A stretch of 64,000 nucleotides of DNA from Candidatus Rokuibacteriota bacterium (GTDB lineage Bacteria > Methylomirabilota > Methylomirabilia > Rokubacteriales > CSP1-6): positions 12,068 through 76,067 of the forward strand of contig JACPCW010000088.1 in the NCBI GenBank assembly GCA_016184365.1. Reading direction: 5' to 3'. The stretch's first letter is position 1. Every line of letters begins with the position of its first letter. The position numbers were made by a program, and so were the translations under genes. Below, in pieces: positions 1 through 64,000 of the stretch. The notes beneath the pieces are model-generated. The model saw nothing but the letters and a program-made list of their open reading frames with translations, did not search any database and was not told where the DNA came from.

Positions 1-1
1 C

Positions 2-469
2 GCGCGGGGCGCGGTCGGCGGCAGCCTCGAGGAGTGCGTCCGGCGGCTCCGCGCCTACAAGCAGGCCGGCGTCGACGTGCTCTACGCGGAGGCGCTCCAG
101 TCGATGGACGAGGTGCGCGCGGTGCGGGCGCAGATCGAGGGCCCGTTCTTCGTGACGACGATGGCCATCCGGCCTCGGCCGACGTTCAAGGATCTGCAGG
201 AGGCCGGCGTGTCCGCGGCGCTGGTCTTCCTCCCGCACGTCGGGCTGACCGCCATGTGGGACATGCTGGAGGAGGTCCGGACGCGCGGGCTCGACGCCTG
301 GAACGAGTACGTGGACCGCACCCAGGACCACCCGCTCGGGAACTTCCGCGTCTTCGACCTCACCGGGTTTCCGACCGTGCGCGAGTGGGAGCAGAAGTAC
401 CTGTCGACGGAGACGCTCGAGAAGTACGAGCGATCGATCGGCGCCTACGAGCCGCGGGCGGGCGCCTGA
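2..469 (+). CDS. isocitrate lyase/PEP mutase (ICL/PEPM) superfamily protein, C-terminal part; 5' end outside window
   Basis: Frame open from the window edge (..LRAYKQAGVDVLYAEAL..). The tail FDLTGFPTVREWEQKYL..YERSIGAYEP is shared with the paralogs at 18637 and 19590 and the remnant at 11915. Confidence 0.8.
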   Translation, partial: ARGAVGGSLEECVRRLRAYKQAGVDVLYAEALQSMDEVRAVRAQIEGPFFVTTMAIRPRPTFKDLQEAGVSAALVFLPHVGLTAMWDMLEEVRTRGLDAWNEYVDRTQDHPLGNFRVFDLTGFPTVREWEQKYLSTETLEKYERSIGAYEPRAGA

Positions 470-496
470 GGCGGGCCCGGGGAGGCGAGGCCGGCC

Positions 497-1795
497 ATGG
501 GGCTCACGATGGCGGAGAAGATCCTGGCGCGCGCCGCCGGGAGGGCTCGTGTCGAGCCGGGGGAGATCGTCACCGTGGAGGTGGGCAAGGCGGTGCTGAT
601 CGACCTGAGCTTCGTGCCGACCTCGTTCCTCCGGTCCGAGATCCTGCGCGTGAAGGATCCGGAGCGCGTCGTGATCGTCTTCGATCACATCGTTCCCGCC
701 CGTGACGTCCAGAGCGCCGAGGCGCTCAAGATCGGGCGGGAGGTCGCCACGCGCCTCGGCATCCGCCGCTTCCACGACGTCGGGCCGGACCAGGGGATCT
801 GTCACCAGATCATCGCCGACTATGGCTACGCGGTTCCCGGAACCGTGCTCGTCTGTCCCGACTCCCACACCTGCAGCGCCGGCGCGTTCAACTGCGCCGC
901 GCGCGGCGTCGGCGGCCCGGAGGCGGTGTACGCCGCGTGCACGGGCCAGACGTGGTTCCGGGTCGCGCCGACGATCAGGTACCTGCTCGAGGGCGCGCCG
1001 CGCTTCGCGGTGAGCGCGAAGGACATCTTCCTCCACATCGCCGGCACGTGGGGTGACCACGTGAACACGAACGTCGAGTTCACCGGCCCGTACGCCGCGG
1101 CAATGACGCTCGACGCGCGGCGGACGCTCACCACGATGTGCGCCGAGATCAGCGCGGAGTTCGCGCTCTTCGAGGCCGACGACAAGACGATCGCGCACGT
1201 CCGCGCCCGCACAAGCGAGGCGTTCGAGCCGGTCGCGCCGGATCCCGACGCGCGGTACGAGGACGTCCGGACGATCGACGTCGGCGCCATCGACCCGATG
1301 GTGGCGCTGCCCGACACCGTCGTCCGCAACACGCGGCCGGTCGCGGAGGTGGGCGACGTCGCGATCCACCAGGCGTTCGTCGGGTCGTGCGCGAACGGCA
1401 CGCTCGACGACCTGGCGATGGCGGCGCGGGTCGTGAAGGGCCGCCGGGTCGCCCCGGGTGTCCGGTTCATCGTCACGCCGGGATCGCAGGCGATCTATCT
1501 CGAGGCGCTCCGGCGCGGTCTCGTGAGGACGCTGACCGAGTCCGGCGCGATCGTCACGTCCTCGACCTGCGGGGCGTGCGCGGGGCTGCATCTCGGAGCG
1601 CTCGCGGCCGGCGAGGTGTGCGTCACCGCGAGCACGAGGAACTTCAAGGGCCGCATGGGGAGCCCGGACGCGAAGGTCTTCATCGCGTCGCCGGCGACCG
1701 TTGCCGCCTCCGCCGTCCGCGGGAGGATCGTCGACCCGCGGGAACTGCTCCGGCGCAAGCGTCCCGCACGCGCCCGGAGCGCGAGCGCCCCATGA
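497..1795 (+). CDS. aconitase-family dehydratase large subunit (LeuC/HacA-like)
   Basis: 432 aa. MAEKILARAAG N-terminus; Fe-S ligand region GSCANG..STCGACAG..STRNFKGRMG. Confidence 0.85.
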   Translation: MGLTMAEKILARAAGRARVEPGEIVTVEVGKAVLIDLSFVPTSFLRSEILRVKDPERVVIVFDHIVPARDVQSAEALKIGREVATRLGIRRFHDVGPDQGICHQIIADYGYAVPGTVLVCPDSHTCSAGAFNCAARGVGGPEAVYAACTGQTWFRVAPTIRYLLEGAPRFAVSAKDIFLHIAGTWGDHVNTNVEFTGPYAAAMTLDARRTLTTMCAEISAEFALFEADDKTIAHVRARTSEAFEPVAPDPDARYEDVRTIDVGAIDPMVALPDTVVRNTRPVAEVGDVAIHQAFVGSCANGTLDDLAMAARVVKGRRVAPGVRFIVTPGSQAIYLEALRRGLVRTLTESGAIVTSSTCGACAGLHLGALAAGEVCVTASTRNFKGRMGSPDAKVFIASPATVAASAVRGRIVDPRELLRRKRPARARSASAP

Positions 1796-2328
1796 TCCAG
1801 GGACGCGTCTGGAAGTTCGGCAGCGACATCAATACGGACCTGATCCTGCCGACGCCGGTGATCTTCAAGCCGCCGGAGGAGCAGCCGCGGTGGGTGTTCT
1901 CCGCCAATCGTCCGGGGTGGGCGCAGGGAGTCCAGCCCGGGGACGTCATCGTGGCCGCGCGCAACTTCGGGACCGGCTCGGGCCGACCCGCCGCGCGAGT
2001 CCTGAAGGACCTCGGGATCGCGTGCGTCGTCGCCGAGTCCATCAACGGGCTGTTCTTCCGCAACTGCGTCAACTACGCGCTTCCGGCGCTCGAGTGCGCC
2101 GGCATCCACGACGCCTTCGACGAGCTGGACGTCGCCGAGATCGATTTCGAGCGCGCCACGGTCCGCAACCGGCGGACCGGACGCGCGCTCGCGGGGCGGC
2201 CGTGGCCGCTCTCGCTGCGCCGGATCCTCGAGGCCGGCGGATTGCTCGCGTTGCTCCGGACGGAGGGCTATCTCGGCCCCGTCGTCGAGAGCGGCACGGT
2301 CGGGACCGCCCCGATGGCTGGTCCCTGA
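1792..2328 (+). CDS. aconitase-family dehydratase small subunit (LeuD/HacB-like)
   Basis: ATGA overlap with the upstream stop. KFGSDINTDLILP and NFGTGSGRP motifs of the swivel domain. Confidence 0.85.
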   Translation: MIQGRVWKFGSDINTDLILPTPVIFKPPEEQPRWVFSANRPGWAQGVQPGDVIVAARNFGTGSGRPAARVLKDLGIACVVAESINGLFFRNCVNYALPALECAGIHDAFDELDVAEIDFERATVRNRRTGRALAGRPWPLSLRRILEAGGLLALLRTEGYLGPVVESGTVGTAPMAGP

Positions 2329-2343
2329 AACGGGAGGCTGCCA

Positions 2344-3984
2344 ATGCGACGCAACATTCTCTGGGGTGCCGGGTTCGTTCTCGTCCTCGCCGTGCTGCTC
2401 GTCGTCCTCCCCGACCTGGCCGAGCGCCGTGGCGCGCCCGGCGCGGCCGTCGCGAGCACCGAGAAGCCGGAGCCGGGTGGCATCCCCCGCGTCGGGAATC
2501 GCCGGGATCCCGACGTGTCGGACCCGATGCAGTGGACCAGCATCACGTACGCCCAGCCGCAGTACAACCTCTACAGCCAGCTCGTCCGGCGCGGGTATCC
2601 CGACGAGACGACGGTGGAGCCGGATCTGGCCGAGCGCTGGGACGTGAGCGCCGATGACCGCGTCTACACCTTCCATCTCCGGAAGAACGCGAAGTGGCAC
2701 GACGGCAAGCCGTTCACGGCGCGGGACGTGGAGTACTGGGTGAACCGCGGCAAGACCCCGCCGGCCGGCGTGCTGAACCTCTTCAGGGCCACCTTCGCCG
2801 AGATCGCGAAGCTCGAGGTCCTCGACGATCGCACCGTCCGCATGACGCTCGTCAAGGGACGTCCCGGGTTCCTGTTCGACCTCGCGACGAACTACAACCG
2901 GATGGCGCATCCGCGCCACCTCTTCGAGGGCAAGGAGCCGCAGCGTCCCGACGCGGTCGGGTACGTGGGCACGGGGCCGTTCAAGTTCAAGCGGTACCGC
3001 CGGGGCAGCCTCTTCGAGATCGAGAAGAACCCGGACTACTTCATGCCGGGCCTGCCGTACCTCGACGGCATCCAGTACTTCATCACGCAGGACGCCGCCA
3101 CGCACTTCGCGCTGTTTCGCACGGGCCGCCTCGACCTGACCGGACGCGCGGCCGGCTGGTACATGACGTCGCCGCAGATCGACATCCTCAAGCGCGAGAT
3201 GGGCGAGCGCGTGCGGTTCGGCTCGTTCTTCAACGTCGCCTGGCACCTCCTGTACAACCCGTCGTTCGCGCCGTTCGCCGACGTGCGCGTGCGGAAGGCC
3301 ATCACGCTCTGGCTGAATCGACAGGAGGCGGTCCGGGCGATCGAGGAGGGACAGGGCGTGCCCGGCGCGTACTTCCCGCCGCGTGCCGCGTATGCGCTGA
3401 TCGACTGGTCGCGCCAGCCCGGCTGGCGCGCGAGCAAGGAGGCGGACCGGGAGGAGGCGAAGCGCCTGCTCGCCGAGGCCGGCTACAAGAACGGCTTCAG
3501 CTTCGTCCTGCTCACGCGAGACCTGTGGGTGCGGCCCGGGGAGTGGGTGCTCGGTGACCTCAAGGGGCTCGGCATCACGGCGACCCTCGACGTGGTGGAC
3601 CAGCCGACGCGGTCGAAGCGCAACGCGGAGGGGCGCTTCCAGGCCGACCTCCTGACCATCCAGGGCATCGCGCTCGAGCAGATGCTCGCGGACTTCCACA
3701 CCTCGAACACGACCGGGATGCTGCCGGCGTGGAAGGGACGCCCGGAAGCGGCGCACGTCGACAAGCTGCTCGACGCGGCGGTGGCGACGGCGGATGCCGC
3801 CGAACGGAAGCGGATGGCTACGGAGCTCGAGCGGTACATCTACATCGACCAGGCCCTCGTCGCGCCGATCGACGTCCCGCGCACCACGCAGGCGTGGCTC
3901 GACACCGTGCACGGCTACCGACAACCGATCGTCGACCAGTCGGTGCACAACGACATGCAGTGGGTATGGCTGAAGCGCCGGTAG
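2344..3984 (+). CDS. ABC transporter substrate-binding protein, family 5 (DppA/OppA-like)
   Basis: 546 aa with an N-terminal hydrophobic signal/anchor. YTFHLRKNAKWHDGKPFTARDV-type family-5 core. Confidence 0.8.
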   Translation: MRRNILWGAGFVLVLAVLLVVLPDLAERRGAPGAAVASTEKPEPGGIPRVGNRRDPDVSDPMQWTSITYAQPQYNLYSQLVRRGYPDETTVEPDLAERWDVSADDRVYTFHLRKNAKWHDGKPFTARDVEYWVNRGKTPPAGVLNLFRATFAEIAKLEVLDDRTVRMTLVKGRPGFLFDLATNYNRMAHPRHLFEGKEPQRPDAVGYVGTGPFKFKRYRRGSLFEIEKNPDYFMPGLPYLDGIQYFITQDAATHFALFRTGRLDLTGRAAGWYMTSPQIDILKREMGERVRFGSFFNVAWHLLYNPSFAPFADVRVRKAITLWLNRQEAVRAIEEGQGVPGAYFPPRAAYALIDWSRQPGWRASKEADREEAKRLLAEAGYKNGFSFVLLTRDLWVRPGEWVLGDLKGLGITATLDVVDQPTRSKRNAEGRFQADLLTIQGIALEQMLADFHTSNTTGMLPAWKGRPEAAHVDKLLDAAVATADAAERKRMATELERYIYIDQALVAPIDVPRTTQAWLDTVHGYRQPIVDQSVHNDMQWVWLKRR

Positions 3985-4019
3985 AGCGGACGGCCCCCTG
4001 ACGGGGGCCAGGGGACGGG

Positions 4020-4985
4020 ATGCGCGTCTACATCGCGAAGCGCGTCCTCCTGTTCGTGCCGACGCTTGCCATCGCGTCGGCGCTGGTCTTCCTGGTGATG
4101 CGCGTCCTGCCGGGCGACGTCGCGCTCGCGATCCTCGTGTCGCGCGAGACGCCGGGCGTGGTCGCGAACGAGGACGACATCACACGACTCCGCGCCCAGC
4201 TCGGTCTGGCGGACCCGCTTCCCGTCCAGTACCTCACCTGGGTGCGGAGCCTCGCGACGGGCAACGCGGGCCTGTCGCTCTACACGCGGCGTCCCGTTGC
4301 CGAGCTCATCGGCGAGCGCCTCCCGGTGACGCTCCACCTCGCGGTCTACACCGTGCTGATCAGCCTCTTCGTCTCGATCCCGCTGGGCGCGCTCGCCGCG
4401 GTGCGGCAGGACCGCTGGCCGGATTACGTGGTGCGCGCGGGCACGATCCTCGGGCTCGCCACGCCGGGATTCTGGATCGGGCTGATCGTGCTGCTCCTGC
4501 TCGTGCTGCTGTTCCGGTGGGTGCCGAGCCCGGTCTACTACCACGTCTGGGAGGACGCGCGCGAGAACGTCTCTCTCCTCGTGTTCCCGGCCGTGATCCT
4601 CGCGTGGCGCTTCAGCTCCTACCAGGCGCGCATGGTCCGCGCCAACCTGCTCGAGGTCCTGCGGCAGGATTACATCCGGACCGCCTACAGCAAGGGGCTG
4701 GCGGAACCCATCGTGGTGCTGCGCCATGCGCTTCGCAACGCGATGCTTCCCGTGCTGACCCTGATCGGCGGCGAGCTCACGGCGCTCATGTCCGGCACCG
4801 TGATCCTCGAGAACGTGTTCAACGTCCCGGGTCTCGGCGACGCGCTCATCAACGCCATGCGCCAGCGCGATTACCCCGTCGTCGAGAACCTGCTGATGTT
4901 CTACATGACCTTCACGCTGACCATCAATCTCGTCATCGACCTGGTGTACGCGGTGATCAATCCGCGCATCCGGTACGCTGAGTAG
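4020..4985 (+). CDS. ABC transporter permease (DppB/OppB-like)
   Basis: 321 aa, multi-TM, with the conserved loop DYIRTAYSKGL. Confidence 0.85.
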   Translation: MRVYIAKRVLLFVPTLAIASALVFLVMRVLPGDVALAILVSRETPGVVANEDDITRLRAQLGLADPLPVQYLTWVRSLATGNAGLSLYTRRPVAELIGERLPVTLHLAVYTVLISLFVSIPLGALAAVRQDRWPDYVVRAGTILGLATPGFWIGLIVLLLLVLLFRWVPSPVYYHVWEDARENVSLLVFPAVILAWRFSSYQARMVRANLLEVLRQDYIRTAYSKGLAEPIVVLRHALRNAMLPVLTLIGGELTALMSGTVILENVFNVPGLGDALINAMRQRDYPVVENLLMFYMTFTLTINLVIDLVYAVINPRIRYAE

Positions 4986-4993
4986 CGCGCGCG

Positions 4994-5992
4994 ATGGGCC
5001 TGCCGCGAAGCGCGACGGAGCGAGCGGAGGTCCGCGCCGGCGCGTCATCGGCGACCATCGCCCCGCCCGCACTGCCGCGGGCCGCCGTCCGCGGCGACGG
5101 GTATCCCGCGGCGCGCGCCGGCGGTGCCCCGATCGCCGCCAGGGCGCGCGGGTGGGCGCGATCCGTGCTGCGTTTCGCGCATCGCAAGCCTCTCGGCGCG
5201 GCGAGCGGCGCGGTGCTCACGCTGTGCGTCCTGGCCGCGCTCCTGGCGCCGGTGGTGAGCCCTCATGACCCCGTCGCCCAGGACGTCCCGAACCAGTTCC
5301 GGTCTCCCGATCGCACGTACTGGATGGGGACCGATCACCTCGGCCGGGACGTCCTGAGCCGCATCATCCACGGTGCTCGTATCTCGCTGTCGGTCGGATT
5401 CCTCGCCGTCGGCGTGGCGGCGCTCATCGGCATCGTGGCCGGTACCAGCTCCGCGTATTTCGGCGGCCTGCTCGACCTCCTGCTCCAGCGCGTCATCGAC
5501 ACGATGATGGGCGTCCCGGCGCTCGTCGTCGCCATGGTCATCATGTTCGTGCTCGGTTCCTCGCTGACCAACGTCGTTCTCGCCATCACGGTCGCGTACA
5601 CGCCGCAGTTCGTGCGCATCGTGCGCTCGGAGGCGCTGGCGGTGAAGGAGACCGATTACGTGGTGGCCGCCGCGGCGTCGGGAGCGAGCTCGGCGCGTGT
5701 GCTCGGGTTCCACATCATTCCGAACACGCTGACCTCCGTCTTCGTCTTCGCCACGGGCGCCCTCGGCGGTGCGATCGTCGCCGAGGCGTCGCTGTCGTTT
5801 CTCGGGCTCGGCATCCCGCCGCCCGCGCCGTCCTGGGGCCAGATGCTGCAGGGCGCGGCCCGGCTGCACATGGAGACGTTCCCGTGGCTGGTCATCTTCC
5901 CGGGCCTGACGATCACGCTCGTCGTGTACGCGTTCAACATGCTGGGGGACGCGCTGCGTGACGTCCTCGACCCTCGCTTGCGCGAGCGATAG
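4994..5992 (+). CDS. ABC transporter permease (DppC/OppC-like); true start probably downstream of 4994
   Basis: GTDHLGRDVLSRIIHGARISL motif and multiple TM segments. The first ~60 aa are Ala/Arg-rich and unlikely to be native. Confidence 0.8.
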   Translation: MGLPRSATERAEVRAGASSATIAPPALPRAAVRGDGYPAARAGGAPIAARARGWARSVLRFAHRKPLGAASGAVLTLCVLAALLAPVVSPHDPVAQDVPNQFRSPDRTYWMGTDHLGRDVLSRIIHGARISLSVGFLAVGVAALIGIVAGTSSAYFGGLLDLLLQRVIDTMMGVPALVVAMVIMFVLGSSLTNVVLAITVAYTPQFVRIVRSEALAVKETDYVVAAAASGASSARVLGFHIIPNTLTSVFVFATGALGGAIVAEASLSFLGLGIPPPAPSWGQMLQGAARLHMETFPWLVIFPGLTITLVVYAFNMLGDALRDVLDPRLRER

Positions 5993-6003
5993 GATTCCAC
6001 CGC

Positions 6004-7362
6004 ATGGGCACCACCGAGATCCTGGCGCGTCACATCGTGGAGACCACCTACGACGCGCTACCGGCCGGGGTGGTGCGCGCCGCGAAGGACGTCATCCTCG
6101 ACGGCGTCGGCGTGATGCTGGCGGGCTCGCAGGAGGAGCCGCCCCGCATCGTCGCCGAGTACGTCCGCGAGATGGGCGGTGCGCCCCGGTGCACCGTGTT
6201 CGGCCACGGCTTCAAGACGTCGCCGCCCATGGCGGCCTTCGTCAACGGCGTCTCCGGCCACGTCCTCGACTTCGAGCCCATGTGGCACCCGGCCACGCAT
6301 GCGACCTCGCCGACGCTGCCTTCGATCCTCGCCCTGGCCGAGACGCGCGACGTCACCGGCCGGGACGCGATCACCGCGCTCGCGGTGGCGTTCGAGGTGC
6401 AGGGCCGCCTCCGGCTCGGAGGCTTCGCGACCGAGGAGATGGCGCGCATCGGCTTCCATCCGCCTGGCACCGTGGGTCCGCTCGGGGCTGCCGCCGCCGG
6501 GGCGGTGCTCCTGGGGCTCGACGTGCAGCAGACGCGCTGGGCCCTCGGTCTCGCGGCCAGCCGGAGCGGCACGCTCGCGGCGAACATCGGCAGCATGACG
6601 AAGTCGTCCCACTGCGGCAACGCCGGGCGCATGGGTCTCGAGGCGGCGCTGCTGGCGGCGAAAGGTTTCACGGCCAGCGAGGACGTCATCGAGGCGCCGG
6701 CCGGGTGGGCGCGGCTCTTCCATCCCGAGGGCTTCGACTTCACCGCCGCCGAGGCGTTCGGCCGCCCCTGGCGCATGGTGGATCCGGGCCTCGCCACCAA
6801 GAAGTACCCGTCGCAGTACGGAACGCACCGCGGCATCGACGCCGCGCTGGAGCTGCGACGGACGCACGGCCTCGATCCCGCCGGGATCGCCGGCGTGCTG
6901 ATCCGCGGACCGGTCATGCCGTACATCGACCGGCCGTTCCCGAGGACCGGCCTCGAGGGCAAGTTCAGCTACCAGTACACCGTCGCCGCGGCGCTGCTGG
7001 ACGGCGGCATCGAGATCGACACCTTCCGCGACGCTCGCCGCTTCGCTCCCGAGATGGAGGCGTTGCTCCGCAAGGTGGAGCTCCGGATGGACCCGGCGAT
7101 CCCCGGCGACCTCGAGAACATGTGGGTCGAGGTGACCGTGCGCACCGCCGCCGGCCGCACGCTGACCGCGCGCTGCGATCGGCCGCGCGGCATCTGGGGC
7201 AACCCGCTCACGCCGGACGAACGCCTCGCGAAGTTCCGTGCCACGGCCGGCGTGCTGCTCGCCGCGCCGCAGGTCGAGCGGGCGCAGGCGCTCATCGAGA
7301 GCCTCGAGACATTGCCCACGCTGCGGGATCTGATCGAAGTGCTGCACGCGAAGGAGGCATGA
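6004..7362 (+). CDS. MmgE/PrpD family protein (2-methylcitrate dehydratase-like)
   Basis: 452 aa. The N-terminal TEILARHIVETTYDALP and overall pattern are typical of the PrpD fold. Confidence 0.8.
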   Translation: MGTTEILARHIVETTYDALPAGVVRAAKDVILDGVGVMLAGSQEEPPRIVAEYVREMGGAPRCTVFGHGFKTSPPMAAFVNGVSGHVLDFEPMWHPATHATSPTLPSILALAETRDVTGRDAITALAVAFEVQGRLRLGGFATEEMARIGFHPPGTVGPLGAAAAGAVLLGLDVQQTRWALGLAASRSGTLAANIGSMTKSSHCGNAGRMGLEAALLAAKGFTASEDVIEAPAGWARLFHPEGFDFTAAEAFGRPWRMVDPGLATKKYPSQYGTHRGIDAALELRRTHGLDPAGIAGVLIRGPVMPYIDRPFPRTGLEGKFSYQYTVAAALLDGGIEIDTFRDARRFAPEMEALLRKVELRMDPAIPGDLENMWVEVTVRTAAGRTLTARCDRPRGIWGNPLTPDERLAKFRATAGVLLAAPQVERAQALIESLETLPTLRDLIEVLHAKEA

Positions 7363-7365
7363 ACC

Positions 7366-8250
7366 GTGAGGACATCGACGAGGCTGCGACAGCTCCTCGA
7401 GCAGGGTCTCGTGTTCGCGCCGGGCGTGTACAACGCGATGTTCGCGAAGCTCGTCGAGCACGTCGGGTTCGACGCGGTGTACGTGACCGGCTTCGGAACC
7501 GCGGCCCGGTACGGCTACGCCGACGTCGGGCTCGTCACGCAGACCGAGATGGTCGACAACCTGCGCTACATCTGCCGGGCCACCGGCCTGCCGGTCATCG
7601 CCGACATGGACACGGGCTACGGCAACGTCATCAACCTGCGCCGCACCGTGCGCGAGTACGAGCGCGCGGGCGTCGCCGGCTTCCACATGGAGGACCAGGT
7701 CTTCCCCAAGAAGTGCGGCTTCATGGAGGGCAAGCAGGTGATCCCGATCGAGGAGGCCGTGCAGAAGGTGCGGGCCGCCCTCGACGCGCGCGCCGACCCC
7801 GACACGGTGATGATCGCGCGCACGGACGCGCTCGCGCCGAACGGCTGGGACGACGCGATCCGGCGAGCCCGCGCCTACCGCGAGGCCGGCGCCGACCTGG
7901 TGTTCATGGATGGCATCCGCACCCGCGACGAGCTCGAGACGTACAGCCGCGAGCTCGCGACGAAGGGCGTGCCGTGTCTCTACAACGGCGTCCTGGTGTC
8001 GGCCGCCGAGGCCCAGGCGCTCGGATTCAAGATCCAGATTCTCGCCGGTGCCGCGCTCGCCGCCGTCTGGGCCAGCGCGAACGCCGCGATGGAGGAGCTC
8101 ATGTCGGCGGGCACCGTCGAGCAGGCGATGGCGCGCTACGGCGTTCCGCCCGAGGGCGAGACGTTGACCGACCTCCTCGGAGTGCCGGAGGTCTACGAGC
8201 TCGAGCGGCGGTACGGTCGCTACGAGACGCCGCCGATCGCGGCGCGGTGA
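7366..8250 (+). CDS. ICL/PEPM superfamily protein (alkylmalate/methylisocitrate lyase-like), KKCGF loop type
   Basis: GTG start. DMDTGYGN, EDQVFPKKCGF and ARTDA motifs; tail LLGVPEVYELERRY. Confidence 0.85.
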   Translation: MRTSTRLRQLLEQGLVFAPGVYNAMFAKLVEHVGFDAVYVTGFGTAARYGYADVGLVTQTEMVDNLRYICRATGLPVIADMDTGYGNVINLRRTVREYERAGVAGFHMEDQVFPKKCGFMEGKQVIPIEEAVQKVRAALDARADPDTVMIARTDALAPNGWDDAIRRARAYREAGADLVFMDGIRTRDELETYSRELATKGVPCLYNGVLVSAAEAQALGFKIQILAGAALAAVWASANAAMEELMSAGTVEQAMARYGVPPEGETLTDLLGVPEVYELERRYGRYETPPIAAR

Positions 8251-8264
8251 AGGGGATTCGTGCG

Positions 8265-9140
8265 ATGAGCAAGGGCAAGCAGCTTCGCGAGGCAATGGCG
8301 AACGGGCTCGTCGTCGCCCCGTTCGTCTACGACGGGTTCACGGCGAAGATCGCCCGGCGCCACGGTGCGAAGGCGATCTACATGAGCGGCTTCGGCACCG
8401 CGGCGCAGCTCGGGATGCCGGACGTCGGCCTGACGAGCTTCGCCGAGATGGTCGACAACCTCCGTTACGTCGCCGGCGCCGTCGACGTCCCCGTGATCGC
8501 GGACGCCGACACGGGGTACGGCAATCCCGTCAACGCGCGGCGCACGGTGCGCGAGTACGAGGAAGCGGGCGCGGCCGCGCTCCACCTGGAAGACCAGGTC
8601 TTTCCCAAGAAGTGCGGCTTCTTCGCCGGCAAGCAGGTCGTGCCGAAGGAGGAGCACGTGTACAAGATCCAGGCGGCGCTGGACGCGCGGCAGGACCCCG
8701 AGTTCGTCATCATCGCGCGCACGGACGCGCTCGCCCCGAACGGGTGGCCCGACGCGATCGATCGCTGCCTCGCCTACCACAAGGCCGGCGCCGATCTCGT
8801 CTTCGTGGACGGCATCCGGACGCTCGAGGATCTCGACATCTACCAGCGAGAGCTGGTCGGCCAGGGAGTTGCGTGCCTGTACAACGGCGGGCTCGAGCCG
8901 ACCGCGCGCGTGGCGGCGCGCGGGTTCCGCGTGATGATCACCGGCAGCGCTCACCGCCTCTCGTACGCGGCGTTCCGCCACGCGCTCCTGGAGATCAAGA
9001 GCACCGGCGGCACCGGCCAGCCCCGCAACGCCGATCAGTTCCGCGCGATCACCGACCTCCTGGGCTTGCCGGAGGTGTACGAGCTCGAGCGTCGTTACGC
9101 GAGCGCGGCCTCGGGACCTGGCCGCTCGGAAGGGAGCTGA
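8265..9140 (+). CDS. ICL/PEPM superfamily protein, KKCGF loop type
   Basis: ATG at 8265 inside a longer spurious ORF. DADTGYGN, EDQVFPKKCGF and ARTDA motifs; tail LLGLPEVYELERRY. Confidence 0.85.
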   Translation: MSKGKQLREAMANGLVVAPFVYDGFTAKIARRHGAKAIYMSGFGTAAQLGMPDVGLTSFAEMVDNLRYVAGAVDVPVIADADTGYGNPVNARRTVREYEEAGAAALHLEDQVFPKKCGFFAGKQVVPKEEHVYKIQAALDARQDPEFVIIARTDALAPNGWPDAIDRCLAYHKAGADLVFVDGIRTLEDLDIYQRELVGQGVACLYNGGLEPTARVAARGFRVMITGSAHRLSYAAFRHALLEIKSTGGTGQPRNADQFRAITDLLGLPEVYELERRYASAASGPGRSEGS

Positions 9141-9144
9141 CGTC

Positions 9145-10392
9145 ATGGGTATGACGATCGCGGAGAAGATCCTCGCGGCCCACGCCGGTGTCAACAGCGC
9201 GAAGCCGGGCCAGTACGTCTGGTGCAAGGTCGACGCGACCGGCGGGCACATGCTCCCCGCCCTCGAGCGCCTCGGAGTGGACCGCGTGTGGGACCCGGAG
9301 AAGGTGTTCGTCGTCGACGATCACCAGGCCCCGCCGCCGACGATCGATGCCGCGAACCACGTCAAGAACGTGCGGCGGCTCGTCAAGAAGTACGGGATCA
9401 AAAACTACTTCGAGTACGGGCGGGGCGGCATCCTTCACCAGGTGTTCGCGGAGCACGGCATGTACGCTCCGGGCGATCTGGTCGCCCAGGGCGACTCGCA
9501 CTCGACGTCGGGAGGCGTCTTCAACGCGTGCGTCACCAACGCCGCGCTGGACGGGGTGCACATCCTCGCCTTCGGCGAGCTGTGGTTCCGCGTCCCCGAG
9601 TCGGTGCGCGTGGTGCTGAACGGCACGCTGCCGGCGTGGTGCGTCGGCAAGGACGTCATCCTGAAACTCGCGAGCGAGCTCGGGACCGACTTCGGTCTGT
9701 ACCGGTCCATCGAGTACGTCGGTCCGGTCGCCTCGCAGATGACGCTCGCCCAGCGATGGACCATCACCAACATGGGCGTCGAGGTCGGGGCGAAGTTCGC
9801 CATCTTCGAGGCGGACGAGAAGACGGACGAGTTCCTCCTCGGGCGGGTGAGTCGGCCGTACACGCGCGTCACCGCGGACAGCGATGCGTCGTACGCGGCG
9901 GAGTACGAGTTCGATCTGAGCGACCTCGTCCCGATGGTGGCCCGGCCCGGCGACCCCGGCAACGGGGTGCCCGCGGAGGCGGTCGCCCGCGAGCACGTCA
10001 AGATCGACCAGGCGTTCCTCGGCTCCTGCACCAATGCGCGGCTGGAGGACCTGGAAGTCGCGGCGCGGATCCTGAAGGGAAAGCAGATCCACCCGGACGT
10101 TCGCATGCTGGTGAGCCCGTCCTCGCAGGAGGTCTTCGGGCACGCCTTGAAGGCGGGCTATCTCGGGATCCTCGCGGAGGCTGGCGCGCTCGTGGAGCAC
10201 TCGACGTGCGGCCCTTGCTACGGCGGCCACCTGGGCGTGCTCGGCGACGGCGAGGTCTGCATCTCGACGAGCAACCGCAACTTCCAGGGGCGCATGGGCA
10301 GCCCGCTCGCCAGCGTGTACCTCTCGAGTCCGGCGACCGTCGCGGCGTCGGCGCTCGCGGGCGAGATCGTCGACCCGCGCGCGTACCTGTAG
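9145..10392 (+). CDS. aconitase-family dehydratase large subunit (second LeuC/HacA-like copy)
   Basis: 415 aa. MTIAEKILAAHAG; GSCTNARLEDL; STCGPCYGGHLG; SNRNFQGRMGS. Confidence 0.85.
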   Translation: MGMTIAEKILAAHAGVNSAKPGQYVWCKVDATGGHMLPALERLGVDRVWDPEKVFVVDDHQAPPPTIDAANHVKNVRRLVKKYGIKNYFEYGRGGILHQVFAEHGMYAPGDLVAQGDSHSTSGGVFNACVTNAALDGVHILAFGELWFRVPESVRVVLNGTLPAWCVGKDVILKLASELGTDFGLYRSIEYVGPVASQMTLAQRWTITNMGVEVGAKFAIFEADEKTDEFLLGRVSRPYTRVTADSDASYAAEYEFDLSDLVPMVARPGDPGNGVPAEAVAREHVKIDQAFLGSCTNARLEDLEVAARILKGKQIHPDVRMLVSPSSQEVFGHALKAGYLGILAEAGALVEHSTCGPCYGGHLGVLGDGEVCISTSNRNFQGRMGSPLASVYLSSPATVAASALAGEIVDPRAYL

Positions 10393-10422
10393 AGGCGTTT
10401 TCGAAAACCGAGGAGTGACGCC

Positions 10423-10953
10423 GTGAAAACCGTCTACACCGGCAAGGTCTGGAAGTTCGGCGACAAGATCAGCACGGACCTCATGGTCCCCGGAGCCAAG
10501 GTCCTCGCGCATCCCAACATGAGCCCGCAGGAGGCGGCGCGGTTCTGCATGAGCGCCAACCGCCCGGACTGGGCCGGGACGGTGCAGCCCGGCGACCTCC
10601 TGGTCGGCGGCGTGAACTTCGGTTGCGGTTCCAGCCGCAACGGCTCCGGGCCGCTGAAGGCGCTCGGCATCGCCTGCGTCCTCGCGGAGTCGATCTCGCG
10701 GATCCATCTTCGTAACGCCGTGAACACGGGCCTGCCCACGCTGGTGGCGCCGGGCATCACGAGCTTCGTGGAGGAGGGCCAGCGACTCCGGGTCGACATC
10801 GCCAGCGGCGAGGTGGAGAACCTCGACACCGGCAAGACGATGCGCGTCCAGGGCTGGCCGGCGGACTCGCCGCCCTTCCAGATCCTGATGGCAGGCGGGC
10901 TGGACGAGTTCATGCGGCGCAAGGTTCGCGAGGCCGGCCTGGTCGGGCGGTAG
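10423..10953 (+). CDS. aconitase-family dehydratase small subunit (second LeuD/HacB-like copy)
   Basis: GTG start; KFGDKISTDLMVP and NFGCGSSRNGS motifs. Confidence 0.85.
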   Translation: MKTVYTGKVWKFGDKISTDLMVPGAKVLAHPNMSPQEAARFCMSANRPDWAGTVQPGDLLVGGVNFGCGSSRNGSGPLKALGIACVLAESISRIHLRNAVNTGLPTLVAPGITSFVEEGQRLRVDIASGEVENLDTGKTMRVQGWPADSPPFQILMAGGLDEFMRRKVREAGLVGR

Positions 10954-11062
10954 ACCAGCCGAATCCCTGCCCGAGCCTGCGGCGGCCGACCAAGGAGATG
11001 TTGCAGAGCGCCTCGCGCCCCGCCGCCAGGCCGTGCTCGACGAACCAGCCACATCTAGGGGG

Positions 11063-11097
11063 TTGACCGTAAATGGTCTTATGGATATAACCATAAG
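11063..11097 (+). promoter_or_regulatory. sigma-70-like promoter TTGACC-N17-TATAAC overlapped by inverted repeat CTTATGG-N6-CCATAAG
   Basis: This is the only strongly AT-rich patch in the region. The -10 ends 11 nt before the gntR-family ATG, giving a very short leader or none. The palindrome at 11078-11097 is a candidate autoregulatory operator. Confidence 0.5.
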
Positions 11098-11102
11098 CCG
11101 TC

Positions 11103-11855
11103 ATGGCCGCCAGCGACGTCCGGTTCGACGACGCGACGCCCCTGCACCTGCAGCTCCGGAATCTCGTGCGCTCATCGATCGAGGCCATCGAGCACTCGCC
11201 GGGAAGCCGGCTACCGCCGGAGCGCACGCTCGCCGAGATGTACGGCGTCAGCCGTATCACGGTGCGCCAGGCGCTCGACGCACTCGCGCGCGAAGGGCTC
11301 GTGCGCCGGGGACGCGGACGGGGCGGCGGCACGTTCGTGCAGGACCACGACGGCACGGCGGGCCGGCCGAAGGTGGCGGGTTCGTTCGGCGCGTTGTATT
11401 CCTCGCGGCAGATCGAGCGTGTCGACATTCTCACATTCGCGCGGCGGGCATCGAGCGGTGAGGTGAGCACCGCGCTGGGTCTCGCGCCGGGAAGCGAGGT
11501 CCGGTACATCGAGCGCCTGTTCATCGCGCCGCGAGGCCCGTTGGCCCACGTCCGCAGCTTCCTGCCGCCGCCGATCGGCGACCGCCTCCGGCGTTCCGAG
11601 CTGCGGACGATGATGCTCCACGAGGCGCTCGTCCGGCGTCATCGCGTCAAGATCAGCGAGGCGCGCGACGAGATCGAGGCCGCCCTGGCCGACAGCGTCG
11701 CGGCGCGGCTGCTCGACGTGGAGCTCGGGCGCGCGCTCGTCCGCGTGCGCCGTGTCCTGGTGGGGCGGGGCGACAAGCCGATTGCCCTCTCGCTCATGGT
11801 GATCGCCACGCATCGGTATCAGCTCGTCATCCGCCATCCCGCGTCGCGCGAATAG
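11103..11855 (+). CDS. GntR family transcriptional regulator (HutC-like, UTRA effector domain)
   Basis: HTH ERTLAEMYGVSRITVRQALDALAREGLVRRGRGRGGGTFV followed by a ~150-aa effector domain. Confidence 0.85.
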   Translation: MAASDVRFDDATPLHLQLRNLVRSSIEAIEHSPGSRLPPERTLAEMYGVSRITVRQALDALAREGLVRRGRGRGGGTFVQDHDGTAGRPKVAGSFGALYSSRQIERVDILTFARRASSGEVSTALGLAPGSEVRYIERLFIAPRGPLAHVRSFLPPPIGDRLRRSELRTMMLHEALVRRHRVKISEARDEIEAALADSVAARLLDVELGRALVRVRRVLVGRGDKPIALSLMVIATHRYQLVIRHPASRE

Positions 11856-11914
11856 AACTCACACGGAAAGCCAGGCCCCATGAAGAAATCGACCGTGCCG
11901 CGCGCGCTGTTCCA

Positions 11915-12080
11915 GGGGAACGAACGAGTTACGTCGACCGCACCCGCGACCACCCGCTCGGCAGCTTCCGGGTCTTCGATCTGACGGGATTTGCGAAGGT
12001 GCGCGAATGGCAGCAACGGTATCTGTCTCCTGAGAAGGCTGGCGAAGTACGACCAGTCGATCGGCGCCTACGAACCCTGA
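11915..12080 (+). pseudogene. frameshifted C-terminal remnant of an ICL/PEPM paralog
   Basis: Translates to GERTSYVDRTRDHPLGSFRVFDLTGFAKVREWQQRYLSPEK. After a +1 shift it continues LAKYDQSIGAYEP-stop. This matches the tail of the CDS at 2-469 nearly residue for residue. Confidence 0.75.
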
Positions 12081-12095
12081 GAGGGGAGCGACAAC

Positions 12096-12974
12096 ATGAC
12101 GAACGGTCCTCGTGCGCTCCGCACCCTGCTGGCCGGCCCCGACGTCGTCGTGGCCCCCGGCTGCTACGACGCGTTTTCCGCGGTCGTGGCGCGAGAAGCG
12201 GGCTTCAACGCCGTCTACATGTCGGGCGGGCTGTCGGCCACGTCACTGTGCGGGATGGGTGACATCGGCATCCGCACGCTGTCCGAGCTCGTGCTGCAGG
12301 CGCGCCACATCTGCAACGTCGTCGACGTGCCGGTGATCGCCGACGGCGACGCCGGCTACGGTGGCCCGGTGAACACGTTCCGCCTGATCCGCGACCTCGA
12401 GGACGCGGGCGTCGCCGGCCTGCACCTCGAGGACCAAGACCTGCCCCGCCGCTGCGGCCATCTCTCGGGCAAGCGCCTGGTGTCCGCGGACGAGCACGTG
12501 CTGCGGATCCGCGCCGCCGTCGACGCGCGACGCAACCCCGACTTCGTGATCATCGCGCGGACCGATGCCGTCGCGGTGACGGGGCTGGACGACGCGATCG
12601 CGCGTGCCCAGCGGTACGTGGAAGCGGGCGCCGACGTGGCGTTCATCGAGGCGCTCGAGACGCGCGAGCAGATGACGCGGGCGATCCGCGACGTCAAGGC
12701 GCCGCACCTCGCGAACATGGTCGAGGGCGGCAAGACGCCGAACCTGCCCATCCGCGAGCTCGCCGACATCGGCTTCAAGCTCGTGATCTACCCGTGGTCG
12801 GGATTCGGCGCGGCCTTCAAGGCGATGCGCGCCGTGTGGGCCGAGCTCCGGCGCACCGGCACCACTACGGGGTTCGCCGACCGCATGGAGCCGCTGACGG
12901 AATGGTCGGGCCTGCTCCAGACGGACCGGCTGCTGCGCGACTACGAGCGCTACGTCCTGCCGGACGCGCGCTGA
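12096..12974 (+). CDS. ICL/PEPM superfamily lyase with canonical RRCGH catalytic loop (methylisocitrate/dimethylmalate lyase-like)
   Basis: DGDAGYGG, EDQDLPRRCGH and ARTDA motifs. Confidence 0.85.
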   Translation: MTNGPRALRTLLAGPDVVVAPGCYDAFSAVVAREAGFNAVYMSGGLSATSLCGMGDIGIRTLSELVLQARHICNVVDVPVIADGDAGYGGPVNTFRLIRDLEDAGVAGLHLEDQDLPRRCGHLSGKRLVSADEHVLRIRAAVDARRNPDFVIIARTDAVAVTGLDDAIARAQRYVEAGADVAFIEALETREQMTRAIRDVKAPHLANMVEGGKTPNLPIRELADIGFKLVIYPWSGFGAAFKAMRAVWAELRRTGTTTGFADRMEPLTEWSGLLQTDRLLRDYERYVLPDAR

Positions 12975-12978
12975 TCCC

Positions 12979-14757
12979 ATGATTCCAAACCAGGAGAAGT
13001 CGATGGATTCGCATTGCCTGAGCCGCCGCTCGTTCCTCGGACTGGCCCCGTCGATCCTCGGCGCCGCCGCCGTGCCGACCGCGTTCTTCGAGTCCGTCGC
13101 GTCCGCGGCCGTCGCCGGACGCCCAGTGCCGGAGCTGGTGCTGTCGCACCAGACGACGGGCGGCGAGCCCGAGATGGCGCGGAAGCTGTCCGAGGACCTC
13201 GAGAAGCTGGGACTGCGCATGAAGCTGCGCCCGCTGTCGCTGCAGGCCTGGCTCGACGCGATGACCCAGCGCACCTACGGCGACATGACGAACCGCGTGA
13301 AGACGCCGCTCCCGCAGCGCATCGCGGACCCGGAGTCGTTGCTCTTCGAGACGTATCACTCGAGCCAGGCGCAGTCACCGCGGTACAACTTCGGCAACTA
13401 CAAGCAGCCGGAGTTCGACAAGTGGTACGAGCTCCAGGCGCGGGAGTTCGATCCCAAGAAGCGACTCGAGTACATCGGCCGAGCGGCGAACGTCATCGGC
13501 GCCGACTACTTCGACTGCTTCCGCGGCAACGGCCCCAGCGTGCTCCACGTCTACAACAAGGACTGGACGGGCGGGATCGGCACCGCCGGCTACGGGCTCG
13601 CCGGAACGGCCTTCAACTGGACGTGGCCGCTCATCCGCTCGGCATCGGGCAAGCGCCGCGTGGTGGTGGGACAGCCGAGCATGCGCGCGCACACCAACCC
13701 GTTCGCACCGGACGGATGGTCGTACGAAGGGCAGTACGTCTTCGACCGGCTCGCCACCCTCGACGAGAACCTCAAGATCATCCCGTGGGCGCTCGAGTCG
13801 TTCGGCTCGAAGGACGCCGTCACGTGGGACGTCGTGCTGCGGCGCGGCATGAAGTGGCACGACGGGCGGCCGGTGACGGTGGACGATCTCAAGTGGACGT
13901 TCGACTTCATCCTGGCGCACAAGCCGTCGTTCTTCTCGCCGGTGTGGGACAACGTCGCATCCGTGACGGTCACCGATCCGGCCAGGCAGGCCGTGCGCAT
14001 CGTGTGCAAGCAGCCGTACGCGTCGTTCCCCGCCGCGGTGCTCGTCTTCACGTCGCTCTATCCCCGCCACGTCATCGAGCCGATGATGCGCGAGCAGGGC
14101 GTGAGCAAGCCGCACGAGCTGCGCTTCGAGTCGCGGCACGTCGTCGGCAGCGGGTTTTTCAAGCTCAAGCGGTACACGCGCGACGTCGAGATGGTCTACG
14201 AGGCGAACAAGGACCACTGGTTTGCGCCGAAGGGCGTCGACGAGTTGGTGTGGAAGGTCGTCCGCACCGTCGACGCGATGATGGGCCAGCTCCAGAACCG
14301 CGAGATCGACTTCGCGTACATGAGCTTCACGCCGAGCCAGGTCAAGGAGCTGCTCAAGAGCCCGTACCTGGCCGTCAAGGAGCATCCGACGACGGCGGCG
14401 CCGTACTACACGTTCCGGATCGACCAGCTCCCGTGGCGCGACATCGAGTTCCGGAAGGCCTTCCACTGGTCCGTCGACCGCAACTACCAGGTGCAGGTGA
14501 TGTGGGAAGGCGCCGGGCGCGTGGTCACGGAGGATTCGGTGTTCGTCCCGAGCCATCCCTTCTACACGCCCGTCGAGACCAAGCACGGCTACGACCTCCA
14601 GCGCGCCCGGCAGATCCTGAAGGACGCCGGCTACACGTGGGACGGGAGCGGCCGACTGGTTCTTCCGGTGGACGGCGATCCGAACTTCCGCAAGCGGGTG
14701 AACGACGTGGTGATTCAGTACCCGGGACAGAAGAACCTCTACGCGCCGGTGCTGTAG
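12979..14757 (+). CDS. ABC transporter substrate-binding protein, family 5, with Tat-type signal
   Basis: SRRSFLGLAP twin-arginine motif and VVLRRGMKWHDGRPVTVDDL family-5 core. Alternative start at 13003. Confidence 0.8.
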   Translation: MIPNQEKSMDSHCLSRRSFLGLAPSILGAAAVPTAFFESVASAAVAGRPVPELVLSHQTTGGEPEMARKLSEDLEKLGLRMKLRPLSLQAWLDAMTQRTYGDMTNRVKTPLPQRIADPESLLFETYHSSQAQSPRYNFGNYKQPEFDKWYELQAREFDPKKRLEYIGRAANVIGADYFDCFRGNGPSVLHVYNKDWTGGIGTAGYGLAGTAFNWTWPLIRSASGKRRVVVGQPSMRAHTNPFAPDGWSYEGQYVFDRLATLDENLKIIPWALESFGSKDAVTWDVVLRRGMKWHDGRPVTVDDLKWTFDFILAHKPSFFSPVWDNVASVTVTDPARQAVRIVCKQPYASFPAAVLVFTSLYPRHVIEPMMREQGVSKPHELRFESRHVVGSGFFKLKRYTRDVEMVYEANKDHWFAPKGVDELVWKVVRTVDAMMGQLQNREIDFAYMSFTPSQVKELLKSPYLAVKEHPTTAAPYYTFRIDQLPWRDIEFRKAFHWSVDRNYQVQVMWEGAGRVVTEDSVFVPSHPFYTPVETKHGYDLQRARQILKDAGYTWDGSGRLVLPVDGDPNFRKRVNDVVIQYPGQKNLYAPVL

Positions 14758-14769
14758 GACGCGCCCGCG

Positions 14770-15753
14770 GTGAGACGGTTCCTTGCCGCGCGGATCCTTC
14801 TCATGGGGTTCGTGCTGTTCATGATCGCCACGCTCATGTTCGGGATGTTCGTGCTGCTGCCCGGCGATCCGGCGGCGAGCTTCGTCGAGGAGGGGCTGTC
14901 GCGGAAGGCCCTCGAGCGCCAGCGGGAGCTGTGGGGCCTCGACGCGCCGCTCCACGTCCAGTACCTGCGCTATCTCGGCAACGTGGCGACGCTGGAGTTC
15001 GGCGTCTCGTTCCGCGCGCAGGTGCCGGTGCGCGAGGTGCTGGTCGAGAAGTTCCTGAACTCGATCGCGATGATGCTGCCGGCGCTGATCCTCATCATGG
15101 TGGGCGGCACGGTGATCGGCGCGTACCTCGGCTGGCGGCGCGGCACGGCCGTCGAGAAGACGGCCGTGCTCGCCGGTCTCGCCGTGGAGTCCATGCCGTC
15201 GTTCTTCGCCGGCATCGTGATGCTGATGCTGTTCTCGTATGGCCTCGGATGGCTGCCGTCGTCGGGGATGGGGCCGTCGGGCTCCGGCGGCTCGTTCGTG
15301 GCGACGGTCTTTTCGAGCGACTTCCCGCGTTACGCCGCGCTGCCCGTCCTCACGCTCGCCGTCCGCGGCGTGAACGGCCCGATGCTGCTGATGCGGACGA
15401 GCATGATCGAGATCCGCGGCTCGGACTTCCTCATGCTGCTGGAGGCGAAAGGCGTGTCCGAGCTGCGGATCGTCCGGCACGCGGTGCGGAACGCGATCCT
15501 GCCGATGATCACGTACTTCGGCGTGCTGATCGGGACGCTCTTCCAGGGCCAGGTGCTGCTCGAGACGGTGTTCGGGTGGCCGGGCATCGGGCGCGCGGTC
15601 GTAGATGCGCTCGCCGCGCGCGACTTCCCCGTCCTCCAGGGCGCGTTCTTCTTCACCGCTATCGTCGTCGTCGGCATGAACCTGGTGGTCGACGTCCTCT
15701 ACGGCTACCTCGATCCGCGCGTCCGGGTGACCGGGGACGAGGTCCGCGCGTGA
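14770..15753 (+). CDS. ABC transporter permease (DppB-like)
   Basis: GTG start, 327 aa, multi-TM. Confidence 0.85.
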   Translation: MRRFLAARILLMGFVLFMIATLMFGMFVLLPGDPAASFVEEGLSRKALERQRELWGLDAPLHVQYLRYLGNVATLEFGVSFRAQVPVREVLVEKFLNSIAMMLPALILIMVGGTVIGAYLGWRRGTAVEKTAVLAGLAVESMPSFFAGIVMLMLFSYGLGWLPSSGMGPSGSGGSFVATVFSSDFPRYAALPVLTLAVRGVNGPMLLMRTSMIEIRGSDFLMLLEAKGVSELRIVRHAVRNAILPMITYFGVLIGTLFQGQVLLETVFGWPGIGRAVVDALAARDFPVLQGAFFFTAIVVVGMNLVVDVLYGYLDPRVRVTGDEVRA

Positions 15754-16613
15754 CCCGTCGCGTGCTCGCCGGCAGCCGCGCGCTCGTCGGTGACCCGCTG
15801 ACGGCCGTCGCGTCGGTGGGGCTCGCCGTCTTCGTGCTCCTCGCCGTTTTCGGCCCCTCGCTCGCGCCGCACAAGCCGTTCGAGACGCTGTCGGACGCCG
15901 GCGGACTCCCGCTTCGTCTGAAGGCGCCCGGACCCGGGCACTGGCTCGGCACGACGACGCGCGGGCACGACGTGCTCTCGCAGATGATGCATGGCGCCCG
16001 CATCGCGTTCATCGTGGGCGTGATGTCGGCCGTGGTCGCGGGCCTGATCGGCGCCGCGATCGGGCTGCTGTCCGGCTACTACGGGCGCACCGTGGACCAG
16101 GTGCTCATGCGGCTGACCGATGTCGCGTTCGGGATTCCGACGCTTCCGTTCGCCCTCATCGTCGTCGGCATCCTCGGGCCCGGCGTGCTCAACACCATCG
16201 CCGTCATCGCCGCCATCCTCTGGCGCACGCAGGCGCGCGTGATCCGCTCTCAGGTGCTGACCATCAAGGAGCGGGCGTACATCCGCGCCGCGCGGATCGC
16301 CGGCGCCGGACACGGACGCATCATGCTGCTCCACATCGGGCCGAACATCCTGCCGTTCCTGCTGCTCTACCTGGCGCTCTCCGTCGCGCAGAGCGTGCTG
16401 CTCGAGGCCGGGCTGAGCTTCCTCGGCTTCAGCGACCCGCGCGTCATCACGTGGGGCGGGATGCTGAACGCCGCGTTCGAGGCCGGCGCGGTCCGGACGG
16501 CGTGGTGGTGGGTGCTGCCGCCGGGCCTCGCGCTGTCCGTTGTCGTCGTGTCCTCGTTCGTCGTCGTCCGGCAGTTCGAGGAAGCCGTCAACCCCCGGCT
16601 GCGGACGGTCTGA
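15750..16613 (+). CDS. ABC transporter permease (DppC-like)
   Basis: GTGA overlap with the upstream stop. GTTTRGHDVLSQMMHGARIAF motif. Embedded in a long spurious ORF. Confidence 0.85.
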   Translation: MTRRVLAGSRALVGDPLTAVASVGLAVFVLLAVFGPSLAPHKPFETLSDAGGLPLRLKAPGPGHWLGTTTRGHDVLSQMMHGARIAFIVGVMSAVVAGLIGAAIGLLSGYYGRTVDQVLMRLTDVAFGIPTLPFALIVVGILGPGVLNTIAVIAAILWRTQARVIRSQVLTIKERAYIRAARIAGAGHGRIMLLHIGPNILPFLLLYLALSVAQSVLLEAGLSFLGFSDPRVITWGGMLNAAFEAGAVRTAWWWVLPPGLALSVVVVSSFVVVRQFEEAVNPRLRTV

Positions 16614-16614
16614 G

Positions 16615-17622
16615 ATGCCGCTCCTCGCGATCGAGCGCCTGCGCGTCGAGTACCAGACGCGCGCCGGGGTCGCCCGCGCCCTCGACGACGTGTCGCTGAC
16701 GCTCGGCGACAACGAGTGCCTCGGGCTCGTCGGTGAATCCGGATGCGGCAAGAGCACGCTGGCGCTCGCCGTGCTGCGGGTCCTGCCGCCGAACGGACGG
16801 ATCGCGTCGGGTCGCATCGTGCTCGATGGAACGGACGTCACCGTGCTGTCGCCGCGTGAGCTGCGCCGGCTCCGGTGGGAGCGGATGGCGCTCGTGCCTC
16901 AGAGCTCGATGAACGCGCTCGATCCCGTGTACCGGATCGGCGGCCAGATCGCGGAAGCGATCCGCGCCCATCGCTCGACCCCGGCGGTCGAGGCACGCCG
17001 AGCCGCGGGTGACCTGCTCGCGCTCACCGAGGTGCATCGCGAGCGGATCGACCACTACCCGCACGAGCTGAGCGGCGGCACCCGGCAGCGCGTCGCCATC
17101 GCGATGGCGCTGGCGCTTGGCCCCGCGCTGCTCGTCGCCGACGAGCCGACGACCGGCCTCGACGTGATCGTGCAGGACCAGATCCTGCGACGCCTGCGCG
17201 AGCTGCGGCGCGACCGCGGGATGGCGGTGCTGCTCATCACGCACGACATGGGCGTCGTCGCCGAGAACTGCGACCGGGTCGCGGTGATGTACTCCGGCCG
17301 CGTGGTGGAGCAGGGCGCCGTGGGGCCCGTGTTCGCGGAACCTCTCCACCCGTACACGATGGGCCTGCGCAACGCGTTCCCGAACCTCCTCGCCGACGCG
17401 GCGGAGCTGATCTCCATTCCGGGCAGCCCGCCGAACCTCGTCGAGCCGCCCGCCGGCTGCCGCTTCGCGGACCGATGCCCGTTCGTGCTGGAGCGCTGCC
17501 GGACGACCGACCCTCCGCTCGTGGAAGGCGCGCCCGGTCACTGGACGGCCTGCCTGCGATGGCGCGAAGCAGACGAGCTCCGCGGGAGGGCTCGATCCGG
17601 AGCGACATGGCAGACCGCGTGA
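16615..17622 (+). CDS. ABC transporter ATP-binding protein (DppD/OppD-like)
   Basis: Walker A GESGCGKST, signature LSGGTRQR, and a C-terminal oligopeptide-type extension with CRFADRCP. Confidence 0.9.
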   Translation: MPLLAIERLRVEYQTRAGVARALDDVSLTLGDNECLGLVGESGCGKSTLALAVLRVLPPNGRIASGRIVLDGTDVTVLSPRELRRLRWERMALVPQSSMNALDPVYRIGGQIAEAIRAHRSTPAVEARRAAGDLLALTEVHRERIDHYPHELSGGTRQRVAIAMALALGPALLVADEPTTGLDVIVQDQILRRLRELRRDRGMAVLLITHDMGVVAENCDRVAVMYSGRVVEQGAVGPVFAEPLHPYTMGLRNAFPNLLADAAELISIPGSPPNLVEPPAGCRFADRCPFVLERCRTTDPPLVEGAPGHWTACLRWREADELRGRARSGATWQTA

Positions 17623-18659
17623 TCATCAGCGTGCGCGACCTGCGCGTCTGGTTCCCCGTGCGCCGCACGTTCGTCGACGCCGTTCTGCGGGGCGGGTCCG
17701 GCCGGTTCCTGCGCGCCGTCGACGGCGTGAGCTTCGACCTCCGTCCCGGCGAGATCCTCGGGCTCGCCGGCGAGAGCGGCTGCGGCAAGAGCACGCTCGC
17801 GATGACGCTGCTCGGCCTGAACCGCCCGACGGCGGGTCGCGTCGAGTTTCTTGGCGAGGACCTCACGACATGGATCGCGACGAAACCCGACACGTTTCGT
17901 CGCTCGGCGCAGCTCGTCTTCCAGGATCCGTACGAGTCGCTCAACCCGCGATTCACGGTGGGCCAGACCGTGGAGGAGCCGCTGGTCATCCACGGGCTCG
18001 ATGACGCGACGGGGCGCCGCCGCTGCGCTGCGGAAACGCTCGAGCTCGCCGGGCTGACGCCCGCGCGGCAGTTCCTGCCGCTCTACCCGCATCAGCTGAG
18101 CGGCGGCCAGCGGCAGCGCATCGCGCTCGCCCGCGCCGTGGTGCTGCGGCCGCGGTTCCTCGTCACCGACGAGCCAGTCTCGATGCTGGACGTGTCGGTG
18201 CGCGCGGGAATCCTGCGACTGCTGAAGTCGTTCGCGCGCGATCTGGGCGTGGCGATCCTCTACATCAGCCACGATCTGTCGACGATGAGGCACATCTCCG
18301 ACCGGATCGCCGTGATGTACCTCGGCCGGATCGTGGAGCTCGCCGCGGCCGATGCGATCGTGAGCCGGCCCCGGCATCCCTATACGCAGGCGCTCATGGC
18401 GTCCGTGCCGATCCCGGATCCGGCGCGCCGTCGCGTGCCGCCGCGGATCGATGGGAGCATCCCGAGTCCGATCGGCGAGTTCGCGGGCTGTGCGTTCGCC
18501 AGCCGCTGCCCGCACGTGATGGACGTCTGCCGGCACACCGTGCCGGCGTTGCGCCCGGTCGGGGCTGGTCATGCCGCCGCGTGTCATCTGCACGACGTCA
18601 CTCCCGCCGAGGCGGGAATCTCGAAAGGAGAAACGAATGACCCTGTTGTCCAGAGGTGA
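17607..18659 (+). CDS. ABC transporter ATP-binding protein (DppF/OppF-like)
   Basis: Walker A GESGCGKST, signature LSGGQRQR, C-terminal CAFASRCP. Confidence 0.9.
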   Translation: MADRVIISVRDLRVWFPVRRTFVDAVLRGGSGRFLRAVDGVSFDLRPGEILGLAGESGCGKSTLAMTLLGLNRPTAGRVEFLGEDLTTWIATKPDTFRRSAQLVFQDPYESLNPRFTVGQTVEEPLVIHGLDDATGRRRCAAETLELAGLTPARQFLPLYPHQLSGGQRQRIALARAVVLRPRFLVTDEPVSMLDVSVRAGILRLLKSFARDLGVAILYISHDLSTMRHISDRIAVMYLGRIVELAAADAIVSRPRHPYTQALMASVPIPDPARRRVPPRIDGSIPSPIGEFAGCAFASRCPHVMDVCRHTVPALRPVGAGHAAACHLHDVTPAEAGISKGETNDPVVQR

Positions 18660-19593
18660 ACAGCTGCGCGCATTGATCGAACGCCCGGAGATCCTGGTGA
18701 TGCCCGGCTGCGCCAACGCGCTGCAAGCCGTGATGATCGAGAAGGCCGGGTTCGAGGCGGCCTACATGTCCGGCGCCGCCACGGCGGCGAATCTCATCGG
18801 CATGCCGGACGCCGGCTTCACGAGCCTGACCGAAGTGGTCATGAATGCGCGGTACATCGCGGGCGCCATCAACCTCCCGCTGCTGGCCGACTCGGACACC
18901 GGGTACGGCAACGCCGTCAACGTGCGCCGTACCGTCCACGAGTTCATCAGGGCCGGCGTGGGTGGTATCCACATCGAGGACCAGGTGTTCCCGAAGCGCT
19001 GCGGGTTTGTCTCGGGGAAGGAGGTCGTCCCGATCGGGGAGGCGGTGGGCAAGTATCGCGCCGCCGTCGCCGCGCGCGACGAGCTCGATCCCGGGTTCGT
19101 GATCATCGCGCGCACCGATGCCCGCACCGCGGTGGGCGGCGGGCTCGAGGAAGCGATCACGCGGGCCAAGGCGTACCGGGCGGCCGGGGCCGACGTGGCC
19201 TATTTCGAGGCGCCGCAGTCCGTCGACGAGATCAAGGCGTTCGTGGCCGAGGTCAAGGGCCCGGTCATGGCCACGCTGGTCGCGCTCGACCCGGCACCGA
19301 CGTGGGAGGAGCTCGAGTCCCTCGGCGTCAGCGTCGCGTTCTATCCCGCCCACGGCATGATGGCCGGCAACGTCGCCAACTGGGACTTCCTGCAGGACTT
19401 CAGGAAGCGCGGCCCGCAGGCGGAAGCGGAGCTGAAGGCGCGGACGAAGGGGCATCCGGTCGCCGGGTTCGCGCTCTTCGACCTCGTCGGGTTCCCGAAA
19501 GTGCGCGAGATGGAGGAGCGCTACCTGCCGGTCGAGCACCGGGAGAAGTACGAGCGGTCGACCGGAATGTACACGCCAGGGAGGACGTCGTGA
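18637..19593 (+). CDS. ICL/PEPM superfamily protein, KRCGF loop type
   Basis: AAAGGAG Shine-Dalgarno before ATG 18637. DSDTGYGN, EDQVFPKRCGF and ARTDA motifs; tail FDLVGFPKVREMEERYLP. Confidence 0.85.
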   Translation: MTLLSRGEQLRALIERPEILVMPGCANALQAVMIEKAGFEAAYMSGAATAANLIGMPDAGFTSLTEVVMNARYIAGAINLPLLADSDTGYGNAVNVRRTVHEFIRAGVGGIHIEDQVFPKRCGFVSGKEVVPIGEAVGKYRAAVAARDELDPGFVIIARTDARTAVGGGLEEAITRAKAYRAAGADVAYFEAPQSVDEIKAFVAEVKGPVMATLVALDPAPTWEELESLGVSVAFYPAHGMMAGNVANWDFLQDFRKRGPQAEAELKARTKGHPVAGFALFDLVGFPKVREMEERYLPVEHREKYERSTGMYTPGRTS

Positions 19594-20552
19594 GACGGAC
19601 AACACAGCTCAGACGGCTGCTCGATCGCGGCGAGCTCATGGTCGCTCCGCTCGCCGATTGTGCGTACACCGCGAAGATCATCGAGGCGGCCGGCTTCCCG
19701 GCGGTGTACCTCTCGGGCGGCGGCACGGCGGGCACACTCTTCGGGGTGCCCGACGCGGGACTCGTCACCTCGAGCGAGACGATGATGGCCGCGCGCCTCA
19801 TGGTCAACGCGGTCAACGTCCCGGTGATCGTCGACGCCGACACGGCGTACGGCAACGCGGTCATCGCCACGCGGACGGCGCGCGATCTCATCCAGGCGGG
19901 CGCCGCCGCGATGCAGATCGAAGACCAAGTGACGCCGAAACGGTGCGGCTGGGTGGCGGGCAAGGAACTCGTTCCGCTCGACGAAGCGGTCGGCAAGCTG
20001 CGCGCTGCCGCCGACGTCCGGAAGGCGCTCGATCCGGACTTCGTCATCGTCGCACGCACCGACGCCCGCGGCGCCGTTGGTGGTGGTCTGGACGAGGCGC
20101 TTCGCCGTGGCCAAGCGTACGTCCAGGCCGGCGCCGACCTGGTGTTCGTCGAAGGCCTGCGGTCCGCGGCCGAACTCGACGCCGTGATCCAGGGCATTCC
20201 GGGTGCGCATCTGAACTGGTCATACGATCTCGACGTCGACGAGGTTCAGCGGCGCGGGCTGAAGGTGTTGCTGTTCAGCGGCGCGGCCGCTGCCGGGCGC
20301 CGAGCGATCTGGGATTTCGTCCACGATCTGCGCCAGCGAGGGACCCAGGCACATCGCGCGCTTCGGGACGTGCAGCGCGGCCATCCGCTCGGGTCGCTCG
20401 AGGCGAACTTCGCGTTCCTCGGGTTCGGCGCGATCCGCGAGTGGGAGGAGCGCTATCTCCCCAAAGAAGCGAACGGCAGCAAATACGAGGAGTCGCTCGG
20501 GTGGCGGCCAACCCGCTTCGGCGCCGCAGGCGGTGCCTCGACGACGCCTTGA
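19590..20552 (+). CDS. ICL/PEPM superfamily protein, KRCGW loop type
   Basis: GTGA overlap with the upstream stop. DADTAYGN, EDQVTPKRCGW and ARTDA motifs; tail FLGFGAIREWEERYLP. Confidence 0.85.
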   Translation: MRRTTQLRRLLDRGELMVAPLADCAYTAKIIEAAGFPAVYLSGGGTAGTLFGVPDAGLVTSSETMMAARLMVNAVNVPVIVDADTAYGNAVIATRTARDLIQAGAAAMQIEDQVTPKRCGWVAGKELVPLDEAVGKLRAAADVRKALDPDFVIVARTDARGAVGGGLDEALRRGQAYVQAGADLVFVEGLRSAAELDAVIQGIPGAHLNWSYDLDVDEVQRRGLKVLLFSGAAAAGRRAIWDFVHDLRQRGTQAHRALRDVQRGHPLGSLEANFAFLGFGAIREWEERYLPKEANGSKYEESLGWRPTRFGAAGGASTTP

Positions 20553-20755
20553 CTCGGCGACCGAAAATGGAGGGTTTCGCGCAGAGTGCCCGGTCTCGAG
20601 TTGCGAAAGGGCACTCCGTCAGGGGCACCGCATCGTCTCGCCTCGGCAACGGCGTGAGGTCCTGCGGGTCGTGTGGTTCCCGGATAGGTCTCACCCAATA
20701 GGTCGTGGGCACCGTGTAGCACTGTGCAAAACTGGCCCCCGCAACCAACAAAAAC

Positions 20756-20788
20756 AAAGGGTTAGCCGTAAGCCCCGGCTAACCCTTT
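20756..20788. terminator. 13-bp perfect hairpin, bidirectional intrinsic terminator candidate
   Basis: AAAGGGTTAGCCG-taagccc-CGGCTAACCCTTT. On the minus strand it is followed by TTTGTTTTTGTTGG, on the plus strand by TTTCGTCGTTCTGTT. Confidence 0.6.
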
Positions 20789-21255
20789 CGTCGTTCTGTT
20801 CGAGTTCTTAGCTCGAGTGGCGCGAGCCAATGCCGCCCCGTTCGGGCGCTCCACAGGTATATGGATGCCTGGCGCGGCGTCGGCGGCGTCGTGGATGCGG
20901 TGCGCGTGGAGGGGTTTCGACTCGTTCACCTCTCAGCCGGCATCCCATGTTCGCGTCGGATGGTTTGGGACGGGCAGGACGCCGTGGGTGGCGTTGAAGG
21001 ATCCGAGGACGGCGGAGACCGGGAGGCCGTAGGAAGCGCCCACCATCTGGACCCGATACTTGCGGTGGCGATATGGTCCATCTGTGTGTGCTCCCGGGTG
21101 GACGCCGTAGCGGACCGTCGCGCTCGTGGGGACGGGTGCGCTTTTAGCGTGACGCGCACAAGATACGAGGGGCTCTGACTTGCGAAAGGAGGAGGAGGTG
21201 GTGAGAAGTCGGCGGGTGCTGCCGTCTCTTTGTCCCCAGCGTCGAACGCGATGGG

Positions 21256-21690
21256 GTGACGCCCATCGATCAGGCACATTGGGTCGACGACGACGCCTTG
21301 GAGATGTTCGGGCGCGTCTTCGGCGGTGCAACGGCTTACCCGAAGGCGCAGGGCATCTGGCGCGACGATGAACGAGGTGGTGCACTCGTGAAGGACGAGC
21401 CTGTTGTCGTGCACTGCTACACGACGCCCGCCGCCATCGAGGACTCCAGGAACCTCGCCAAGCTCGGAGACTTCTGCAGGAGGATGGGCCGCGACGGTCG
21501 CCAAGGAGAGGTCGGCCTGGTGGTCGGCGACGAGTACTTCGCGATCCGCGACTTACCGAGACCTCCTGCGGCGGCGCATCGCTGCGCTCGGCGACGATCG
21601 CTCGCTTCATCTCGAGTCCTCCCGCGAAACCTTGGCCGCCGGGGCAGTTATTCCCACCTCCTGCCGGCGCGCCTCGGTGCTTACCGGTGA
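21256..21690 (+). CDS. hypothetical small protein; C-terminal ~45 aa doubtful
   Basis: The first ~95 aa look like a real fold (FGGAT..GIWRDD..EPVVVHCY..LGDFCRRMGRDGRQGEVGLVVGDEYFAI). The rest is Arg/Pro-rich. The ORF competes with antisense ORFs and has no clear RBS. Confidence 0.35.
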   Translation: MTPIDQAHWVDDDALEMFGRVFGGATAYPKAQGIWRDDERGGALVKDEPVVVHCYTTPAAIEDSRNLAKLGDFCRRMGRDGRQGEVGLVVGDEYFAIRDLPRPPAAAHRCARRRSLASSRVLPRNLGRRGSYSHLLPARLGAYR

Positions 21691-21899
21691 ACCGCGGGCT
21701 GCGTCGTACAGACCCATCGGCTGTTGCCTCGATCGGTTCAGACTCAGCGGCAACGGGGGAGGATTCACCGAACCCAGCTGCTGGAGAAGCTCCGGGAATA
21801 ACAGGCCGAGCCGTACAGGATGGCCGGGCGGCAGACGCTGCGTAGGCCGTACTCACCTCGACCCTCGCGGTCGTCAGCGTCGTCTCAGGTCTCATCTCG

Positions 21900-22499
21900 C
21901 TACGTTCCGCGTTCCTTCTCGCCGTACGCGAATGCCTCGACGAGGACAGGATCCCGCTTCAGGCGCTCGTCCACTTCGACACCGAGCCCGTTGGCCATGC
22001 GACAACGCAGTGCGTAGTAGGCGGTGACCATCACGATCTCGAAGATCTGCTCGTCGGAGAACCCCGCTTGACGGAGCGTTTCGACATCGTCCTTGGTCGC
22101 CCGGTTCGGGTTCAGCGCAAGGAGCTCGACGTGGGCCAGCATGGCCCGCTCCGCGGGTGCGAGAGGTAGGTCTCGCCAGTTCTGGGCCAGGGTGAGCACC
22201 TGTTCCGTGTCGCCTCCGATGACCTGACGGAGAGCCTCTCCGTGAGCGGTCGTTCAGTAGGCGCAGCGGTGCAGCGCCGAGGTCAGGACGGCGATCATCT
22301 CCTGACGGCGCTTACCCAGGGCACAATGCGGGCCGCGGAGCGCCTGGAGAAGCTCGGCCAGCGCGACCATCACGCGCGGGTTGATGCTCGCGGCCGCAGC
22401 GATGTTCGACACGGAGCCATTCAGTTTCCTGATGGTCGTGTACGCTTCTGCCGCGTCGTCCGTAGCCTCCGCTTCTGGAACGGTCTTGATCCAGGTCAT
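21900..22499 (-). CDS. AhpD-like/carboxymuconolactone decarboxylase family protein with in-frame UGA (candidate selenocysteine, CxxU)
   Basis: Two same-frame ORFs (22254-22505 and 21900-22199) are joined by one TGA at 22254-22256. The read-through gives LHRCAY-U-TTAHGE, matching the family signature CxYCxxxH. GAGGAG Shine-Dalgarno 7 nt before ATG 22499. Confidence 0.7.
22227..22243 (-). promoter_or_regulatory. candidate bacterial SECIS hairpin (17 nt)
   Basis: ACGGAGA-GGC-TCTCCGT begins 10 nt after the UGA. A flanking GACC/GGTC pair could extend the stem. Confidence 0.55.
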
Positions 22500-22551
22500 C
22501 GCCACTCTCCTCGAAATGGGTTCTGGACCGACAATTGGTCGGGACGACCGC

Positions 22552-23238
22552 TCACGTCTTCAGCGCGAGGAGGCCCTCCACGACTTCCGTGAGCGTACGA
22601 CCCCGCACCGTCGGCTCGCCCATCGCCGGCTGGAACGCTGACTCCTCCCGCGAGACCCAGCCGGTGGTGAGGCCGGCGCGACCCGCACCCAGAACGTCCC
22701 AGGCGTGCGCCGCGACGAGCGCCAGCGCGGTCGGCGTGACGTCGAGGACGCGCGCCGCATGGAGGTACACCTCGCGGTGTGGCTTCCAGCGCCTCACCTC
22801 GTCGATCGAGATGATCCGCTCGACGAGGGTGGCCAACTCGGCCCGCTCGAGGAGTCGCCGAGTCGTTTCGGCCGCACCGTTGCTCAGCGCAGCCACGCGT
22901 ATCCCGGCGCCGCGGAGTTGCTCGAAGGCGGGGCGGACATCGGAGTGTGGGGGTAACTCGGAGAATCCCTGGAGGACGGTCGCCGCGCTCGACGCCGGCA
23001 GACCGTGCTCGGCCAGCATCACTTCCAGCGCGCCGCCAGCCACCTGGCGGAACGGCACGTAGCCGCCGGCGGCGTCGAGGGCGAAGGCATCGCGCAGGAA
23101 ACGCGCGAACCACTCGGTCAGCCGGCCGTCCGGCAATCCGGCCTCTCGCATCCTGGCCGCGATCGGATCGAGCGAGAACAGCGTGCCGACGACGTCGAAG
23201 GCGACGACCGCCGGGCGGGTCCGCGGCGCGTGAGCCAT
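22552..23238 (-). CDS. haloacid dehalogenase type II (HAD superfamily)
   Basis: Nucleophile motif AFDVVGTLF (DxxGT type), SNG and WD motifs; 228 aa. Confidence 0.75.
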   Translation of the reverse strand: MAHAPRTRPAVVAFDVVGTLFSLDPIAARMREAGLPDGRLTEWFARFLRDAFALDAAGGYVPFRQVAGGALEVMLAEHGLPASSAATVLQGFSELPPHSDVRPAFEQLRGAGIRVAALSNGAAETTRRLLERAELATLVERIISIDEVRRWKPHREVYLHAARVLDVTPTALALVAAHAWDVLGAGRAGLTTGWVSREESAFQPAMGEPTVRGRTLTEVVEGLLALKT

Positions 23239-23266
23239 CCTTCCTCCGTGACGTCAAGGGGCAAGG

Positions 23267-23620
23267 CTATGCCGGCGACGCGAGCCCGGCGAGCCACGTC
23301 GTCAGCCAGTACAGCGCGGCGTACACGATAACCATCGTGCCGGCGACGAGGCCGATCAATCGCCACTGCTGGCGCGCCCCACGGAGCGAGCACGACTTCC
23401 TCGCCCTGAGGATCACGATGACGCCCGCAACGGCGACCGCCAGTCCGGCAAGCCGAAAGTACCAGCCGTACTCGTAGTAGAGCGTATTGCCCAGACCGAT
23501 CGCGAAACTCACGGTGCCCAGTCCGAGTAGCACGAGGGCGGCAGGGGTGACACAGCAGGCGATGCCGACGAGGCCCGCGATCGCACCGAGGAGAAAGCCG
23601 CCACCCTCCGCGATCCTCAT
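23267..23620 (-). CDS. small CC-motif membrane protein, MerT/MerF-like
   Basis: ATGA overlap with the upstream gene. The first TM carries GIACCVTPAALVLLGLG, comparable to the MerT ACCLGPLVLIALG. There are 3-4 TM segments. Confidence 0.55.
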   Translation of the reverse strand: MRIAEGGGFLLGAIAGLVGIACCVTPAALVLLGLGTVSFAIGLGNTLYYEYGWYFRLAGLAVAVAGVIVILRARKSCSLRGARQQWRLIGLVAGTMVIVYAALYWLTTWLAGLASPA

Positions 23621-24249
23621 GCGCGGAGATCGATCGCCGTGCGGCTCAGGGTCTCCAGCGAGCGATCTTCGAAAGGATCGGCGCCGCCATGGCTTCGACG
23701 ATACTCCTCGATCGTTCGCGCCTTCTCTTCCTGCAGCGTTTCGATCTCGGGACGAAAGGCCTCGAAGGCGAGGTTCACGAAGCGGATGAGCGGCGCGATC
23801 AGCGGCCGCGATCCACCACCCCCGGCCCTCGACATGTCTGCCTCGGCGCGTTGGTCCTCGATCCGGAAGCGTCGCACGTAATTCTTGAGGTTCGGGAGGC
23901 TCTCCTCGGCGTCGCCCACCGCCCACAGGTTCACGGTGAACAGCGCCGTGGGCCAGCCGTCCGGCGCCATCGATATCGCGACCAGGTGGGCCACGCGATC
24001 GGGGAACAGCCGGACGGTGTGGAAATGCCCTGCCTCGTGGTCGGCATTCTCATGGCGATGGTAGTAGAACTGCGAACGCGTGCTCCGGTCGAAGACGCCG
24101 TACTCGCCCGGATAGATCACCCACGGCTCGGGAACCTCGTGGCCGCACAGGCGCTCGACGACGCTGGTGCCTTCCTGCTCGAAGGTCTCGAGCAGTTGCC
24201 GGAGCTCGATAGCAGCCTGCGCAGGAGAGCGTGTCGCCCTGTCGGTCAT
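23617..24249 (-). CDS. hypothetical protein with His-rich YYHRHENADHEAGHFH motif
   Basis: Coherent ~210-aa sequence from MTDRATRS. The start is uncertain because the ORF stays open up to 24462. Confidence 0.6.
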   Translation of the reverse strand: MTDRATRSPAQAAIELRQLLETFEQEGTSVVERLCGHEVPEPWVIYPGEYGVFDRSTRSQFYYHRHENADHEAGHFHTVRLFPDRVAHLVAISMAPDGWPTALFTVNLWAVGDAEESLPNLKNYVRRFRIEDQRAEADMSRAGGGGSRPLIAPLIRFVNLAFEAFRPEIETLQEEKARTIEEYRRSHGGADPFEDRSLETLSRTAIDLRA

Positions 24250-24549
24250 CGCCGGAGGCGCCGAGGGCCAGACCGCTCGGTCACTGGCCGGTCTTGCAGG
24301 CGAGGAGAGCGTCGACGAGAGCCCGGCCGTCGCGCTGGGTCCACGAGCGCGGCCCGATCGCTCCTCTTCAGCGCATCGCCGAGCGACGTCTTCTTTCGCG
24401 AGGTACCGCTCACGCATCGTGCGCGCGCGCGGTGGGGGAAACGGCGGCGTCGAAACCGACATGCCGCCAGCGCTCGGCGTGGCGGCGCGCGGTGAGGGCG
24501 AGAGGTCTGCGCCTCGCCGGTGCCACCACAGGCTCGCCGGCCGAAGTCA

Positions 24550-25260
24550 CTACTTCTTCTTCGGCCCGGCGGCGCACGGGTTCTTCGCCGCGCACGGATT
24601 CTTGGCCGCGCAGGGGTTCTTGGCGGCGCACGGGTTGACGGGCGCCGCGCCCATCGCCACCGGCTTGACCTTCATCGTGGTGCCGGTGCCGAAGACGTAG
24701 TCGTTGGCCTTGGCCTGCTGATGGCAGGCGGCGCAGAAGTTCGTTGCCTGTCCTGCCTTGCCGCTGCCACTCATCTGGACCGCGCCCTCGGGATCGACGA
24801 TCGCGTAGTGCCAGTCACCGTTGGCGCCGTCGTAGCCCTTCCTGCGCTTCTCCATCACGAAGACGTTGCCCTTCGCCCCCGGCTTGCCGCCCTGCCCCTC
24901 GAAGGACTCCTTGACCAGGACGGCACCGGCCGGGAACGGGAACTTGCCCTGCGTACCTGCGGGCTCGGCTGTCTTGTTCAGGTAGGTGAACACATAGGTG
25001 TTGCCGTGGGTCGCGCTGAGCACCGGCTCGCTGTTGACCTTCTTCCAGTTCTTGTACTGCTTGGCCGCCGCCTGCGCGGCGGGATCCTTCGCGGCAGCGC
25101 TGCCCTTTGCCGCGCACGGGTTCTTCGCAGCACACGGGTTCGCCGCACAGGGGTTCTTGGCGGCGCAGGGGTTGGCCTTGGCCTGAGCGAGCACGTCGGT
25201 CGCGCCACCGGCGACGAGTACGCCAACCACGGCCAGGGCGGTGAACGTCTGTCGGATCAT
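24550..25260 (-). CDS. secreted cytochrome P460-like haem protein flanked by NPCAAK Cys repeats
   Basis: AGGAGGAG Shine-Dalgarno and a signal peptide ending DVLAQA. The central domain contains GDWHY and the haem motif CAACH. It has 4 N-terminal and 4 C-terminal NPCAA(K) units. Confidence 0.8.
   Translation of the reverse strand: MIRQTFTALAVVGVLVAGGATDVLAQAKANPCAAKNPCAANPCAAKNPCAAKGSAAAKDPAAQAAAKQYKNWKKVNSEPVLSATHGNTYVFTYLNKTAEPAGTQGKFPFPAGAVLVKESFEGQGGKPGAKGNVFVMEKRRKGYDGANGDWHYAIVDPEGAVQMSGSGKAGQATNFCAACHQQAKANDYVFGTGTTMKVKPVAMGAAPVNPCAAKNPCAAKNPCAAKNPCAAGPKKK
24568..24636 (-). repeat. coding tandem repeat, about 18-nt unit (NPCAAK x4, C-terminal)
   Basis: GCGCACGGGTTCTTCGCC-like units are visible on the plus strand. 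Confidence 0.9.
25105..25173 (-). repeat. coding tandem repeat (NPCAAK x4, N-terminal of mature protein)
   Basis: Same unit as 24568-24636 and 62988-63146. Confidence 0.9.
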
Positions 25261-25319
25261 GGAACACTCCTCCTGGGAGGGATCAGCTCTCGAAGCATGG
25301 GCTCCCCCTTCGCGCCCCG

Positions 25320-25348
25320 TAAGACGGGGCGAACCTGCCACGAGGTTC
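25320..25348 (-). promoter_or_regulatory. ECF-type promoter candidate GAACC-N17-CGTCTTA
   Basis: Read on the minus strand; the -10 ends about 60 nt upstream of ATG 25260. Confidence 0.65.
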
Positions 25349-25548
25349 ACGGGACCCACACCTTTCCGCGTCACCGATGAATCGAATCTGCAGGGCCCCC
25401 GATTCGCTCCTACGGACATGAGCTGGCTGGCGTGGCTTCCTGGTGCAGGGGCGCTGATCGCCCTGTTCGTTGTGTGGGACCTGATCTCCTGCGGCGGGAG
25501 ACGAGGCAGGGAGTCCTTCTTCGACCGACCAGACCGGGACGCGCCGTG

Positions 25549-26892
25549 ATGGCGGAGCCGACACGCGTCGTGATCCTGGGCGGCGGATTCGGGGGCACTG
25601 CCGTGGCCCGCCGGCTCGAGCGGCTCGTTGGCCGAGACGCGTCGGTCGAGATCACGCTGGTCGATCGCGAGAACTTCGCCCTCTTCACCCCGCTGCTGCC
25701 CGAGGTCCCGTCCGGGGCGGTCGAGCCCAAGCACGTGGTGTCACCGCTCCGGGCGCTGCTGCGGCGCACGATCGTGCGTCACGCCGAGGTCCGCAGCATC
25801 GACTTCGCGAAGCGGACGGTGCTGGTGTCCCACTGCCCGAGATGTCGCATTGCCGTGCTGCCCTGGGATCACCTCGTCCTGGCTCTCGGGTCGGTCCCGA
25901 ACTTCTTCGGGCTGCCGAATGTCGCCGCTCACGCGCTCACGATGAAGAACCTGGCCGACGCCTCGGCGCTCCATGCCCACGTCGTCGACAAGTTCGAGCA
26001 CGCCGACATGGAGGAGGACCCCGCGGTCCGGCGCGAGCTCCTGACCTTCATCGTGGTCGGCGGCGGCTTCGCGGGCGTGGAGACGGCCGGGGAGCTGAAC
26101 GACTTCGTCCGGGGGGCGGGACCCTTCTATCCCCGCCTGGGCCGCGACGATGTCCGCGTCGTCCTCGTGCACCTGGGCTCGCGCATCCTGCCCGAGGTCA
26201 GCGAGCCACTCTCGGCGTACGCGTTGACGAAGCTCCGCAGCCGTGGCGTCGACGTCCGGCTGGCAACGCGGATCGACGAGTACACCGGAACACTTGCGCG
26301 CCTGTCGTCCGGCGACGAGATCCCGAGCCGGACGCTCGTGTGGACGGCCGGGATCGTGGCGAATCCGGTGCTCGGCGCGCTCGGCGTGCCGACCACGTCG
26401 GCGGGAAAGGTGGAGGTGACGGACACCCTCGAGGTGAAGGGCTGCCGGGGAGTGTGGGCGCTCGGCGACTGCGCGGTGGTTGTCGATCGGGCTACGGGCC
26501 GGCCATACCCGCCGACGGCCCAGCACGCGGTCCGGCAGGGGCGGCGCGTGGCCGACAACATCGTGGCGACGATCCGAGGACGGGCCTCGACGCCGTTCGC
26601 GCACAGGCCCCTGGGCATCCTCGCCGGGCTTGGTCGCCACTCCGCGGTGGCGGAGATCCTCGGCTTCCGGTTCTCGGGGTTCTTCGCCTGGTGGCTCTGG
26701 CGAACCGTCTATCTCCTCAAGCTCCCGGGCCTCGAGCGGAAGGTGCGGGTCGCGCTGGACTGGACGCTCGATCTGTTCTTCCCGCGCGACATCGTCTACC
26801 TCCGCCCGCTGCACCTGTCGCAGGGGTCCGGACCGGTCGGGGGAGAGGTACCTGCGCACGAGCCGGACCCTCGAGGCTCCGGCCCGCGCTGA
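25549..26892 (+). CDS. ndh: type II NADH dehydrogenase (NDH-2)-like FAD oxidoreductase
   Basis: RVVILGGGFGGTAVARRL and FIVVGGGFAGVETAGEL dinucleotide folds, plus a C-terminal membrane-associating helix region. Confidence 0.8.
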   Translation: MAEPTRVVILGGGFGGTAVARRLERLVGRDASVEITLVDRENFALFTPLLPEVPSGAVEPKHVVSPLRALLRRTIVRHAEVRSIDFAKRTVLVSHCPRCRIAVLPWDHLVLALGSVPNFFGLPNVAAHALTMKNLADASALHAHVVDKFEHADMEEDPAVRRELLTFIVVGGGFAGVETAGELNDFVRGAGPFYPRLGRDDVRVVLVHLGSRILPEVSEPLSAYALTKLRSRGVDVRLATRIDEYTGTLARLSSGDEIPSRTLVWTAGIVANPVLGALGVPTTSAGKVEVTDTLEVKGCRGVWALGDCAVVVDRATGRPYPPTAQHAVRQGRRVADNIVATIRGRASTPFAHRPLGILAGLGRHSAVAEILGFRFSGFFAWWLWRTVYLLKLPGLERKVRVALDWTLDLFFPRDIVYLRPLHLSQGSGPVGGEVPAHEPDPRGSGPR

Positions 26893-26900
26893 GGGCGTGC

Positions 26901-27101
26901 ATGAGCCTCTGCGCATCGTGCGGGGCCCAGCTCTCGGGTGACTCGAGCCTGTGTTCACATCATCTCCTTACGCACGGAGACGACTGGGCGGTCGCGAACC
27001 GCATCATGTGCGACCTCCTCCACCGGAAACAGGCACCGCCCGATGTTCCTTCGAACGAGCCGAGCGACCCCAGCCGCGCGTCCGTGGCCGAGGCCGCGTA
27101 A
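26901..27101 (+). CDS. small hypothetical protein with CxxC..CxHH motif
   Basis: 66 aa starting MSLCASCGAQLSGDSSLCSHH. The stop abuts the next ATG (TAAATG). Confidence 0.4.
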   Translation: MSLCASCGAQLSGDSSLCSHHLLTHGDDWAVANRIMCDLLHRKQAPPDVPSNEPSDPSRASVAEAA

Positions 27102-28013
27102 ATGTCCGCCGTCCAGATGGCGCGCTGGTCCCGGCGAACGACAGTCGACCTCCCGGCAGCGCTACACCGGTCCTTCGGCGCGCTGGACCACCGGTTGAGA
27201 CAGGCGGTCGCGCGCTTCCTCAACCGCCGCGTCACCACGGACGAGCTCAAGGTCCCGAACGACATGACGCAGCTCTACCGGCGCATCCGTAGAGGGGATG
27301 TCGTGCTGGTGGAGGGGGAGCTTCGCGTCAGCCAGCTCGTCAAGTACGTCACGCAGAGCCAGTGGAGCCACAGTGCCCTCTATGTCGGCGACGAGCTCCT
27401 TCGCCGCGGGGGGCCGTTGCGCGAGCAGGCCCTGGCCAATTTCGGCGAGCGGGCTGATCGGCTCCTCGTCGAGGCGCTGACCGACGAGGGCGTGATCGCC
27501 GCCCCTCTCGCGAAGTACCGCGCACACAACCTCCGCCTCTGCCGACCCTCGGGCCTCCATCCGGCCGATCTCGAGCGGGTCATCGACTCCGTCGTGGTGG
27601 ATCTCGGCAAGCAGTACGACGCCCGGAACTTTTTCGAGCTGGCCCTGCTGCTGCTGGCGCCGGCGCGGCTCGGCCCGCTGAAACGATGGACGGCGCGGAC
27701 ATGCCTTGGCAATTGCACCGAGCTTCAGGTGATCTGCTCCGGCATGATTGCCAAGGCCTTCCAGCGGGTGGGCTATCCCATCCTGCCTGAGCGCCGACAC
27801 TACTCGCAGATCCTGCCGCGCGACTTCGACTTGAGCCCGAACTTCCAGGTCATCAAGGCCAGCGCCATCGACGACGGCGGAGTCGATGCCCTCGACGCCC
27901 AACTCGAAGGACAGATGGAGACCGTCGCACAGCGACAGGAGGAGCGAGGGGAGCGCCGAACAGCATGCTGGCCCTTCTCGTGTGGAAGGGGGATGCGTGC
28001 GGCCGGGTGCTGA
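27102..28013 (+). CDS. hypothetical protein, possibly permuted papain-like (YiiX/NlpC-P60-type) hydrolase
   Basis: 303 aa; GDVVLVEG..WSHSALYVG..CSGMIAKAF pattern. The functional call is weak. Confidence 0.5.
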   Translation: MSAVQMARWSRRTTVDLPAALHRSFGALDHRLRQAVARFLNRRVTTDELKVPNDMTQLYRRIRRGDVVLVEGELRVSQLVKYVTQSQWSHSALYVGDELLRRGGPLREQALANFGERADRLLVEALTDEGVIAAPLAKYRAHNLRLCRPSGLHPADLERVIDSVVVDLGKQYDARNFFELALLLLAPARLGPLKRWTARTCLGNCTELQVICSGMIAKAFQRVGYPILPERRHYSQILPRDFDLSPNFQVIKASAIDDGGVDALDAQLEGQMETVAQRQEERGERRTACWPFSCGRGMRAAGC

Positions 28014-28081
28014 TGGGGCGTGGCGTGATGCGTGTGTCGGGAGAGGGCGTCGCGCCATGAACCTGCCAGAGGCGAGGTCCT

Positions 28082-29110
28082 TCACCAACACCCGTCCAGG
28101 ACACCCGAGGGCGGCACCTCGCGATCGGCGTCCCGCGAACTGACTTCGCCGCATTCCACCACGCGGGGAACGGCGCGCGCCTCCAGTCGAATGCGATCGA
28201 GAGTGCGAGGTGCGAACTCGCGCAGCGACTCGCCGAAGGCGCGCTGGAAGTGTCCGAACCGGTCATCCGAGCCGTCGAACGCACGGAAGTACGTGATCAG
28301 GCCGGCGAGCCCGTGTCGCCGCACCAGCTCGTCGGTGAGGAGGAATGCGAGGCCGTAGGTCGCTGCGGTTCCGACTTCGGAGAGGCGCGCTCTCCATCCG
28401 CGCGGGTGACCCAGGACGACGAGGTCGAGGGGTTCGTGGCCGTCGGTATCCACCGCCGCCACCGCGCGGAGCGCGCGGCCTCGCCGCTCGTCCACGTCGG
28501 CCTCGCCCAGCCGGTCGAGGATCCGCGCCGAGACCCAGTCCGCCATCCCCTCGCGCAGCCACTGCTCGGAACGCCCACGCCGCCCGCCGGCGAGCTCGTA
28601 CTGGGCCACGTGCGTCAGCTCGTGCGCGACCAGGCCGAGCCAGGCGCGTCGCGGGGCCCCCCGCAGTGCCTCATCGTTCACGAACAGCCGGCGCTGCTGG
28701 GCGAGACCGAGCGAAGCGATGGTGATCCGCGCGGCGCCCGTCGGCGAGAGGCCTCCCTGGCGGACGAGGCCCTCTTCGTATTCCGCGCGAGTCGGATAGA
28801 CGAAGACCACGAGGCGCCCGGGCAACGGTAGCCGCAGCTCCGCGACCATGAGGCGCGCGATGGCTCGGATCGCCGACTCGTAGCCGCGCACGGCACGCGG
28901 AGCACGTGCCGTCGCCGCGTCGGGGCCGATCTGAACCGGGAGGATCTGCGTGGCGCGGGCACATCCCGCGAAGGCCAATGCGAGCGCGGCCGCGGCGACG
29001 AGACCGGGACGATGACGTCGTCTTCGCCCGGTCACCGCGTCGCCGATTCGGGGCCCGCGACCGAGCGGCGGCGGAGCGGGACCGTCGATGCCGCTCCGCC
29101 GCGCCCCCAT
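28082..29110 (-). CDS. lipoprotein-like zinc metallopeptidase (HExxH, peptidase MA-like)
   Basis: LAFAGC lipobox-like signal, HELTH plus a downstream EGMADW. TGATG 1-nt overlap with the porin stop. Confidence 0.65.
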   Translation of the reverse strand: MGARRSGIDGPAPPPLGRGPRIGDAVTGRRRRHRPGLVAAAALALAFAGCARATQILPVQIGPDAATARAPRAVRGYESAIRAIARLMVAELRLPLPGRLVVFVYPTRAEYEEGLVRQGGLSPTGAARITIASLGLAQQRRLFVNDEALRGAPRRAWLGLVAHELTHVAQYELAGGRRGRSEQWLREGMADWVSARILDRLGEADVDERRGRALRAVAAVDTDGHEPLDLVVLGHPRGWRARLSEVGTAATYGLAFLLTDELVRRHGLAGLITYFRAFDGSDDRFGHFQRAFGESLREFAPRTLDRIRLEARAVPRVVECGEVSSRDADREVPPSGVLDGCW

Positions 29111-30771
29111 CAGAAGCTGAACCAGGCGATCGCCTCGATCTTGTTGTTCTCGTTCTCCCGGCTCCTGGAGCCGCCGGCCGGGAACACCTGGCGGAAGTCC
29201 GTCTTGGTGTGGTTGTAGGCCACGCCGAACGTGAATGGCCCCGGGGTCCACCAGAGGCTCACTTCCGACTGCCGGTTGTTCACCCGGAAGAAGGTGTCGG
29301 CGGCAGGGCCACCGTCGGTGATCAGGCTCCCGAAGACGACTGGACGGTCGTTGTCGAGTGCGTGCTGGGCACCGCCGGCCCACCGGATGCTGACGGTGTC
29401 CGTGATCCAGAAGATCGGGTTGATGAATGCCCCGACGCTCTCCGCCTCGGTCAGCGACCCGTCGCTGTCCCGGATGATCTGCCGGTCGAACTCGGCGTTG
29501 AGGTGGCGCGCCTCGCCGCGGGTCCAGAGGCCGCCGCCCCTGAGCTGAAGCGTCATGGCGCGTCCGGTCTGATTGAAGCCGATCCGGTCCAGCGTGAACG
29601 TGCCCCATGCTGTCTGATTCGTGAAGTGCCGCTCCGAGAAGTTCGTCTCCGCGGCGTTGCTGACGGTGCCGGCCGCGGTGAATCGCTCCTCGAACTCGCC
29701 CCACGTGGTTCGGAGGTAGACCTTGACGCTGCCGATCGGGCCGATGCGGCCGGTCTCGAGACCGATGCCGCCGCTCACCGCGGGAAAGCCGCTGAGGTCA
29801 CCGCCGCCGAGGTCCCCACCGATCGCCGTGTTGTCGAAGAACGGACGCTCGAAACCGAGCGAGCTGACGAGCTTGACGCCGGGCCCGACGGGGTACTTGT
29901 GGACGATCTCGGAGCGTGGATTCCGGCGGAGCGCGGCACCGAGGCCGCCCAGCATGGTGTTGAAATCGATCGTGTCAGGGCTGTTGTCGGCGAAGCTGGT
30001 CGTCTGCCCGAGGGTGAGGATCAGCTCGTCGCCTTTCGTCATCAGATCGTCGAAGCTCCAGCGGCCGAAGCCGTGGCGCAGTCGCGGGTTGTTGTTGACG
30101 GCGCCGCCCTCGCCGGCGGTGAATTGCCGGTTGAAGTCCATCTCGAAGAAGCCCTGCGTCTTGCCGCCGAGGGTCGGCGGTCCCTGGATGGCGAGATTGA
30201 GGCGCGTGCGCCCGGCGAAGGCGCGGAAGCTCTCACGGTCGGCGTTGTTGCCGCCGCCCGGCGTTGCGGCGGGCAGCAGGGCGCGCGTCACGGATTCTCC
30301 GACCGGCGTGTCATTCGCCTGCACGTGCAGTCGGAGCGAGCCACCCAGCCGGACCTTGAACTTGTCGCTGGCGAAGACGTTGCCCGGGATGTCCTTCCCG
30401 AGCGGGCTCCGCTCGCTCTCGGCGCCCTGCTTGCGCCCGCCCTGGAGGTCGAAGAAGTTCTCCCACCCGTCGAGGAACGAGGCGACCCGCTCTTCCTGCT
30501 TCTGAAGAGAGAGCTGCTGGCTCTCGACCTGCTTCTTGATGCTCTCCAGCGTGCGCTGCTGTTCTTCCTGGCTGCGCTGCTGCTGGGTACGCTCGGCTTC
30601 GCGCTGCTCGAGCGTTCGCTTGAGCGAGTCGATCTGCTCGCGCGTCGATCGCTCCAGCTCCTGGATTCGCTGCTTCAGCTCCTCGGCGCTCTGTGCTCGC
30701 GCCGCCGGCGCGTCGAGCATGAAGACGAATGTGCCTGCCACAACGAGGACCAGCCACCGCTTGAGCCGCAT
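29110..30771 (-). CDS. outer-membrane beta-barrel porin with N-terminal coiled coil (DcaP-like architecture)
   Basis: Signal peptide ..DAPAARAQS, a ~90-aa heptad-rich Q/E/R segment, then alternating beta-strand pattern ending in the terminal AWFSF. Confidence 0.75.
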   Translation of the reverse strand: MRLKRWLVLVVAGTFVFMLDAPAARAQSAEELKQRIQELERSTREQIDSLKRTLEQREAERTQQQRSQEEQQRTLESIKKQVESQQLSLQKQEERVASFLDGWENFFDLQGGRKQGAESERSPLGKDIPGNVFASDKFKVRLGGSLRLHVQANDTPVGESVTRALLPAATPGGGNNADRESFRAFAGRTRLNLAIQGPPTLGGKTQGFFEMDFNRQFTAGEGGAVNNNPRLRHGFGRWSFDDLMTKGDELILTLGQTTSFADNSPDTIDFNTMLGGLGAALRRNPRSEIVHKYPVGPGVKLVSSLGFERPFFDNTAIGGDLGGGDLSGFPAVSGGIGLETGRIGPIGSVKVYLRTTWGEFEERFTAAGTVSNAAETNFSERHFTNQTAWGTFTLDRIGFNQTGRAMTLQLRGGGLWTRGEARHLNAEFDRQIIRDSDGSLTEAESVGAFINPIFWITDTVSIRWAGGAQHALDNDRPVVFGSLITDGGPAADTFFRVNNRQSEVSLWWTPGPFTFGVAYNHTKTDFRQVFPAGGSRSRENENNKIEAIAWFSF

Positions 30772-30836
30772 GTTGTCTCCCCCCTCGGTCGGTGTGTGCT
30801 TCATCTGCGCGGGCTCCGGCGCGCGGCCACGATCGA

Positions 30837-30879
30837 CAAACAAAAAACCCGCCCGGAGCGCGAACGCTCTCGTGGCGGC
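30837..30879 (-). terminator. rho-independent terminator
   Basis: On the minus strand there is a GC-rich stem with a UUCG tetraloop (..GAGCG-UUCG-CGCUC..) followed by GGGUUUUUUGUUUG. It lies just after the DUF2292-like gene. Confidence 0.8.
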
Positions 30880-30927
30880 CTCCTGTCCGTCAGGTCGGCC
30901 CGGGCCGGGAACGGCCGGCGCCTTCCG

Positions 30928-31131
30928 CTACATCGCGAGCCTCCTCAGCACGTCGCGGTCGATCTTCTCGATCAGCTCGACGTTGACCATCCGCCCCTCG
31001 CTGATCGTCACCGCCAGGCGGCCGAATCTGCGTCGTTTCACCCGGGCGAGCCCGTCGAGCAGGAGCATCGCCTCCCGCTCGGTGACGCCATCGGGCAGAT
31101 TCAGGCCCACGCTCATTCGATCGACGGCCAC
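30928..31131 (-). CDS. small YezD/DUF2292-like protein
   Basis: 67 aa; GRLAVTISEGRMVNVELIEKID pattern. Confidence 0.5.
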   Translation of the reverse strand: MAVDRMSVGLNLPDGVTEREAMLLLDGLARVKRRRFGRLAVTISEGRMVNVELIEKIDRDVLRRLAM

Positions 31132-31295
31132 GCTCGCGTCCTCCCGCCGATCCGGTCAACCGCCGTCGGCTGCGAGATATTCCTGCTCGGCGCGTCGATA
31201 TCCGGCGCATTCGATCCAGGTCGACGGTCGTCGCGACCGCGCCTGCCGCCATCGTGACTCGAAGAGGGCCGATGCTCGTCTTCATGAGGTCATGC

Positions 31296-31919
31296 TCATC
31301 GGGCTGGCGGAAGGAGTGGGGCCAGCTCCTTGCGGACGAACAATCGCGCCCGGTGGAGGCGCGACTTCACGGCCGGCACGCTGAGCCCGAGCGCCCTCGC
31401 GACCTCCTCGTTCGGCAGCCCCTCCACATCTCGCAGCACCAGCACGGCGCGGTACTCGTCGGGGAGGGCCGCGATCGCGCGTTCGAGCCCTGCCCGCATC
31501 TCCGCCGCGACGGCTGGATTTTCCAGATCGCGCGACCAGTCGACGACCGGTCCGATGTGGCGCCCCTCGGCGTCGAAGGCCGGCAGGACCGCGTCGAGCG
31601 CGATCTCCTGCCTGGCGCTGCGCCGGGCGCGCACGCGCTCGTACGCGGCGTTCGCGGCGATGCGGTAGAGCCAGCTCGAGAAGGCGGCCTCGCCCTTGAA
31701 GGTGCCGATCTTGCGGGCCACCGTCAGGAGGACGTCCTGCGCGATCTCCTCGGCATCTCGCGGGTCACCGACGACCCGGACTGCGACGCGGTAGATCCAC
31801 CCGCCGTAGCGATCGACGAGCTCCTCGACGGCCTTCGCCTCGCCGCGGCGCAGACTCTCGACGAGTCCACGGTCCTCGCTCCGGATGGCCGCACGCCGTC
31901 GCTCCGCCGACTCATCCAT
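31296..31919 (-). CDS. RNA polymerase ECF sigma-70 family factor
   Basis: Region 2 DAEEIAQDVLLTVARKIGTF..FSSWLYRIAANAAYE; region 4 LPDEYRAVLVLRDVEGLPNEEVARALGLSVPAVKSRLHRAR. Confidence 0.9.
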   Translation of the reverse strand: MDESAERRRAAIRSEDRGLVESLRRGEAKAVEELVDRYGGWIYRVAVRVVGDPRDAEEIAQDVLLTVARKIGTFKGEAAFSSWLYRIAANAAYERVRARRSARQEIALDAVLPAFDAEGRHIGPVVDWSRDLENPAVAAEMRAGLERAIAALPDEYRAVLVLRDVEGLPNEEVARALGLSVPAVKSRLHRARLFVRKELAPLLPPAR

Positions 31920-32021
31920 CGTCGCGGCTCTCCTCGGCCCACACCTCGGATACCCCTGAATTCCGCGCGCCGCCGGGAAGTCCATTCGTCCGCCTCATTT
32001 CCGTGGACTCGCATTCCTGGG

Positions 32022-32348
32022 TCATGGCTCGTACCCACCCCGCAGCAGGTCCTGGAGGAACGCCGAGCAGTTGACGACGATCAGGCGCGGCGTCCCAACC
32101 CGCCGGAACAGGGCGACGCCGCGGCCGTCGATGAACGTCACGCCCCCGAGGTCGAGGCGGATGGTCCGTGCTTCCTGGAGAGCCTTGCAGCACTCGCGCT
32201 CCAGCACGTCGACCCACTCGGAGACGACGCGGCCCTCCACCTGCAGCGTGACGGCGTCCGCTCCCGGTTCCGTCGTCTTCGTGATCCGCAGCACAGCGTC
32301 CCTCTCTCGTCTGGAATGTCGCGTGATCGCGCATGGGGATGACGGCAT
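32022..32348 (-). CDS. STAS domain protein (anti-sigma-factor antagonist-like)
   Basis: TLQVEGRVVSEWVDVLE...IRLDLGGVTFIDGRGVALF pattern. Start uncertain (32348 or 32390). Confidence 0.65.
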   Translation of the reverse strand: MPSSPCAITRHSRRERDAVLRITKTTEPGADAVTLQVEGRVVSEWVDVLERECCKALQEARTIRLDLGGVTFIDGRGVALFRRVGTPRLIVVNCSAFLQDLLRGGYEP

Positions 32349-32545
32349 GCGCTGTGCCAGACCCGGGCAATACGGTGCGGTGCCCTGCATGTGCGCGCGG
32401 TGGCTAGCAGTTCCTACGAGTCGAGGCAGGGAAGGCGAGCGCAGGGCCGCACAGGGCGTCCCGATATCTTGGGAGCTTCACGACATGTTGGGACGGCGCC
32501 GTGAGGAGGACCTGGGGCCCGAGGCCGGCACCGGCTCCCAGCTAG

Positions 32546-32574
32546 GAATCCTCCGCACGAGCCGTTCCGTCGTA
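32546..32574 (+). promoter_or_regulatory. ECF-type promoter candidate GAATC-N17-CGTCGTA
   Basis: About 70 nt upstream of mini-ORF ATG 32648. Confidence 0.55.
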
Positions 32575-32647
32575 CGAGTGACTCGTCAAGAGAAGCTGGC
32601 CGAATCTGGCCGAGACAGCCGACGAGGCTGCGAAAGGGGGACCCGGA

Positions 32648-32743
32648 ATGATGACCGGTTCCGCTCTGCGGTGTCCGGTGTGTGGATGCGACCGGCGAAT
32701 CCTCTGTTCGCGTTGCCGGGAGCAGCGCTGCGCGAGACGGTGA
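32648..32743 (+). CDS. 31-aa Cys-rich (zinc-ribbon-like) peptide
   Basis: MMTGSALRCPVCGCDRRILCSRCREQRCARR contains 7 Cys. AGGGGGA Shine-Dalgarno. The stop overlaps the next ATG (TGATG). Confidence 0.4.
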   Translation: MMTGSALRCPVCGCDRRILCSRCREQRCARR

Positions 32744-32970
32744 TGGTCGGCCGCGGTCAGAGCCCTGCGGGCCTCAACGTGACTCCGGTTCCGCGCCGGG
32801 TCGCTCTCGGGAGCGCCAGAGGCACGATGTTCGGTTCCGCGGTCGATGCGCGGGAGGTGACGCAGCGGCACCGGCGATCCGAAGCTGACAAGCCGCGCTC
32901 AGCAGCCGATCTCACGACGATTCTGATCGTCGCCGGAGCGATGGCGTTGCTGTGGCGGTGCCTCGTCTGA
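32743..32970 (+). CDS. 75-aa tail-anchored hypothetical protein
   Basis: Coupled to the mini-ORF. C-terminal TM LTTILIVAGAMALLW. Followed by a strong hairpin. Confidence 0.4.
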   Translation: MVGRGQSPAGLNVTPVPRRVALGSARGTMFGSAVDAREVTQRHRRSEADKPRSAADLTTILIVAGAMALLWRCLV

Positions 32971-32974
32971 GAAC

Positions 32975-33001
32975 TTGGGGGGCCTCGAAAGGGCCCCCCA
33001 A
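32975..33001 (+). terminator. 10-bp GC hairpin (terminator-like, no U tract)
   Basis: TTGGGGGGCC-tcgaaag-GGCCCCCCAA, 5 nt after the stop at 32970. Confidence 0.45.
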
Positions 33002-33198
33002 ACCCCCCAGCGCTCGGACGCGCCCCGGCACAGCCGTGGCGCGCCTCGACCGCGGGATTCGTTCACGGGCACTGAGCCGCGGCGACGCGCGCGAATCGAA
33101 GCAGAACGAGGGTGCTGGACGAAGAGACCGTTGCGCCGACTCCCGGGGTGAGACGCCGGGAGGCACGACCGCAGGGATCGAGATCAGGAGGCGCGTCG

Positions 33199-33855
33199 AT
33201 GAAGGTTACGCTCCAAGCTCGTGTCGGGCTCGCTGTCGCTCTCGTGCTCGTCGCGTTCGCCAGCCGGGACGCCGCCGCCGGCGCGCCCACCGAACAGTTT
33301 CGCCACTACGCCGACCGGGCCCTCGAGGTCCTGGGCGCTGCCGATCTCCAGAAGGCGAGCGCCACCGAGGAGCGCCGGGCCGAGCTCCGCAGGACCGCCA
33401 GCGACGCCTTCGACTTCGGGGAGATGACGAAGCGCACGCTCGCCCGGCACTGGCAGGTGCGCACGCCGGCCGAACGCGAGGAGTTCATCGCGCTCTTCGT
33501 CTCCCTCCTCGAGCACGCCTACCTCGGCAAGATCGAGCTGTACCGCGGCGAGAAGGTGAGCTATGTCGGCGAGTCGATCGACGGCGACCAGGCGACCGTG
33601 CGCACCAGGATCGTGACCAAGCAGGGCGCGGAGGTCCCGGTCGACTATCGGATGCACCGCCGGGGCGACCGCTGGCTCGTCTACGACGTCGCCGTCGAGG
33701 GGATCAGCCTCGTCGGGAACTATCGCACGCAGTTCGACCGGATCATCCGGCGGTCGTCGTACACGGAGCTGGTCGCGAAGCTGAGGTCGAAGGAGTTCCC
33801 GGTCCCCGAGGCCGCGAGCGCGAAAGGGCCCTCGCGCGACGGCCAGGCGCGATGA
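33199..33855 (+). CDS. MlaC/Ttg2D-like periplasmic lipid-binding protein
   Basis: AGGAG Shine-Dalgarno and a signal peptide. FDFGEMTKRTLARHW..REEFIALFVSLLEHAYLGKI..WLVYDVAVEGISLVGNYRTQF. Confidence 0.8.
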   Translation: MKVTLQARVGLAVALVLVAFASRDAAAGAPTEQFRHYADRALEVLGAADLQKASATEERRAELRRTASDAFDFGEMTKRTLARHWQVRTPAEREEFIALFVSLLEHAYLGKIELYRGEKVSYVGESIDGDQATVRTRIVTKQGAEVPVDYRMHRRGDRWLVYDVAVEGISLVGNYRTQFDRIIRRSSYTELVAKLRSKEFPVPEAASAKGPSRDGQAR

Positions 33856-33890
33856 ACGAGAGCGCGACCCGGCGCCGAGCCCGTCGGGCC

Positions 33891-35090
33891 TTACCTGCGG
33901 GCTGCCGACGAGGCGAGCTCCGGCTCGACGATCGCGGAGATCACGTGCACCGCCGCCGTGATGCCCGCCCACACGACCGCCGCGGCGAAGGAGAAGGCCG
34001 GCGTCCCGAGGAGGAAGCCGGGGAGGAAGATCCAGGCGTAGATGTTGCGGCGGCCGCTGATCCTTCGAAAGCGGCGGAGAAACGAGCTGACCTCGGCCAG
34101 GTTCCGGCCGCGAAAGCGCGAGACCCAGATGTTCGCCAGGTTGTCGGTCACGTCGAACGCCACCATCGCCAGCGCAGCGCCCCAGGCCCACGGATGCCCG
34201 TGCGTCGACAGGCGGAACCCGAGAGCGACGTACCACGAGTTCTCGTAGAAGAAATCGAGCACGTGCTCGAGCTCACCGGGCTTCGAGGTCATGCGCTTGA
34301 TCCGGGCGAGCTTGCCATCGACGCCGTCCAGCACCTCGACGACGATCGCGAGCAGGACGCCAACCCGCAGCCACCCCGTCGCGAACAGGCCCGCCACCCC
34401 GAAGCCGAGGAGGCCGGTGGCCGCGGTCACCTGGTTGGGCGTGATCCGCGTGCGGCAGAGCAGCCGTACCAGGACATTCTCGAACGTGGGGTCGAAGTAT
34501 CGAGCCGGCAGGTCCAGCGTGCGCTTCTGTACGTGATCGAGAAGGACCCTCCAGCCTTCCTCGGCATCCCGGTCCGAGGTCACGCGAAGGAGGTGCACCG
34601 GGACGTCTCCGCGCTGCTCCTTCCAGTACGCCGGAAAGTCGGTGATCGCGACCACGGCGGCGGAGGCGAGGGAACGGGGCGGCTCGAGCAGGATCGTTCG
34701 CCCGACCGTTCCCAGGAGCTCGGGCTCCCTGGCGTTCGCCGTGACGAGCGTGTCGGCCGTTCGGGCGGCGAGCCAGGAGAGGATTCGCGGATCGACGAGA
34801 AGATCGGCGCCGATCACGAGGAAGCGCTCGCGCAGGAAGCCGCTCGCCGCCCGCAGCATCGTCCACGGGTCTCCCGGAGCGACACGCACGACGCGGACCG
34901 GCGTGGCGACGCGGCAAGAGGGCTCGGCGGGCCCAGCGCGAGGACCGCGGACGATCAGGATCTCCTGCAGGCTTCCGAGCTCGGAGAGCTGTCGCAGCAG
35001 CCGCTCGATCAGCGAGAGGCCCCCGACCTCGCGTGACGGGTCTCCCCCATCCGGGACGCAGACGATCACCGCCTGGGTCACGGGGGTCAT
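33891..35090 (-). CDS. nucleotidyltransferase-like domain fused to CDP-alcohol phosphatidyltransferase-like membrane domain (degenerate motif)
   Basis: ATGA overlap with the radical SAM stop. The motif reads DGVDGKLAR-x8-G, but the two downstream Asp of the consensus are not in register (GELEHVLD). Confidence 0.7.
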   Translation of the reverse strand: MTPVTQAVIVCVPDGGDPSREVGGLSLIERLLRQLSELGSLQEILIVRGPRAGPAEPSCRVATPVRVVRVAPGDPWTMLRAASGFLRERFLVIGADLLVDPRILSWLAARTADTLVTANAREPELLGTVGRTILLEPPRSLASAAVVAITDFPAYWKEQRGDVPVHLLRVTSDRDAEEGWRVLLDHVQKRTLDLPARYFDPTFENVLVRLLCRTRITPNQVTAATGLLGFGVAGLFATGWLRVGVLLAIVVEVLDGVDGKLARIKRMTSKPGELEHVLDFFYENSWYVALGFRLSTHGHPWAWGAALAMVAFDVTDNLANIWVSRFRGRNLAEVSSFLRRFRRISGRRNIYAWIFLPGFLLGTPAFSFAAAVVWAGITAAVHVISAIVEPELASSAARR

Positions 35091-36007
35091 CGGCGGCCCT
35101 CGATCCCCTGCCGGCGCCATTCGTCATAGGCGGACGCGGTTCGCGCGCAGCCGATGCTGCACATCTCGCGGCATGGCTTCACCGCGTGGAACTGTCGCTT
35201 CAGGTCGTCGAGCGAATAGTCCATCAGGTCCTTCGAGAAGAGTTCCCGGCTCTGGCTGCACCAGTGGACCTGGCCGAACTCGTCGACGTAGAGGTACCGG
35301 GCTCCCGCCCGGCAACGGAACGGAGCCGTCCCCGCCTGGATCAAGCGCTCCCGATAGTCGCCTGCCTCCCGGCCCGCCCGTCCGAGGATCCGCTTCACCT
35401 CGTGGTACGCCGCCAGCTCCTCCGGAGACAGCTTCACGCGGCCGAGCTCGTCGTGGATGAGTAAGACTCTCGGCACGAACCCGTGGCTCCGCGCGAAGCG
35501 CACGACCTCGATGGCCTCCTCCGGCGGCGCGCTGCCGATGACCGCGCTGAGGACGACCCGGAAGCGCGCCGACCGCGCGAGCATCTCGAGGCGACCGCGC
35601 AACGAGTGGAGCACCTTCAGGGTCGTCCCGTTGCGGCGGACGCCGTCGAGGCTCAGTTGGAGATCGGTCAGTCCGGCCGCGTTCAAGCCTTCGATCGTCT
35701 CATTCGTCAGGCGGTACCCGTTGGTGATCATCTGGCGGCGGCGGAAGCCGAGCTCGCGCATCCGGCGAACGAGCTTCAAGAGGTCCGGATGGAGCGTCGG
35801 CTCCCCACCGGTCAGACACACGACCCAGGCGCGCAGATCGCGGAGCTTTCCGAGACGCTGATCGAGCGTGACGAACGGGACGGGGTCGGAGACCGTGTCG
35901 TACTCGAAGCAGTACCCGCAGGAGAGGTTGCAGCGGCGGGTGACGACGAGCTGGGCGAGGAACGGGCCGTATCCCAGCCACTGCGCCCAGGAGAGTGGAA
36001 CGGCCAT
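35087..36007 (-). CDS. radical SAM protein (small, ~306 aa)
   Basis: CNLSCGYC (Cx3Cx2C), GGEPTLH, and C-terminal extra Cys (CRAGARY..HWCSQ..CREMCSIGC). Confidence 0.85.
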   Translation of the reverse strand: MAVPLSWAQWLGYGPFLAQLVVTRRCNLSCGYCFEYDTVSDPVPFVTLDQRLGKLRDLRAWVVCLTGGEPTLHPDLLKLVRRMRELGFRRRQMITNGYRLTNETIEGLNAAGLTDLQLSLDGVRRNGTTLKVLHSLRGRLEMLARSARFRVVLSAVIGSAPPEEAIEVVRFARSHGFVPRVLLIHDELGRVKLSPEELAAYHEVKRILGRAGREAGDYRERLIQAGTAPFRCRAGARYLYVDEFGQVHWCSQSRELFSKDLMDYSLDDLKRQFHAVKPCREMCSIGCARTASAYDEWRRQGIEGRR

Positions 36008-36031
36008 GGCGTCCGATCTTCCGGCGGAGCC

Positions 36032-37039
36032 CTAGATGCCCGACCCGGCGACGACGTCACGACGGTGTTGGCGCTGTCGCCAGTGGAGGGCGCTGAACGC
36101 CCCCAGGCCAAGGGCGATCTCGGCGATCTGGGTCAGGCGGAACGCGAGACCGACGGCCAGGCCGGCGGCGGCCGGCAGGCCAAGCGCTGTGAAGATCAGC
36201 ACCTTGCCGCCCTCCTGGACTCCGATCGAAGCCGGGACGAGAAACAGCGCGAGCTGGACCAGGAGCGAGAACGTCTCGATGGCGACGCAGGTGAGGAGAT
36301 CCGCGGGGAGCCCGAGCCAGCGAAGCAACAGGAACACCTGCAGCACGCCGATCGCGAAGGCCGAGAGATGCCAGGCGACGGAGCGGAGAAAATCGCCGCG
36401 CCGCAGCACGAGGACGTCGCGAATCTGGTCGTCCAGGGAGCCGGTGGCGCGCCGCAGCCAGTCGGTCCAGTACTCCGGAAGGCCGAGCCTTCCGGCCGCG
36501 GCCCCGGTCGCCGCGAAGAGCCCCCGGCGCTGCAGCCCAAAGAAGGCCGCCAGGCCGGCGAGCGTCAAGCCGAGCGCTCCGAAGAGTGCGCGAGAGATCG
36601 ACGTCGGCACGTCGAGGCCCCGAAAGGCGACCAGGAGGCCGCACAGGACGAAGACCGACTGCGCCACGCCGTAGGAGAGCTTGGCGGTGATGACGCTGGC
36701 CCAGGCGTTCGCCGCGGCCACGTACGGGCGCAAGAGCATCACCTTCACCGGCTCGCCGCCCACCGTTGCGGCCGGGACGGCCTGGTTGACGGCGGTCCCG
36801 GCCAGGCGCACCAGGAACAGCACGGGAAAGCTCACCGTGCGGTCGCTCGGCGCGAAGGTGAGTCGCCAGCCCATCGTATTCACCGCGTCGACCGCGAGCT
36901 CCAGGCCGACGATCACGGCGATCCCCCAGCCGATCTGGCCGAGATCGGCGACGATCGTCCAGGGGCCGATGCCGTAGATCAGGGAGGCGAACAGGCCGAG
37001 GCCGAGAACGAGAGCGGCGAGCTGCAGGCGCTGACTCAC
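36032..37039 (-). CDS. LPG-synthase-TM/UPF0104 family flippase-like membrane protein
   Basis: GTGA overlap with the upstream stop. About 8 TM segments; N-terminal pattern LGLGLFASLIYGIGPWTIVADLGQIGW. Confidence 0.7.
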   Translation of the reverse strand: MSQRLQLAALVLGLGLFASLIYGIGPWTIVADLGQIGWGIAVIVGLELAVDAVNTMGWRLTFAPSDRTVSFPVLFLVRLAGTAVNQAVPAATVGGEPVKVMLLRPYVAAANAWASVITAKLSYGVAQSVFVLCGLLVAFRGLDVPTSISRALFGALGLTLAGLAAFFGLQRRGLFAATGAAAGRLGLPEYWTDWLRRATGSLDDQIRDVLVLRRGDFLRSVAWHLSAFAIGVLQVFLLLRWLGLPADLLTCVAIETFSLLVQLALFLVPASIGVQEGGKVLIFTALGLPAAAGLAVGLAFRLTQIAEIALGLGAFSALHWRQRQHRRDVVAGSGI

Positions 37040-38184
37040 GACGTCCCGCGCCTCCGACCCACCCACGCGAGCAGGAGCAGGAAGGTCGGCGCGCCGACCG
37101 CGGTCAGGAACAGGAACCATCGCGCCTTCCCGAACGCCGCCAGGAGGACGATCAGGTAGATGAAGTCCCGGTGAGCGAGTGCGTCGGCCAGGCGCGACGC
37201 CGGGGAGTGCGCGTTCTCCTCGGTCGAGGCCCGCATGCCCCGCCCGTAGACGACAGCCGCCGCCGCCGCCGTGCTCACGACCGTCACGGCGCCCAGGAGC
37301 AGAGGCCACACCGCGCGGGCATCGAGACTCCAGCCAACGGCCATGGCGCTGAAGACCGCGACGTGCACCAGGTTGTCGCCGCCCGTGTCGAGCATCGCGC
37401 CCGTTCGCGACTCCAGGAACTTCAACCGGGCCAGCTCGCCGTCACAGCCGTCGAGGATCGAGTGGGTGAGAAAGAGGAGCGCCCCCGCGAGTTGCCAGGC
37501 CGGGGCGGAGGACAGGAAGAACGGCGCAGCCAGCAGCCCGACGGCGACGCTGACGAGGGTCATCACGTTCGGAGTGAGGCGGGTGGCGCAAAACCGTCGC
37601 GTCAGTGCCAGCGACAGGTGCCGCTCGAAGTGTCGGGACATGAAACCTTCGCTCGGCTTGACGAGGCCGCGCAACAACCAGGCCTCCGCCGCCGGCACAT
37701 CGCGGAGCGCGCCGAGCACGGACCTCCCGTTTCCGTCCGGGGCGAGATCGACGGTCCCCGACATCGGGCCCAGCGCTGCCACGAGCTCGGCCATGCTGCG
37801 GCTCCTCGCGGCCGCGGCAACGATGCGTTCGGGGTCCTTCGTCTCGACGACGGCGACCGATGTGCCGTCCACGTAGAGGCGCTCGGGTTGGGCGGGAAAC
37901 TCGCACAGCGATCGCAGCCATCGAGGGTGCGGCACCACGTTCATCGCGATCACCACGAGGCGGCGAAGCGGGGGCAACGGGTGCGACCCATTCGGGATCA
38001 GCGGGAGCGCGGCCGTACCCGCCAGCAGGCGTGTGTCATCCGACCGAGAGAGGCTCACCAGGACACACCGGAAACCCGCCCGGCCCGCCGCGAGCACAGT
38101 GCGGCGCACGAGGGGAACGCCGGCGAGCTTCGTTCCCGGCGGGACCCGTTCGCCGTGGCCCGGCGTGGACGGCAGGACGATCAA
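37036..38184 (-). CDS. nucleotidyltransferase-like domain fused to CDP-alcohol phosphatidyltransferase (canonical motif)
   Basis: DGCDGELAR-LKFLESRT-G-AML-D-TGG-D fits DGx2ARx8Gx3Dx3D exactly. The TTG start at 38184 is tentative. Confidence 0.75.
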   Translation of the reverse strand: MIVLPSTPGHGERVPPGTKLAGVPLVRRTVLAAGRAGFRCVLVSLSRSDDTRLLAGTAALPLIPNGSHPLPPLRRLVVIAMNVVPHPRWLRSLCEFPAQPERLYVDGTSVAVVETKDPERIVAAAARSRSMAELVAALGPMSGTVDLAPDGNGRSVLGALRDVPAAEAWLLRGLVKPSEGFMSRHFERHLSLALTRRFCATRLTPNVMTLVSVAVGLLAAPFFLSSAPAWQLAGALLFLTHSILDGCDGELARLKFLESRTGAMLDTGGDNLVHVAVFSAMAVGWSLDARAVWPLLLGAVTVVSTAAAAAVVYGRGMRASTEENAHSPASRLADALAHRDFIYLIVLLAAFGKARWFLFLTAVGAPTFLLLLAWVGRRRGTS

Positions 38185-38225
38185 CGCCGCTTCCCCGAGC
38201 GAGTCCGGTCGCGCCGCGTCCTGTT

Positions 38226-39284
38226 TCAGGTCGACGATCCCGCAGCCGGAACCGGGAGCAGGAGCGGCGCCGACGCCAGCGGAAGCGCGCGCCCCCCTCG
38301 TCGGCTCGATTCCCGGGCCAGCGCTTCGAGCGCGACGCAGAGCGACGCCTCCGCCAGATTCGCCGCCCGTCGCCTCGAGCCATTCATTGCCGCGATGAAG
38401 GAGTCCGCCACCCGGTCGAACCACTCGGGATCATAGGATCCATCGGACAGTGCCGGCGGACACGGCCATCGCTGCTCGCAGCCGCGCCGGCTCAGCACGA
38501 GCGTACCGTCCTCCAGCCGGATGCTGCCGTCGGTGCCCGTGAGCTCGGCCCAGGTGCGTCTCGCGTCGGAGGCCCACGTCAGCAGGACGTCCGCCGTTGC
38601 GCCCGGGAAGGTCAATCGGAGCGTCGCGGTGTCCTCGACGGCCAGCTCCGTGAATCGCCGCCGCTCGAGCGTCGCGCTGATCGAGGTCGGGCTCCCTCCC
38701 ATCCAGCGCCGGAGCAGGTAGAAGACATGCCAGCCGTGATCGCTGAGGACTCCGCCGCCGGCCACGATGGGATCGACGCGCCAGTTCTTGCTGTCGGCCT
38801 CGGCGATCGCCGCCGGCTTCGTCCTGAGTGTTTGCCAGACCACACGCCGCAACCGGCCGATCGCCCCGTCTCGGACGAGGTCCCAGGTGCGCCGGATGAT
38901 CGGCGCGTGGTGCCAATTGTGGACCGTCTGGAGAACGCGGTCGCTCGCGGCCGCGCGACGAGCCACCGCGGCGAGGTCGGCGACGGAGCAGACGAGCGGC
39001 TTTTCGCAGAGCACGTGCAGGCCCCGATCGAGGGCCGCGCGGATCAACCCGGCATGGCTCGACGGCGGGGTGCAGATATCGATGAAGTCGAGGTCCTCGC
39101 GCGCCATCAGCTCGGCCGTCGAGTCGTGCCACCGGGCGCGCGGCAAGCGCGCCTCGATCTCGGCCCGGCGTGCTGCGCGCGCGTCGGTGGCCGCGACGAT
39201 CTCGACCGCGTCGTGGGCCAGCCAGCCCGGCAGATGCGCGCGGACGGCAATGTTGCCGAGACCGATGATCGCCCCGCGCAGCAT
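38226..39284 (-). CDS. Gfo/Idh/MocA family NAD(P)-dependent oxidoreductase
   Basis: GAIIGLGNIAVRAHLP Rossmann start and the LCEKPL motif. Confidence 0.85.
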   Translation of the reverse strand: MLRGAIIGLGNIAVRAHLPGWLAHDAVEIVAATDARAARRAEIEARLPRARWHDSTAELMAREDLDFIDICTPPSSHAGLIRAALDRGLHVLCEKPLVCSVADLAAVARRAAASDRVLQTVHNWHHAPIIRRTWDLVRDGAIGRLRRVVWQTLRTKPAAIAEADSKNWRVDPIVAGGGVLSDHGWHVFYLLRRWMGGSPTSISATLERRRFTELAVEDTATLRLTFPGATADVLLTWASDARRTWAELTGTDGSIRLEDGTLVLSRRGCEQRWPCPPALSDGSYDPEWFDRVADSFIAAMNGSRRRAANLAEASLCVALEALARESSRRGGRALPLASAPLLLPVPAAGSST

Positions 39285-39285
39285 C

Positions 39286-40614
39286 CTACTCGAGCCCGTG
39301 CTGGCGAAGGACCACGCCGAGGGCTTCGTCGAATCGGTCGAGGCCGTCCAGCGCGGTCGCTTCGCTGATGATCAGCGGCGGATTGAGCCGGATCGTGGGC
39401 GAGTAGCACATCGCGACCAGGCCGCGCCTCAGGCATTCTCGATAGAGTGCCTGTGTGACTTCTCGGGCGACAGGCGCCTTCGTCGCGCGGTCCCTCACGA
39501 GCTCGATCCCCAGCATCAGGCCCTTCCCCCGCACGTCGCCGACCGAGCGGTATTTCTCCCCGAGCGCGGCGACGCGCTCGAGCATGACCGTGCCCACGCG
39601 CTCCGCGTTCTTGACCAGGTTCTCCCTGAGGATGATCTCGAGCGACGCGAGCCCGGCCGCCGCGGCCAGCGGGTTCCCCCCGTAGCTCGAGGAGCTGGCG
39701 CTCGGATTCGACCACGGCGTGCGACTGGTGAGATCGGCGGTGGAGATGACGCCGCTCAGCGGGAACCCACCGCCCATGCCCTTGCCAACGGTCATGACGT
39801 CCGGGATCACGCCATCGTGATCCGATCCCCACATGGCGCCGGTCCGGCCGAAGCCGGTCAACATCTCATCCGCGATCAGCAGGGCGCCGTGCTCCCGGGC
39901 GATCGTCTCGATGGCGCGGAGGAATCCCTCGGGCGGGACGACGTTCCCGGCTGTCCCCTGGATGGGCTCGACGATGATGGCGGCGATCTCGCCGCTCGTC
40001 TGGTAACGAATCACGTCTCGGAGATACTCGGCGCACGCCATCCCGCACGCCGGATAGCGAAGCCTCAGCGGACAGCGGTAGCAGTTGGCGTACGGCGAGA
40101 GGTACTGGCCCGGCAGGAACGGCCCGAGGTGGTGCTTGAAGTCGCTGCCGAGGAGACCCAGGACGCCACCGGTCTTGCCGTGAAAGGCGCCCCAGAAGCC
40201 CACGACCTCGTGCTTTCCCGTCGCCGCCTTCGCCAGCCGCAGGGCCGCCTCCACGGCTTCCGCGCCGCCGGAGAAGAGCTGGATGCGCGTGAGCCCGGGC
40301 GGAGTGACGGTCGCGAGCAGCTCGAGGAGACGGGCACGAGTTTCGGTGGTGAAGCTGCCAAACGTCAGCTGCTCGACCTGCCGTTTCAGCGCCTCCACGT
40401 AATCCGGGTGGCAGTGCCCCACGCTGCCGACGCCGATGCCCGCGATGAAGTCGATGTACTCGCGGCCGTCCTCGTCGACCAGCGTGCACCCGCTGCCCCG
40501 GGCCATCGCCAACCCGGCGTAGAGGGCGTAGGACTGGACGCCCGGCGCGACGTGGCGCTGTTCACGGGCCACGATGGCGCGCGACCTGGGGCCCGGAGCG
40601 CTTCCCGTCGTCAT
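39286..40614 (-). CDS. class III (PLP) aminotransferase
   Basis: IADEMLTGFGRTGAMWG and TVGKGMGGGFP motifs. ATGA overlap with the upstream stop. Confidence 0.85.
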   Translation of the reverse strand: MTTGSAPGPRSRAIVAREQRHVAPGVQSYALYAGLAMARGSGCTLVDEDGREYIDFIAGIGVGSVGHCHPDYVEALKRQVEQLTFGSFTTETRARLLELLATVTPPGLTRIQLFSGGAEAVEAALRLAKAATGKHEVVGFWGAFHGKTGGVLGLLGSDFKHHLGPFLPGQYLSPYANCYRCPLRLRYPACGMACAEYLRDVIRYQTSGEIAAIIVEPIQGTAGNVVPPEGFLRAIETIAREHGALLIADEMLTGFGRTGAMWGSDHDGVIPDVMTVGKGMGGGFPLSGVISTADLTSRTPWSNPSASSSSYGGNPLAAAAGLASLEIILRENLVKNAERVGTVMLERVAALGEKYRSVGDVRGKGLMLGIELVRDRATKAPVAREVTQALYRECLRRGLVAMCYSPTIRLNPPLIISEATALDGLDRFDEALGVVLRQHGLE

Positions 40615-41438
40615 CGGCGCCCACCACTGAAGCGGAGCGCCAGGTAGGAGGCGATACGCTCGGCCGCCTCGTCCCGGTACAGCGCGAAGCTGGGCCAGGC
40701 ATTGAGGTCGAGCAACACGATGTGCCCCGTCGGCGTCACGATCACATCTCCTCCGTAGACTTCGAGGCCAAGGGCCGCCGCCGCCCTCTGCACGAGCCGG
40801 GGGAGCGTCCGCGGATCGAACGGATGGCCCGCGACGTTCTGCCCCGCGTGATAGAACCACCGGAACCACGGCGGGCCGCCGTCGCTGCCGATCCCGTAGA
40901 ACTTGATCAGGTCTCCATCGAGGTGCTCCTGAATCACCGCCCGGGGGATGCGGCGTTCGGCGAGCCCCCGCAGCGCCGCCTCGACGGCCGTCCTGGTCGG
41001 CGCGAGAGAGACGTCACCCGCCTGGGTGTTGTGGACGTCGGCTCGCTTCACCCAGACCGGGAGCGGCGTCTCGACGCAGGGCTCGGCGGTCGAGACGATG
41101 CGGCTCTCGATGAACGGCACGTCGGCTTCCTGGAGCTGCGCGATCATCCGCTCACGATAGGTGTTCAGCACGGCCGCGGGGCTGTTCACCTGGAGCACGC
41201 CGCCGGCCTCCCAGCCACGGAGCCGCTCCAGAGCTCCGACGCTCTCGCACATCAGGAAGACCGCGCGCGGGGCGACATCCACTGGCTCCTCGAGCTCCTC
41301 CGGGTCCTTGAGAACGACCTCGAGCCCTTTCGCCTCCAGCCGTTTCGCCGTGAGCCGGAGGATCTCGGTGTCGTCCGTCTCCCGTCCCGGCGAATGCGCA
41401 CGTTCCCGGGAAATTCCCCAGCAGGATCCTCGGCTCAC
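40611..41438 (-). CDS. ATP-grasp domain ligase
   Basis: GTGA overlap with the upstream stop. PVWVKRADVH..IQEHLDGDLIKFYGI..LEVYGGDVIVTPTGHIVLLDLNAWPSF pattern. Confidence 0.7.
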   Translation of the reverse strand: MSRGSCWGISRERAHSPGRETDDTEILRLTAKRLEAKGLEVVLKDPEELEEPVDVAPRAVFLMCESVGALERLRGWEAGGVLQVNSPAAVLNTYRERMIAQLQEADVPFIESRIVSTAEPCVETPLPVWVKRADVHNTQAGDVSLAPTRTAVEAALRGLAERRIPRAVIQEHLDGDLIKFYGIGSDGGPPWFRWFYHAGQNVAGHPFDPRTLPRLVQRAAAALGLEVYGGDVIVTPTGHIVLLDLNAWPSFALYRDEAAERIASYLALRFSGGRR

Positions 41439-42169
41439 TCGTCGGCTCCTCCCTGTGAACGTCGCGACACTCGCGCGGTGCTGGCCAGGGCTTCGGCCAG
41501 CGCCACGTCCTCGGCCCGGTCCACATCCACCACGCGCTCGATGACCTCGCCGTACAGCGGCTCTCCGCGATCGACGAGCCACGCGAGAAACTCCCGGAGC
41601 CGGCCCAGCCCGGGCGGAGGGACGGTCGTTCGGACCCGCTCCGACACGAGATAGATCCCCGCCGTCACCATGTCGCCCGACGTCCCGCCCAGACGCGTGA
41701 CACGGCCGCGCGCGTCGAGCCCGACCCACAACGGGTGTTCATCGGCGACGAACGGGGTCACGGCGAGCACCGTCGCGGCGGGCGGCCGCCGCCGGGCGGC
41801 CTCCACGAAGCGCACGAAGTCGTCGGAACGACACCAGGCGTCCACGGTGGAGATCAGCGCCCGGCCGCGCCCGAGGCCGGTGGCCACTTCGACGAAGCTC
41901 TCGAGGGACGAGCGCGTGGTCTTCACGATGAAGCGCACGCCGAGGTGCGGGAAGCGCGCCGTGACCCACTCGACGCAGTCCGCCGCACGCTCGTTGACGA
42001 TGGTGACCGGCGCGATGATGCCCGCGGCGACGAAGTTCCGAATGACCCAGCCGATCAGCGGCAGACCGGCGATCGGGACCAGCGGCTTGGGCATCGGGAA
42101 CCCGGCCTGGCGCAGGCGAGAGCCTTCGCCCGCCGCGATGATGCCGCCGCGCAGCCTCTGCGCCCTCAC
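41435..42169 (-). CDS. nucleotidyltransferase (sugar/polyol-phosphate NTP-transferase family)
   Basis: GIIAAGEGSRLRQAGFPMPKPLVPIAGLPLI signature. GTGA overlap with the upstream stop. Confidence 0.8.
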   Translation of the reverse strand: MRAQRLRGGIIAAGEGSRLRQAGFPMPKPLVPIAGLPLIGWVIRNFVAAGIIAPVTIVNERAADCVEWVTARFPHLGVRFIVKTTRSSLESFVEVATGLGRGRALISTVDAWCRSDDFVRFVEAARRRPPAATVLAVTPFVADEHPLWVGLDARGRVTRLGGTSGDMVTAGIYLVSERVRTTVPPPGLGRLREFLAWLVDRGEPLYGEVIERVVDVDRAEDVALAEALASTARVSRRSQGGADE

Positions 42170-42849
42170 GCCAGGAGCTTCCCGAGGTCCGCGAGCGCCT
42201 GGATCACCGGGTCACCCGGGCAGCAGGGCTGGGCCCGGGGCACTCCCGGGCCGGCGACCCATACGTGGCGCATCCCGGCGGCCCGCGCGCCGGCCATGTC
42301 GCGCGGCAGGGAGTCGCCGACCATCACGGTCTCCGCGGGTTCCACGCCGAGCGCCGCCGCCGCGACATGGAAGATCCGAGGATCCGGCTTCCGGCAGCCG
42401 ATGTCCTCCGAATCGATGAGCACATCGACGAACTCGCTGACTTCGCACTCCGCGCACACGGTGGCGAGGTTGCCGTAGAAGTTCGAGACGATCGCCAGGC
42501 GATAGCGGCGCCGGAGGGCGGCGAGGAGCGAGGCGTTGCGACGGAGCGTTCTCGAGGCTCGCTCGAGAAACCGCGTCGCGATGCGACCGACCAGGGCGTC
42601 GTCGCGGATGTCCAGGCCGCGGTTGATCCCCGCCAGGAGGCGGAACACGGTTTCCTGGAACGACAGCGTGGAGGGCACCGCGCCGACGAGCGCGTCGTCG
42701 GCGGCGTAGAAGAGGGCGTCGAAGCGCTGGGGTGGGATGACCAGCCCTTCTTCGCGGTACAGCCGGCTCACGCGCTCCTTCCACGGCAGGCCGTCGGCGT
42801 CCAGCGTTCCGCCGAAATCGAACAGCACCGCGCGGTAGCCAGTGAGCAC
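42166..42849 (-). CDS. HAD superfamily hydrolase (motif I DFGGT)
   Basis: AVLFDFGGTLD, IVSNF, KPDPRIF and MVGDSLPRD motifs. Start tentative (GTG 42849; the ORF stays open up to 42939). Confidence 0.75.
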   Translation of the reverse strand: MLTGYRAVLFDFGGTLDADGLPWKERVSRLYREEGLVIPPQRFDALFYAADDALVGAVPSTLSFQETVFRLLAGINRGLDIRDDALVGRIATRFLERASRTLRRNASLLAALRRRYRLAIVSNFYGNLATVCAECEVSEFVDVLIDSEDIGCRKPDPRIFHVAAAALGVEPAETVMVGDSLPRDMAGARAAGMRHVWVAGPGVPRAQPCCPGDPVIQALADLGKLLA

Positions 42850-43008
42850 AGGCGGTTCGGGGCAGGTGAGCCCGGGTGGCCGCGAGGAGTCGCAGCTCTT
42901 CAAGGTGCGACTGAACTCTCCGTCCGCACCATGGCGCATTCAATGCAGAGGAGCACCCATCCTCCTAGAGCGTTTGACTCGTCCCGGGACGTTCGACCTG
43001 TCCCTCTC

Positions 43009-43037
43009 TGAGACGGAGTCTCGCTCCCGTAAGATTC
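43009..43037 (-). promoter_or_regulatory. ECF-type promoter candidate GAATC-N17-CGTCTCA (faces the lipid operon)
   Basis: The plus strand reads TGAGACG-N17-GATTC. Confidence 0.6.
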
Positions 43038-43050
43038 GCGGGCGCCCAGC

Positions 43051-43079
43051 GAATCCGACTCACGGCGCCTTCCGTCTCA
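43051..43079 (+). promoter_or_regulatory. ECF-type promoter candidate GAATC-N17-CGTCTCA (faces the RND exporter)
   Basis: Back-to-back with 43009-43037. The -10 ends 5 nt before GTG 43085. Confidence 0.6.
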
Positions 43080-43084
43080 GGAAC

Positions 43085-45922
43085 GTGACGGGGGACGCCG
43101 CTGCGCACAGTCGCCGTGCCGTGCCACGAGTTCTCTCGGCGCTGGCCCTGCGGCATCCGCTCGGTCTCGCCGTCGCGGCCGCCCTGCTGGCGGTCCTCGG
43201 ATTCGGCCTCGCGGCCACCCGGCTCGAGTTCCACACCAGCCGTGGGGCGCTGATCGCGGACGGAGACCGCTCCCGACAGCTCAACGCGCGCTACGAGCAG
43301 GAGTTCGAAGAGTTGCCGGAGCGGGTCGTGGTGGCGATCGCGAGCGACGATCCGGAGTCCGCCAAAGGGTTCGCGACCGCGTTGGGACAGCGATGGCAGC
43401 GAGATCCGGACATCGAACAGGTCCTCGCTCGCATCGAACCCGGCGCCCTGAAACGGAAGGGACTCTACTACCTGTCTCCTGACGAGCTGGTCGCGCTGAG
43501 AGGGCGGCTCGAAACCCACCGCGACCTCCTCCGCGACCTCGTCGCCTCGCCTACGCTGGCGAATCTGCTGGCGCTGATCAACCGCGACGTCACCGCGGGG
43601 CTCGTGGCCCGCGCGTTCGCGATCGGGGGCGACGAGACCGCCGACGATGCCGTCGACCTCGCCCCGCTTCTCGCGATCCTTCGGCAGATGAACGAGTCGT
43701 TGGCCGACACTCGGCCGTTCCAGTCTCCCTGGCCGGCATTGCTCGGAACGGGACCGAGAGCCGCCTCCGAGGACGGGTTCCTCCGGTCGGACGACAAGCG
43801 CCTCCTGTTCGTCCTCGCGAATCCGAAGGCGAGCGCCGGGGACTTCAACCGGTTCGGACGGGCGGTGACGAAGATCCGGGCCGACGCGCAGGACTTGCGA
43901 CGGGCCTATCCGAACGTCGAGGTCGGGATCACGGGGCGGGCGGTGCTCGAATCCGACGAGATGGCGGCGGCGAAGCGAGACATGACCCTCGCCTCCCTGA
44001 TCTCGCTTGCCGGCATCACGCTCCTGTTCGTCGTCTTCTTCAAAGGAATCGTGAGACCGGCCATCGCCGCCGTCACGCTCGTGATCGGCGTGGGCTGGTC
44101 GCTCGGCTTCGCCACCCTGACCGTCGGGCACCTGAACATCCTCTCCATCGCCTTCCTGCCGATGCTCGTCGGGCTCGGCATCGACTACGGGATCCACTTC
44201 GTTGCGCGCTACGAGGAGGAGCGATCCGGGGCCCGTCAGGTCGGCGCCGCGCTGGCCCGGACGGTCAGCGGCGCGGGCCGGGGCATCGCGACCGCCGCCC
44301 TCACGACCGCACTCGGGTTCTTCGCGCTGCTGCTCACCGACTTCAAGGGGCTCGCGGAGCTCGGACTGATCAGCGGGAGCAGCGTGCTCCTGACCGCGCT
44401 GGCCACCTTCGTCGTGATGCCGGCGCTGCTCGTCCTCTCCGAGGCCGGCCCCCTGGGCCGCATGGTGCCCGCGCGCGCCGGCCAGGCGCGCGCGGACGGC
44501 GGCTATCTCGCGACGGTGGTCCGCTATCCCCGGCTCACGCTCACGCTCAGCGCGTTGCTGATCGGCGTGAGCGTGCTGGCGCTCGGGAGCGTCCGCTCCG
44601 ACTTCAATCTCCTCCACCTGCAGGCCGAGGGCACCGAGGCCGCACGGTGGGCGCAGAGGATCTTCGAGAGCGCCTCGCGTTCCGTCCTCTTCGAGGAAGT
44701 CGCCGCCGGGTCTCTGGCGGAGGTCCGGCGGAAAGTCGTGGCGCTCGAGGTCCTCCCCTCGGTCGCCGACGTCGAGAGCATCGCCTCGGTGCTCCCCGAG
44801 GATCAGGAGGCGAAGCGCCCGCTCGTCGAGGCCATCAAGCCGCTCGTGGCCGATCTCTCGTTCGGCAGGGTCGTGGCCACGTCCGTCGACGTGGGCGCCG
44901 TCCGGAGCACGCTCGGCCGGATCACGTTCAAGCTCGGCGGCGACGGCGCCGCGGACCCTGACCCGGGAGACCCTTCACTCGACCGCGACCGCCACGAGGC
45001 CCGGGGCCTGATCGAAGCGTTTCTCGCCACGGCCGCGCGAAGGGACAAGGCGGACGTCGATCGCGCCCTCGTCGCCTTCCAGGAGCGGCTGTTCGGGGAC
45101 CTGCGGGAGAAGCTCGGCCTGCTCACGGCGAGCGCGAGCGCGTCGCCCGTGACGGTCGACGACCTGCCGCCCGAGCTTCGCGCGCGCTATGTCGGCAGGA
45201 CGGGCCAGTATCGTCTCTTCGTCTTCCCCTCCGCCGACGTCTGGGAGTTTGCGCCGCTGGCCCGGTTCGTCGAGGACGTGCGGTCGGTGGATCCTGACGC
45301 GCACGGCACGCCGGGCCGAACGTTCGAGTATCTCCGCACGATGAGAGAAGGATACGAGCGCGCCGCGCTCTATGCGTCCGTGGCCGTCGCGCTCGTGGCG
45401 TTCCTCACGTTCCGCGCCCTCCAGCCCGCCCTGCTCGCGCTCGTGCCCCTGATCGTCGGAGGCCTCTGGACCTTGGGGCTCATGGGACTCGTCGGCGTGG
45501 CGTTCAACCCGGCGAACCTCCTGCTCCTGCCGTTGATCGTGGGCATCGGCATCGACAGCGGCATCTATGTCGTCCAGCGCGTTCGCGAGAGCGGCGGCGC
45601 CGGCGCCCCGCTTCCGCGCAGCACCGGCCGGGCGATCACGCTCTCGGCCCTGACGACGATGGTTGGATTCGGCAGCCTGATGATCTCCGGCCATCGCGGG
45701 ATCTCGAGCCTCGGGCTCGTCGTCGTCCTGGGCGTCGGGAGCGTCCTGGTCGCGTCGCTGACGACGCTGCCGAGCCTCGTTGCGCTCCTGGCCCGTCGGC
45801 GGGCCGCAGTATCCGGCGGCGATCGAGCAGCGGCGGTGGACACCGGGCGTGTCCGGCTCCACACTCCAGCCGGGCTCGAGGCGGCGCCGGCTGAACACCG
45901 CGAGCGGGTGGTCTCGTCGTGA
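43085..45922 (+). CDS. RND-superfamily MMPL-type exporter (HpnN-like)
   Basis: Two 6-TM bundles, each preceded by a large soluble domain. SLISLAGITLLFVVFF..FLPMLVGLGIDYGIHF is repeated as ..LLLLPLIVGIGIDSGIYV. The start may be GTG 43121. Confidence 0.8.
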   Translation: MTGDAAAHSRRAVPRVLSALALRHPLGLAVAAALLAVLGFGLAATRLEFHTSRGALIADGDRSRQLNARYEQEFEELPERVVVAIASDDPESAKGFATALGQRWQRDPDIEQVLARIEPGALKRKGLYYLSPDELVALRGRLETHRDLLRDLVASPTLANLLALINRDVTAGLVARAFAIGGDETADDAVDLAPLLAILRQMNESLADTRPFQSPWPALLGTGPRAASEDGFLRSDDKRLLFVLANPKASAGDFNRFGRAVTKIRADAQDLRRAYPNVEVGITGRAVLESDEMAAAKRDMTLASLISLAGITLLFVVFFKGIVRPAIAAVTLVIGVGWSLGFATLTVGHLNILSIAFLPMLVGLGIDYGIHFVARYEEERSGARQVGAALARTVSGAGRGIATAALTTALGFFALLLTDFKGLAELGLISGSSVLLTALATFVVMPALLVLSEAGPLGRMVPARAGQARADGGYLATVVRYPRLTLTLSALLIGVSVLALGSVRSDFNLLHLQAEGTEAARWAQRIFESASRSVLFEEVAAGSLAEVRRKVVALEVLPSVADVESIASVLPEDQEAKRPLVEAIKPLVADLSFGRVVATSVDVGAVRSTLGRITFKLGGDGAADPDPGDPSLDRDRHEARGLIEAFLATAARRDKADVDRALVAFQERLFGDLREKLGLLTASASASPVTVDDLPPELRARYVGRTGQYRLFVFPSADVWEFAPLARFVEDVRSVDPDAHGTPGRTFEYLRTMREGYERAALYASVAVALVAFLTFRALQPALLALVPLIVGGLWTLGLMGLVGVAFNPANLLLLPLIVGIGIDSGIYVVQRVRESGGAGAPLPRSTGRAITLSALTTMVGFGSLMISGHRGISSLGLVVVLGVGSVLVASLTTLPSLVALLARRRAAVSGGDRAAAVDTGRVRLHTPAGLEAAPAEHRERVVSS

Positions 45923-46362
45923 GCGGCTCGGTCACGAGGACGACGGCACACGCGACACGCGGCTCCCTCGGCGCCGGTTTCGCGGATCTGCGCGGCGCCC
46001 GCGTGCTGCTTCTCGCTCTCGGTCTCACACTCGTCGCCGGCCTGACGTGGCAGGTCGGCCCGAAGAACGTCCTCGACCATTTCCAGTCGTTGGGCTGGCC
46101 GCTCGTCTTCGCCGTGCTCCCCTACATCCTCGTCGTGATCCTCGACGCCGTCGCCTGGCGTGACACGTTCGACCACGCCGTGCTCACTCTGCCCGCGGCG
46201 ATCGCGTTCACGCTCCTGCGGCGGCTGAGATAGCTCGTGTGGGCGGTGATCGGCTTCTTCCTGCTGAGTTCGTGGGAGACCCCCGCCACCGCCCACCACA
46301 CCACCCAACGCTCGGCGGGCGCCGGGAACCCGGCGCCCGCGTCGAGCACCACGAGCTCCTGA
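45919..46362 (+). pseudogene. internally deleted UPF0104/LPG-synthase-TM paralog
   Basis: GTGA-coupled to the RND stop. About 95 aa of N-terminus are homologous to the CDS at 36032-37039. A TAG at 46231 follows, and the same frame then continues with a C-terminal-like helix LVWAVIGFFLLSSW. Confidence 0.55.
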
Positions 46363-46379
46363 CGGAGGCCGCCGTGAGG

Positions 46380-47267
46380 ATGGTTCAGCTCATCGTCAAC
46401 CCGATCGCCGGCAGGGGCCATGGCGCTGGCGTGGTTCCCGCCATCGAGGCACGGCTTCGGCGCCTCGGCTGTGAGGTCGCAACGTTTGTCACGCGACGAC
46501 GGGGCGACGCGCGCGAGTTCGCGGCGTCACTCGAGCGGACGACCTCACTCCTCCTGGTCGTCGGCGGCGACGGCACGCTGAACGAGGTCGTCAACGGGCA
46601 GGTCGAGATTCCGCTGGCACTCTTCCCCGTCGGCACCGGCAATGCCTTCGCCGCCGATCAAGGAATCGGCGGCACGCTCGACGCTCTCGAAGCCCTGGTC
46701 CGGGACGGCGTGCCCCGGTGGTTCGATCTGGGCGCCGCCGGCGGCCGGAAGTTCATCAACATGGCGTCGTGCGGGATTCTCGGGCAGATCCACCGCGCGT
46801 TCTGGGTCGGCCGCCGGGGACCGGACAGCTTCGTCCGATGCCTCCTGACGGCCTTCGGGATCCTCCGGCGAGGGCTGTTCCGTCCGGTCACGATCCGGTG
46901 CGACGGCCGGATGGTGGATCGTGTGGCCCACATCGTCGTCGTCGGGAACACCCGCACCTACTCTCCGGGCGTGAGCTTCACCCCGGAGGCCTCGCCCTTC
47001 GACGGCGCGCTCGACGTCTGCACGCTGCCGGCCCCCCGAGCCGTCGACCTGGTGCGATGGCTGGTGGGCGTCCTGCGCCAACAGCGCCTCGAGGACCCGA
47101 GGATCGGCTACCTGCGTGCCCGGACCGTCCACATGGGCGGCACGGGGATCGAGTGCCACGTCGATGGCGAGTACGTCGGCCCGGGCCCCCTGTCGGTCTC
47201 CGTGCTCCATCGCCACGTGCAGATCCTCGTCCCTCCCGCGACCGTGGCGAGGGTCGCGATCGCATGA
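46380..47267 (+). CDS. diacylglycerol kinase catalytic domain family lipid kinase (YegS/BmrU-like)
   Basis: LIVNPIAGRG and VVGGDGTLNEVVNG motifs. Confidence 0.8.
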   Translation: MVQLIVNPIAGRGHGAGVVPAIEARLRRLGCEVATFVTRRRGDAREFAASLERTTSLLLVVGGDGTLNEVVNGQVEIPLALFPVGTGNAFAADQGIGGTLDALEALVRDGVPRWFDLGAAGGRKFINMASCGILGQIHRAFWVGRRGPDSFVRCLLTAFGILRRGLFRPVTIRCDGRMVDRVAHIVVVGNTRTYSPGVSFTPEASPFDGALDVCTLPAPRAVDLVRWLVGVLRQQRLEDPRIGYLRARTVHMGGTGIECHVDGEYVGPGPLSVSVLHRHVQILVPPATVARVAIA

Positions 47268-47302
47268 GTGACAGCATGACTTCTTCTCGTGAAAGGAAGG
47301 CG

Positions 47303-47896
47303 ATGGCGATGAAGAGCGGCGCATTCGTCGGTCTGGTGATGCTGGGCCTCCTGAGCGATCTCTGGCTGGCCATGCCCGCCGACGCCGGACCGCGGGAGCG
47401 CGTCGGCGAGCTCGTGGGTGGTGTTGCGGCGGTGGTCCGTGATCCGGCGCTTCAGAACACCGAACGTCAGGCCCGGGTGCGAGCGATCATCGATGGGACG
47501 TTCGACTTCGAGGCGATGGGCCAGCAGGCGCTCGGAACTCGCTGGCAGGCCCTGACACCCGCGCAGCGAGACGAGTTCGTCGGCCTCTTCGCGGAGCTCT
47601 TCAAGCGCTCCTACACCCGCCTGGTGCTCCGGTTCCTCGGCGACCGCAGGACGACATACGTGACGGAGTCGACCACCGGGAACCGCGCGGCGGTCGAGAC
47701 CATGCTCGCGGGCGGCAAGGAGGAGCGGCTGCCGGTGGGTTACCGGCTCGCACGCAAGCACGAGCAATGGCAGGTAGTCGACGTCGTGATCGATGGCGTG
47801 AGTCTGGCGGAGGGCTACCGCGCGCAGTTCGAACGGATCGCCCGCAACTCCTCGTACGAGACGCTGCTTCGACGCATGCGCGGCAAGGCGCAATAG
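47303..47896 (+). CDS. MlaC/Ttg2D-like periplasmic lipid-binding protein (second copy)
   Basis: Signal peptide; FDFEAMGQQALGTRW..RDEFVGLFAELFKRSY..WQVVDVVIDGVSLAEGYRAQF. Alternative ATGA-coupled start at 47264. Confidence 0.8.
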   Translation: MAMKSGAFVGLVMLGLLSDLWLAMPADAGPRERVGELVGGVAAVVRDPALQNTERQARVRAIIDGTFDFEAMGQQALGTRWQALTPAQRDEFVGLFAELFKRSYTRLVLRFLGDRRTTYVTESTTGNRAAVETMLAGGKEERLPVGYRLARKHEQWQVVDVVIDGVSLAEGYRAQFERIARNSSYETLLRRMRGKAQ

Positions 47897-47905
47897 GAGG
47901 GCTGC

Positions 47906-48826
47906 ATGGTCAGGGGACGGAAGGATATGTGGTTACGGGAATGGCTGGTGGCGGTCGCCGTCGCAGCCGTCATCGCAGTCGGCGCCGCGCCCGCCGCGAG
48001 TGGCGCGCCAGGCCTCGAGCCACCGCCGGGGAGCGATTCGCAGCTCGAAGCGAGCGGGGCCGACGGTTCCGAGGTCGCCACGACGGCCGCGCCAGCCGGT
48101 CCGAGCGGTGAGAGTCAGACGGAGACGCGCGCGGCCGCGGAAGACGGAGCGCTGGAGGAACACGATCCCTGGGAGCGGTTCAACGAGCGCATGTTCGAGT
48201 TCAACCGCCGGGTCGACCGGTACGTCCTGAAACCTGTGGCGAAAGGCTGGGACAAGGTTGTCCCCGACGAAGTACAGCGAAGCCTCAAGAACGTGCTCAA
48301 GAACGCGGCGATGCCCAAGCGTCTCGTGAACAATCTCCTCCAGGGGAAGTTCGAGGGTGCGGTCCGGGAACTCAGCCGCTTCATGCTCAACACCACGGTC
48401 GGCGTGGGCGGTCTGTTCGACATCGCGACGCACGAGGGCATTCCTGAAAGCGCTACGGACACCGGGCAGACCCTGGGCGTCTGGGGGGCGGGCCCGGGGC
48501 CCTACCTGGTCTTGCCGTTCCTGCCTCCGCTGACGGTCCGTGACGGCATCGGATTCGCCATCGACTCGCTGCTGGATCCGATCAGCTACGTCGCCCCGTT
48601 CGCGGCGAACGTCGGGACCTCGGTAGGGGAACGCGTGAACGAGCGCTCGGTCAACCTCGAAACCTTCGACGACTTCGAGGCGGGCACCCTCGACCTCTAC
48701 AGCGCTGTCCGGAACGCGTACCTGCAACGGCGGCAGAAGGCGATCCAGGAGGACGCCGGGAGCCGCCGGGAGGGATGGCCTCAGCCGTGGCCCGAGGATT
48801 CGGCGGCAACCTCGGAGGCGCCCTAG
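47906..48826 (+). CDS. mlaA: MlaA/VacJ family outer-membrane lipoprotein
   Basis: AGGAGG Shine-Dalgarno. DPWERFNERMFEFNRRVDRYVLKPVAKGW..NTTVGVGGLFD. Confidence 0.85.
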   Translation: MVRGRKDMWLREWLVAVAVAAVIAVGAAPAASGAPGLEPPPGSDSQLEASGADGSEVATTAAPAGPSGESQTETRAAAEDGALEEHDPWERFNERMFEFNRRVDRYVLKPVAKGWDKVVPDEVQRSLKNVLKNAAMPKRLVNNLLQGKFEGAVRELSRFMLNTTVGVGGLFDIATHEGIPESATDTGQTLGVWGAGPGPYLVLPFLPPLTVRDGIGFAIDSLLDPISYVAPFAANVGTSVGERVNERSVNLETFDDFEAGTLDLYSAVRNAYLQRRQKAIQEDAGSRREGWPQPWPEDSAATSEAP

Positions 48827-48880
48827 CCCGGACTACCGAACGCGCATCGGCACCGCACGCCGGGGACACGACCACGAGCG

Positions 48881-49011
48881 GTGGGCCGGGGGTTTGCTCC
48901 GGAATTCCGCGAGCCGTCGCCCGCTCGGCGAGACGCACGGAACGAATCACGATGGCTGGCGCCCATCCAACCATCGAAGCCAACGGAATTCCGGAGCAAC
49001 CCCCGGCCCAC
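48881..49011. repeat. MITE-like palindromic element, copy 1 (131 nt)
   Basis: Terminal inverted repeats GTGGGCCGGGGGTTTGCTCCGGAATTCCG / CGGAATTCCGGAGCAACCCCCGGCCCAC, matching 28/29 with one indel. Confidence 0.7.
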
Positions 49012-49110
49012 CGCTCGCGGTCTCCCGCGGCGCCTGCCGTCGTCCTGGAGCGTCAACCCGCGCTCCCGCCGGCTCGGGGGGCAGCACCCCGGCCGTCGCT
49101 GAGGCCGAGT

Positions 49111-49245
49111 GTCGGGCTGGGGATCGCTCCGGAATTCCGTTGGCTTCGATCGTCGCCTGGGCGCTGCGCATCGTGTGGGTTTCCCCCAGCGTCTCGCCGA
49201 AGCGGGTGACGGCTCGCGGAATTCCGGAGCGATCCCCAGCCCGAC
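49111..49245. repeat. MITE-like palindromic element, copy 2 (135 nt, inverted relative to copy 1)
   Basis: Perfect 29-nt terminal inverted repeats GTCGGGCTGGGGATCGCTCCGGAATTCCG. The core aligns with the reverse complement of the copy 1 core. Confidence 0.7.
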
Positions 49246-49385
49246 GCTCGGCTTCAGCGGCTCGCGCGGCGCTGGTTCGTGAATAGTGCGCGCTAGCGCT
49301 CGCAGCGAGGTCGAGGTGGTCTGCGACCCGCGGCCGCGGTACGGCCAGGTTGTCCACGACTGAGGGGTCGCGGGCGGGTCGACGG

Positions 49386-49745
49386 CTATGGAGCTTCGCG
49401 TGAGATCTTGTCGTAGGACGTTACGCTGAGACGATACGCGCCCTCAGTCGTCGGGGGCACCGAGACCAGGAAAAAGCCCGCCGCCCCCGCCGCGATGTCT
49501 CCCAGCGCCCAGCCGGATGTTTCGTCGATGACTCGGCCGCCGCTGTCGAGCACCTCGACACGCAGTCGGACTGCCGCGACCCGGTAGACCGAGCGGTTGT
49601 GGACGTATCCCGTGACCACCGGCCCCCGACGTGACTCCGCTTCGTAGCGCCACTCGACCTGGAAGGGCAGCTCCTGCGTGGCGCCCGTCGGCGGTCCAGC
49701 GGTCAGGCTGAACACGATCACGGCGCATATGACGGCGGCACACAC
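49386..49745 (-). CDS. exported beta-sandwich-like hypothetical protein (paralog of 63529-63828)
   Basis: GYVHNRS..VRLRVEVLDSGGRV..GFFLVSVP pattern. The probable native start is ATGATG at 49776, in another frame across a GTGTGTG tract. Confidence 0.6.
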   Translation of the reverse strand: MCAAVICAVIVFSLTAGPPTGATQELPFQVEWRYEAESRRGPVVTGYVHNRSVYRVAAVRLRVEVLDSGGRVIDETSGWALGDIAAGAAGFFLVSVPPTTEGAYRLSVTSYDKISREAP

Positions 49746-49772
49746 GTCGGTGCGTCACGATCAGCGTTTTCA

Positions 49773-50048
49773 TCATCTCGTCCTCGTTGGTGCGATGCCG
49801 GACACCTCGAGTGACGTTCGGAATGCCTCGATGTCGCGGCCCATCCGGCCGAGATCGCGCTGCACCTTGTCGAGTCCGGTTTCCAACGTCGCGAGGGACG
49901 TGAAGACCTGCCGCCATCTCGCCTCGTCCGCAAGCGGCTCGCCGCCGGGAGGGGTTTCCGCATCGTGCTCGGCCGCCGCCGGGACCTGGACCATCGCCTG
50001 ACCTCCTGAATTCCGGGCCGTCTCCCGTACGACGGAGCGGACATTCAT
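49773..50048 (-). CDS. hypothetical small protein
   Basis: The stop overlaps the ATGATG of the downstream gene. Helical segment LATLETGLDKVQRDLGRMGRDIEAF. Otherwise weak. Confidence 0.35.
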   Translation of the reverse strand: MNVRSVVRETARNSGGQAMVQVPAAAEHDAETPPGGEPLADEARWRQVFTSLATLETGLDKVQRDLGRMGRDIEAFRTSLEVSGIAPTRTR

Positions 50049-50122
50049 GAGGGTTCCGCGAAGGGCAGCCGCAGTTACGCGGCCTGGTCGAGGTTCGGGC
50101 GTCATGCCCGAACGGGTCTCAC

Positions 50123-50152
50123 GAATCCTTCTCGCCCCATCCCTCCGTCATA
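50123..50152 (+). promoter_or_regulatory. ECF-type promoter candidate GAATC-N18-CGTCATA
   Basis: The -10 ends 40 nt upstream of ATG 50193. The spacer is one nt longer than at the other sites. Confidence 0.45.
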
Positions 50153-50192
50153 CCGGCGAGGCCACGTGAGCGTTCTCGACGAGGAGCCGACC

Positions 50193-50564
50193 ATGAAGAC
50201 GATCATCGCGCTGGCACTGTTCGGGCTCGTGCTCGCAGGAACGGCGGCCGCCGACCCGGCGCCGGCGCCTCCGTGGGCCACGCTGGCGGACCTGGAGCAG
50301 AGCGTGACGCAAGTGTTCGAGGTCTCCGGCTGCGCGGACACCCGGCCGATCGCGCTGCTGGTGGTCGCGGACGGAGCCGACACGTACTTCCTGATCGTCA
50401 ACACCGACGCCCGGTGGGCGATCATGGGACCGGCCGACACGGGCGAAGAGCCCCGGATCTGGTACGGGACCGTGCTCGACGAGGGTCGCCTCCTGGTCGA
50501 GCGAGTGTTGGTCGGGACGCTCGCAACAGACGTCTGCCCGTTCCTGACGAGGTCAGGCGCGTGA
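50193..50564 (+). CDS. secreted hypothetical protein
   Basis: Signal peptide MKTIIALALFGLVLAGTAAA and a ~100-aa mature domain with two Cys. Confidence 0.6.
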   Translation: MKTIIALALFGLVLAGTAAADPAPAPPWATLADLEQSVTQVFEVSGCADTRPIALLVVADGADTYFLIVNTDARWAIMGPADTGEEPRIWYGTVLDEGRLLVERVLVGTLATDVCPFLTRSGA

Positions 50565-50654
50565 CGGGGGCGAAGGACAGGCGCTCCGCACGGTCGCCCA
50601 GGCTGGCCGCAGGCTGAGACGTGAAGGAGACCATCGTGCGGCAGAGGAGCGGTC

Positions 50655-50948
50655 ATGGCATCGAACCGAGGTGAGCGACGCACCGAGCGCCTGCGGTGCG
50701 ACCACTGCAAAAAACCGATCCTGGCGCCCGCGAACGTCATCGCCGCGTCCGATGGGCTGCTCTTCGACTCGATGCGTTGCAAGCAGCGCTACCTCCGTCT
50801 TGCCTCACTGAAAGCGCTGTCGAACGTCGTGCGCGTCGCCCGCTCGCGGCTCAAGGCGCGCGCGATCGCGAAGGCCGAGGTCGCCTACCGGAGGCTCGGA
50901 GGGCGAGATTGGCCGATGGTGAAGATGCTGCTCGGCGCCGTCCTGTAA
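50655..50948 (+). CDS. hypothetical protein with CxxC...C motif
   Basis: 97 aa; CDHCKKPI..FDSMRCKQRY, possibly a zinc-binding module. Weak. Confidence 0.3.
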   Translation: MASNRGERRTERLRCDHCKKPILAPANVIAASDGLLFDSMRCKQRYLRLASLKALSNVVRVARSRLKARAIAKAEVAYRRLGGRDWPMVKMLLGAVL

Positions 50949-51056
50949 TCTGGCTCGTCCCGCAAGGGCGTGAAATGCCCTGGTTTTGGCCGGACGCGTA
51001 ACATTGCCCTTCGCCGCCCGAATTCTCTATTGTCCTGCTCGCACGGACGTGCCCCG

Positions 51057-52799
51057 ATGCGCCTGAGCGATGACTTCCACAAGCTCCTGGACGCTGCGCC
51101 CGACGCCATGGTGCTGGTCGACGGCACCGGGCGCGTCGTCCTCGTCAACGCCCAGACCGAGCGGCTCTTCGGCTACACGCGAGACGAGCTGCTTGGCCAG
51201 CCCGTCGAGATGCTAGTGCCTGAGCGCTTGCGCGAGGTCCATCTCGCCCATCGCGCGGCGTACTTCACCCATCCGGGCGTCCGGCCGATGGGGGCGGGGC
51301 TCGAGCTCTACGGCCAGCGGAAGGACCGGCGCGAGTTCCCCGTGGAGATCAGCCTGAGCTCGCTCGATCTCGGCGGCGCCACCGTCGCGGTCGCCGCCAT
51401 CCGCGATGTCACCGAGCGGAAGAAGGCCGACGCGAAGTTTCGCGGGCTGCTCGAGGCGGCGCCCGACGCGATGGTGGTCGTCGACCGAGAAGGCCGGATC
51501 GTCCTCGTCAACGCCCAGACCGAGCGCATGTTCGGCTACGAACGGCACCAGTTGCTCGGACAGGGGATCGAGGTCCTCGTGCCGGAGCGCTTCCGCACGG
51601 CGCACGTCGGTCATCGGGGCGGCTTTTTCACCGCGCCCAGCGTCCGGCCGATGGGGGTGGGGCTCGAGCTCCATGGTCGGCGGCAGGACGGCAGCGAGTT
51701 CCCCGTGGAGATCAGTCTCAGCCTGCTCGAGACGGAGGAGGATCTCCTGGTCATCAGCGCCGTCCGCGACATCACCGAGCGGAAGAAGGCGGAGGAGCTC
51801 GAGCGCGTCAAGGCCCGGCTGGAGGAGGAGAACACCTACCTCCAGGAGGAGATCAAGACCCAGCACAACTTCGAGGAGATCGTCGGGCAGAGCTCGGCGG
51901 TTCGACGGGCACTGAGGGCCCTCGAGACGGTCGCACCCACGGACGCCTGCGTCCTGGTCCTCGGCGAGACCGGCACGGGCAAGGAGCTGGTGGCGCGCGC
52001 GCTCCACGATCTGAGCGCGCGGCGGCGCACGCCGCTCGTCAAGGTGAACTGCGCCGCCATCCCTGCCGGACTCATCGAGAGCGAGCTGTTCGGCCACGAG
52101 CGGGGAGCGTTCACCGGCGCCATCTCCCGCGCGATCGGGCGGTTCGAGCTGGCCGACGGCGGGACGATTCTCCTGGACGAGATCGGGGAGCTGCCCCTGG
52201 ACTTGCAAGCGAAGCTGCTCCGGGTCCTCCAGGACGGGGAGTTCGAGCGAGTGGGAAGTGCCAGGACGAACAAGGTCGACGTGAGAGTCGTCGCGGCCAC
52301 GAACCGGGACCTCGAGGCCGCCGTGCGGGAAGGGCGATTCCGCCAGGATCTCTATTACCGCCTGAACGTCTTCCCGATCCGGGTCCCTCCACTTCGCGAG
52401 CGGAAAGAGGACGTGTCGCTCCTCGCCAAGTATTTCGTCGCGCGGTACGCGGCGAAGTTCGGGAAGAGGATCGACGCGATCCCGCGAACGGCGATGGACG
52501 CGCTGCGCGCCTATCCCTGGCCCGGCAACGTGCGAGAGCTCGAGAACGTGATCGAGCGCGCGGTGATCCTGAGCCAGGGGCCCGAGCTCAAGCTCGGCGA
52601 GTGGCCACCCCGCGGAGTCGTCCCCCGCGAGGCGCGACTCCTGACGCTCGACGAGGTGGAACGGGACCACATCACGGCCGTGCTGGACCTCACGGGGTGG
52701 CGCGTGAGCGGGGCGCAAGGGGCGGCGACGCTCCTCGGACTCAAGCCGACGACCCTGGAGGCGAGGATGAAGAAGCTCGGGATCCAGCGCAAGCCGTGA
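51057..52799 (+). CDS. sigma-54-dependent transcriptional activator with two PAS domains
   Basis: Two near-identical PAS repeats (APDAMVxVD..[15 protein letters not shown]). AAA+ domain with [14 protein letters not shown] and ESELFGHE. C-terminal Fis-type HTH. Confidence 0.9.
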
Positions 52800-52849
52800 C
52801 CTCGCCGGCGCGCGGGGTCGCGCATCCGGTCGAGGGGCCTCGCGCCAGT

Positions 52850-52878
52850 GAATCGCTCCGGCCTTTCACCCCGTCTTA
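52850..52878 (+). promoter_or_regulatory. ECF-type promoter candidate GAATC-N17-CGTCTTA
   Basis: The -10 ends 13 nt before ATG 52892, and no Shine-Dalgarno lies between them. Confidence 0.6.
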
Positions 52879-52891
52879 CGGGCGACGCCAC

Positions 52892-53554
52892 ATGAAGGTT
52901 GTGCCGATCCTCATCGCCGGTCTCCTCGCGCTCGCCCTCGCCGGCGGGGCCGTGTTCGCCCTCTCCGGTGGCGTGCCGGTTCCCGCGCCGCAGGGCGCGC
53001 TTGCGTCGGAGAGCAAAGGTGGGCCGGCGGGCTCGATGGCCGCGCCAACGGCGTCCCCGCCGCGCGCGGCGCGCACGGGCCCCGTGCTCAGGCTCGACGA
53101 TGCCATTCGAGAGCTCGACCTCATCCGGCCGTCGCGCGAGAAGTTCGCCGACGACTTCACGCTCGCGCTCGCCGACGGCACGCGCTTCCGGCTGAGTGAG
53201 CATCGCGGCAAGGCCGTCCTCGTGAACTTCTGGGCGACGTGGTGTCCGCCGTGCCGCGAGGAGATGCCGGCGATGGAGCGGCTGTATCGCCAGCACAAGG
53301 ACCGCGGCCTCGTCCTCGTGGCGGTGTCCGTGGACGCCGATCCGGCCGTGGTGACGCCGTACCTGCGCGAGAACAAGCTGAGCTTCCCCGTGGCCCTCGA
53401 CCCGAAGATGGACGTGGCCGACACGTACGGGGTGCGCGCGCTGCCCTCGAGCTTCGTCGTGGACCGCGAGGGACGGGTGACCGTCCTCGCCCTCGGCCCG
53501 CGCCGCTGGGACAACGACGCGGCGCACTCGCTCGTGGAAGCGCTCACGCACTGA
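52892..53554 (+). CDS. TlpA/ResA-like membrane-anchored thiol:disulfide oxidoreductase
   Basis: N-terminal anchor, then VLVNFWATWCPPCREEMP and GVRALPSSFVVD motifs. Confidence 0.85.
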   Translation: MKVVPILIAGLLALALAGGAVFALSGGVPVPAPQGALASESKGGPAGSMAAPTASPPRAARTGPVLRLDDAIRELDLIRPSREKFADDFTLALADGTRFRLSEHRGKAVLVNFWATWCPPCREEMPAMERLYRQHKDRGLVLVAVSVDADPAVVTPYLRENKLSFPVALDPKMDVADTYGVRALPSSFVVDREGRVTVLALGPRRWDNDAAHSLVEALTH

Positions 53555-53565
53555 CGTGGTTGTTC

Positions 53566-53673
53566 CGTGTCGCTGATCACGCCGAGGCTCATCGGGGCAA
53601 CGACGGTGGCCAGGATCGCGATGATCGCCAGGACCACGAGGATCTCCATCAGCGTGAAGCCCGGCTGCCCCAC
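53566..53673 (-). pseudogene. orphan prepilin-type N-terminal methylation/cleavage segment
   Basis: GQPGFTLMEILVVLAIIAILATVVAP. Beyond ~36 codons the frame only continues as antisense of the TlpA-like gene. Confidence 0.35.
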
Positions 53674-53702
53674 CCTTTTTCATCGCGAACCTAAGACGCC
53701 AT

Positions 53703-54344
53703 TCACAGTAGCTCCACCGGATCGCCGACGGCCACCCGCCCGCCCCGAACAACATACGTGTCGAGGGCCAGCCGGCCGCCCATCTCCTGGACGATCCGCC
53801 GTAGGACGGTCGGATCCTGCTCGAGCGTGTCCGGATCATAGGTCGTCATGACACATCGGCCGCGGAGCTTTTTGAAGCTGATGATCGCTTCGCCGACCCG
53901 GGCTTGACGCCCGGGCCACTCGCGCTCCGCGAGCCCGTTCACGCCGGCGATGAGGATGTTCGGACGGAAGCGGCGTCGATCGAACCCCAGGGCCTCAACG
54001 GCCCCGTCGGTCGCCACGAGCAGGGGAAGCACATCGAAGCGGTCCGGCCCGTCATGGCGGACCAGCCGGGCTCCGGGACCGGCGGCCGCCTCGATCGCCG
54101 CTCCCACCTCGGGCGCTGTCCACGGGCGTCCGTTCACGAGCGTTTCGCCCATCAGGCTCAGCGTGCCCTTCAAACCGAGCAGCCGTGGGGTGGTCCGCGA
54201 GGTCACGATCCGGCCCTCGGCGTCGTACACTTGAATGACGCGGTCCCCCGGAATGCCGTCGGCCGAGATCTCCGCCGCGTCCAGCGGCTCACCCGCCAGC
54301 GACTTCACCGGGTAGCGCCACAACTCAGCGACATGCATCTTCAT
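53703..54344 (-). CDS. MOSC domain protein
   Basis: GGAGGA Shine-Dalgarno. VAELWRYPVKSLAGE N-terminal barrel, and a C-terminal Cys in KKLRGRCVMT. Confidence 0.75.
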   Translation of the reverse strand: MKMHVAELWRYPVKSLAGEPLDAAEISADGIPGDRVIQVYDAEGRIVTSRTTPRLLGLKGTLSLMGETLVNGRPWTAPEVGAAIEAAAGPGARLVRHDGPDRFDVLPLLVATDGAVEALGFDRRRFRPNILIAGVNGLAEREWPGRQARVGEAIISFKKLRGRCVMTTYDPDTLEQDPTVLRRIVQEMGGRLALDTYVVRGGRVAVGDPVELL

Positions 54345-54441
54345 GATCATCCTCCGTCGGTGCACTACTCGCTCGTGGGGCGCACGTGCCTGATCAGGAA
54401 GCGACGCAGGAGCGCGGCCACGAAGGCGATCAGCGTGCGCT

Positions 54442-57400
54442 TCATTCGGGCGTCGACGCGATCTTCGCGTGAAGGCGCGTCGGCTCCTTGGCATCGATCA
54501 GCGGCGAGAGCGCCGGCATCAGGATCCCCAGTAACCGCACAGGGAGGGCACTGGTGAACTCGTACTTCGCGGCGTTCGGGCCGGGAACATACGCGGTCAC
54601 GGTGCCGAAGAAGCGATCGTCGATGAGGAACGCGAAGGTCGCCACCCGGTTCACCACGCGGGACTCGATCAGTCCGCCCTGCGCTCCGTACGTGTTGTAG
54701 CGGTGGTCCCCCGTGCCGGTCTTGCCGCCCACGACGTGCGTGACGCCCGCGTCGCGCCGGAGGGCCTGGTTCAGGCTCCGCGCGGTGCCCTGTTGCACCA
54801 CGCCGACCAGAGCGCGGAGGACCACCGCCGCGATCTCCGGGCTCATGACCTGTCGCCCCGCCGGCGCCGAGGAGCTGAGCCGCGTCTCGTACGGGGTGTC
54901 CGCGGCGAAGTGGAGCTGCTCCACGAGCACCGTGGGAGAGCGCACGCCATCATTGAGGACGATGCCCATGAGCTCGGCCAGGGCAGCGGGCCGGTCGCCG
55001 GAGCTCCCAATCGCGGTGGCCAGGGAAGGGGTCAGGGACGCGAACGGATAGCCCAGACGCTGCCAGCCGCGATGGATCTCCAGGAAAGCCTCGAGCTCCA
55101 GCAGGGTGGCGATGCGAGTGTCTTGAGCGTTGCGGCGCCGGCTCGTGAACAGCCAGCGATACACCTCCTGGCGCTCTACGGCACTGGCGCCGAGGACCTG
55201 CGAGAGGTCGGCGCGCGGGTGGCGACGCAGATAGGCCACCAGCCACAGCTCGAGGGGATGGACCCGCGCGATATGGCCTCTGTCCATGAGGGAGAAGCGG
55301 GCGGCCGCGTACTTCTCGAACAGCCCCGCGATCGCGCGGTCCGAGAGGGTGGTCCCCGGCAGACGCTGCACCAGGAAGGCCTCGAGGGCCTCGACACCGG
55401 CATCCGGGTTCACGGAACGAAAGACGGTCGCCAACCCGGCGGGTGTGGGATGGAGCCCGCTCAGCAGGAGGCCCAGGGCTTGTTCGGGAGTCTTGCCCTG
55501 GTATTTCCGATAGAACCGCCGGAGGAACTCGCTGCCCTCACGTTCGGCGAAGCGCGTGAGGTAGGCGTGCCGGCGAGGGTCGGCCGGGTCTTCCAGCACC
55601 CGCGCGAGGGAACCCGGTGCTTCGAAGAGGGCGTGATCGACGATGTCCCGCATCAACCGAATGAACACGAGGTTCACGGAATCGCGAAAGCCCTCGCGGA
55701 CCGACGGCACGCGGGCGTTGTCGTCCGGGTTGAAGTTGTGGAAGGTGTGGAGCCCGCCTCCGGTGAAGAAGGCCTGGTCGGGGCTCGCCGAATAGCGGCG
55801 ATCCATCGCCGCCTCCAGCATCGCGGTGAGGCCCGCGCCAGGGGCCTGGGCGAGATACTCGACGGCCCAGGCGGTGAGGCGGTCGCGGGGAGGGATCTTC
55901 ATCGCGCGCAGCTGCTTCGCAGTCAGGTCGGCATAGCGGTGGTGCAGGGTGGCGATGACTTCCAGGTAGGTGATGAGCGTGCGCAGCTTGGCCGTGGAGC
56001 CGAGGTCGAGCTTCGCTCCCGCGTTGATGTCCAGGGGCTGGTCGAAGTTGTCCGTCTGCACCCGGAGCCAGTTGACGCCGGGACCCCGTTCGTAAAGCGT
56101 GACGCTGTAGATCATCCGGGCCGGGTCGCCCCGCTCCAGCAGGTGGAATCCCTTCAGCCCCAGAGCCTCTACAGTGGTGGGATTCCGCAGGGACCGTAGC
56201 ATTCGTGTCACGGCCTCCTGCGAGGGCCCGTCGAGCGTGCTCCGCACGGTGAGATCGAGGCGGTCCAGATCGTACAGGGCGGGCACACCGAGCATCGTGC
56301 TGAGCCTGGCGCGAACGAGATTCGCTCCCTTGCGCTCGCTGAAGTCGGCCGCCACGAGCTGGCGTCCCATCTGGAAATCAAGTCCCCGCCCCAGGGCAGC
56401 GTCCCGCAAGCTGCCGTCGATGATCCCCGCCTCGGCCGCGATCCGCAGATAACTGTCGCTCAGCGCATCGAGCGCCTGGCGATTTTGGACGAGATAGTAC
56501 GAGGGGCGACGTGCGGCCAAGATCAAGCTGAGCACCTGTTTGTACGCTCGCGCGCGGGTCTCGGCGGAGGCCGAGGAATCCGTCAATAGACGGTTGGCTT
56601 CGACGACGTCGACTCCATACCAGGTCCACAAGCCGTCGCCGAGGCCTTGGACCTCGCCGAACCCGGGGGCGGCGGCCAGCGGCACCGAGTTGAGATAGTC
56701 CACCACGATTTGGCGTCGGGCGGGCAGGGTGTCCGCTCCGCCCTGGTAGGCGCGCAGGCTGGCGGACAGCATCTGCCGCAGCTTCTCCCTGGCCGAGTGG
56801 GTGCGGCCGTCAGGGGAGTGGCGGAACTTTTCGAGCTGAGTCGCCAGCGTGCTGCCTCCGATCACCCGGCGCTGATCGCCCACGAGAGTCAGCGCGTTGA
56901 TTCCCACGGCTTTGCCCAAGCGCTCCCATTCGACGGCCGGATTACGGCGTGGGTGGCGGGTGTCCAGCAGTTGCCGGTCCTCGACGAAGAGGAGCGTCAT
57001 CACCACCAGCGGCGGGATCGTCTCGAAGCGTTCATAAATTCGTGCTGGGACGCGGACCCTGTAGAGGAGCCTCTGGTCGCGATCCGCCACGTGCAAACCA
57101 GCCTGGGTCTTCTCGCGATAGATGGGAAACAGCCCCGACCCCGCCGCGTGTTGCAATCCGGCGGACAGCCGCGCCTGGCTGTCGATGCGGTAGCCGGAGG
57201 CTCGCAACCGCTTCAGAAAGTTCGGCAAGCGCGCGTAGCCGAGCCGGACATCGTACGGACCGTTGTCGGGAAAGTGCGGACTCGGGTTGGGACCGGACTC
57301 CAGGTGGAAGCGCAGTCCGCGAGCCAGCCAGGAAAACGTGTGGGCTTCGAGGTTGGCGGTCCGCACCTCCCAGAAGATGGCGAGGAGCACCAAGACGCTG

Positions 57401-57528
57401 ATGACCGACCACCGGAGGATCCGCGTCCGGAGGCCCGCCGTCCGTGGTGTCGTGGAAACGACATCGGCGTCGACGCCTCTGGCGGGAATGGACCGTCCCA
57501 GGACTGAATCCATGGCAGTCGTCTTCAC
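54442..57528 (-). CDS. large membrane-anchored glycosyltransferase-51 (transglycosylase) protein with PBP-like C-terminal domain
   Basis: LLFVEDRQLLDTRH and GGSTLATQLEK GT51 motifs, a long insert, and C-terminal GGKTGTG (KTG). Confidence 0.7.
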   Translation of the reverse strand: MKTTAMDSVLGRSIPARGVDADVVSTTPRTAGLRTRILRWSVISVLVLLAIFWEVRTANLEAHTFSWLARGLRFHLESGPNPSPHFPDNGPYDVRLGYARLPNFLKRLRASGYRIDSQARLSAGLQHAAGSGLFPIYREKTQAGLHVADRDQRLLYRVRVPARIYERFETIPPLVVMTLLFVEDRQLLDTRHPRRNPAVEWERLGKAVGINALTLVGDQRRVIGGSTLATQLEKFRHSPDGRTHSAREKLRQMLSASLRAYQGGADTLPARRQIVVDYLNSVPLAAAPGFGEVQGLGDGLWTWYGVDVVEANRLLTDSSASAETRARAYKQVLSLILAARRPSYYLVQNRQALDALSDSYLRIAAEAGIIDGSLRDAALGRGLDFQMGRQLVAADFSERKGANLVRARLSTMLGVPALYDLDRLDLTVRSTLDGPSQEAVTRMLRSLRNPTTVEALGLKGFHLLERGDPARMIYSVTLYERGPGVNWLRVQTDNFDQPLDINAGAKLDLGSTAKLRTLITYLEVIATLHHRYADLTAKQLRAMKIPPRDRLTAWAVEYLAQAPGAGLTAMLEAAMDRRYSASPDQAFFTGGGLHTFHNFNPDDNARVPSVREGFRDSVNLVFIRLMRDIVDHALFEAPGSLARVLEDPADPRRHAYLTRFAEREGSEFLRRFYRKYQGKTPEQALGLLLSGLHPTPAGLATVFRSVNPDAGVEALEAFLVQRLPGTTLSDRAIAGLFEKYAAARFSLMDRGHIARVHPLELWLVAYLRRHPRADLSQVLGASAVERQEVYRWLFTSRRRNAQDTRIATLLELEAFLEIHRGWQRLGYPFASLTPSLATAIGSSGDRPAALAELMGIVLNDGVRSPTVLVEQLHFAADTPYETRLSSSAPAGRQVMSPEIAAVVLRALVGVVQQGTARSLNQALRRDAGVTHVVGGKTGTGDHRYNTYGAQGGLIESRVVNRVATFAFLIDDRFFGTVTAYVPGPNAAKYEFTSALPVRLLGILMPALSPLIDAKEPTRLHAKIASTPE

Positions 57529-57574
57529 GCCATGACGCTGAGTGAGGGGAGGTCACGGCGGTGCTTCACTGCCG

Positions 57575-57603
57575 TATGACGGAAGCAGCTATGCCCCGGA
57601 TTC
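57575..57603 (-). promoter_or_regulatory. ECF-type promoter candidate GAATC-N17-CGTCATA
   Basis: The plus strand reads TATGACG-N17-GATTC. The -10 ends about 47 nt upstream of ATG 57528. Confidence 0.6.
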
Positions 57604-57718
57604 TCGAATGCCCGTTCCTGACACGACGGAAAGCCTGACGGGACGCTGACGAGGCCGCCGCGGACCGAGAGCGTCGCGAGTCCCTCGGTCCGCCGGCCCC
57701 TCGGTGAAGGGAGGACCT

Positions 57719-57886
57719 TTAGCCGCCGTCGCCCTGATTGCCCTGGCTGCAGTACTCCTGGAACGCAAAGACGTCGAGCATGTTGTCGCCGCTTCCCACC
57801 ATGGCCAACCCACCGCGTCCCACCGCGGCCGTTCCGCAGCCGGCCAGGAGGAGCGCTCCGACGAGGAGCAACATCGTCGTGTTCAC
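57719..57886 (-). CDS. small lipoprotein
   Basis: GGGAGGTG Shine-Dalgarno and GTG start. Lipobox LLLAGC; 55 aa. Confidence 0.5.
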
Positions 57887-58050
57887 TTCGTCACCTCCCT
57901 TCGTCGATGCACGTGATCGGCGCCGACCGGGAATGGAGACGTCACGGCGCGCCGGCGCGCCATACTTCAAACCGCCGGGCGCCCCGCGTCAAGGGCAACT
58001 GCTCTTTCGGCGAATCCTCGGAGGCGCGGTCTCCGTCTCATCCGCGGGTT

Positions 58051-58155
58051 GAACACGCCCTCGAGCTGTTCGCGTCCATCTACGGCGCCGAGGCGGGCAA
58101 CGTCGCGCTCAAGGCGCTCGCCGTGGGCGGCGTCTTCGTCGATGGCGGAATCGCA
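58051..58155 (+). pseudogene. glucokinase (Glk) internal fragment
   Basis: [35 protein letters not shown] matches the conserved Glk C-terminal region. There is no N-terminal part and the sequence diverges after GGIA. Confidence 0.6.
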
Positions 58156-58203
58156 CTGAAAAAATCCGCGATGAGCTGTGAACGTCGACGACGGAGGTAG
58201 GGC

Positions 58204-59574
58204 ATGGATCGCTACGATTTGCTCGTGATCGGCGGCGGCGCCGCCGGGATCAATGCACTCAAGCAGGGCTTGAAGCTGGGCGCGCGCGTGGCGCTGATCG
58301 ATTCGGGGCCGCTCGGGGGCGCCTGCATCAACCGCGGGTGAATCCCGAAAAAGACCTTGGTAAGGTCTGCGCGAGTTCATCAGCTGGTACGACACGCGGC
58401 CAACTTCGGCACGAAGACCGGCGCGGTGACGCTCGACTGGGACGCGGTCGTTCGTCGCCAGCGCGAGATCGTTCGCGAGCTCCAGCCGCCCCCCGCCGCG
58501 TTCGAGCGCTCGGGCGCCAGGGTCTACCTCGCCGACGCGCGCTTCGTGGACGCCCATACCGTCCGGGCGAACGGCGCGAGCGTCCAGGGCGACAAGATCG
58601 TCATCGCCGCCGGCTCCGAGCCCGTGGTGCCGGCGGTGGCCGGGCGCGACCTTGCGATCACCTCCGACGAGATCCTCTTCCTGCCGACGTTCCCCGAGAG
58701 CCTGGTGCTGGTGGGCGCCGGCGTCATCGGGCTGGAGATGGCGGGCGCCTTCGCCGACCTCGGCTCGCGCGTGACCGTGATCGGCCGCGACCCTGAAATC
58801 CTACCGGCGTTCGACCGCGATGTCGCCGCCTACATCCGGACGATCCTCGAGGGCCGGGGCGTGACCTTCTACCTCGGCGCGTCGCTCGAGCGGCTCTCGG
58901 GCACGACCGGCGCAGTGACGGCCCACGTCAAGCGGGACGGTCGCGAGCTCGTGGTCACCGCGGCGCAGGTCTGTCTCGCGGTCGGCCGGCGCTACAACCC
59001 GAAGCGCCTGGGGACCGACGCGCTCGGCCTGGTGATGGGGCGGCTCGGCCTCCGCGTGAGCGAGCACCTCAGGACGTCGCTCCCCCACATCTACGCGGCG
59101 GGCGACGCGGCCGGCAACCAGCAACTCACGCCGACCGCGGCGTACGAGGGGAAGCTCGCCGCGCTGAACGCGCTCAAGGGTGACGTCGCCCGTCCCGACT
59201 ACAGCGTCGTGCCGCAGACGATCTTCACCACGCCCGAGATCGGCGGGGTCGGTCTCACCCACGCCGAGGCGCTCGCCCGCGGGGTGAAGTGCCACGTCGC
59301 CACGCACGACATGCGTGGCGCCTCCAACGGGAGGGCCACCGGGGAAGACGCGGGCTATCTCAAGCTCGTGTTCGACGGGGCGACGGAGAAGGTCCTCGGC
59401 GTCCAGATGGTTTCCTACGCCGCCGCCGAACTGATCCAGCTCGCCGCCCTCGCCATCAGGACCGGCGCCGATGCGCACCTCTTGTCGAGCCAGCTCTCGA
59501 TCCACCCGAGCCACGGCGAGCGGTTGATCAAGGTCTTCGGCCACGAGCACCACGAGGTCTGCGAGCCCGAATAG
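58204..59574 (+). CDS. class I pyridine nucleotide-disulfide oxidoreductase (dihydrolipoamide dehydrogenase/mercuric reductase-like) with in-frame UGA at the second active-site Cys (candidate CxxxxU selenoprotein)
   Basis: GGAGGT Shine-Dalgarno. MDRYDLLVIGGGAAG..LGGACINRG-TGA-IPKKTL aligns with the family signature GGxCxNxGCxPxK. The TGA at 58339-58341 is in frame with the 405-aa ORF 58357-59574. Confidence 0.7.
58352..58368 (+). promoter_or_regulatory. candidate bacterial SECIS hairpin (17 nt)
   Basis: AGACCTT-GGT-AAGGTCT begins 10 nt after the UGA. Confidence 0.55.
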
Positions 59575-59601
59575 GCCGAAGGCTGCTTCGAGGGGTATCG
59601 A

Positions 59602-62256
<2,655 letters not shown>

Positions 62257-62308
62257 GGGCCGCCACGGAGCGGGCCGGCGGCCGATCCGCCGCGCGCGTG
62301 CCGGACGT

Positions 62309-62665
62309 CTACCGAGCCGTCCAGCGCACCGTCTTCTCGTCGGACGTGAGGACGACTTCGGGCTCTCCGTCGAGGACGCCGATCATCACTCGCGTGGTGC
62401 CGTTCTTGTCGTTGAGTTCCATCATGGGCCGCCCATCACCGGCGAGGCCGAATGACGCGTAAGGCGTCCCGTGCCCATCGACCACGACGAATCGCTGCGC
62501 CGCGACGACGGGAGGACCCGATGGCCCGAGCCCCATGAACAGCAGCAGAGCGGCAACCAGGACAGACAGCGTTCCGAACGCCCTCCACAAGCGTATCTGC
62601 CGCTCGAGTCGGTCGAGGCGTTCCATCACGGCATCGGTGATCGGCGCTCGCATGATGTTCTCCAT
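62309..62665 (-). CDS. membrane-anchored hypothetical protein
   Basis: 118 aa: a short helix LDRLERQIRLW, one TM, then a beta-rich domain. Confidence 0.55.
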   Translation of the reverse strand: MENIMRAPITDAVMERLDRLERQIRLWRAFGTLSVLVAALLLFMGLGPSGPPVVAAQRFVVVDGHGTPYASFGLAGDGRPMMELNDKNGTTRVMIGVLDGEPEVVLTSDEKTVRWTAR

Positions 62666-62708
62666 CGCCCTGGATCGGCCTGCGTTCCTTCCTTTGCGTG
62701 CGCTTCCG

Positions 62709-62737
62709 TAAGACGGGTGGGACTGCGAGCAGGATTC
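62709..62737 (-). promoter_or_regulatory. ECF-type promoter candidate GAATC-N17-CGTCTTA
   Basis: The plus strand reads TAAGACG-N17-GATTC. About 44 nt upstream of ATG 62665. Confidence 0.6.
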
Positions 62738-62755
62738 GGTAAGGGACGATCTCGC

Positions 62756-62784
62756 GAATCGTTCCTGCCACCGCGTCCGTCCTA
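62756..62784 (+). promoter_or_regulatory. ECF-type promoter candidate GAATC-N17-CGTCCTA
   Basis: Back-to-back with 62709-62737. About 120 nt upstream of ATG 62904. Confidence 0.55.
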
Positions 62785-62903
62785 TAGCCGACCCATGGCT
62801 CCACCCGCCTTGCCCTCGAGCAACGTGTGGCACATCGTGCCCCGGCCCGGCGGGACTGGACCGATTCGCCTCCGAGACGGAGGACGGAAAGGAGGTGAAC
62901 CGA

Positions 62904-63170
62904 ATGATCCCCAAGCTCGTCACGGCGGCATCGGTTGCTGCTCTGCTGACGCTGGCCGCGGGCACGGACGCGATGGCGCAGAAAGCCAACCCGTGTGCCG
63001 CGAAGAACCCGTGTGCAGCCAATCCTTGCGCGGCGAAGAACCCGTGTGCGGCCAAGAACCCGTGCGCGGCGAAGAACCCGTGCGCGGCGAAGAACCCGTG
63101 CGCGGCCAAGAACCCGTGTGCGGCGAAGAACCCGTGCGCGGCGAAGAACCCGGCCAAGAAGAAGTGGTAG
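62904..63170 (+). CDS. secreted NPCAAK-repeat protein (9 Cys units)
   Basis: GGAGGTG Shine-Dalgarno 6 nt before the ATG and a signal peptide ending TDAMAQ. The mature part is almost entirely (NPCAAK)n, ending NPAKKKW. Confidence 0.75.
   Translation: MIPKLVTAASVAALLTLAAGTDAMAQKANPCAAKNPCAANPCAAKNPCAAKNPCAAKNPCAAKNPCAAKNPCAAKNPCAAKNPAKKKW
62988..63146 (+). repeat. coding tandem repeat, 18-nt unit AACCCGTGYGCGGCSAAG x9
   Basis: Directly visible in the sequence. One unit lacks a codon (NPCAA). Confidence 0.95.
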
Positions 63171-63449
63171 CGCGCTGTTGATGCGCTCTGATGGGGCCGT
63201 CCGCTCGAGGGCGGCCCCGCCCCTCCGACGTCGACGGCGGGGTTTGCGCTCGCGCGGACAGGGCCACCGTCGGGCAGATCCACGACGCGGCTGATCCCGC
63301 ATCCGAGCACGCGTCTGAGGGACGGTAAGTCGCGACGCGCGTGCGCGCCCGCTGTAGTCAGCGCATACCAAGCGGACCTCGTCATCGACGCCACCGACGT
63401 CCGGTCGCGGCGTGACGAGGTTCCGCGAAGACTCCAACGAGAGGGAACG

Positions 63450-63557
63450 ATGCGACGCGAGACGGTCTTGCTGCTGCAGGGCGGCGGTGCGCTGGGGGCC
63501 TACGAGTGTGGCGTTTACAAAGCCGCACTCAAGGTGACTGGACTGGCGCGAACGTGA
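63450..63557 (+). pseudogene. patatin-like phospholipase N-terminal fragment (35 aa)
   Basis: MRRETVLLLQGGGALGAYECGVYKAAL carries the GGGxxG oxyanion motif. It stops after 35 codons and overlaps the convergent gene. Confidence 0.5.
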
Positions 63558-63828
63558 ACGAGTGCACGGTCACTCCGAACGCCGCGCCTCCCGCGGGCAC
63601 CGAGACCACGAAGTAGCCACGGCCGCCGGGCGGAACCTCACCAGCGACCGTGGCGTGCGTGTCACCCATCGGCTCGCCGGACGCGTCGAAGATCTCCACG
63701 CGGACATGAACGTCCGTGATCGGATGGCGGTAGTGGTTATGGATGTAGCCAGCGATGACGTGCCTCTGCCCCTCCACCCGGGGCTGCCACTCCATCCGGA
63801 AGAAGTGCTCTCGAGGAACGGAAATCAA
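63529..63828 (-). CDS. exported beta-sandwich-like hypothetical protein (paralog of 49386-49745)
   Basis: GYIHNHY..VHVRVEIFDASGEP..GYFVVSVP. The in-frame upstream extension encodes a signal peptide (RRTRPLVAALLALILFGASETHG) but has no ATG/GTG/TTG start. A CTG lies at 63930. Confidence 0.6.
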   Translation of the reverse strand: MISVPREHFFRMEWQPRVEGQRHVIAGYIHNHYRHPITDVHVRVEIFDASGEPMGDTHATVAGEVPPGGRGYFVVSVPAGGAAFGVTVHSFTFAPVQSP

Positions 63829-64000
63829 CTCGCCATGCGTCTCGCTCGCGCCGAAGAGGATCAGCGCCAGAAGCGCCGCGACGAGCGGCCGGGTGCGCCG
63901 TTCGTGCCGCTCCTCCTCCCGATTCGACAGTTCGAGATCGCTAGGGATGGCGGCACCCGGTCATGAACGGGCACACCGGCGGCTTTTCCGGGCCGGCGAA

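Follow-up and report, generated by a model that had tools for sequence, protein, structure and literature searches.

What does a cytochrome P460-type haem domain do between two arrays of NPCAAK, a six-residue motif that places one cysteine in every 5-6 residues? The question is raised by a gene in the window, the whole stretch of 64,000 nucleotides that was analysed. P460s have been studied almost only as hydroxylamine-oxidising, N2O- and NO-producing enzymes of nitrifiers and methanotrophs.

Layout and identity of the haem protein

Translation of the open reading frame gave exactly the three-part layout claimed in a preliminary description of the sequence, namely four repeat units, a P460-like domain, and four further units followed by GPKKK (Table 1); the strand is minus, which corrects that description. 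The predicted signal peptide, as read from the sequence, combines a basic n-region, a hydrophobic core and an AQA cleavage-type site (VLAQA, then K). An Ala-rich linker lies between the N-terminal array and the P460 core, and the core contains the motifs YKNW, GAVLVKE, GDWHY, CAACH and DYVF. Basic ends also occur in homologues and in stand-alone repeat proteins (APKK, AGRK, AAKK).

Table 1. Coordinates of the P460-repeat gene, its parts and other genes of the window
Feature	Position	Strand	Basis
Whole gene: P460-family protein (236 aa, secreted), NPCAAK arrays on both sides	24550..25260	minus	ORF and translation, Pfam PF16694, homologues
Predicted signal peptide, aa 1-27 (MIRQTFTALAVVGVLVAGGATDVLAQA)	25180..25260	minus	read from sequence
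N-terminal array, aa 30-52 (NPCAAK, NPCAA, NPCAAK, NPCAAK)	25105..25173	minus	translation, repeat scan, pLDDT <50
Cytochrome P460 domain, aa 67-190	24691..25062	minus	Pfam, pLDDT 85-97, Foldseek 6hiu/9hrk
Lys117 codon, predicted haem cross-link position	24910..24912	minus	alignments to McP460 Lys78 and NeP460 Lys70
CAACH haem c attachment motif, aa 176-180	24721..24735	minus	translation, homologue conservation
C-terminal array, aa 209-231 (three NPCAAK, then NPCAA)	24568..24636	minus	translation, repeat scan, pLDDT <50
Basic tail GPKKK and stop	24550..24567	minus	translation
DUF6969, 210 aa, without signal peptide, next gene downstream	23617..24249	minus	Pfam PF22308; protein P0241
NDH-2 (type II NADH dehydrogenase), divergent from the P460 gene	25432..26892	plus	annotation
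Peptidase_C92 (YaeF/YiiX-like)	27102..28013	plus	annotation; family in 9 repeat loci among the matches listed
ECF sigma factor, 6 kb away	31296..31985	minus	tblastn, 64.5% identity to ECF sigma of Rokubacteria locus L096
Stand-alone repeat protein: signal peptide, nine NPCAA(K) units, NPAKKKW	62904..63170	plus	translation, repeat scan

The P460 character claimed for the central domain was borne out by a profile search, in which PF16694 matched over nearly its full length (profile positions 2-124 of 125; 67.1 bits against a cut-off of 27, E 2.4e-18). In the AlphaFold (AF2) model, the core was predicted at pLDDT 85-97, and Foldseek matches in the PDB with E <0.01 were exclusively P460 and cytochrome c'-beta structures: the best 13 all belonged to these two types, headed by 6hiu (E 7.5e-6, TM to target 0.63) and 9hrk, and the next match had E 0.86. 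A single CXXCH haem c site lies near the C-terminus, with C176, C179 and H180 nearly invariant among 61 homologues. With high confidence, we regard the gene product as a predicted Sec-exported periplasmic mono-haem c protein of the P460/c'-beta fold, flanked by two NPCAAK arrays.

McP460 (6HIU/9HRK) and NeP460 (2JE2/2JE3) share with the window protein the Pfam family, the predicted fold, a CXXCH site near the C-terminus, the cross-link lysine and secretion. However, McP460 is only about 30% identical to it over the Foldseek alignment, characterised P460s have no Cys-repeat tails, and the gene context of the window protein is not one of nitrification. The cytochromes c'-beta (McCP-beta, 6HIH; NeCP-beta, 7S5O; the Thermus protein, 7EAD), which are NO-binding relatives present in non-nitrifiers, have the same fold and haem c site, but carry Phe or Met at the position of the P460 cross-link lysine (Ne Lys70, Mc Lys78, Ns Lys106; PMC11928373, Table 2). 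In our alignments, Lys117 (GAVLVKE) corresponded to Lys78 of 6hiu and to the lysine of TVTVKE in NeP460, as against Phe (VIVFD) in 7ead, and it was kept in at least 90% of homologues. Because the haem cross-link lysine is retained, the protein is assigned to the P460 type rather than to c'-beta. The hydroxylamine-oxidising P460s have a distal-pocket carboxylate (Ne Glu96, Mc Asp102), which is absent from the inactive NsP460 (PMC11928373). In the window protein, by contrast, single-sequence and profile alignments, which are the basis of this comparison, align Mc Asp102 with Phe134, which is invariant; Glu137, likewise invariant and three residues further on, could substitute as the carboxylate only if the register differs.

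The NPCAAK module and its distribution

A degenerate DNA pattern for N-P-C-A-A occurred 17 times in the window, against 0.07 times in shuffled sequence; four plus four of these sites lie in the P460 gene and nine in the gene at 62895/62904-63170. Tandem Repeats Finder also reported the 18-bp arrays. Dozens of homologues (57-86% identity) have tails, with 0-9 N-terminal and 0-6 C-terminal units (NCBI, JGI, ENA and Logan assemblies), which answers the concern that the repeats might be absent from all relatives. Tail-less full-length homologues also exist (P0055, P0057), and the tails are therefore accessory. All eight units of the P460 gene are written in different synonymous codons, and the coding differences between units are synonymous only. 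Logan contigs from four groundwater metagenome runs span the locus with both arrays, so the repeats are not missing from independent data; because these contigs break inside the C-terminal array, the number of units there rests on the assembly. In the source metagenomes, the coding words of the module exceeded the flanking DNA in abundance by a factor of 100-260. As the homologues, the synonymous variation and the independent metagenome contigs demonstrate, the tails are not an artefact.

The eight extra thiols had been called unusual, and so they are when set against characterised P460s; within the protein's own subfamily, by contrast, tails are the rule. The view that the repeat is a functional periplasmic module and not a linker agrees with these data: it behaves as a selected module that is conserved, occurs alone and on other domains, and varies only synonymously. 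Model confidence was low over both arrays (pLDDT <50 in the AF2 model), and the arrays are probably disordered, floppy tails. A regular solenoid or a disulfide ladder is disfavoured by this low pLDDT and by the irregular unit lengths of 5, 6 or 3+6 residues.

The stand-alone repeat protein of the window has a near-identical counterpart in locus L019. Its start had been described as almost identical to that of the P460-repeat protein. This is true of a 25-aa stretch (KANPCAAKNPCAANPCAAKNPCAAK), but the signal peptides are only moderately alike, and overall identity is 65% over 60 aa. The 25 shared codons differ at 13 third positions and contain 0 replacement differences, which points to long-standing purifying selection rather than to recent copying of DNA. 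Module shuffling, which had been put forward for these two genes, is thus ruled out as a recent event at the DNA level; at the protein level, the architecture, judged from sequence, resembles what would result if a haem domain had been placed in the middle of a stand-alone repeat peptide (signal peptide, array, KK tail). The suggestion of a shared promoter did not hold: when the regions upstream of the two genes were aligned, only the AGGAGG ribosome-binding site was common to both. No sigma-70-like site was found upstream. An ECF-like candidate, GAACC-N17-CGTC, lies upstream of the P460 gene; this pattern was enriched neither in the window (11 vs 6 expected) nor upstream of repeat genes elsewhere (3/155 vs 11/1021), and no enriched motif was left to support the shared promoter.

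A search for the module retrieved 577 proteins at E<=0.01, and the DNA pattern was present in more than 118 species genomes. Locus counts given below refer to 118 repeat loci among these matches, with 158 repeat genes: 55 encode a signal peptide and an array only, 57 a cytochrome c and 13 a P460. The usual haem domain of repeat proteins matches the SoxA-TsdA cytochrome c family, with arrays on both sides in P0070 and P0077. The module was also found on beta domains, as an NPCAAK tail on the DUF2282 bufferin-type protein P0225, and in the Nostocales locus L110, where an array links a lipoprotein anchor to a thioredoxin domain. Among the carriers are respirers of chlorate, iodate and nitrate as well as nitrifiers (Stutzerimonas chloritidismutans, Denitromonas iodatirespirans, Nitrosomonas, Nitrospinota).

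NPCAAK had no match in Pfam or NCBIfam at E<=1, neither window repeat protein matched NCBIfam, and PADLOC gave no match, so that an anti-phage defence reading was rejected. A PDB search with the repeat peptide returned nothing better than a non-significant match (E 1.7), an N-terminal His-Pro hexapeptide repeat in FLVCR2, a haem transporter. Searches of 8.3 million full texts for the motif strings gave no relevant mention, and a review of P460s does not describe repeats or extensions (PMC11928373). No RNA run was found to contain the P460-repeat gene. The NPCAAK module is widespread in bacteria and appears to be without earlier description in the databases and literature searched.

Gene neighbourhoods of the repeat genes

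The NDH-2 gene that diverges from the P460 gene has a parallel in L004, where NDH-2 lies directly downstream of a P460 homologue. The window also contains a CMD/AhpD-like gene and a redoxin gene; no Sulf_transp, DUF302 or DUF3179 gene was found near the P460 gene.

Across repeat loci, neighbours were counted from crude ORF calls in 8-kb windows, as raw numbers without a background model. Among the matches listed, DUF6969 was the partner kept most often beside haem proteins with repeats, being present in 41 of the 118 loci and within two genes of a repeat gene in 39. DUF6969 is cytoplasmic and His-rich, with a confident AF2 model (pLDDT 84, pTM 0.85) that had no Foldseek PDB match at E<0.001; a profile search of the PDB gave no match and the literature search no mention. 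On Azospirillum and Sinorhizobium replicons, DUF6969 genes have unrelated neighbours. The commonest operon comprises the repeat-haem protein, DUF6969, u161, DUF302, Sulf_transp and DUF3179. Among the listed 118 loci, ECF sigma/anti-sigma pairs adjoin repeat genes in 21 (some of the anti-sigmas being 75-aa, HxxxCxxC, ZAS-type proteins), multihaem cytochromes occur in 18, DUF302 in 22, DUF3179 in 19, Sulf_transp (YeeE/YedE-like) in 22, Redoxin, DsbD or Trx in 14, and CMD/AhpD-like genes in 8. A representative Sulf_transp protein had YedE/FdhT and TsuA as its best NCBIfam matches, below the cut-off.

Links to metals came from single loci: the repeat gene lies inside a cop cluster in Zobellella, NDH-2 and, beyond it, an HMBD P-type ATPase lie downstream of one P460 homologue, and a CzcBA-type pump is nearby in Motiliproteus. 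MerR adjoins repeat genes in 4 loci, a weak link, and a bona fide MerA is present in an Azoarcus repeat locus. The MerA-type C-terminal Cys pair was found in only 1 of 11 MerA-like neighbours and in only 1 of the 14 members of the FAD disulfide reductase neighbour cluster; the remainder are other or DedA-fused reductases, and a mercury system was rejected.

Possible roles of the arrays

We tentatively favour a reading in which the tails, as disordered thiol arrays in the periplasm, would capture thiophilic species beside a redox haem. Because ECF sigma/anti-sigma pairs are found nearby, the P460-repeat gene may be part of a stress-responsive envelope gene set. Its evenly spaced Pro-Cys thiols would be kept reduced by a supply line of DsbD/CcdA and thioredoxin or redoxin and, flanked by Lys, would form a flexible, high-capacity array. 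Such an array could capture periplasmic thiophiles, whether soft metal ions such as Cu(I) and Hg(II) or metalloid or sulfur species akin to them, and hold them beside a haem that exchanges electrons or binds small N-oxides, with the stand-alone repeat peptides of the same operons adding capacity.

Low-complexity, probably disordered ligand arrays of high capacity are familiar from the SilE/PcoE sponges and from metallothioneins, but SilE and PcoE, which are secreted and stress-induced, use His and Met rather than Cys, and metallothioneins are cytoplasmic with CxC/CxxC clusters. Pfam, NCBIfam and PDB searches revealed no sequence relationship between these proteins and the NPCAAK arrays. Bufferins (BufA1/DUF2282), copper-chelating periplasmic peptides, resemble the arrays as secreted Cys-containing peptides implicated in metal stress, but their cysteines are converted to thiooxazoles by an MNIO enzyme (PMC11626156). 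Neither MNIO (DUF692) nor DUF2063 was among the families recurring in at least 4 of the 118 loci among the matches listed. Several points speak against thiophile capture. No canonical metal-resistance gene is present in most of the 118 loci among the matches listed, only a few genomes supply the cop, mer and czc links, and the arrays, in contrast to known periplasmic copper sites, lack CxxC, His and Met. Periplasmic thiols, moreover, tend toward oxidation by DsbA, and the DsbD/Trx neighbours could merely serve the maturation of adjacent c-type cytochromes. The most frequent neighbours, Sulf_transp, DUF302 and the SoxA-like cytochrome c, are at least as suggestive of sulfur or selenium chemistry.

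The arrays might instead soak up reactive chlorine, oxygen or nitrogen species as a thiol sink, either sacrificial or recyclable, in a Cys version of MrpX; we consider this unlikely, though with a real chance of being right. Oxidation would strike them and spare essential envelope proteins, DsbD-Trx or redoxin would reduce them again, and the haem domain would remove the oxidant, with P460 binding NO or NH2OH and the cytochrome c type resembling peroxidase domains. Among the matches listed, the ECF sigma/anti-sigma genes (21 loci, some with ZAS-type anti-sigma), the Redoxin/Trx/DsbD genes (14) and the CMD/AhpD-like genes (8) are consistent with such a sink, as are the chlorate, iodate and nitrate respirers and nitrifiers among the carriers. 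Its precedent is the SigF/NrsF-controlled MrpX and reductase of Azospira suillum, where a small secreted low-complexity peptide dominated by one sulfur amino acid likewise stands beside ECF sigma/anti-sigma genes and a reducing system (PMC4436054). MrpX, however, is Met-rich, with no regular repeat and no haem fusion, and its partner YedY/MsrP is absent here; N-P-C-A-A-K is conserved across phyla more strictly than an oxidisable residue requires, and an equivalent of thiol peroxidase or methionine sulfoxide reductase is not consistently present. It also seems rather improbable that the arrays are SoxY-like carrier arms for sulfane sulfur or selenium, whose cysteines would be loaded as persulfide, polysulfide or selenotrisulfide and would shuttle this cargo between periplasmic cytochromes and a membrane transporter of the YeeE/YedE type. 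The commonest operon does place DUF302, Sulf_transp and DUF3179 beside the repeat-haem protein; the nearest NCBIfam relatives of Sulf_transp (YedE/FdhT and TsuA, below cut-off) and the SoxA-TsdA family of the usual haem domain fit as well, as do DUF302 genes inside sox clusters (PMC5037610) and UxxC selenoprotein members of DUF3179 (PMC9312934). However, these three families are absent near the window gene, no sulfur role is known for the P460 domain, only 3 of the 22 loci with Sulf_transp among the matches listed have it within two genes of a repeat gene, and ECF control suggests stress and not energy metabolism.

We find it improbable that the tails are passive spacers or tethers that position redox domains, with structural disulfides or with C-terminal lysines anchoring them to the wall or membrane surface. 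The array of L110, lying between anchor and thioredoxin domain, would suit this role, as would the low pLDDT, the variable copy number, the invariably basic C-termini and the existence of full-length homologues without tails; yet 55 of 158 repeat genes among the matches listed encode only a signal peptide and an array, with nothing to tether, and Pro-Cys is invariant and selected at the amino-acid level, whereas linkers tolerate substitution. A role toward haem itself, in which thiolates bind free haem, supply a sixth ligand or aid cytochrome c maturation, is very improbable. Its models would be haem-regulatory motifs and the His/Cys-ligated SoxA/TsdA, and it could appeal to the predominance of c-type haem domains among fusions (57 cytochrome c and 13 P460 of 158 genes among the matches listed), to the resemblance of the unit PCAA to the FCAACH haem site, and to FLVCR2 as the best PDB match of the repeat peptide. 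That match is at chance level, however; haem-regulatory motifs read Cys-Pro, whereas the units read Pro-Cys and never Cys-Pro; and the module is likewise found by itself and attached to thioredoxin, bufferin-type and beta domains. The P460 haem, moreover, is five-coordinate in known structures, which counts against such a role.

To return to thiol capture beside a redox haem, the wider proposal is possible but somewhat doubtful: the arrays would be a new class of disordered periplasmic thiol array and, with DUF6969 and ECF sigma/anti-sigma pairs, would form an undescribed envelope system, in which interchangeable haem domains (P460, SoxA-like cytochrome c) act on thiol-captured Cu, Hg, Se or reactive nitrogen or chlorine species, and the P460 fold would have been recruited outside hydroxylamine oxidation. 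In this probable Rokubacteria groundwater organism and in many homologues, a P460-type protein occurs in another architecture and another gene context. The uncharacterised families DUF6969, DUF302 and DUF3179 gain a testable partner, and several carriers, among them Zobellella aerophila, Azoarcus sp. Aa7, Stutzerimonas chloritidismutans AW-1, Denitromonas and Hahella, are culturable. If thiol sponges are indeed coupled to haem redox centres, this would be a new way in which the envelope handles soft metals, metalloids and reactive species, with a bearing on metal and nitrogen cycling in aquifers.

Haem core and flanking cysteine arrays

The window protein, the product of the P460-repeat gene, is a new architecture within a known haem family. 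As read from the sequence, a signal-peptide-like start ending in VLAQA precedes an array of NPCAAK-NPCAA-NPCAAK-NPCAAK (aa 30–52), an Ala-rich linker, a 124-aa core, a second array of three NPCAAK units plus NPCAA (aa 209–231) and a GPKKK tail. This two-array layout, put forward in the preliminary description, was borne out by ORF translation, by Tandem Repeats Finder, which also detected the 18-bp arrays, and by a degenerate N-P-C-A-A DNA pattern with 17 sites in the window, where shuffled sequence predicts 0.07 (eight sites in this gene, nine in the repeat-only gene).

The proposed P460 identity of the core was likewise upheld: aa 67–190 matched Pfam PF16694 across the whole profile with 67 bits (cut-off 27). 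An AlphaFold2 model from an alignment of 61 homologues gave pLDDT 85–97 for the core, and its structure agreed with the assignment, the best 13 Foldseek matches in the PDB being only cytochromes P460 or c'-beta (6hiu and 9hrk on top; next match E ~0.9). C176-A-A-C179-H180 forms the haem c site. Lys117 (GAVLVKE), kept in at least 90% of homologues, pairs in both kinds of alignment, single-sequence and profile, with Lys78 of M. capsulatus P460 and with the N. europaea lysine in TVTVKE; the c'-beta protein 7ead has Phe at this position. A 2025 review describes these lysines as the haem cross-link residues of P460s and also gives the c'-beta replacements (PMC11928373). Because Lys117 falls on the cross-link lysines of known P460s, the window protein belongs, judged by alignment, to the P460 type rather than to c'-beta. 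The same review states that a distal carboxylate (Glu96/Asp102) is needed for hydroxylamine oxidation (PMC11928373); opposite it the alignments place Phe134, which is invariant, as is Glu137 three residues further on.

Each of the eight units has its own synonymous codon spelling, and the 25 residues identical in the P460-repeat and repeat-only proteins show 13 third-codon differences and no replacement differences. Because these differences are synonymous only, the codon comparison indicates purifying selection on the repeat peptide, and it speaks against slippage and against recent copying. The starts of the two proteins, earlier called almost identical, are so over these 25 residues; their signal peptides are only moderately alike. 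Rokubacteria-type stand-alone repeat and P460-repeat proteins have in common the start M(I/V)R(Q/K)...LAQ(A)KANPC and a basic end, so that the P460-repeat protein looks like such a stand-alone peptide into which a haem domain has been inserted. The suggested module shuffling therefore stands as an evolutionary event, but an old one, not a recent one. A promoter shared by the two genes was not supported by upstream-region comparison or promoter-pattern tests; the ECF-promoter-like GAACC-N17-CGTC pattern upstream of the P460 gene showed no statistical enrichment in the window or at other loci.

Contigs from four groundwater metagenome runs containing the locus span the entire N-terminal array; they reach into the C-terminal array from each side and break within it, so the C-terminal unit number depends on the assembly. 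In these runs the arrays reached a contig word depth of up to ~260 times that of the flanks (in X1, ~20,000 against 77), which implies that NPCAAK-coding DNA words are shared by a very large number of genes or organisms of the community. Given the low AlphaFold2 confidence of the arrays (pLDDT <50), their uneven unit lengths (5, 6 or 3+6 residues) and a copy number of 1 to ~40, flexible Pro-Cys thiol strings would fit better than a rigid structure.

Repeat module across bacteria

A search with the P460-repeat protein gave 604 relatives. Several dozen of these, the closest ones (57–86% identity; NCBI, JGI, ENA and Logan assemblies labelled as MAGs of Rokubacteria, Binatia or Betaproteobacteria), show the same sandwich with 0–9 N-terminal and 0–6 C-terminal units, sometimes reading QPCAPK or NPCAPK, and almost all terminate in two or three basic residues. 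Tails of varying unit number are thus recurrent among homologues. They are accessory to the P460 fold, since two full-length relatives with signal peptides (P0055 and P0057, ~62% identity) lack them. A more distant P460 subfamily (P0067–P0120) carries arrays N-terminally only, of up to 33 units. A tail reading ...PEEYR(x)K is conserved at the C-terminus of its members; Braun's lipoprotein is joined to peptidoglycan through its YRK end, of which we take this tail to be reminiscent.

The repeat-only protein retrieved 577 proteins (E ≤ 0.01). These include stand-alone secreted repeat peptides in Nitrosomonas, Motiliproteus, Onishia, Tectimicrobiota, Binatia and others, arrays flanking a small SoxA/TsdA-like cytochrome c in Motiliproteus (P0070) and Zobellella (P0077), and arrays attached to a small beta domain or, in P0225, to a DUF2282 bufferin-type domain. 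A DNA scan for NPCAAK-NPCAAK-NPCAA, with one genome per species, yielded at least 118 loci. Those listed come from Beta-, Gamma- and Alphaproteobacteria, Rokuibacteriota, Methylomirabilia, Nitrospinota, Acidobacteriota and one cyanobacterium, with cultured carriers including Azoarcus, Aromatoleum, Denitromonas, Hahella, Psychromonas, Pseudomonas and Stutzerimonas. The 118 listed loci hold 158 called repeat genes: 57 with a cytochrome c domain, 55 stand-alone, 13 with P460 and 29 with other domains, including lipoprotein-array-thioredoxin fusions in Nostocales. In Nostocales cyanobacterium LEGE 11386 (L110), two tandem lipoprotein-type genes (4693-5300 and 5751-6340) lie beside a DsbD-like gene, their NPCA(A/S)K units sitting between lipobox and WCPGC thioredoxin domain. 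The repeat had no match in Pfam, NCBIfam, PADLOC or PDB, and a literature search across 8.3 million full texts found the motif in no relevant paper; the cysteine repeat is a widespread module that is apparently undescribed so far.

Gene neighbourhood

ORFs called in the 118 listed loci were clustered by BLASTP and cluster representatives annotated. DUF6969 occurs in 41 loci, at most two genes from a repeat gene in 39, with P460 and cytochrome c versions alike. Other neighbours are DUF302 and YeeE/YedE-like Sulf_transp (22 loci each), ECF sigma (21), DUF3179 (19), a c554-like multihaem cytochrome (18), the unnamed secreted 161-aa protein u161 (17), Redoxin, DsbD or WCGTC thioredoxin (14), Peptidase_C92 (9), CMD/AhpD-like (8) and FGE-sulfatase-like genes (7). 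The usual order is stand-alone repeat, repeat-haem protein, (multihaem cytochrome), DUF6969, u161, DUF302, Sulf_transp, DUF3179; the ECF sigma, paired with a DUF3379 or HxxxCxxC anti-sigma, lies upstream or divergent.

Individual look-ups placed ECF sigma, zf-HC2 anti-sigma and DUF6969 genes divergent from P460 homologues. Downstream of one P460 homologue come NDH-2 and, next to it, an HMBD P-type ATPase. The Zobellella cytochrome c version is flanked by copR-like and DUF6969 genes; the cluster around them encodes CusS, a cupredoxin, CopB and a multicopper oxidase, and thioredoxin and DsbD genes lie immediately downstream. Motiliproteus has redoxin, repeat, repeat-cytochrome and multihaem cytochrome in order. 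Tn21-type MerR genes lie a few kb from repeat genes in L014, L035, L086 and L031 (Azoarcus sp. Aa7), the last also with a true MerA (C-terminus SCCAG), which is judged to be above chance for an 8-kb window. A second recurring module adjoins repeat genes in L079, L105, L048 and L069 (Pseudomonas sp. XK-1, Stutzerimonas chloritidismutans AW-1 and others): ECF sigma, 75-aa HxxxCxxC anti-sigma, DUF2064, a 240-aa ORF (possibly a glycosyltransferase), ArsS-like radical SAM, Peptidase_C92 and DedA-fused FAD disulfide reductase genes.

The window's gene set fits this pattern. Window G+C is 69%, and several genes have their closest relatives in Rokuibacteriota MAGs; taken together, these two traits suggest a source organism of that phylum. 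The window DUF6969 (P0241) leaves no room for a signal peptide; its AlphaFold model is confident (pLDDT 84, pTM 0.85), and no structure in the PDB matched its fold at E<0.001. The protein carries an invariant histidine cluster (H64, H66, E72, H77, H88). It may represent a new fold plus a metal or haem site.

Features of the window
Feature	Position	Strand	Remarks
P460-repeat gene	24550-25260	-	236 aa
Array regions of raised word depth	24546-24668, 25120-25201		
GAACC-N17-CGTC	25323-25348	-	63-88 nt upstream of P460 start codon
P460 stop to DUF6969 start	24250-24549	-	300-bp gap; no terminator-like site found on this strand
DUF6969 gene	23617-24249	-	210 aa; downstream of P460 gene
CMD-like gene	~21975		
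NDH-2 gene			divergent from P460 gene
Peptidase_C92 gene	27102		
577-aa ORF	29110-30843		downstream of ECF sigma gene; no Pfam match
ECF sigma gene	31296		minus strand; 64% identity to sigma of a Rokuibacteriota locus
122-aa ORF preceding ECF sigma gene	within 31296-32390	-	resembles STAS/anti-sigma-antagonist domain
Tandem duplication, 363 bp	51096-51790		1.9 copies, 76% matches; within 609-aa ORF resembling PAS sensor kinases
Redoxin gene	53213		
Repeat-only gene	62904-63170		signal peptide, repeats and NPAKKKW, nothing else

Proposed function

We tentatively regard the window protein as a stress-induced thiol array, a reading that is possible though short of probable. The Pro-Cys thiols would form flexible strings that capture thiophilic species and place them next to the redox haem of the fused domain. 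Periplasmic DsbD/CcdA plus thioredoxin or redoxin lines adjoin repeat genes, and such dedicated reductants suggest that the array thiols are meant to be reduced; however, cytochrome c maturation is another role that these genes could have. Soft metals are the favoured ligands, because of the cop, HMBD-ATPase and czc contexts, the MerR genes in four listed loci with one true MerA, and the array fused to a bufferin-type domain, copper chelation having been shown for that family (PMC11626156).

It is fairly unlikely that the arrays would instead be a cysteine analogue, under an ECF sigma, of MrpX, a hypochlorite-scavenging peptide under ECF sigma control (PMC4436054). A sulfane-sulfur or selenium carrier supplying the YeeE/YedE-like transporter would accord with DUF302 in sox clusters (PMC5037610), selenoproteins within DUF3179 (PMC9312934) and the SoxA-like repeat-bearing cytochrome, and we consider it distinctly unlikely. 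That the arrays are a passive tether seems quite improbable, and a haem-binding role very improbable indeed, the unit order being Pro-Cys whereas haem-regulatory motifs are Cys-Pro. The cysteine-repeat module has a conserved, uncharacterised gene set, and several culturable carriers render its function testable.

Follow-up and report, generated by a model that had tools for sequence, protein, structure and literature searches.

The promoter consensus of E. coli sigma-E is GGAACTT-N16-TCTGA/TCAAA, and that of B. subtilis SigW is TGAAAC-N16-CGTA. ECF sigma factors are usually encoded beside their regulators and target genes, and autoregulation is common but not universal among them, with some groups lacking it (PMC7826278). 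The stretch of DNA analyzed here (64,000 nucleotides, hereafter the window; G+C approximately 69%) comes from an uncultured soil bacterium of the Candidatus Rokubacteria, the genome of which was assembled from a metagenome. A recurrent element in this window, GAAYC-N17/18-CGTCNYA, shares with RpoE/SigW promoters the bipartite build, an AAC/AAT-type −35, a (C)GTC/TC-type −10 and a fixed spacing of 16–18 nt, but differs from them in its GAATC −35 box and 17-nt spacer. The presence of envelope genes among its targets is a further likeness to the RpoE/SigW systems. These elements are probably ECF (group 4) sigma promoters read by the family of the ECF sigma factor encoded at 31296–31919, with the sigma control proposed below.

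The pattern GAAYC-N17-CGTCNYA had 10 exact matches in the window against 0.20 expected (mean of 100 shuffles with dinucleotide content preserved, in which the maximum was 2 copies), while the N18 pattern matched once and the N16 pattern had no match in the window. In total, 11 exact copies (10 N17 and 1 N18) and one variant with GCTC in the −10 box were obtained. All nine copies listed in a preliminary description of this DNA were recovered at the same coordinates and strands, but nine was too low as a total, the copies at 50028–50056 (−) and 58012–58040 (+) and the variant at 25384–25412 (+) having been missed. The count of the variant is not significant by itself, because the relaxed pattern that fits it is expected once by chance. 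When the final NYA was dropped from the pattern, only two extra matches appeared (23751, −, and 46361, −), both within ORFs, and a position-weight-matrix scan placed the 11 N17 sites at 19.4–25.4 bits, with the next best match at 13.9 bits. The extended consensus was g-GAATCc-N14-YC-CGTC-t-Y-A-cgg, with T at position 4 of the −35 box in 10 of the 12 copies and with mutually unrelated spacers between the boxes. We take GAAYC to be the −35 box, recognized by sigma region 4, and (C)CGTC-N-Y-A to be the −10 box, recognized by region 2, with a presumed optimal box spacing of 17 nt. Transcription would be expected to start a few bases past the −10 box.

As had been claimed for the first nine, every one of the 12 copies was intergenic and faced the adjacent gene, with a start codon 6–164 nt downstream on the same strand. 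The probability that a random oriented site would have this distance and direction was p = 0.04 per site, some of the start codons in the test being our own choice and those of the P460, NPCAAK and 73-aa genes being backed by homologue N-termini. No copies were found within supported coding regions of the window. The proposed ECF-type anatomy was likewise borne out by two boxes at a fixed spacing of 17–18 nt, a variable spacer, strict orientation and promoter-like distances. Approximately 12 transcription units, spanning 38 kb, lie behind the 12 predicted promoters.

The leftmost copy, GAACC-N17-CGTCTTA at 25320–25348 (−), lies 60 nt upstream of a cytochrome-P460/NPCAAK-repeat gene (24550–25260), the start of which is backed by a P460 homologue in L175. 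It stands back-to-back with the variant, GAATC-N17-GCTCCTA at 25384–25412 (+; 19.4 bits), located 20 nt upstream of NDH-2 (25432–26892), downstream of which are a Cys-rich 59-aa ORF (26904–27083) and a C92 peptidase gene (27102–28013). The copy GAATC-N17-CGTCGTA at 32546–32574 (+) is divergent from the STAS-sigma operon and is followed by a 31-aa Cys-rich ORF (32648–32743) and MlaC (about 33196–33855); the same layout of motif, small ORF and MlaC was found in L172. Two back-to-back copies of GAATC-N17-CGTCTCA, with −35 boxes 13 nt apart, stand 70 nt upstream of a nine-gene phospholipid head-group operon running from 42939 down to 33891 (copy at 43009–43037, −) and 6 nt upstream of the GTG of an MMPL/HpnN-like RND gene at 43085–45922 (copy at 43051–43079, +).

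Further along, GAACC-N17-CGTCGTA at 50028–50056 (−) lies 34 nt upstream of a 73-aa ORF (49773–49994; homologue in L165), which is followed by a 119-aa ORF (49386–49745), and GAATC-N18-CGTCATA at 50123–50152 (+) lies 41 nt upstream of the gene of a secreted 123-aa protein (50193–50564), followed by a 107-aa ORF and a sigma-54 activator gene (50970–52799). The gene of a TlpA-like thiol:disulfide oxidoreductase (52892–53554) begins 14 nt after GAATC-N17-CGTCTTA at 52850–52878 (+), and GAATC-N17-CGTCATA at 57575–57603 (−) is 62 nt upstream of a transglycosylase/transpeptidase (class A PBP-like) gene (54442–57513). The largest distance, 164 nt, separates GAATC-N17-CGTCTCA at 58012–58040 (+) from a MerA/glutathione-reductase (GR)-like flavoprotein gene (58204–59574), with a glucokinase C-terminal remnant in between; this cytoplasmic flavoenzyme has an in-frame TGA at its active site and its sequence is read as that of a Sec-containing reductase. 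The last two copies, back-to-back with −35 boxes 18 nt apart, are GAATC-N17-CGTCTTA at 62709–62737 (−), 56 nt upstream of the gene of a membrane-anchored 114-aa protein (62309–62653), and GAATC-N17-CGTCCTA at 62756–62784 (+), 120 nt upstream of the gene of an exported NPCAAK-repeat protein (62904–63170), the L177 orthologue of which has a variant motif upstream.

The predicted targets in the window include envelope lipid functions (MlaC, the MMPL/RND exporter and the phospholipid head-group operon), the PBP, thiol/redox functions (the TlpA-like protein, the MerA/GR-like reductase and NDH-2), exported Cys-repeat proteins (NPCAAK-repeat proteins and cytochrome P460) and several small proteins. 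The designation “envelope regulon” in the preliminary description fits only in part, because the predicted targets extend to thiol, redox and cytoplasmic genes: the envelope targets were retained, and the flavoenzyme, NDH-2, Cys-rich ORFs and the operon ending in the sigma-54 activator come in addition. Targets in relatives include a zinc anti-sigma factor, a TrxB-like reductase and an RpoD-like sigma, and the NPCAAK protein, MlaC and a small DUF2292-like protein stand behind the motif there too. P460 and the Cys-rich ORF likewise have homologues in the same neighborhoods of relatives. Read in this way, the set would be a stress regulon of an ordinary type, though a well-supported one.

The proposed reader of the motif, P0001 (31296–31919, −), is a protein of 207 aa belonging to the B family. 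Its earlier assignment as an ECF sigma factor was confirmed by Pfam matches to Sigma70_r2, Sigma70_r4_2 and Sigma70_ECF, comprising sigma-70 regions 2 and 4 only, and by the NCBIfam sigma70-ECF superfamily model, which it passes with 97 bits (cut-off 42.9). Its best scores against more specific models were to PRK11922, SigW and RpoE, a likeness to the RpoE/SigW systems, but unlike those proteins it stays far under the equivalog cut-offs (PRK11922, 151 vs. 204; SigW_bacill, 113 vs. 243; RpoE_Sigma70, 115 vs. 236). Unlike in the RpoE/SigW systems, too, no RseA- or RsiW-type membrane anti-sigma gene lies beside it. Orthologues of P0001 are 64–78% identical. All members of the family have the same sigma-4 helix, VAAVKSRLHRAR, in keeping with the invariance of the GAATC box.

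Around these sigma orthologues (64–78% identity), GAAYC-N19-TCNYA gave 18 matches in 122 kb, with at least one in 8 of 9 lineages, compared with one match in 208 kb at 26 loci of a paralogous ECF family (42–59% identity) and none for the strict motif in 1.3 Mb of other loci; all related loci were retrieved with the 31296–31919 sigma as query, with paralogue-family and HpnN-like loci as the only controls, so this co-occurrence is partly built in. The closest relative, L170 (sigma 78% identical), had no motif copy in 4 kb. Conservation at orthologous loci, named in the preliminary description as a check, was evident: relatives share both boxes but not the spacers, and in their orthologous intergenic regions the boxes are the sole conserved islands in otherwise diverged sequence. 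When the zf-HC2/DUF6789 intergenic regions of five lineages were aligned, the invariant columns were concentrated in four boxes, which make up a divergent promoter pair. The −10 box is loosened in L167 and L177 to CATC/ACTC/CCTC followed by N-T-A, leaving TC..TA as the sole constant part, a likeness to sigma-E promoters.

In relatives the motif always precedes a small RsrA-like zinc anti-sigma gene that neighbors the sigma gene, and in several lineages it is present on both sides of the B-type sigma gene. The encoded protein (77 aa) has an HX3CX2C motif and an N-terminal Cys and matches the RsrA model with E = 1e-8; in L164, L165, L167, L175, and L177 its zf-HC2 gene and the sigma gene converge. 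The zinc anti-sigma (ZAS) motif has been defined previously, and many ZAS proteins are redox-insensitive (PMC3177212). We propose that the sigma of the relatives would be paired with this 77-aa RsrA-like zinc anti-sigma factor, the gene of which would be driven by the motif promoter and thereby provide negative feedback. At the 26 paralogous loci no adjacent anti-sigma gene was found, with a zf-HC2 match in L109 only. The pairing with a soluble RsrA-like protein resembles the SigR-RsrA and SigH-RshA systems of Actinobacteria, which respond to thiol-oxidative stress, and thiol:disulfide and flavoprotein disulfide reductases among the targets, as well as a −35 box resembling GGAAT, are further similarities to SigR-RsrA. 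In contrast to SigR-RsrA, the −10 box here is CGTC, not GTT, the anti-sigma gene of the relatives is convergent and has its own promoter instead of being co-transcribed with the sigma gene, and no zf-HC2 or other anti-sigma gene was found in the window, nor any zf-HC2 gene on a contig equal in length to that of the window.

The cognate sigma was left open in the preliminary description. Since the motif travels with the P0001 family and the neighboring anti-sigma gene across lineages, it is now partly narrowed down: judged by co-occurrence, the RpoE/SigW-like ECF family of 31296–31919 is most likely the reader. P0067, a paralogue with 67% identity encoded elsewhere on what is probably the same contig, is possibly an additional reader. 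It is less likely, though deserving consideration, that a different ECF sigma (an A-type ECF, P0067 or another genomic ECF) reads these ECF-type promoters and that 31296–31919 is a mere neighbor. The motif is absent upstream of the sigma operon, the window is without an anti-sigma gene and A-type ECF genes share an operon with STAS in L164, L168, L170, and L175, all of which would suit such a reader; yet the motif is present without an A-type gene within 10 kb in the window, L165, L167, and L177, and its placement around the B-type gene and invariably before the convergent zf-HC2 gene points back to the B family. The existence of P0067 could also be taken to favor a different sigma, but P0067 is a member of this family, with the invariant sigma-4 helix, and if it were the reader, the main explanation would only be modified and not truly challenged.

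The sigma gene itself would be controlled by another route. The first gene of its operon encodes a STAS-domain protein of 90 aa (32022–32294, −) with orthologues in L164, L168, L170, and L175. As the preliminary description had noted, the motif is absent upstream of the sigma and STAS genes, the matrix scan finding no site of at least 9 bits on the minus strand at 32295–32545; the classic signature of autoregulation is therefore missing, a difference from the RpoE/SigW systems. Instead, a sigma-54-type −24/−12 element, TGGCAC-N5-ATGC, lies at 32344–32359 (−; TGGCACAGCGCATGC at 32345–32359), 50 nt upstream of the STAS start, and two tandem TCCCAANATNTCG boxes at 32462–32493 (−), about 105–135 nt further upstream, are presumed to be binding sites of a sigma-54 activator. 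Alone, the −24/−12 element is statistically weak (1 match in the window vs. 0.18 expected, with at least one in 16% of shuffles). Equivalent elements precede STAS in L164, L168, L170, and L175 and the sigma gene in L084, and the TCCCAANATNTCG boxes recur upstream of STAS in L164, L168, L170, L175, and L176. A PAS-PAS sigma-54 activator (bEBP), assigned by Pfam, is encoded by the last gene of the operon behind copy 50123 (50970–52799, +), and its AAA+/HTH part is 73–78% identical to the orthologous activator encoded directly upstream of STAS in L164, L168, and L175. At the sequence level, the GG-N10-GC element, upstream activator boxes and a bEBP are thus all present for the STAS-sigma operon, and this conserved promoter with its upstream activator sites may explain the absence of the motif there.

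From these conserved elements we infer that the STAS-sigma operon would lack autoregulation and instead depend on a sigma-54 promoter that has two activator sites upstream, and the activator gene behind copy 50123 would close a positive loop. HrpL is described as an ECF sigma dependent on RpoN and on the bEBP HrpS (PMC2957411), and the predicted arrangement resembles the HrpR/HrpS – sigma-54 – HrpL cascade of plant-pathogenic Proteobacteria in that the ECF sigma gene has no ECF promoter of its own but a sigma-54 −24/−12 element, upstream sites and a cognate bEBP. It differs in the sigma family, phylum and regulon, which are unrelated (stress/envelope vs. type III secretion), in the bEBP gene standing behind an ECF-type promoter and in the STAS gene leading the operon, and the sigma-54 dependence here is deduced from sequence only. 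Between STAS and the B-type sigma gene, L164, L168, and L170 carry a further ECF gene (A type, about 30% identical), and the sigma-54-type STAS operon of L175 contains the A type only, so the link of sigma-54 to the B-type sigma would not be universal.

Eight of the 12 copies form four divergent back-to-back pairs, and on one strand a pair such as 43009–43079 reads as a long interrupted inverted repeat, as might be expected if the bipartite element were the operator of a DNA-binding repressor or activator at divergent promoters. We regard this as very improbable, because the other four copies are single (32546, 52850, 57575, and 58012), the boxes are neither palindromic nor direct repeats, and the two members of a pair are 13 to 66 nt apart, against a fixed 17–18 nt between the boxes of each copy; every copy is also oriented to its downstream gene at promoter distance, with boxes that fit the ECF pattern (AAC/AAT −35 and CGTC −10). 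A chance or compositional artefact, a dispersed repeat or a mobile-element remnant is scarcely credible, as nothing but the high G+C would favor it, none of the 100 shuffles exceeded 2 copies against the 10 observed, the unrelated spacers and flanks imply that the copies were not made by duplication, and the boxes are kept in orthologous intergenic regions elsewhere, the remainder of which has diverged.

Ten exact matches to GAAYC-N17-CGTCNYA were found in the 64-kb window, whereas 100 dinucleotide-preserving shuffles averaged 0.20 and never gave more than 2. The N18 version of the motif had a single match in the window, at 50123, and the N16 version had none. This confirmed and extended the observation in the preliminary description: the nine copies reported there were all correct, but two exact ones had been overlooked, at 50028–50056 (−) and 58012–58040 (+). 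A twelfth copy was a variant, GAATC-N17-GCTCCTA, at 25384–25412 (+); it sits 20 nt ahead of the start codon of NDH-2 and forms a back-to-back pair with the copy at 25320. Because one chance match to the relaxed pattern is expected, the case for this variant rests on its position and not on its count. The copies shared the extended consensus g-GAATCc-N14-YC-CGTC-t-Y-A-cgg; since their spacers had nothing in common, they are not duplications. Omitting the last three positions of the motif added just two matches, both within ORFs. In a matrix scan of the window, the 11 N17 sites scored 19.4–25.4 bits and the next best position 13.9 bits. Weak sites at 23751–23776, 46361–46386, 48140–48168, and 21738–21766 (all −), which scored at most 14 bits or were devoid of the NYA tail, fell within ORFs or in the poorly resolved 20.5–22.5 kb region and were treated as chance matches.

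All 12 copies were intergenic and gene-facing, as had been proposed for the original nine, with a start codon 6–164 nt downstream of each. On a gene map based on third-position G+C and on Pfam/NCBIfam searches, the intergenic share of the region 22.5–64 kb was approximately 13.5%, and a random oriented 29-mer would be both intergenic and followed by a start codon in this way with p = 0.04, some of the start codons having been chosen by us; those of the P460, NPCAAK, and 73-aa genes matched the N-termini of homologues. Eight copies formed four back-to-back divergent pairs, with 13–66 nt separating the −35 boxes. The first 25 kb of the window (ABC transporter, aconitase/PrpD, and PEP-mutase genes) contained no copy.

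Among the downstream units, NDH-2 was succeeded by a Cys-rich ORF of 59 aa and a C92 peptidase, and a Cys-rich ORF of 31 aa preceded MlaC. An MMPL/HpnN-like RND exporter was accompanied by a DAG-kinase-like gene, and a secreted protein headed a unit that continued with a 107-aa ORF and ended in a sigma-54 activator. A nine-gene phospholipid head-group operon at 33891–42939 (−) and two units of small proteins also lay behind motif copies. The other copies preceded genes for an NPCAAK-repeat cytochrome P460, a further NPCAAK-repeat protein, a TlpA-like redoxin, a MerA/GR-like flavoprotein, a class-A-PBP-like protein, and a membrane-anchored protein. The earlier interpretation as an ECF-controlled envelope regulon was therefore only partly supported: the ECF-promoter part stood and envelope genes were among the targets, but thiol/redox chemistry and regulation were represented too, so that the set is not purely envelope. 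Long leaders were considered as known RNA elements and rejected, as they had no Rfam match; neither a tRNA scan nor an Rfam search at gathering thresholds detected RNA genes anywhere in the window.

Homologues of the ECF sigma gene (31296–31919, −) and of the MMPL gene placed the window in Candidatus Rokubacteria (Methylomirabilota). The motif recurred at orthologous loci, which had been suggested as a check: in 122 kb of unique sequence chosen around sigma orthologues at 64–78% identity (loci L084, L164, L165/166, L167, L168, L170, L172, L175/176, and L177), GAAYC-N19-TCNYA had 18 matches, distributed over 8 of the 9 lineages; as in the window, many of them were paired back-to-back. A metagenome scan with the sigma as query gave mostly a paralogous ECF family at 42–59% identity; by contrast, 26 loci of this family (208 kb), used as a control, gave one motif match. 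These paralogous loci had no adjacent anti-sigma gene, and a zf-HC2 match was found only in one of them, L109. No strict motif copy was found in 80 loci (1.3 Mb) around MMPL/HpnN-like homologues from species-representative genomes, but these homologues were at most 47% identical and their loci thus serve only as a negative control.

Five related loci (L164, L165, L167, L175, and L177) carried a divergent promoter pair, with a zf-HC2 gene (77 aa) that converged with the sigma gene on one side and a DUF6789/VTT operon on the other. When these five regions were aligned, the invariant columns clustered in the four boxes of the pair. The −10 box in L167 and L177 read CATC, ACTC, or CCTC followed by N-T-A, so that the core is TC..TA, like that of sigma-E-type promoters. 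Gene context was also shared: L172 had the order motif, small ORF, MlaC, as in the window; an NPCAAK protein in L177 was preceded by a variant motif; the 62-aa protein gene at 30928–31116 had a homologue in L168 with a motif of its own; and homologues of P460 and the Cys-rich ORF were found in L175 and L172. A motif copy also preceded DUF6789-VTT operons ending in an RpoD-like sigma gene (L164, 1194–4179; L165, 10918–12853), whose product was 486 aa in L164 (regions 1.2–4) and a 146-aa fragment with region 1.2 only in L165. Hence, the ECF regulon may extend to the activation of a further sigma factor.

The reading of the motif as an ECF promoter is strongly supported by its anatomy, the statistics, and the comparative footprinting. 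As to which sigma factor recognizes it, we infer that it is read by the family of the sigma at 31296–31919, because motif and sigma gene co-localise, a motif-driven anti-sigma gene is conserved beside the sigma gene, the paralogous ECF family contrasts, and members of the sigma's family share an invariant sigma-4 recognition helix; the loci were obtained with this sigma as query, so the sampling is biased. The zf-HC2 protein of the relatives has HX3CX2C plus an N-terminal Cys (the zinc anti-sigma motif is defined in PMC3177212) and matched the RsrA model with E = 1e-8, under the model's cut-off. A tblastn search of the window revealed no zf-HC2, DUF6789, or VTT gene, and no zf-HC2 homologue was found on a contig of the window contig's length (87,298 nt). 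A paralogue, P0067, a 188-aa ECF sigma 67% identical to that of the window, is recorded on a contig of exactly this length and is absent from the window; it appears to belong to the remainder of the window's contig, and it may share or own the motif.

In agreement with the preliminary description, no motif was found upstream of the operon formed by the STAS gene (32022–32294, −) and the sigma gene. An autoregulatory copy was found neither upstream of STAS nor ahead of the small gene that follows the sigma, which fits with reports that some ECF groups are non-autoregulated (PMC7826278). A sigma-54-type −24/−12 element, TGGCACAGCGCATGC, was located at 32344–32359 (−), 50 nt ahead of the STAS start. 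By itself this element is weak evidence (0.18 matches expected; at least one in 16% of shuffles), but it is supported by conservation: equivalent elements preceded STAS in L164, L168, L170, and L175, and in L084 one preceded the sigma gene. Two tandem TCCCAANATNTCG boxes (32462–32493, −) lay approximately 105–135 nt upstream of the sigma-54 element. Among 178 loci, the TCCCAANATNTCG box occurred upstream of STAS in L164, L168, L170, L175/176, and the window's own strain, and elsewhere as two stray single matches. A PAS/GAF sigma-54 activator gene was immediately upstream of STAS in L164, L168, and L175, and these activators were 73–78% identical over the AAA+/HTH part to that of the window (50970–52799, +), which is the last gene in the operon behind copy 50123. 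The two small genes ahead of the activator in this operon had no homologues in the related loci. As a caveat to a link between sigma-54 and the window's sigma, which is of the B type, L164, L168, and L170 had an additional ECF gene, of the A type, between STAS and the B-type gene, and in L175 the A type was the only ECF gene in the STAS operon.

Conservation of the sigma-54 element, the boxes, and the activator, together with the position of the activator behind copy 50123, suggests a circuit in which the activator and sigma-54 would turn on the STAS-ECF operon. The ECF sigma would then drive the regulon, including the activator gene, closing a positive loop; in relatives, another ECF promoter would express the RsrA-like zinc anti-sigma, giving a negative loop. 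The HrpS/sigma-54/HrpL system is a parallel in design (PMC2957411), and the likely sigma-54-to-ECF cascade would be a second, phylogenetically distant design of the HrpL type. Taken as a whole, the picture would be of a compact regulon island in a Rokubacteria clade with an unusual circuit: a PAS-domain activator (bEBP) and sigma-54 would control STAS-ECF, whose sigma would act on a dozen densely packed and often back-to-back promoters, with the bEBP loop and, in relatives, the loop through an orphan zinc anti-sigma. The targets would form a hitherto undescribed envelope/thiol/metal defence set comprising exported NPCAAK proteins, the P460 fusion, a MerA/GR-like reductase with selenocysteine, and a pathway dedicated to phospholipid head groups. 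This reading is tentative and rather doubtful.

Rokubacteria are abundant in soil and, to our knowledge, have never been cultured. Literature searches on their promoters and regulons and on this motif gave nothing experimentally defined or relevant. An ECF regulon recognized by its promoter motif is of a textbook kind and not surprising; the value of the present set is that Rokubacteria now have a first well-defined prediction of a promoter and its regulon, together with an interesting candidate sigma-54/ECF circuit. It ties together approximately 12 transcription units, which are thereby predicted to act together in one stress response; many of them encode uncharacterized proteins, such as those with NPCAAK repeats, the Sec-flavoprotein, DUF6789, and the small Cys-rich ORFs. 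Parts for heterologous testing are the sigma factor, the promoters, the anti-sigma factor, and the bEBP with its upstream activator sites.

In the MerA/glutathione-reductase-like flavoprotein gene (58204–59574, +), for which mercuric reductase 5x1y was the top match among solved structures, an in-frame TGA (58339–58341) occupied the position of the second Cys in the CxxxxC redox motif (GGACINRG*IPKKTL). It was followed, after 12 nt, by a hairpin, AGACCTTGGTAAGGTCT (~58354–58370), and L177 had the same TGA and an identical hairpin, with bases close by differing. The gene probably specifies a selenocysteine enzyme and carries a SECIS element. Between copy 58012 and this gene lay a C-terminal remnant of glucokinase (58042–58197, +), and L177 had a 66-aa glucokinase fragment in the equivalent position.

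Exported proteins consisting largely of NPCAAK-type Cys repeats were encoded in the window (24550–25260, −; 62904–63170, +) and in L177 (9338–9607, an orthologue); one combined a cytochrome P460 domain with NPCAAK repeats fused at both ends. NPC(G/A) repeats also occurred in an L165 DUF6789 protein (10980–11543), and literature searches for NPCAAK gave nothing relevant. MerR/MerF/MerE and ArsP genes in the neighbourhoods of relatives hint at metal or thiol chemistry. Behind motif copies, the 31-aa ORF (32648–32743, +) contained 7 Cys and was separated from MlaC by approximately 450 nt with no recognised feature, and the 59-aa Cys-rich ORF (26904–27083, +) was 51% identical to a 71-aa ORF in L172. 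Two small paralogues (49386–49745 and 63529–63960, both −) shared F.(V/M)EW…G(Y)(V/I)HN…V(R/H)(L/V)RVE(V/I)(L/F)D…G…F(F/L)VVSVP and had no Pfam matches. The nine-gene operon, in which several ORF calls overlap by 100–300 nt and start codons are uncertain, included an HAD hydrolase, a nucleotidyltransferase, a class-III aminotransferase, a GFO/IDH/MocA oxidoreductase, two CDP-alcohol phosphatidyltransferases, an LPG-synthase-TM protein, and a radical-SAM enzyme, and may direct the synthesis of an unusual phospholipid head group based on an amino sugar or a cyclitol.

Follow-up and report, generated by a model that had tools for sequence, protein, structure and literature searches.

A gene cluster from an uncultured soil bacterium of the Methylomirabilota ("Rokubacteria") appears, on balance, to build a tailored inositol-phosphoryl membrane lipid and to provide for its flipping and outer-membrane export. 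This proposal proceeds from observed domain identities, from the structure of the operon, from the co-location of its genes across phyla and from their link to the myo-inositol-1-phosphate synthase MIPS, which lies within the orthologous clusters of other lineages.

Organization of the locus

Within the window, by which we mean the entire 64-kb stretch of DNA analyzed, nine genes run on the minus strand from 42849 to 33891, as a first-pass annotation made from the sequence had described; their third-position G+C is high. All five of the 4-nt overlaps that it reported were found: GTGA at 42166, 41435 and 37036, and ATGA at 40611 and 35087. Opposite this arm is a divergent plus-strand arm encoding an RND exporter, a lipid kinase, an MlaC protein and an MlaA protein. 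Searches with Pfam and NCBIfam profiles reproduced the initial domain calls, namely HAD-IA, NTP_transf_3, Aminotran_3, GFO_IDH_MocA and CDP-OH_P_transf (in both of two fusion proteins), and, in the rest of the locus, LPG_synthase_TM, Radical_SAM, MMPL/HpnN-like, DAGK_cat with YegS_C, two copies of MlaC, and MlaA. Neither MIPS nor shc genes were found within the 64-kb window; the MIPS of the source genome sits outside the locus, and other phyla have it in-cluster.

The divergent intergenic region (42850..43084) had no Rfam match, and an inverted-repeat search found nested repeats directly upstream of the RND start (43008-17/43071-80 and 43033-42/43046-55; fold -43.4 kcal/mol, z -1.9). The ECF-type promoter initially placed on both arms could not be recovered, in that neither arm showed a GGAAC..CGT-type ECF promoter with consistent spacing, nor a sigma-70-like site. 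A nearby ECF sigma factor gene (31296..31994, minus strand; Pfam Sigma70_r2/r4_2/ECF) is a possible candidate regulator of the locus; the search for a shared promoter motif gave none.

Proposed head-group genes

The operon begins with an HAD-IA phosphatase-type hydrolase (42166..42849, minus strand; Pfam Hydrolase, 79 bits) bearing a DFGGTLD motif, followed by a stand-alone nucleotidyltransferase (41435..42169, minus strand; Pfam NTP_transf_3, 43 bits), whose intact AAGxGSRL...KPL motif is invariant among orthologues. The next product, a ligase-like 275-aa protein (40611..41438, minus strand) with no Pfam or NCBIfam match, adopts an ATP-grasp fold in its AlphaFold2 model (pLDDT 82). Its nearest Foldseek neighbors are Ddl, LysX/ArgX, RimK and PsnB (E about 1e-12, TM about 0.65), and the earlier ATP-grasp assignment is thus upheld by fold and not by profile; Rokubacteria predominate among its 1795 homologues. 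Downstream are a class III (omega-type) aminotransferase (39286..40614, minus strand; Pfam Aminotran_3, 343 bits), which reached no NCBIfam equivalog, and a Gfo/Idh/MocA sugar/cyclitol oxidoreductase (38226..39284, minus strand; Pfam GFO_IDH_MocA and C3 domains), with weak NCBIfam matches, all below cutoff, to xylose dehydrogenase, inositol 2-dehydrogenase and UDP-GlcNAc 3-dehydrogenase. The sequences of these last two enzymes give no substrate assignment.

The CDP-alcohol phosphotransferase fusions

In Fus1 (37036..38184, minus strand; Pfam CDP-OH_P_transf, 45 bits), a degenerate, cytidylyltransferase-like N-domain precedes a canonical CDP-alcohol phosphotransferase; the protein belongs to the 6-TM Af2299/DIPPS class, which its size fits. 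Its start is uncertain: TTG at 38184 comes from the public gene call, and the frame is open up to 38424. The DGx2ARx8Gx3Dx3D motif lies at 37452-37375 and is perfect, as had been stated. Its best PDB match is Af2299 (125 bits), with AfIPCT/DIPPS at 82 bits and the lipid-processing PIP synthases at 34-54 bits; against the NF041135 IPCT/DIPPS model it scores 78 bits (cutoff 580). The nearest relatives of Fus1 are all users of inositol phosphate (Af2299, DIPPS, AIPS and PIPS). The closest characterized ones, Af2299 and AfDIPPS, do not process lipids, the acceptors of the 6-TM class are soluble, and a cytidylyltransferase-like N-domain is present in both archaeal enzymes, Af2299 and AfIPCT/DIPPS (PMC4634129). 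Since acceptors of this class are soluble, a lipid product would call for an atypical acceptor or for a CDP-activated lipid as donor, and the original suggestion that the head group is transferred to a lipid alcohol conflicts with the soluble inositol-phosphate acceptors of the Af2299/DIPPS class.

Fus2 (33891..35090, minus strand; CDP-OH_P_transf, 28 bits; NTP_transf_3, E 0.001), which overlaps the radical SAM gene via ATGA, is a paralogous, variant CDP-alcohol phosphotransferase whose N-domain is cytidylyltransferase-like. Its motif, DGVDGKLARx8Gx2Ex3D at 34328-34254, differs from that of Af2299 in the alignment by a D-to-E change plus the deletion of one residue. Though previously termed degenerate, it is a fixed variant, DGxDGKxARx8Gx2Ex3D, kept in five phyla with 4/4 acidic residues retained. 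The NTP-transferase-like character ascribed to the N-domains of both fusions is only faint: it is seen in the Pfam match of Fus2 and in one stray alignment with the N-domain of Af2299, but the GxGxR motif is absent and the hhalign probability is 11%.

The radical SAM enzyme

The small radical SAM enzyme (306 aa; 35087..36007, minus strand; Pfam Radical_SAM, 76 bits) carries its CX3CX2C motif as CNLSCGYC at 35932-35909, in agreement with the initial reading. Its invariant cysteines are C26/C30/C33 and C232/C250/C279/C283/C287, and the Cys-rich C-terminal region probably forms an auxiliary Fe-S site. The nearest folds are those of BlsE, viperin, PqqE, GDGT-MAS and MoaA. This is the best-conserved gene of the cluster: it occurs in 431 GTDB species, and identity across at least six phyla is 60-77%. 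Some of its relatives are fused to GT2 (two clusters, one of which gave an alignment at 41% identity) and others, at 40% identity, to a VTT/DedA membrane domain. In Anaeromyxobacter oryzae the HpnL-like protein and the radical SAM enzyme share one open frame. About 33 alphaproteobacterial MAG loci hold the orthologue with a paralogous radical SAM gene and none of the other partners.

The flippase-like protein and the proposed export arm

Between the radical SAM enzyme and Fus1 is encoded an HpnL-like, flippase-like membrane protein of the LPG_synthase_TM/UPF0104 family (36032..37039, minus strand; Pfam, 83 bits; TIGR03476 HpnL, 155 bits, cutoff 196). On the plus strand, an HpnN-like RND/MMPL inner-membrane exporter (43085..45922; Pfam MMPL; TIGR03480 HpnN, 586 bits, cutoff 752; 337 bits against BstA) starts with GTG at 43085, with AGGA just 5'. 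It is followed by a 104-aa membrane ORF with two or three helices and no Pfam match (45919..46233, plus strand), a candidate truncated LPG_synthase_TM paralogue; its description as a decayed UPF0104 paralog finds weak backing in a BLASTP match (E 0.001) with the N-terminal part of the HpnL-like protein, at the same position. A YegS/BmrU-type lipid kinase (46380..47267, plus strand; Pfam DAGK_cat and YegS_C; TIGR00147, 113 bits, cutoff 119) is specific to the window, being absent from all related loci compared.

Two MlaC-family periplasmic lipid-binding proteins resemble HpnM. The first (33199..33855, plus strand; Pfam MlaC, 159 bits) has a signal peptide with a hydrophobic segment at its N-terminus, and its best NCBIfam model is TIGR03481 HpnM (84 bits, cutoff 160, versus 39 bits for E. 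coli-type MlaC); the second (47303..47896, plus strand; Pfam MlaC, 122 bits) scores 81 bits for HpnM versus 28 bits for MlaC. An HpnS-like MlaA/VacJ-family outer-membrane lipid-transfer protein (47906..48826, plus strand; Pfam MlaA, 235 bits) completes the arm. HpnN, the MlaC-like HpnM and the MlaA-like HpnS together constitute a proposed lipid export route (10.1101/2025.07.29.667474).

Conservation across phyla and the inositol link

Among 84 radical SAM loci, with partners counted within 10 kb, CDP-OH transferases occur in 26, HpnL-like proteins in 25 and nucleotidyltransferases in 23, followed by MIPS (12/84, spanning several phyla), DXS (11/84) and RND exporters (10/84). An alphaproteobacterial MAG (L055) has the full set of HAD, nucleotidyltransferase, ATP-grasp, class III aminotransferase, Gfo, radical SAM, Fus1, HpnL-like, MlaA and RND genes, and much of it is found again in Acidobacteriota (L031), Verrucomicrobiota (L073, L021), Myxococcota and other Rokubacteria (L090, where a HAD-to-Gfo block is followed by Fus1 and LPG_synthase_TM); L091 combines the radical SAM enzyme with a CDP-OH transferase and LPG_synthase_TM. 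Head-group, flippase-like and exporter genes are hence co-conserved, as the first-pass hypothesis had anticipated. MlaA is co-located with RND and CDP-alcohol transferase genes in L055 and L028, and in L011 MIPS, MlaC and MlaA are adjacent. The multi-phylum core consists of MIPS, the nucleotidyltransferase, two CDP-alcohol phosphotransferases, the radical SAM enzyme and the HpnL-like protein, with or without the RND exporter; the HAD, ATP-grasp, aminotransferase and Gfo genes are lineage-specific tailoring outside it, and the Opitutales core is without the aminotransferase and Gfo genes.

MIPS is in-cluster in L021, where it adjoins the orthologue of the stand-alone nucleotidyltransferase, and in L031, L086, L011 and L055, among others. 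Because of its presence within orthologous clusters, the "sugar or polyol phosphate" first posited as the starting point can now be named: it would be myo-inositol-1-phosphate. A lipid context is suggested by Anaeromyxobacteraceae, where the CDP route is replaced, within an operon of radical SAM, HpnL-like and MMPL genes, by a PAP2_3 protein with PDB matches only to the AUR1 inositol-phosphorylceramide synthase (E 2e-14). A set of NTP-transferase, CDP-alcohol transferase and HAD genes (with or without an LPG-synthase homologue) near MIPS marks inositol-lipid-making Bacteroidetes (PMC9246714). Ties to hopanoids also recur: the radical SAM operon of the Anaeromyxobacteraceae type adjoins the hopanoid operon hpnG-shc-hpnCDE-hpnH-hpnA in L092, L085 and L005, the A. 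oryzae cluster contains HpnR (840 bits), that of Opitutales has HpnA (490 bits) and HpnL (276 bits) above cutoff, DXS adjoins the radical SAM gene in the 11 loci noted above, and L031 has a squalene/phytoene-synthase-family gene. Diacylglycerol, ceramide and hopanoid are each compatible as the lipid anchor.

Proposed pathway and alternatives

All substrates, the sequence of reactions and the roles in transport are inferred in the scheme that follows. The stand-alone nucleotidyltransferase would activate myo-inositol-1-phosphate with CTP, the Gfo/Idh/MocA dehydrogenase and the aminotransferase would convert a carbinol to an amine, and the ATP-grasp enzyme would join a carboxylate to this amine by acylation, with an amino acid as the probable donor. 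The HAD enzyme may dephosphorylate either inositol phosphate or the phosphorylated product. Fus1 would form the phosphodiester linking the inositol unit to the lipid, with Fus2 as an assumed contributor or partner, and the radical SAM enzyme would remodel the lipid-linked polar group. The HpnL-like protein would then move the product to the periplasmic leaflet, from where the HpnN-like RND exporter, the two MlaC/HpnM-like carriers and the MlaA/HpnS-like protein could deliver it to the outer membrane.

The main alternative, which we regard as unlikely, is that the biosynthetic genes yield a soluble polyol-phosphodiester similar to di-myo-inositol-phosphate or glycerophosphoinositol, perhaps in aminated or acylated form, which would serve as a compatible solute or as a metabolite of the periplasm. 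MIPS and the nucleotidyltransferase would supply the CDP-alcohol, Fus1 would couple it to inositol-1-phosphate and the HAD enzyme would dephosphorylate the result, the RND, MlaC, MlaA and HpnL-like proteins being merely co-regulated envelope-stress neighbors. Such a product suits the 6-TM size of Fus1, its greater proximity to Af2299 and AfIPCT/DIPPS than to the PIP synthases, and the like N-domain of these two enzymes, which process no lipids (PMC4634129); L031 moreover holds precisely MIPS, the nucleotidyltransferase, Fus1 and HAD, and in another Rokubacterium (L088) the five-gene HAD-to-Gfo module stands by itself without membrane genes. It sits poorly, however, with a flippase-like gene that is translationally coupled within the operon (GTGA at 37036) and whose counterparts in many phyla lie beside genes for the radical SAM enzyme or a CDP-alcohol transferase, with the swap of the CDP route for an AUR1-like lipid phosphoinositol transferase in Anaeromyxobacteraceae, with the DedA and GT2 fusions of radical SAM relatives, and with MIPS adjoining MlaC-MlaA in L011. 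To our knowledge, di-myo-inositol-phosphate is known from hyperthermophiles and not from mesophilic soil bacteria.

We consider it quite improbable that a CDP-activated (amino)cyclitol phosphate instead decorates an envelope polymer or glycoconjugate, such as LPS/lipid A, a capsule or teichoic-like polymer or an S-layer glycan, with the LPG_synthase_TM protein as an AglD-like transferase or a flippase of a polyprenol-linked intermediate. CDP-glycerol and CDP-ribitol are established donors for phosphodiester-linked polymers, AglD-type S-layer glycosylation proteins belong to the LPG_synthase_TM family, the GT2 fusions suit polyprenol-linked sugars and the DXS adjacency a polyprenol carrier; the Gfo and aminotransferase pair, with the weak UDP-GlcNAc 3-dehydrogenase match of the former, has a parallel in the GnnA/GnnB-type formation of lipid A amino sugars. 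Yet domain annotation of the window cluster found no glycosyltransferase, polymerase, Wzx/Wzy or ABC polymer exporter, its exporters (HpnN-like RND, MlaC, MlaA) are of the lipid type, and the AUR1-like enzyme of the sister operon belongs to a family whose substrates are free lipids. A diffusible aminocyclitol natural product, aminoglycoside-like or mycothiol-like and exported by the RND pump, seems very improbable. The scyllo-inosamine route of aminoglycoside pathways does pair an inositol dehydrogenase with an aminotransferase, BtrN, SpeY and AprD4 are radical SAM enzymes that tailor aminocyclitols, such enzymes figure among the structural neighbors of ours, and an ATP-grasp ligase with a phosphatase recalls inositol-conjugate thiol pathways. 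But resistance genes, like glycosyltransferases, are absent, the Opitutales core does without the Gfo and aminotransferase genes, and the membrane-embedded CDP-alcohol transferases and MlaC/MlaA would be left without explanation; the conservation of the radical SAM enzyme over so many phyla and species is typical of a core envelope function and unlike secondary metabolism.

Comparison with known systems

We found no described pathway in the literature that matches the whole cluster; parts of it are already described as candidates, namely the NTP-transferase/CDP-alcohol transferase/HAD set (PMC9246714) and the HpnN/HpnM/HpnS trio (10.1101/2025.07.29.667474). The analogies drawn earlier to IPCT/DIPPS and HpnN hold at the family level, but Fus1 and the HpnN-, HpnL- and HpnM-like proteins of the window all score below the NCBIfam cutoffs. 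The di-myo-inositol-phosphate solute pathway comprises the same set of MIPS, nucleotidyltransferase, DIPPS-like enzyme and phosphatase, which counts against the membrane-lipid reading that we favor, as do the soluble acceptors of the relatives of Fus1, the absence of MIPS and shc from the window, the below-cutoff scores, the solitary HAD-to-Gfo module of L088 and the alphaproteobacterial loci that have the radical SAM orthologue but none of its partners. For the small radical SAM enzyme, HpnJ and calditol synthase are the proposed functional analogues.

Gene content of the locus

Listing and translating the ORFs and filtering them by third-position G+C, in a window whose G+C content is ~69% across its length, recovered the nine co-directional minus-strand genes running from 42849 to 33891 that the first-pass annotation had proposed, and the 4-nt GTGA/ATGA overlaps lie exactly where it had placed all five of them (42166, 41435, 40611, 37036 and 35087). 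The profile searches it had called for, with Pfam and NCBIfam, identified the genes in the claimed order with the exception of a 275-aa protein. The first gene of the operon encodes a HAD-IA hydrolase and the second an NTP_transf_3 nucleotidyltransferase (41435..42169) in which the motif AAGxGSRL...KPL is intact; then come the 275-aa protein, a class III aminotransferase and a Gfo/Idh/MocA oxidoreductase. These are followed by an N-terminally extended CDP-alcohol phosphotransferase (Fus1; 37036..38184), an LPG_synthase_TM protein whose top family is TIGR03476 HpnL (the HpnL-like protein; 36032..37039), a radical SAM protein of 306 aa (rSAM; 35087..36007) and another N-terminally extended CDP-alcohol phosphotransferase (Fus2; 33891..35090). 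Along the plus-strand arm, the gene for an HpnN-family RND pump is followed by a membrane ORF of 104 aa and by genes for a lipid kinase of the YegS type, MlaC and MlaA; a second MlaC gene occupies 33199-33855. The 104-aa ORF had been read as a decayed UPF0104 paralog; we retain it as a membrane ORF, its kinship to UPF0104 being suggested by a single alignment at E = 0.001. Identical genes in public data were found only on short metagenomic (Logan) contigs of at most 6 kb.

The identification of the 275-aa protein as an ATP-grasp enzyme was borne out by structure, despite the lack of a sequence-profile match. Its AlphaFold2 model (pLDDT 82) displays the three-domain fold, and Foldseek searches retrieved Ddl, LysX/ArgX, RimK and PsnB at E ~1e-12 with TM scores of 0.6-0.69, which places the modeled protein within the ATP-grasp superfamily. 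The nearest named relatives of this protein (82% identity) and of Fus1 come from Candidatus Rokubacteria/Methylomirabilota MAGs. A role as an ITPK1-like inositol kinase is a minor possibility: the corresponding PDB sequence match is insignificant (E ~0.5) and the structural neighbors are ligases.

The radical SAM enzyme

rSAM anchors the system. It bears the motif CNLSCGYC (CX3CX2C) and scores 76 bits against the Pfam Radical_SAM model (cutoff 29.5); the three cysteines of CX3CX2C are invariant among 21 sequences, as are five C-terminal cysteines, and on these sequence features it can be assigned to the radical SAM superfamily. The family is highly conserved, with thousands of proteins at 60-77% identity and representatives encoded in 431 GTDB species, and forms only 175 clusters (50% identity, E <= 1e-30) among 1.84 billion representatives. 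In sequence only its core comes near Tes and PqqE. The nearest structures to its model (pLDDT 79) are BlsE, viperin, SuiB, PqqE, GDGT-MAS and MoaA, with SpeY, BtrN and AprD4 further down; these neighbors are mostly nucleotide-, sugar- or cyclitol-modifying enzymes.

Membership in the known lipid-related families was rejected in each case considered. HpnJ (TIGR03471) combines B12-binding and radical SAM domains in ~470 aa, whereas rSAM has 306 aa and no B12-binding domain, and HpnJ is absent among the NCBIfam matches listed for it. The match to Tes (NF045702) reaches 79 bits against a cutoff of 450 and covers only residues 16-175, the radical SAM core, and membership in HpnH likewise failed in the NCBIfam comparison. 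The radical SAM enzymes of lipid metabolism listed by a 2026 review include nothing like rSAM. The closest functional analogy would be the remodeling of a head group on the lipid, as carried out by HpnJ or the calditol synthase Cds.

Several members of the family (P0361, P0378, P0383 and P0381) are fused to other domains, namely a methyltransferase, GT2 (in two clusters, P0378 and P0383) or VTT/DedA. The rSAM part is 67% identical to the window protein in the methyltransferase fusion, 41% in the GT2 fusion P0378 and 40% in the VTT/DedA fusion. In Anaeromyxobacter oryzae Red232 the HpnL-like and rSAM coding regions share one frame with no stop between them (L010, 8768-10927), an arrangement that may be a natural fusion or may contain an internal start.

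The phosphotransferases and the nucleotidyltransferase

Class I CDP-alcohol phosphotransferases are defined by the signature D-x2-D-G-x2-A-R-x8-G-x3-D-x3-D on TM2-TM3. Fus1, above the Pfam cutoff, carries it in canonical form (DGCDGELARLKFLESRTGAMLDTGGD, at 37452-37375), and Fus2 satisfies it only in a variant form, Gx2Ex3D. The first-pass annotation had called the Fus2 motif degenerate; it proved instead to be a fixed variant, with DG[VL]DGK[LQ]ARx8Gx2EHx2D identical in Opitutales, Verrucomicrobiae, Acidobacteria, Myxococcota and Rokubacteria. Alignment with Af2299 reduces the variant to a one-residue deletion and a D->E exchange, so that all four acidic residues are kept; judged by its motif, Fus2 is not a decayed enzyme. 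A Fus2-type gene is also the usual immediate neighbor of the rSAM gene.

The N-terminal domains of both proteins had been described as NTP-transferase-like. A faint resemblance stands, but the GxGxR motif is missing, and hhalign gives a probability of 11% against an NTP-transferase profile. A bifunctional IPCT/DIPPS should exceed the NF041135 cutoff of 580 bits and possess an active N-terminal cytidylyltransferase (GxGxR...K); the two proteins score 78 and 43 bits, and the match is confined to the C-terminal domain. The nearest relatives of the Fus1 catalytic domain are Af2299 (125 bits), AfIPCT/DIPPS (82), PIP synthases (34-54) and archaetidylinositol-phosphate synthase, and its size is that of the 6-TM class. 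The stand-alone nucleotidyltransferase retains the residues of IMPCT-type cytidylyltransferases.

Conservation of the gene neighborhood

Single-protein tblastn searches under-detected the diverged HpnL-like and CDP-alcohol-transferase genes; hence the synteny survey that the earlier reading had suggested was carried out with several seeds and iterated HMMs, and 84 loci were compared. The partners of rSAM recur across phyla: within 10 kb of its gene we found a CDP-alcohol phosphotransferase in 26 of the 84 loci, an HpnL-like protein in 25, a nucleotidyltransferase in 23, myo-inositol-1-phosphate synthase (MIPS) in 12, DXS in 11 and an RND pump in 10. The whole window set, with MlaA and RND, reappears in an alphaproteobacterial MAG (L055). 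An acidobacterial locus (L031) combines SQS-like, DXS, HpnL-like, HAD, nucleotidyltransferase, ATP-grasp, Fus1, MIPS and rSAM genes, and one from Opitutales (L021) MMPL, HpnA, Fus1, MIPS, nucleotidyltransferase, Fus2, DXS, rSAM, DUF2141 and HpnL. Smaller sets also occur: rSAM, a CDP-alcohol transferase and LPG_synthase_TM in L091; the HAD, nucleotidyltransferase, ATP-grasp, aminotransferase, Gfo, Fus1, CopD and LPG_synthase_TM genes, without rSAM, in another Rokubacterium (L090); and the five soluble-enzyme genes by themselves in a further one (L088). In both of the latter a membrane protein of the CopD family is encoded after the Gfo/Fus1 genes (L090, 11184-12752; L088, 13458-14960), in L090 between the genes for Fus1 and LPG_synthase_TM. 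From this comparison, therefore, emerges a multi-phylum core of MIPS, the nucleotidyltransferase, two CDP-alcohol phosphotransferases, rSAM and the HpnL-like protein, with the RND pump optional; the HAD, ATP-grasp, aminotransferase and Gfo genes are a tailoring set of some lineages.

In ~33 loci, all from one set of alphaproteobacterial MAGs, the rSAM orthologue occurs only with a paralogous rSAM gene in unrelated surroundings. In L025-L059 (e.g. L047, 8934-10891) the orthologue, of ~62% identity, lies beside a 332-aa paralogue between MR_MLE, LigB and Ada genes, and the third-position G+C of the pair is lower than that of the neighboring genes, which suggests a transferred two-gene island. 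The inositol-lipid model does not account for this pair.

Predicted inositol chemistry: lipid or soluble product

We infer all functional steps from sequence and gene context. The head group is predicted to be inositol-based, because the clusters of several phyla include MIPS, because the catalytic domain of Fus1 is closest to inositol-1-phosphate-using enzymes, and because the stand-alone nucleotidyltransferase retains IMPCT-type residues.

These same enzymes raise the question of whether the product is a lipid or a soluble solute akin to di-myo-inositol-phosphate (DIP). The case for a solute is serious: the DIP pathway consists of MIPS, a cytidylyltransferase, a DIPPS-like enzyme and a phosphatase, and the window has a nucleotidyltransferase, a DIPPS-like enzyme and a HAD hydrolase, with MIPS only in the orthologous loci. 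Moreover, Fus1 is of the size of the 6-TM class, the acceptors of which are soluble, and neither Af2299 nor AfDIPPS acts on lipids (PMC4634129). Against this stand five observations that point to a lipid. Translational coupling ties the flippase-like gene into the operon, and the gene is found again in other phyla; MIPS adjoins MlaC-MlaA in L011; and members of the rSAM family are fused to the membrane- or lipid-related domains GT2 and VTT/DedA, to which the frame shared with the HpnL-like gene in A. oryzae Red232 can be added. Inositol-lipid-making Bacteroidetes have the same combination of NTP-transferase, CDP-alcohol transferase and HAD near MIPS, along with an LPG-synthase homologue (PMC9246714). 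Finally, the Anaeromyxobacteraceae operon dispenses with the CDP route: a PAP2_3 gene (L092, 5693-6658; L085, 5681-6664) heads an operon of MMPL, HpnL-like and rSAM genes, and the sole PDB matches of its product are to the AUR1 inositol-phosphorylceramide synthase (E 2e-14). This PAP2_3 protein would thus provide a second, independent route for placing phosphoinositol onto a lipid alcohol. Weighing these five observations against the case for a solute, we consider a lipid product to have somewhat better than an even chance and a soluble solute to be rather unlikely.

A phosphonate head group was also considered and rejected: the tandem PEP-mutase/isocitrate-lyase-family genes (18520-19593 and ~19640-20552, plus strand) lie ~20 kb away, with aconitase/PrpD genes, and show no conservation with the cluster. 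The plus-strand region to which they belong (470-20552) contains two aconitase-family genes, a PrpD/MmgE gene and two Opp/Dpp-type ABC transporter sets, and looks like a region of organic-acid (methylcitrate-like) metabolism unrelated to the lipid locus.

Possible lipid anchor and export

Several related loci are tied to hopanoid synthesis. The Anaeromyxobacteraceae operon lies tail-to-tail with hpnG-shc-hpnCDE-hpnH-hpnA (L092, L085 and L005), placing shc and hpnH next to these sister operons; neither gene is present within the 64-kb window. The A. oryzae Red232 cluster includes HpnR (840 bits), which is carried by Methylomirabilota and Myxococcota, together with an AUR1-like PAP2_3, Gfo, a class III aminotransferase and a short canonical CDP-alcohol transferase. 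The Opitutales cluster has DXS along with HpnA (490 bits) and HpnL (276 bits), both above the NCBIfam cutoffs, and L031 an SQS-like gene and DXS. Against a hopanoid anchor count the absence of shc from the window and the sub-cutoff scores of its Hpn-like proteins. An AUR1-like enzyme and a DAGK-family kinase, the latter comparable to the ceramide kinase CpgB, would fit a ceramide anchor equally well, and the literature searched contains no report of an inositol-hopanoid conjugate.

The export genes of the window resemble hopanoid-associated families at scores below the NCBIfam cutoffs. HpnN is the top-scoring family of the RND pump, at 586 bits against TIGR03480 (cutoff 752) and 357 against NF052374 (cutoff 1100). 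The HpnL-like protein reaches 155 bits against TIGR03476 (cutoff 196), and the two MlaC proteins 84 and 81 bits against HpnM (TIGR03481; cutoff 160), both scoring higher there than against the E. coli-type MlaC. Of the Mla retrograde system (MlaFEDB with MlaC and MlaA), MlaD, MlaE and MlaF are absent from the locus, and an RND pump stands in their place.

The most far-reaching scheme is speculative, and we think it improbable. An inositol-derived phospho-head group would be carried on a hopanoid (bacteriohopanepolyol) or a ceramide, constituting an undescribed lipid class; rSAM, as a new radical SAM family, would remodel this head group, which Rokubacteria would also aminate and amino-acylate; the hitherto unrecognized Gx2Ex3D variant would make a new transfer; and the HpnL, HpnA, HpnM and HpnN-like proteins, orphan families long associated with hopanoids, would flip and export the product.

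Regulatory signals and other regions of the window

An ECF-type promoter had been reported on both arms, but a search of both strands for G[GT]AAC-N15-18-CGT found none, and no sigma-70-like promoter was found on either arm. Nor was any shared motif or spacing found upstream of the HAD operon, the RND gene, the first MlaC gene or the sigma operon, or in L088, L090 and L055. An ECF sigma gene does lie nearby (31296-31994), in a likely regulatory operon on the minus strand (29110-32477) with a STAS gene (32022-32477), a 75-aa ORF (30928-31155) and a 605-aa protein having no Pfam match (29110-30927); no promoter link between this operon and the lipid genes was found. The plus-strand segment 43000-43095 contains nested inverted repeats (43008-17/43071-80, a perfect 10 nt, and 43033-42/43046-55). 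The resulting hairpin (-43.4 kcal/mol, z -1.9), which ends at the AGGA Shine-Dalgarno sequence of the RND GTG start at 43085, has no Rfam match to a riboswitch or other known RNA at gathering thresholds, and may act in translational control or as an operator.

Elsewhere in the window, the stretch 20700-22500, where G+C falls to its minimum (0.66), is devoid of ORFs whose third-position G+C is of the coding type. A minus-strand gene at 24550-25740 encodes a protein of 396 aa that has a cytochrome P460 domain at its C-terminus, and another at 54442-57552 a 1036-aa class A PBP-like protein, in which an unusually long insert separates the transglycosylase and transpeptidase domains.

Wider implications

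Inositol lipids are regarded as rare in bacteria, and hopanoids and unusual polar lipids serve as geochemical biomarkers. The loci compared here suggest a tailored inositol-phosphoryl lipid in a set of phyla abundant in soil (Methylomirabilota, Myxococcota, Acidobacteriota, Verrucomicrobiota, Planctomycetota and part of the Alphaproteobacteria), and, given the use of hopanoids as biomarkers, a new class of head groups could matter for environmental lipidomes. They also single out two uncharacterized enzyme types, the highly conserved rSAM and the fixed motif variant of the CDP-alcohol phosphotransferases, and tie the orphan HpnL, HpnA, HpnM and HpnN-like families to concrete chemistry, thereby making their function testable. 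As A. oryzae Red232, with the relevant region at about 3.262-3.283 Mb of NZ_AP025591.1, is a cultured carrier, both genetics and lipidomics are feasible.

Comparison with known systems

There is a likeness in gene types to the putative "alternative" inositol-lipid cluster of Bacteroides vulgatus and Prevotella (Heaver et al. 2022), for which a Kennedy-like route via CDP-inositol was proposed and remains unconfirmed in the literature searched (PMC9246714). The shared enzyme types are the NTP-transferase, the CDP-alcohol phosphatidyltransferase and the HAD hydrolase, with an LPG-synthase-type homologue nearby (BT_1521-like in that cluster). MIPS lies near that cluster, whereas it is absent from the window and adjacent only in related loci; conversely, the rSAM, second variant transferase, ATP-grasp, aminotransferase, Gfo and RND/MlaC/MlaA genes of the window are all missing from it. 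Af2299 and the IPCT/DIPPS of Archaeoglobus fulgidus, the top matches of Fus1 and Fus2, share with them the two-domain build, the size of the 6-TM class and the catalytic motif. However, the products of the archaeal enzymes are soluble polyol phosphodiesters and their IPCT is active, whereas in the window the N-terminal domain lacks GxGxR, the nucleotidyltransferase is separate and the context is one of lipid transport.

On the export side, the HpnN/HpnM/HpnS route for hopanoids is itself predicted, with the function of HpnL unassigned (10.1101/2025.07.29.667474; PMC12583986). The window locus unites an HpnN-family RND pump with MlaC-like, MlaA-like and TIGR03476-like proteins, but these fall below the NCBIfam cutoffs and lack accompanying shc/hpnH, and classical hpn clusters are not reported to contain inositol genes. 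AUR1 and BT_1522 find their counterpart in the AUR1-like PAP2_3 encoded with MMPL, HpnL-like and the rSAM orthologue in the sister operon, and have none in the window. HpnJ and Cds are radical SAM remodelers of lipid-linked head groups (PMC13459092); rSAM is likewise encoded with head-group installation genes, and its GT2-fused relatives mirror the HpnI+HpnJ logic, but it differs in lacking the B12-binding domain, in its size of ~306 aa and in its distinct C-terminal Cys motif. The LPG_synthase_TM domain recalls the flippase domain of MprF, which moves a charged, modified lipid, without the aminoacyl-tRNA-dependent synthase domain. In the sphingolipid head-group pathway of Caulobacter, CpgB-CpgD likewise combine an IMPCT-like cytidylyltransferase and a DAGK-family lipid kinase in making a phospho-head group, on different substrates. 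In the literature searched, neither the whole gene combination nor its association with rSAM, the variant transferase, amination/ATP-grasp tailoring or the AUR1-like alternative is described. Pieces of it have been proposed before, in the alternative inositol-lipid cluster and the predicted export route, and in kind the cluster probably belongs with CDP-alcohol/phosphotransferase-based synthesis of polar-lipid head groups with dedicated export.
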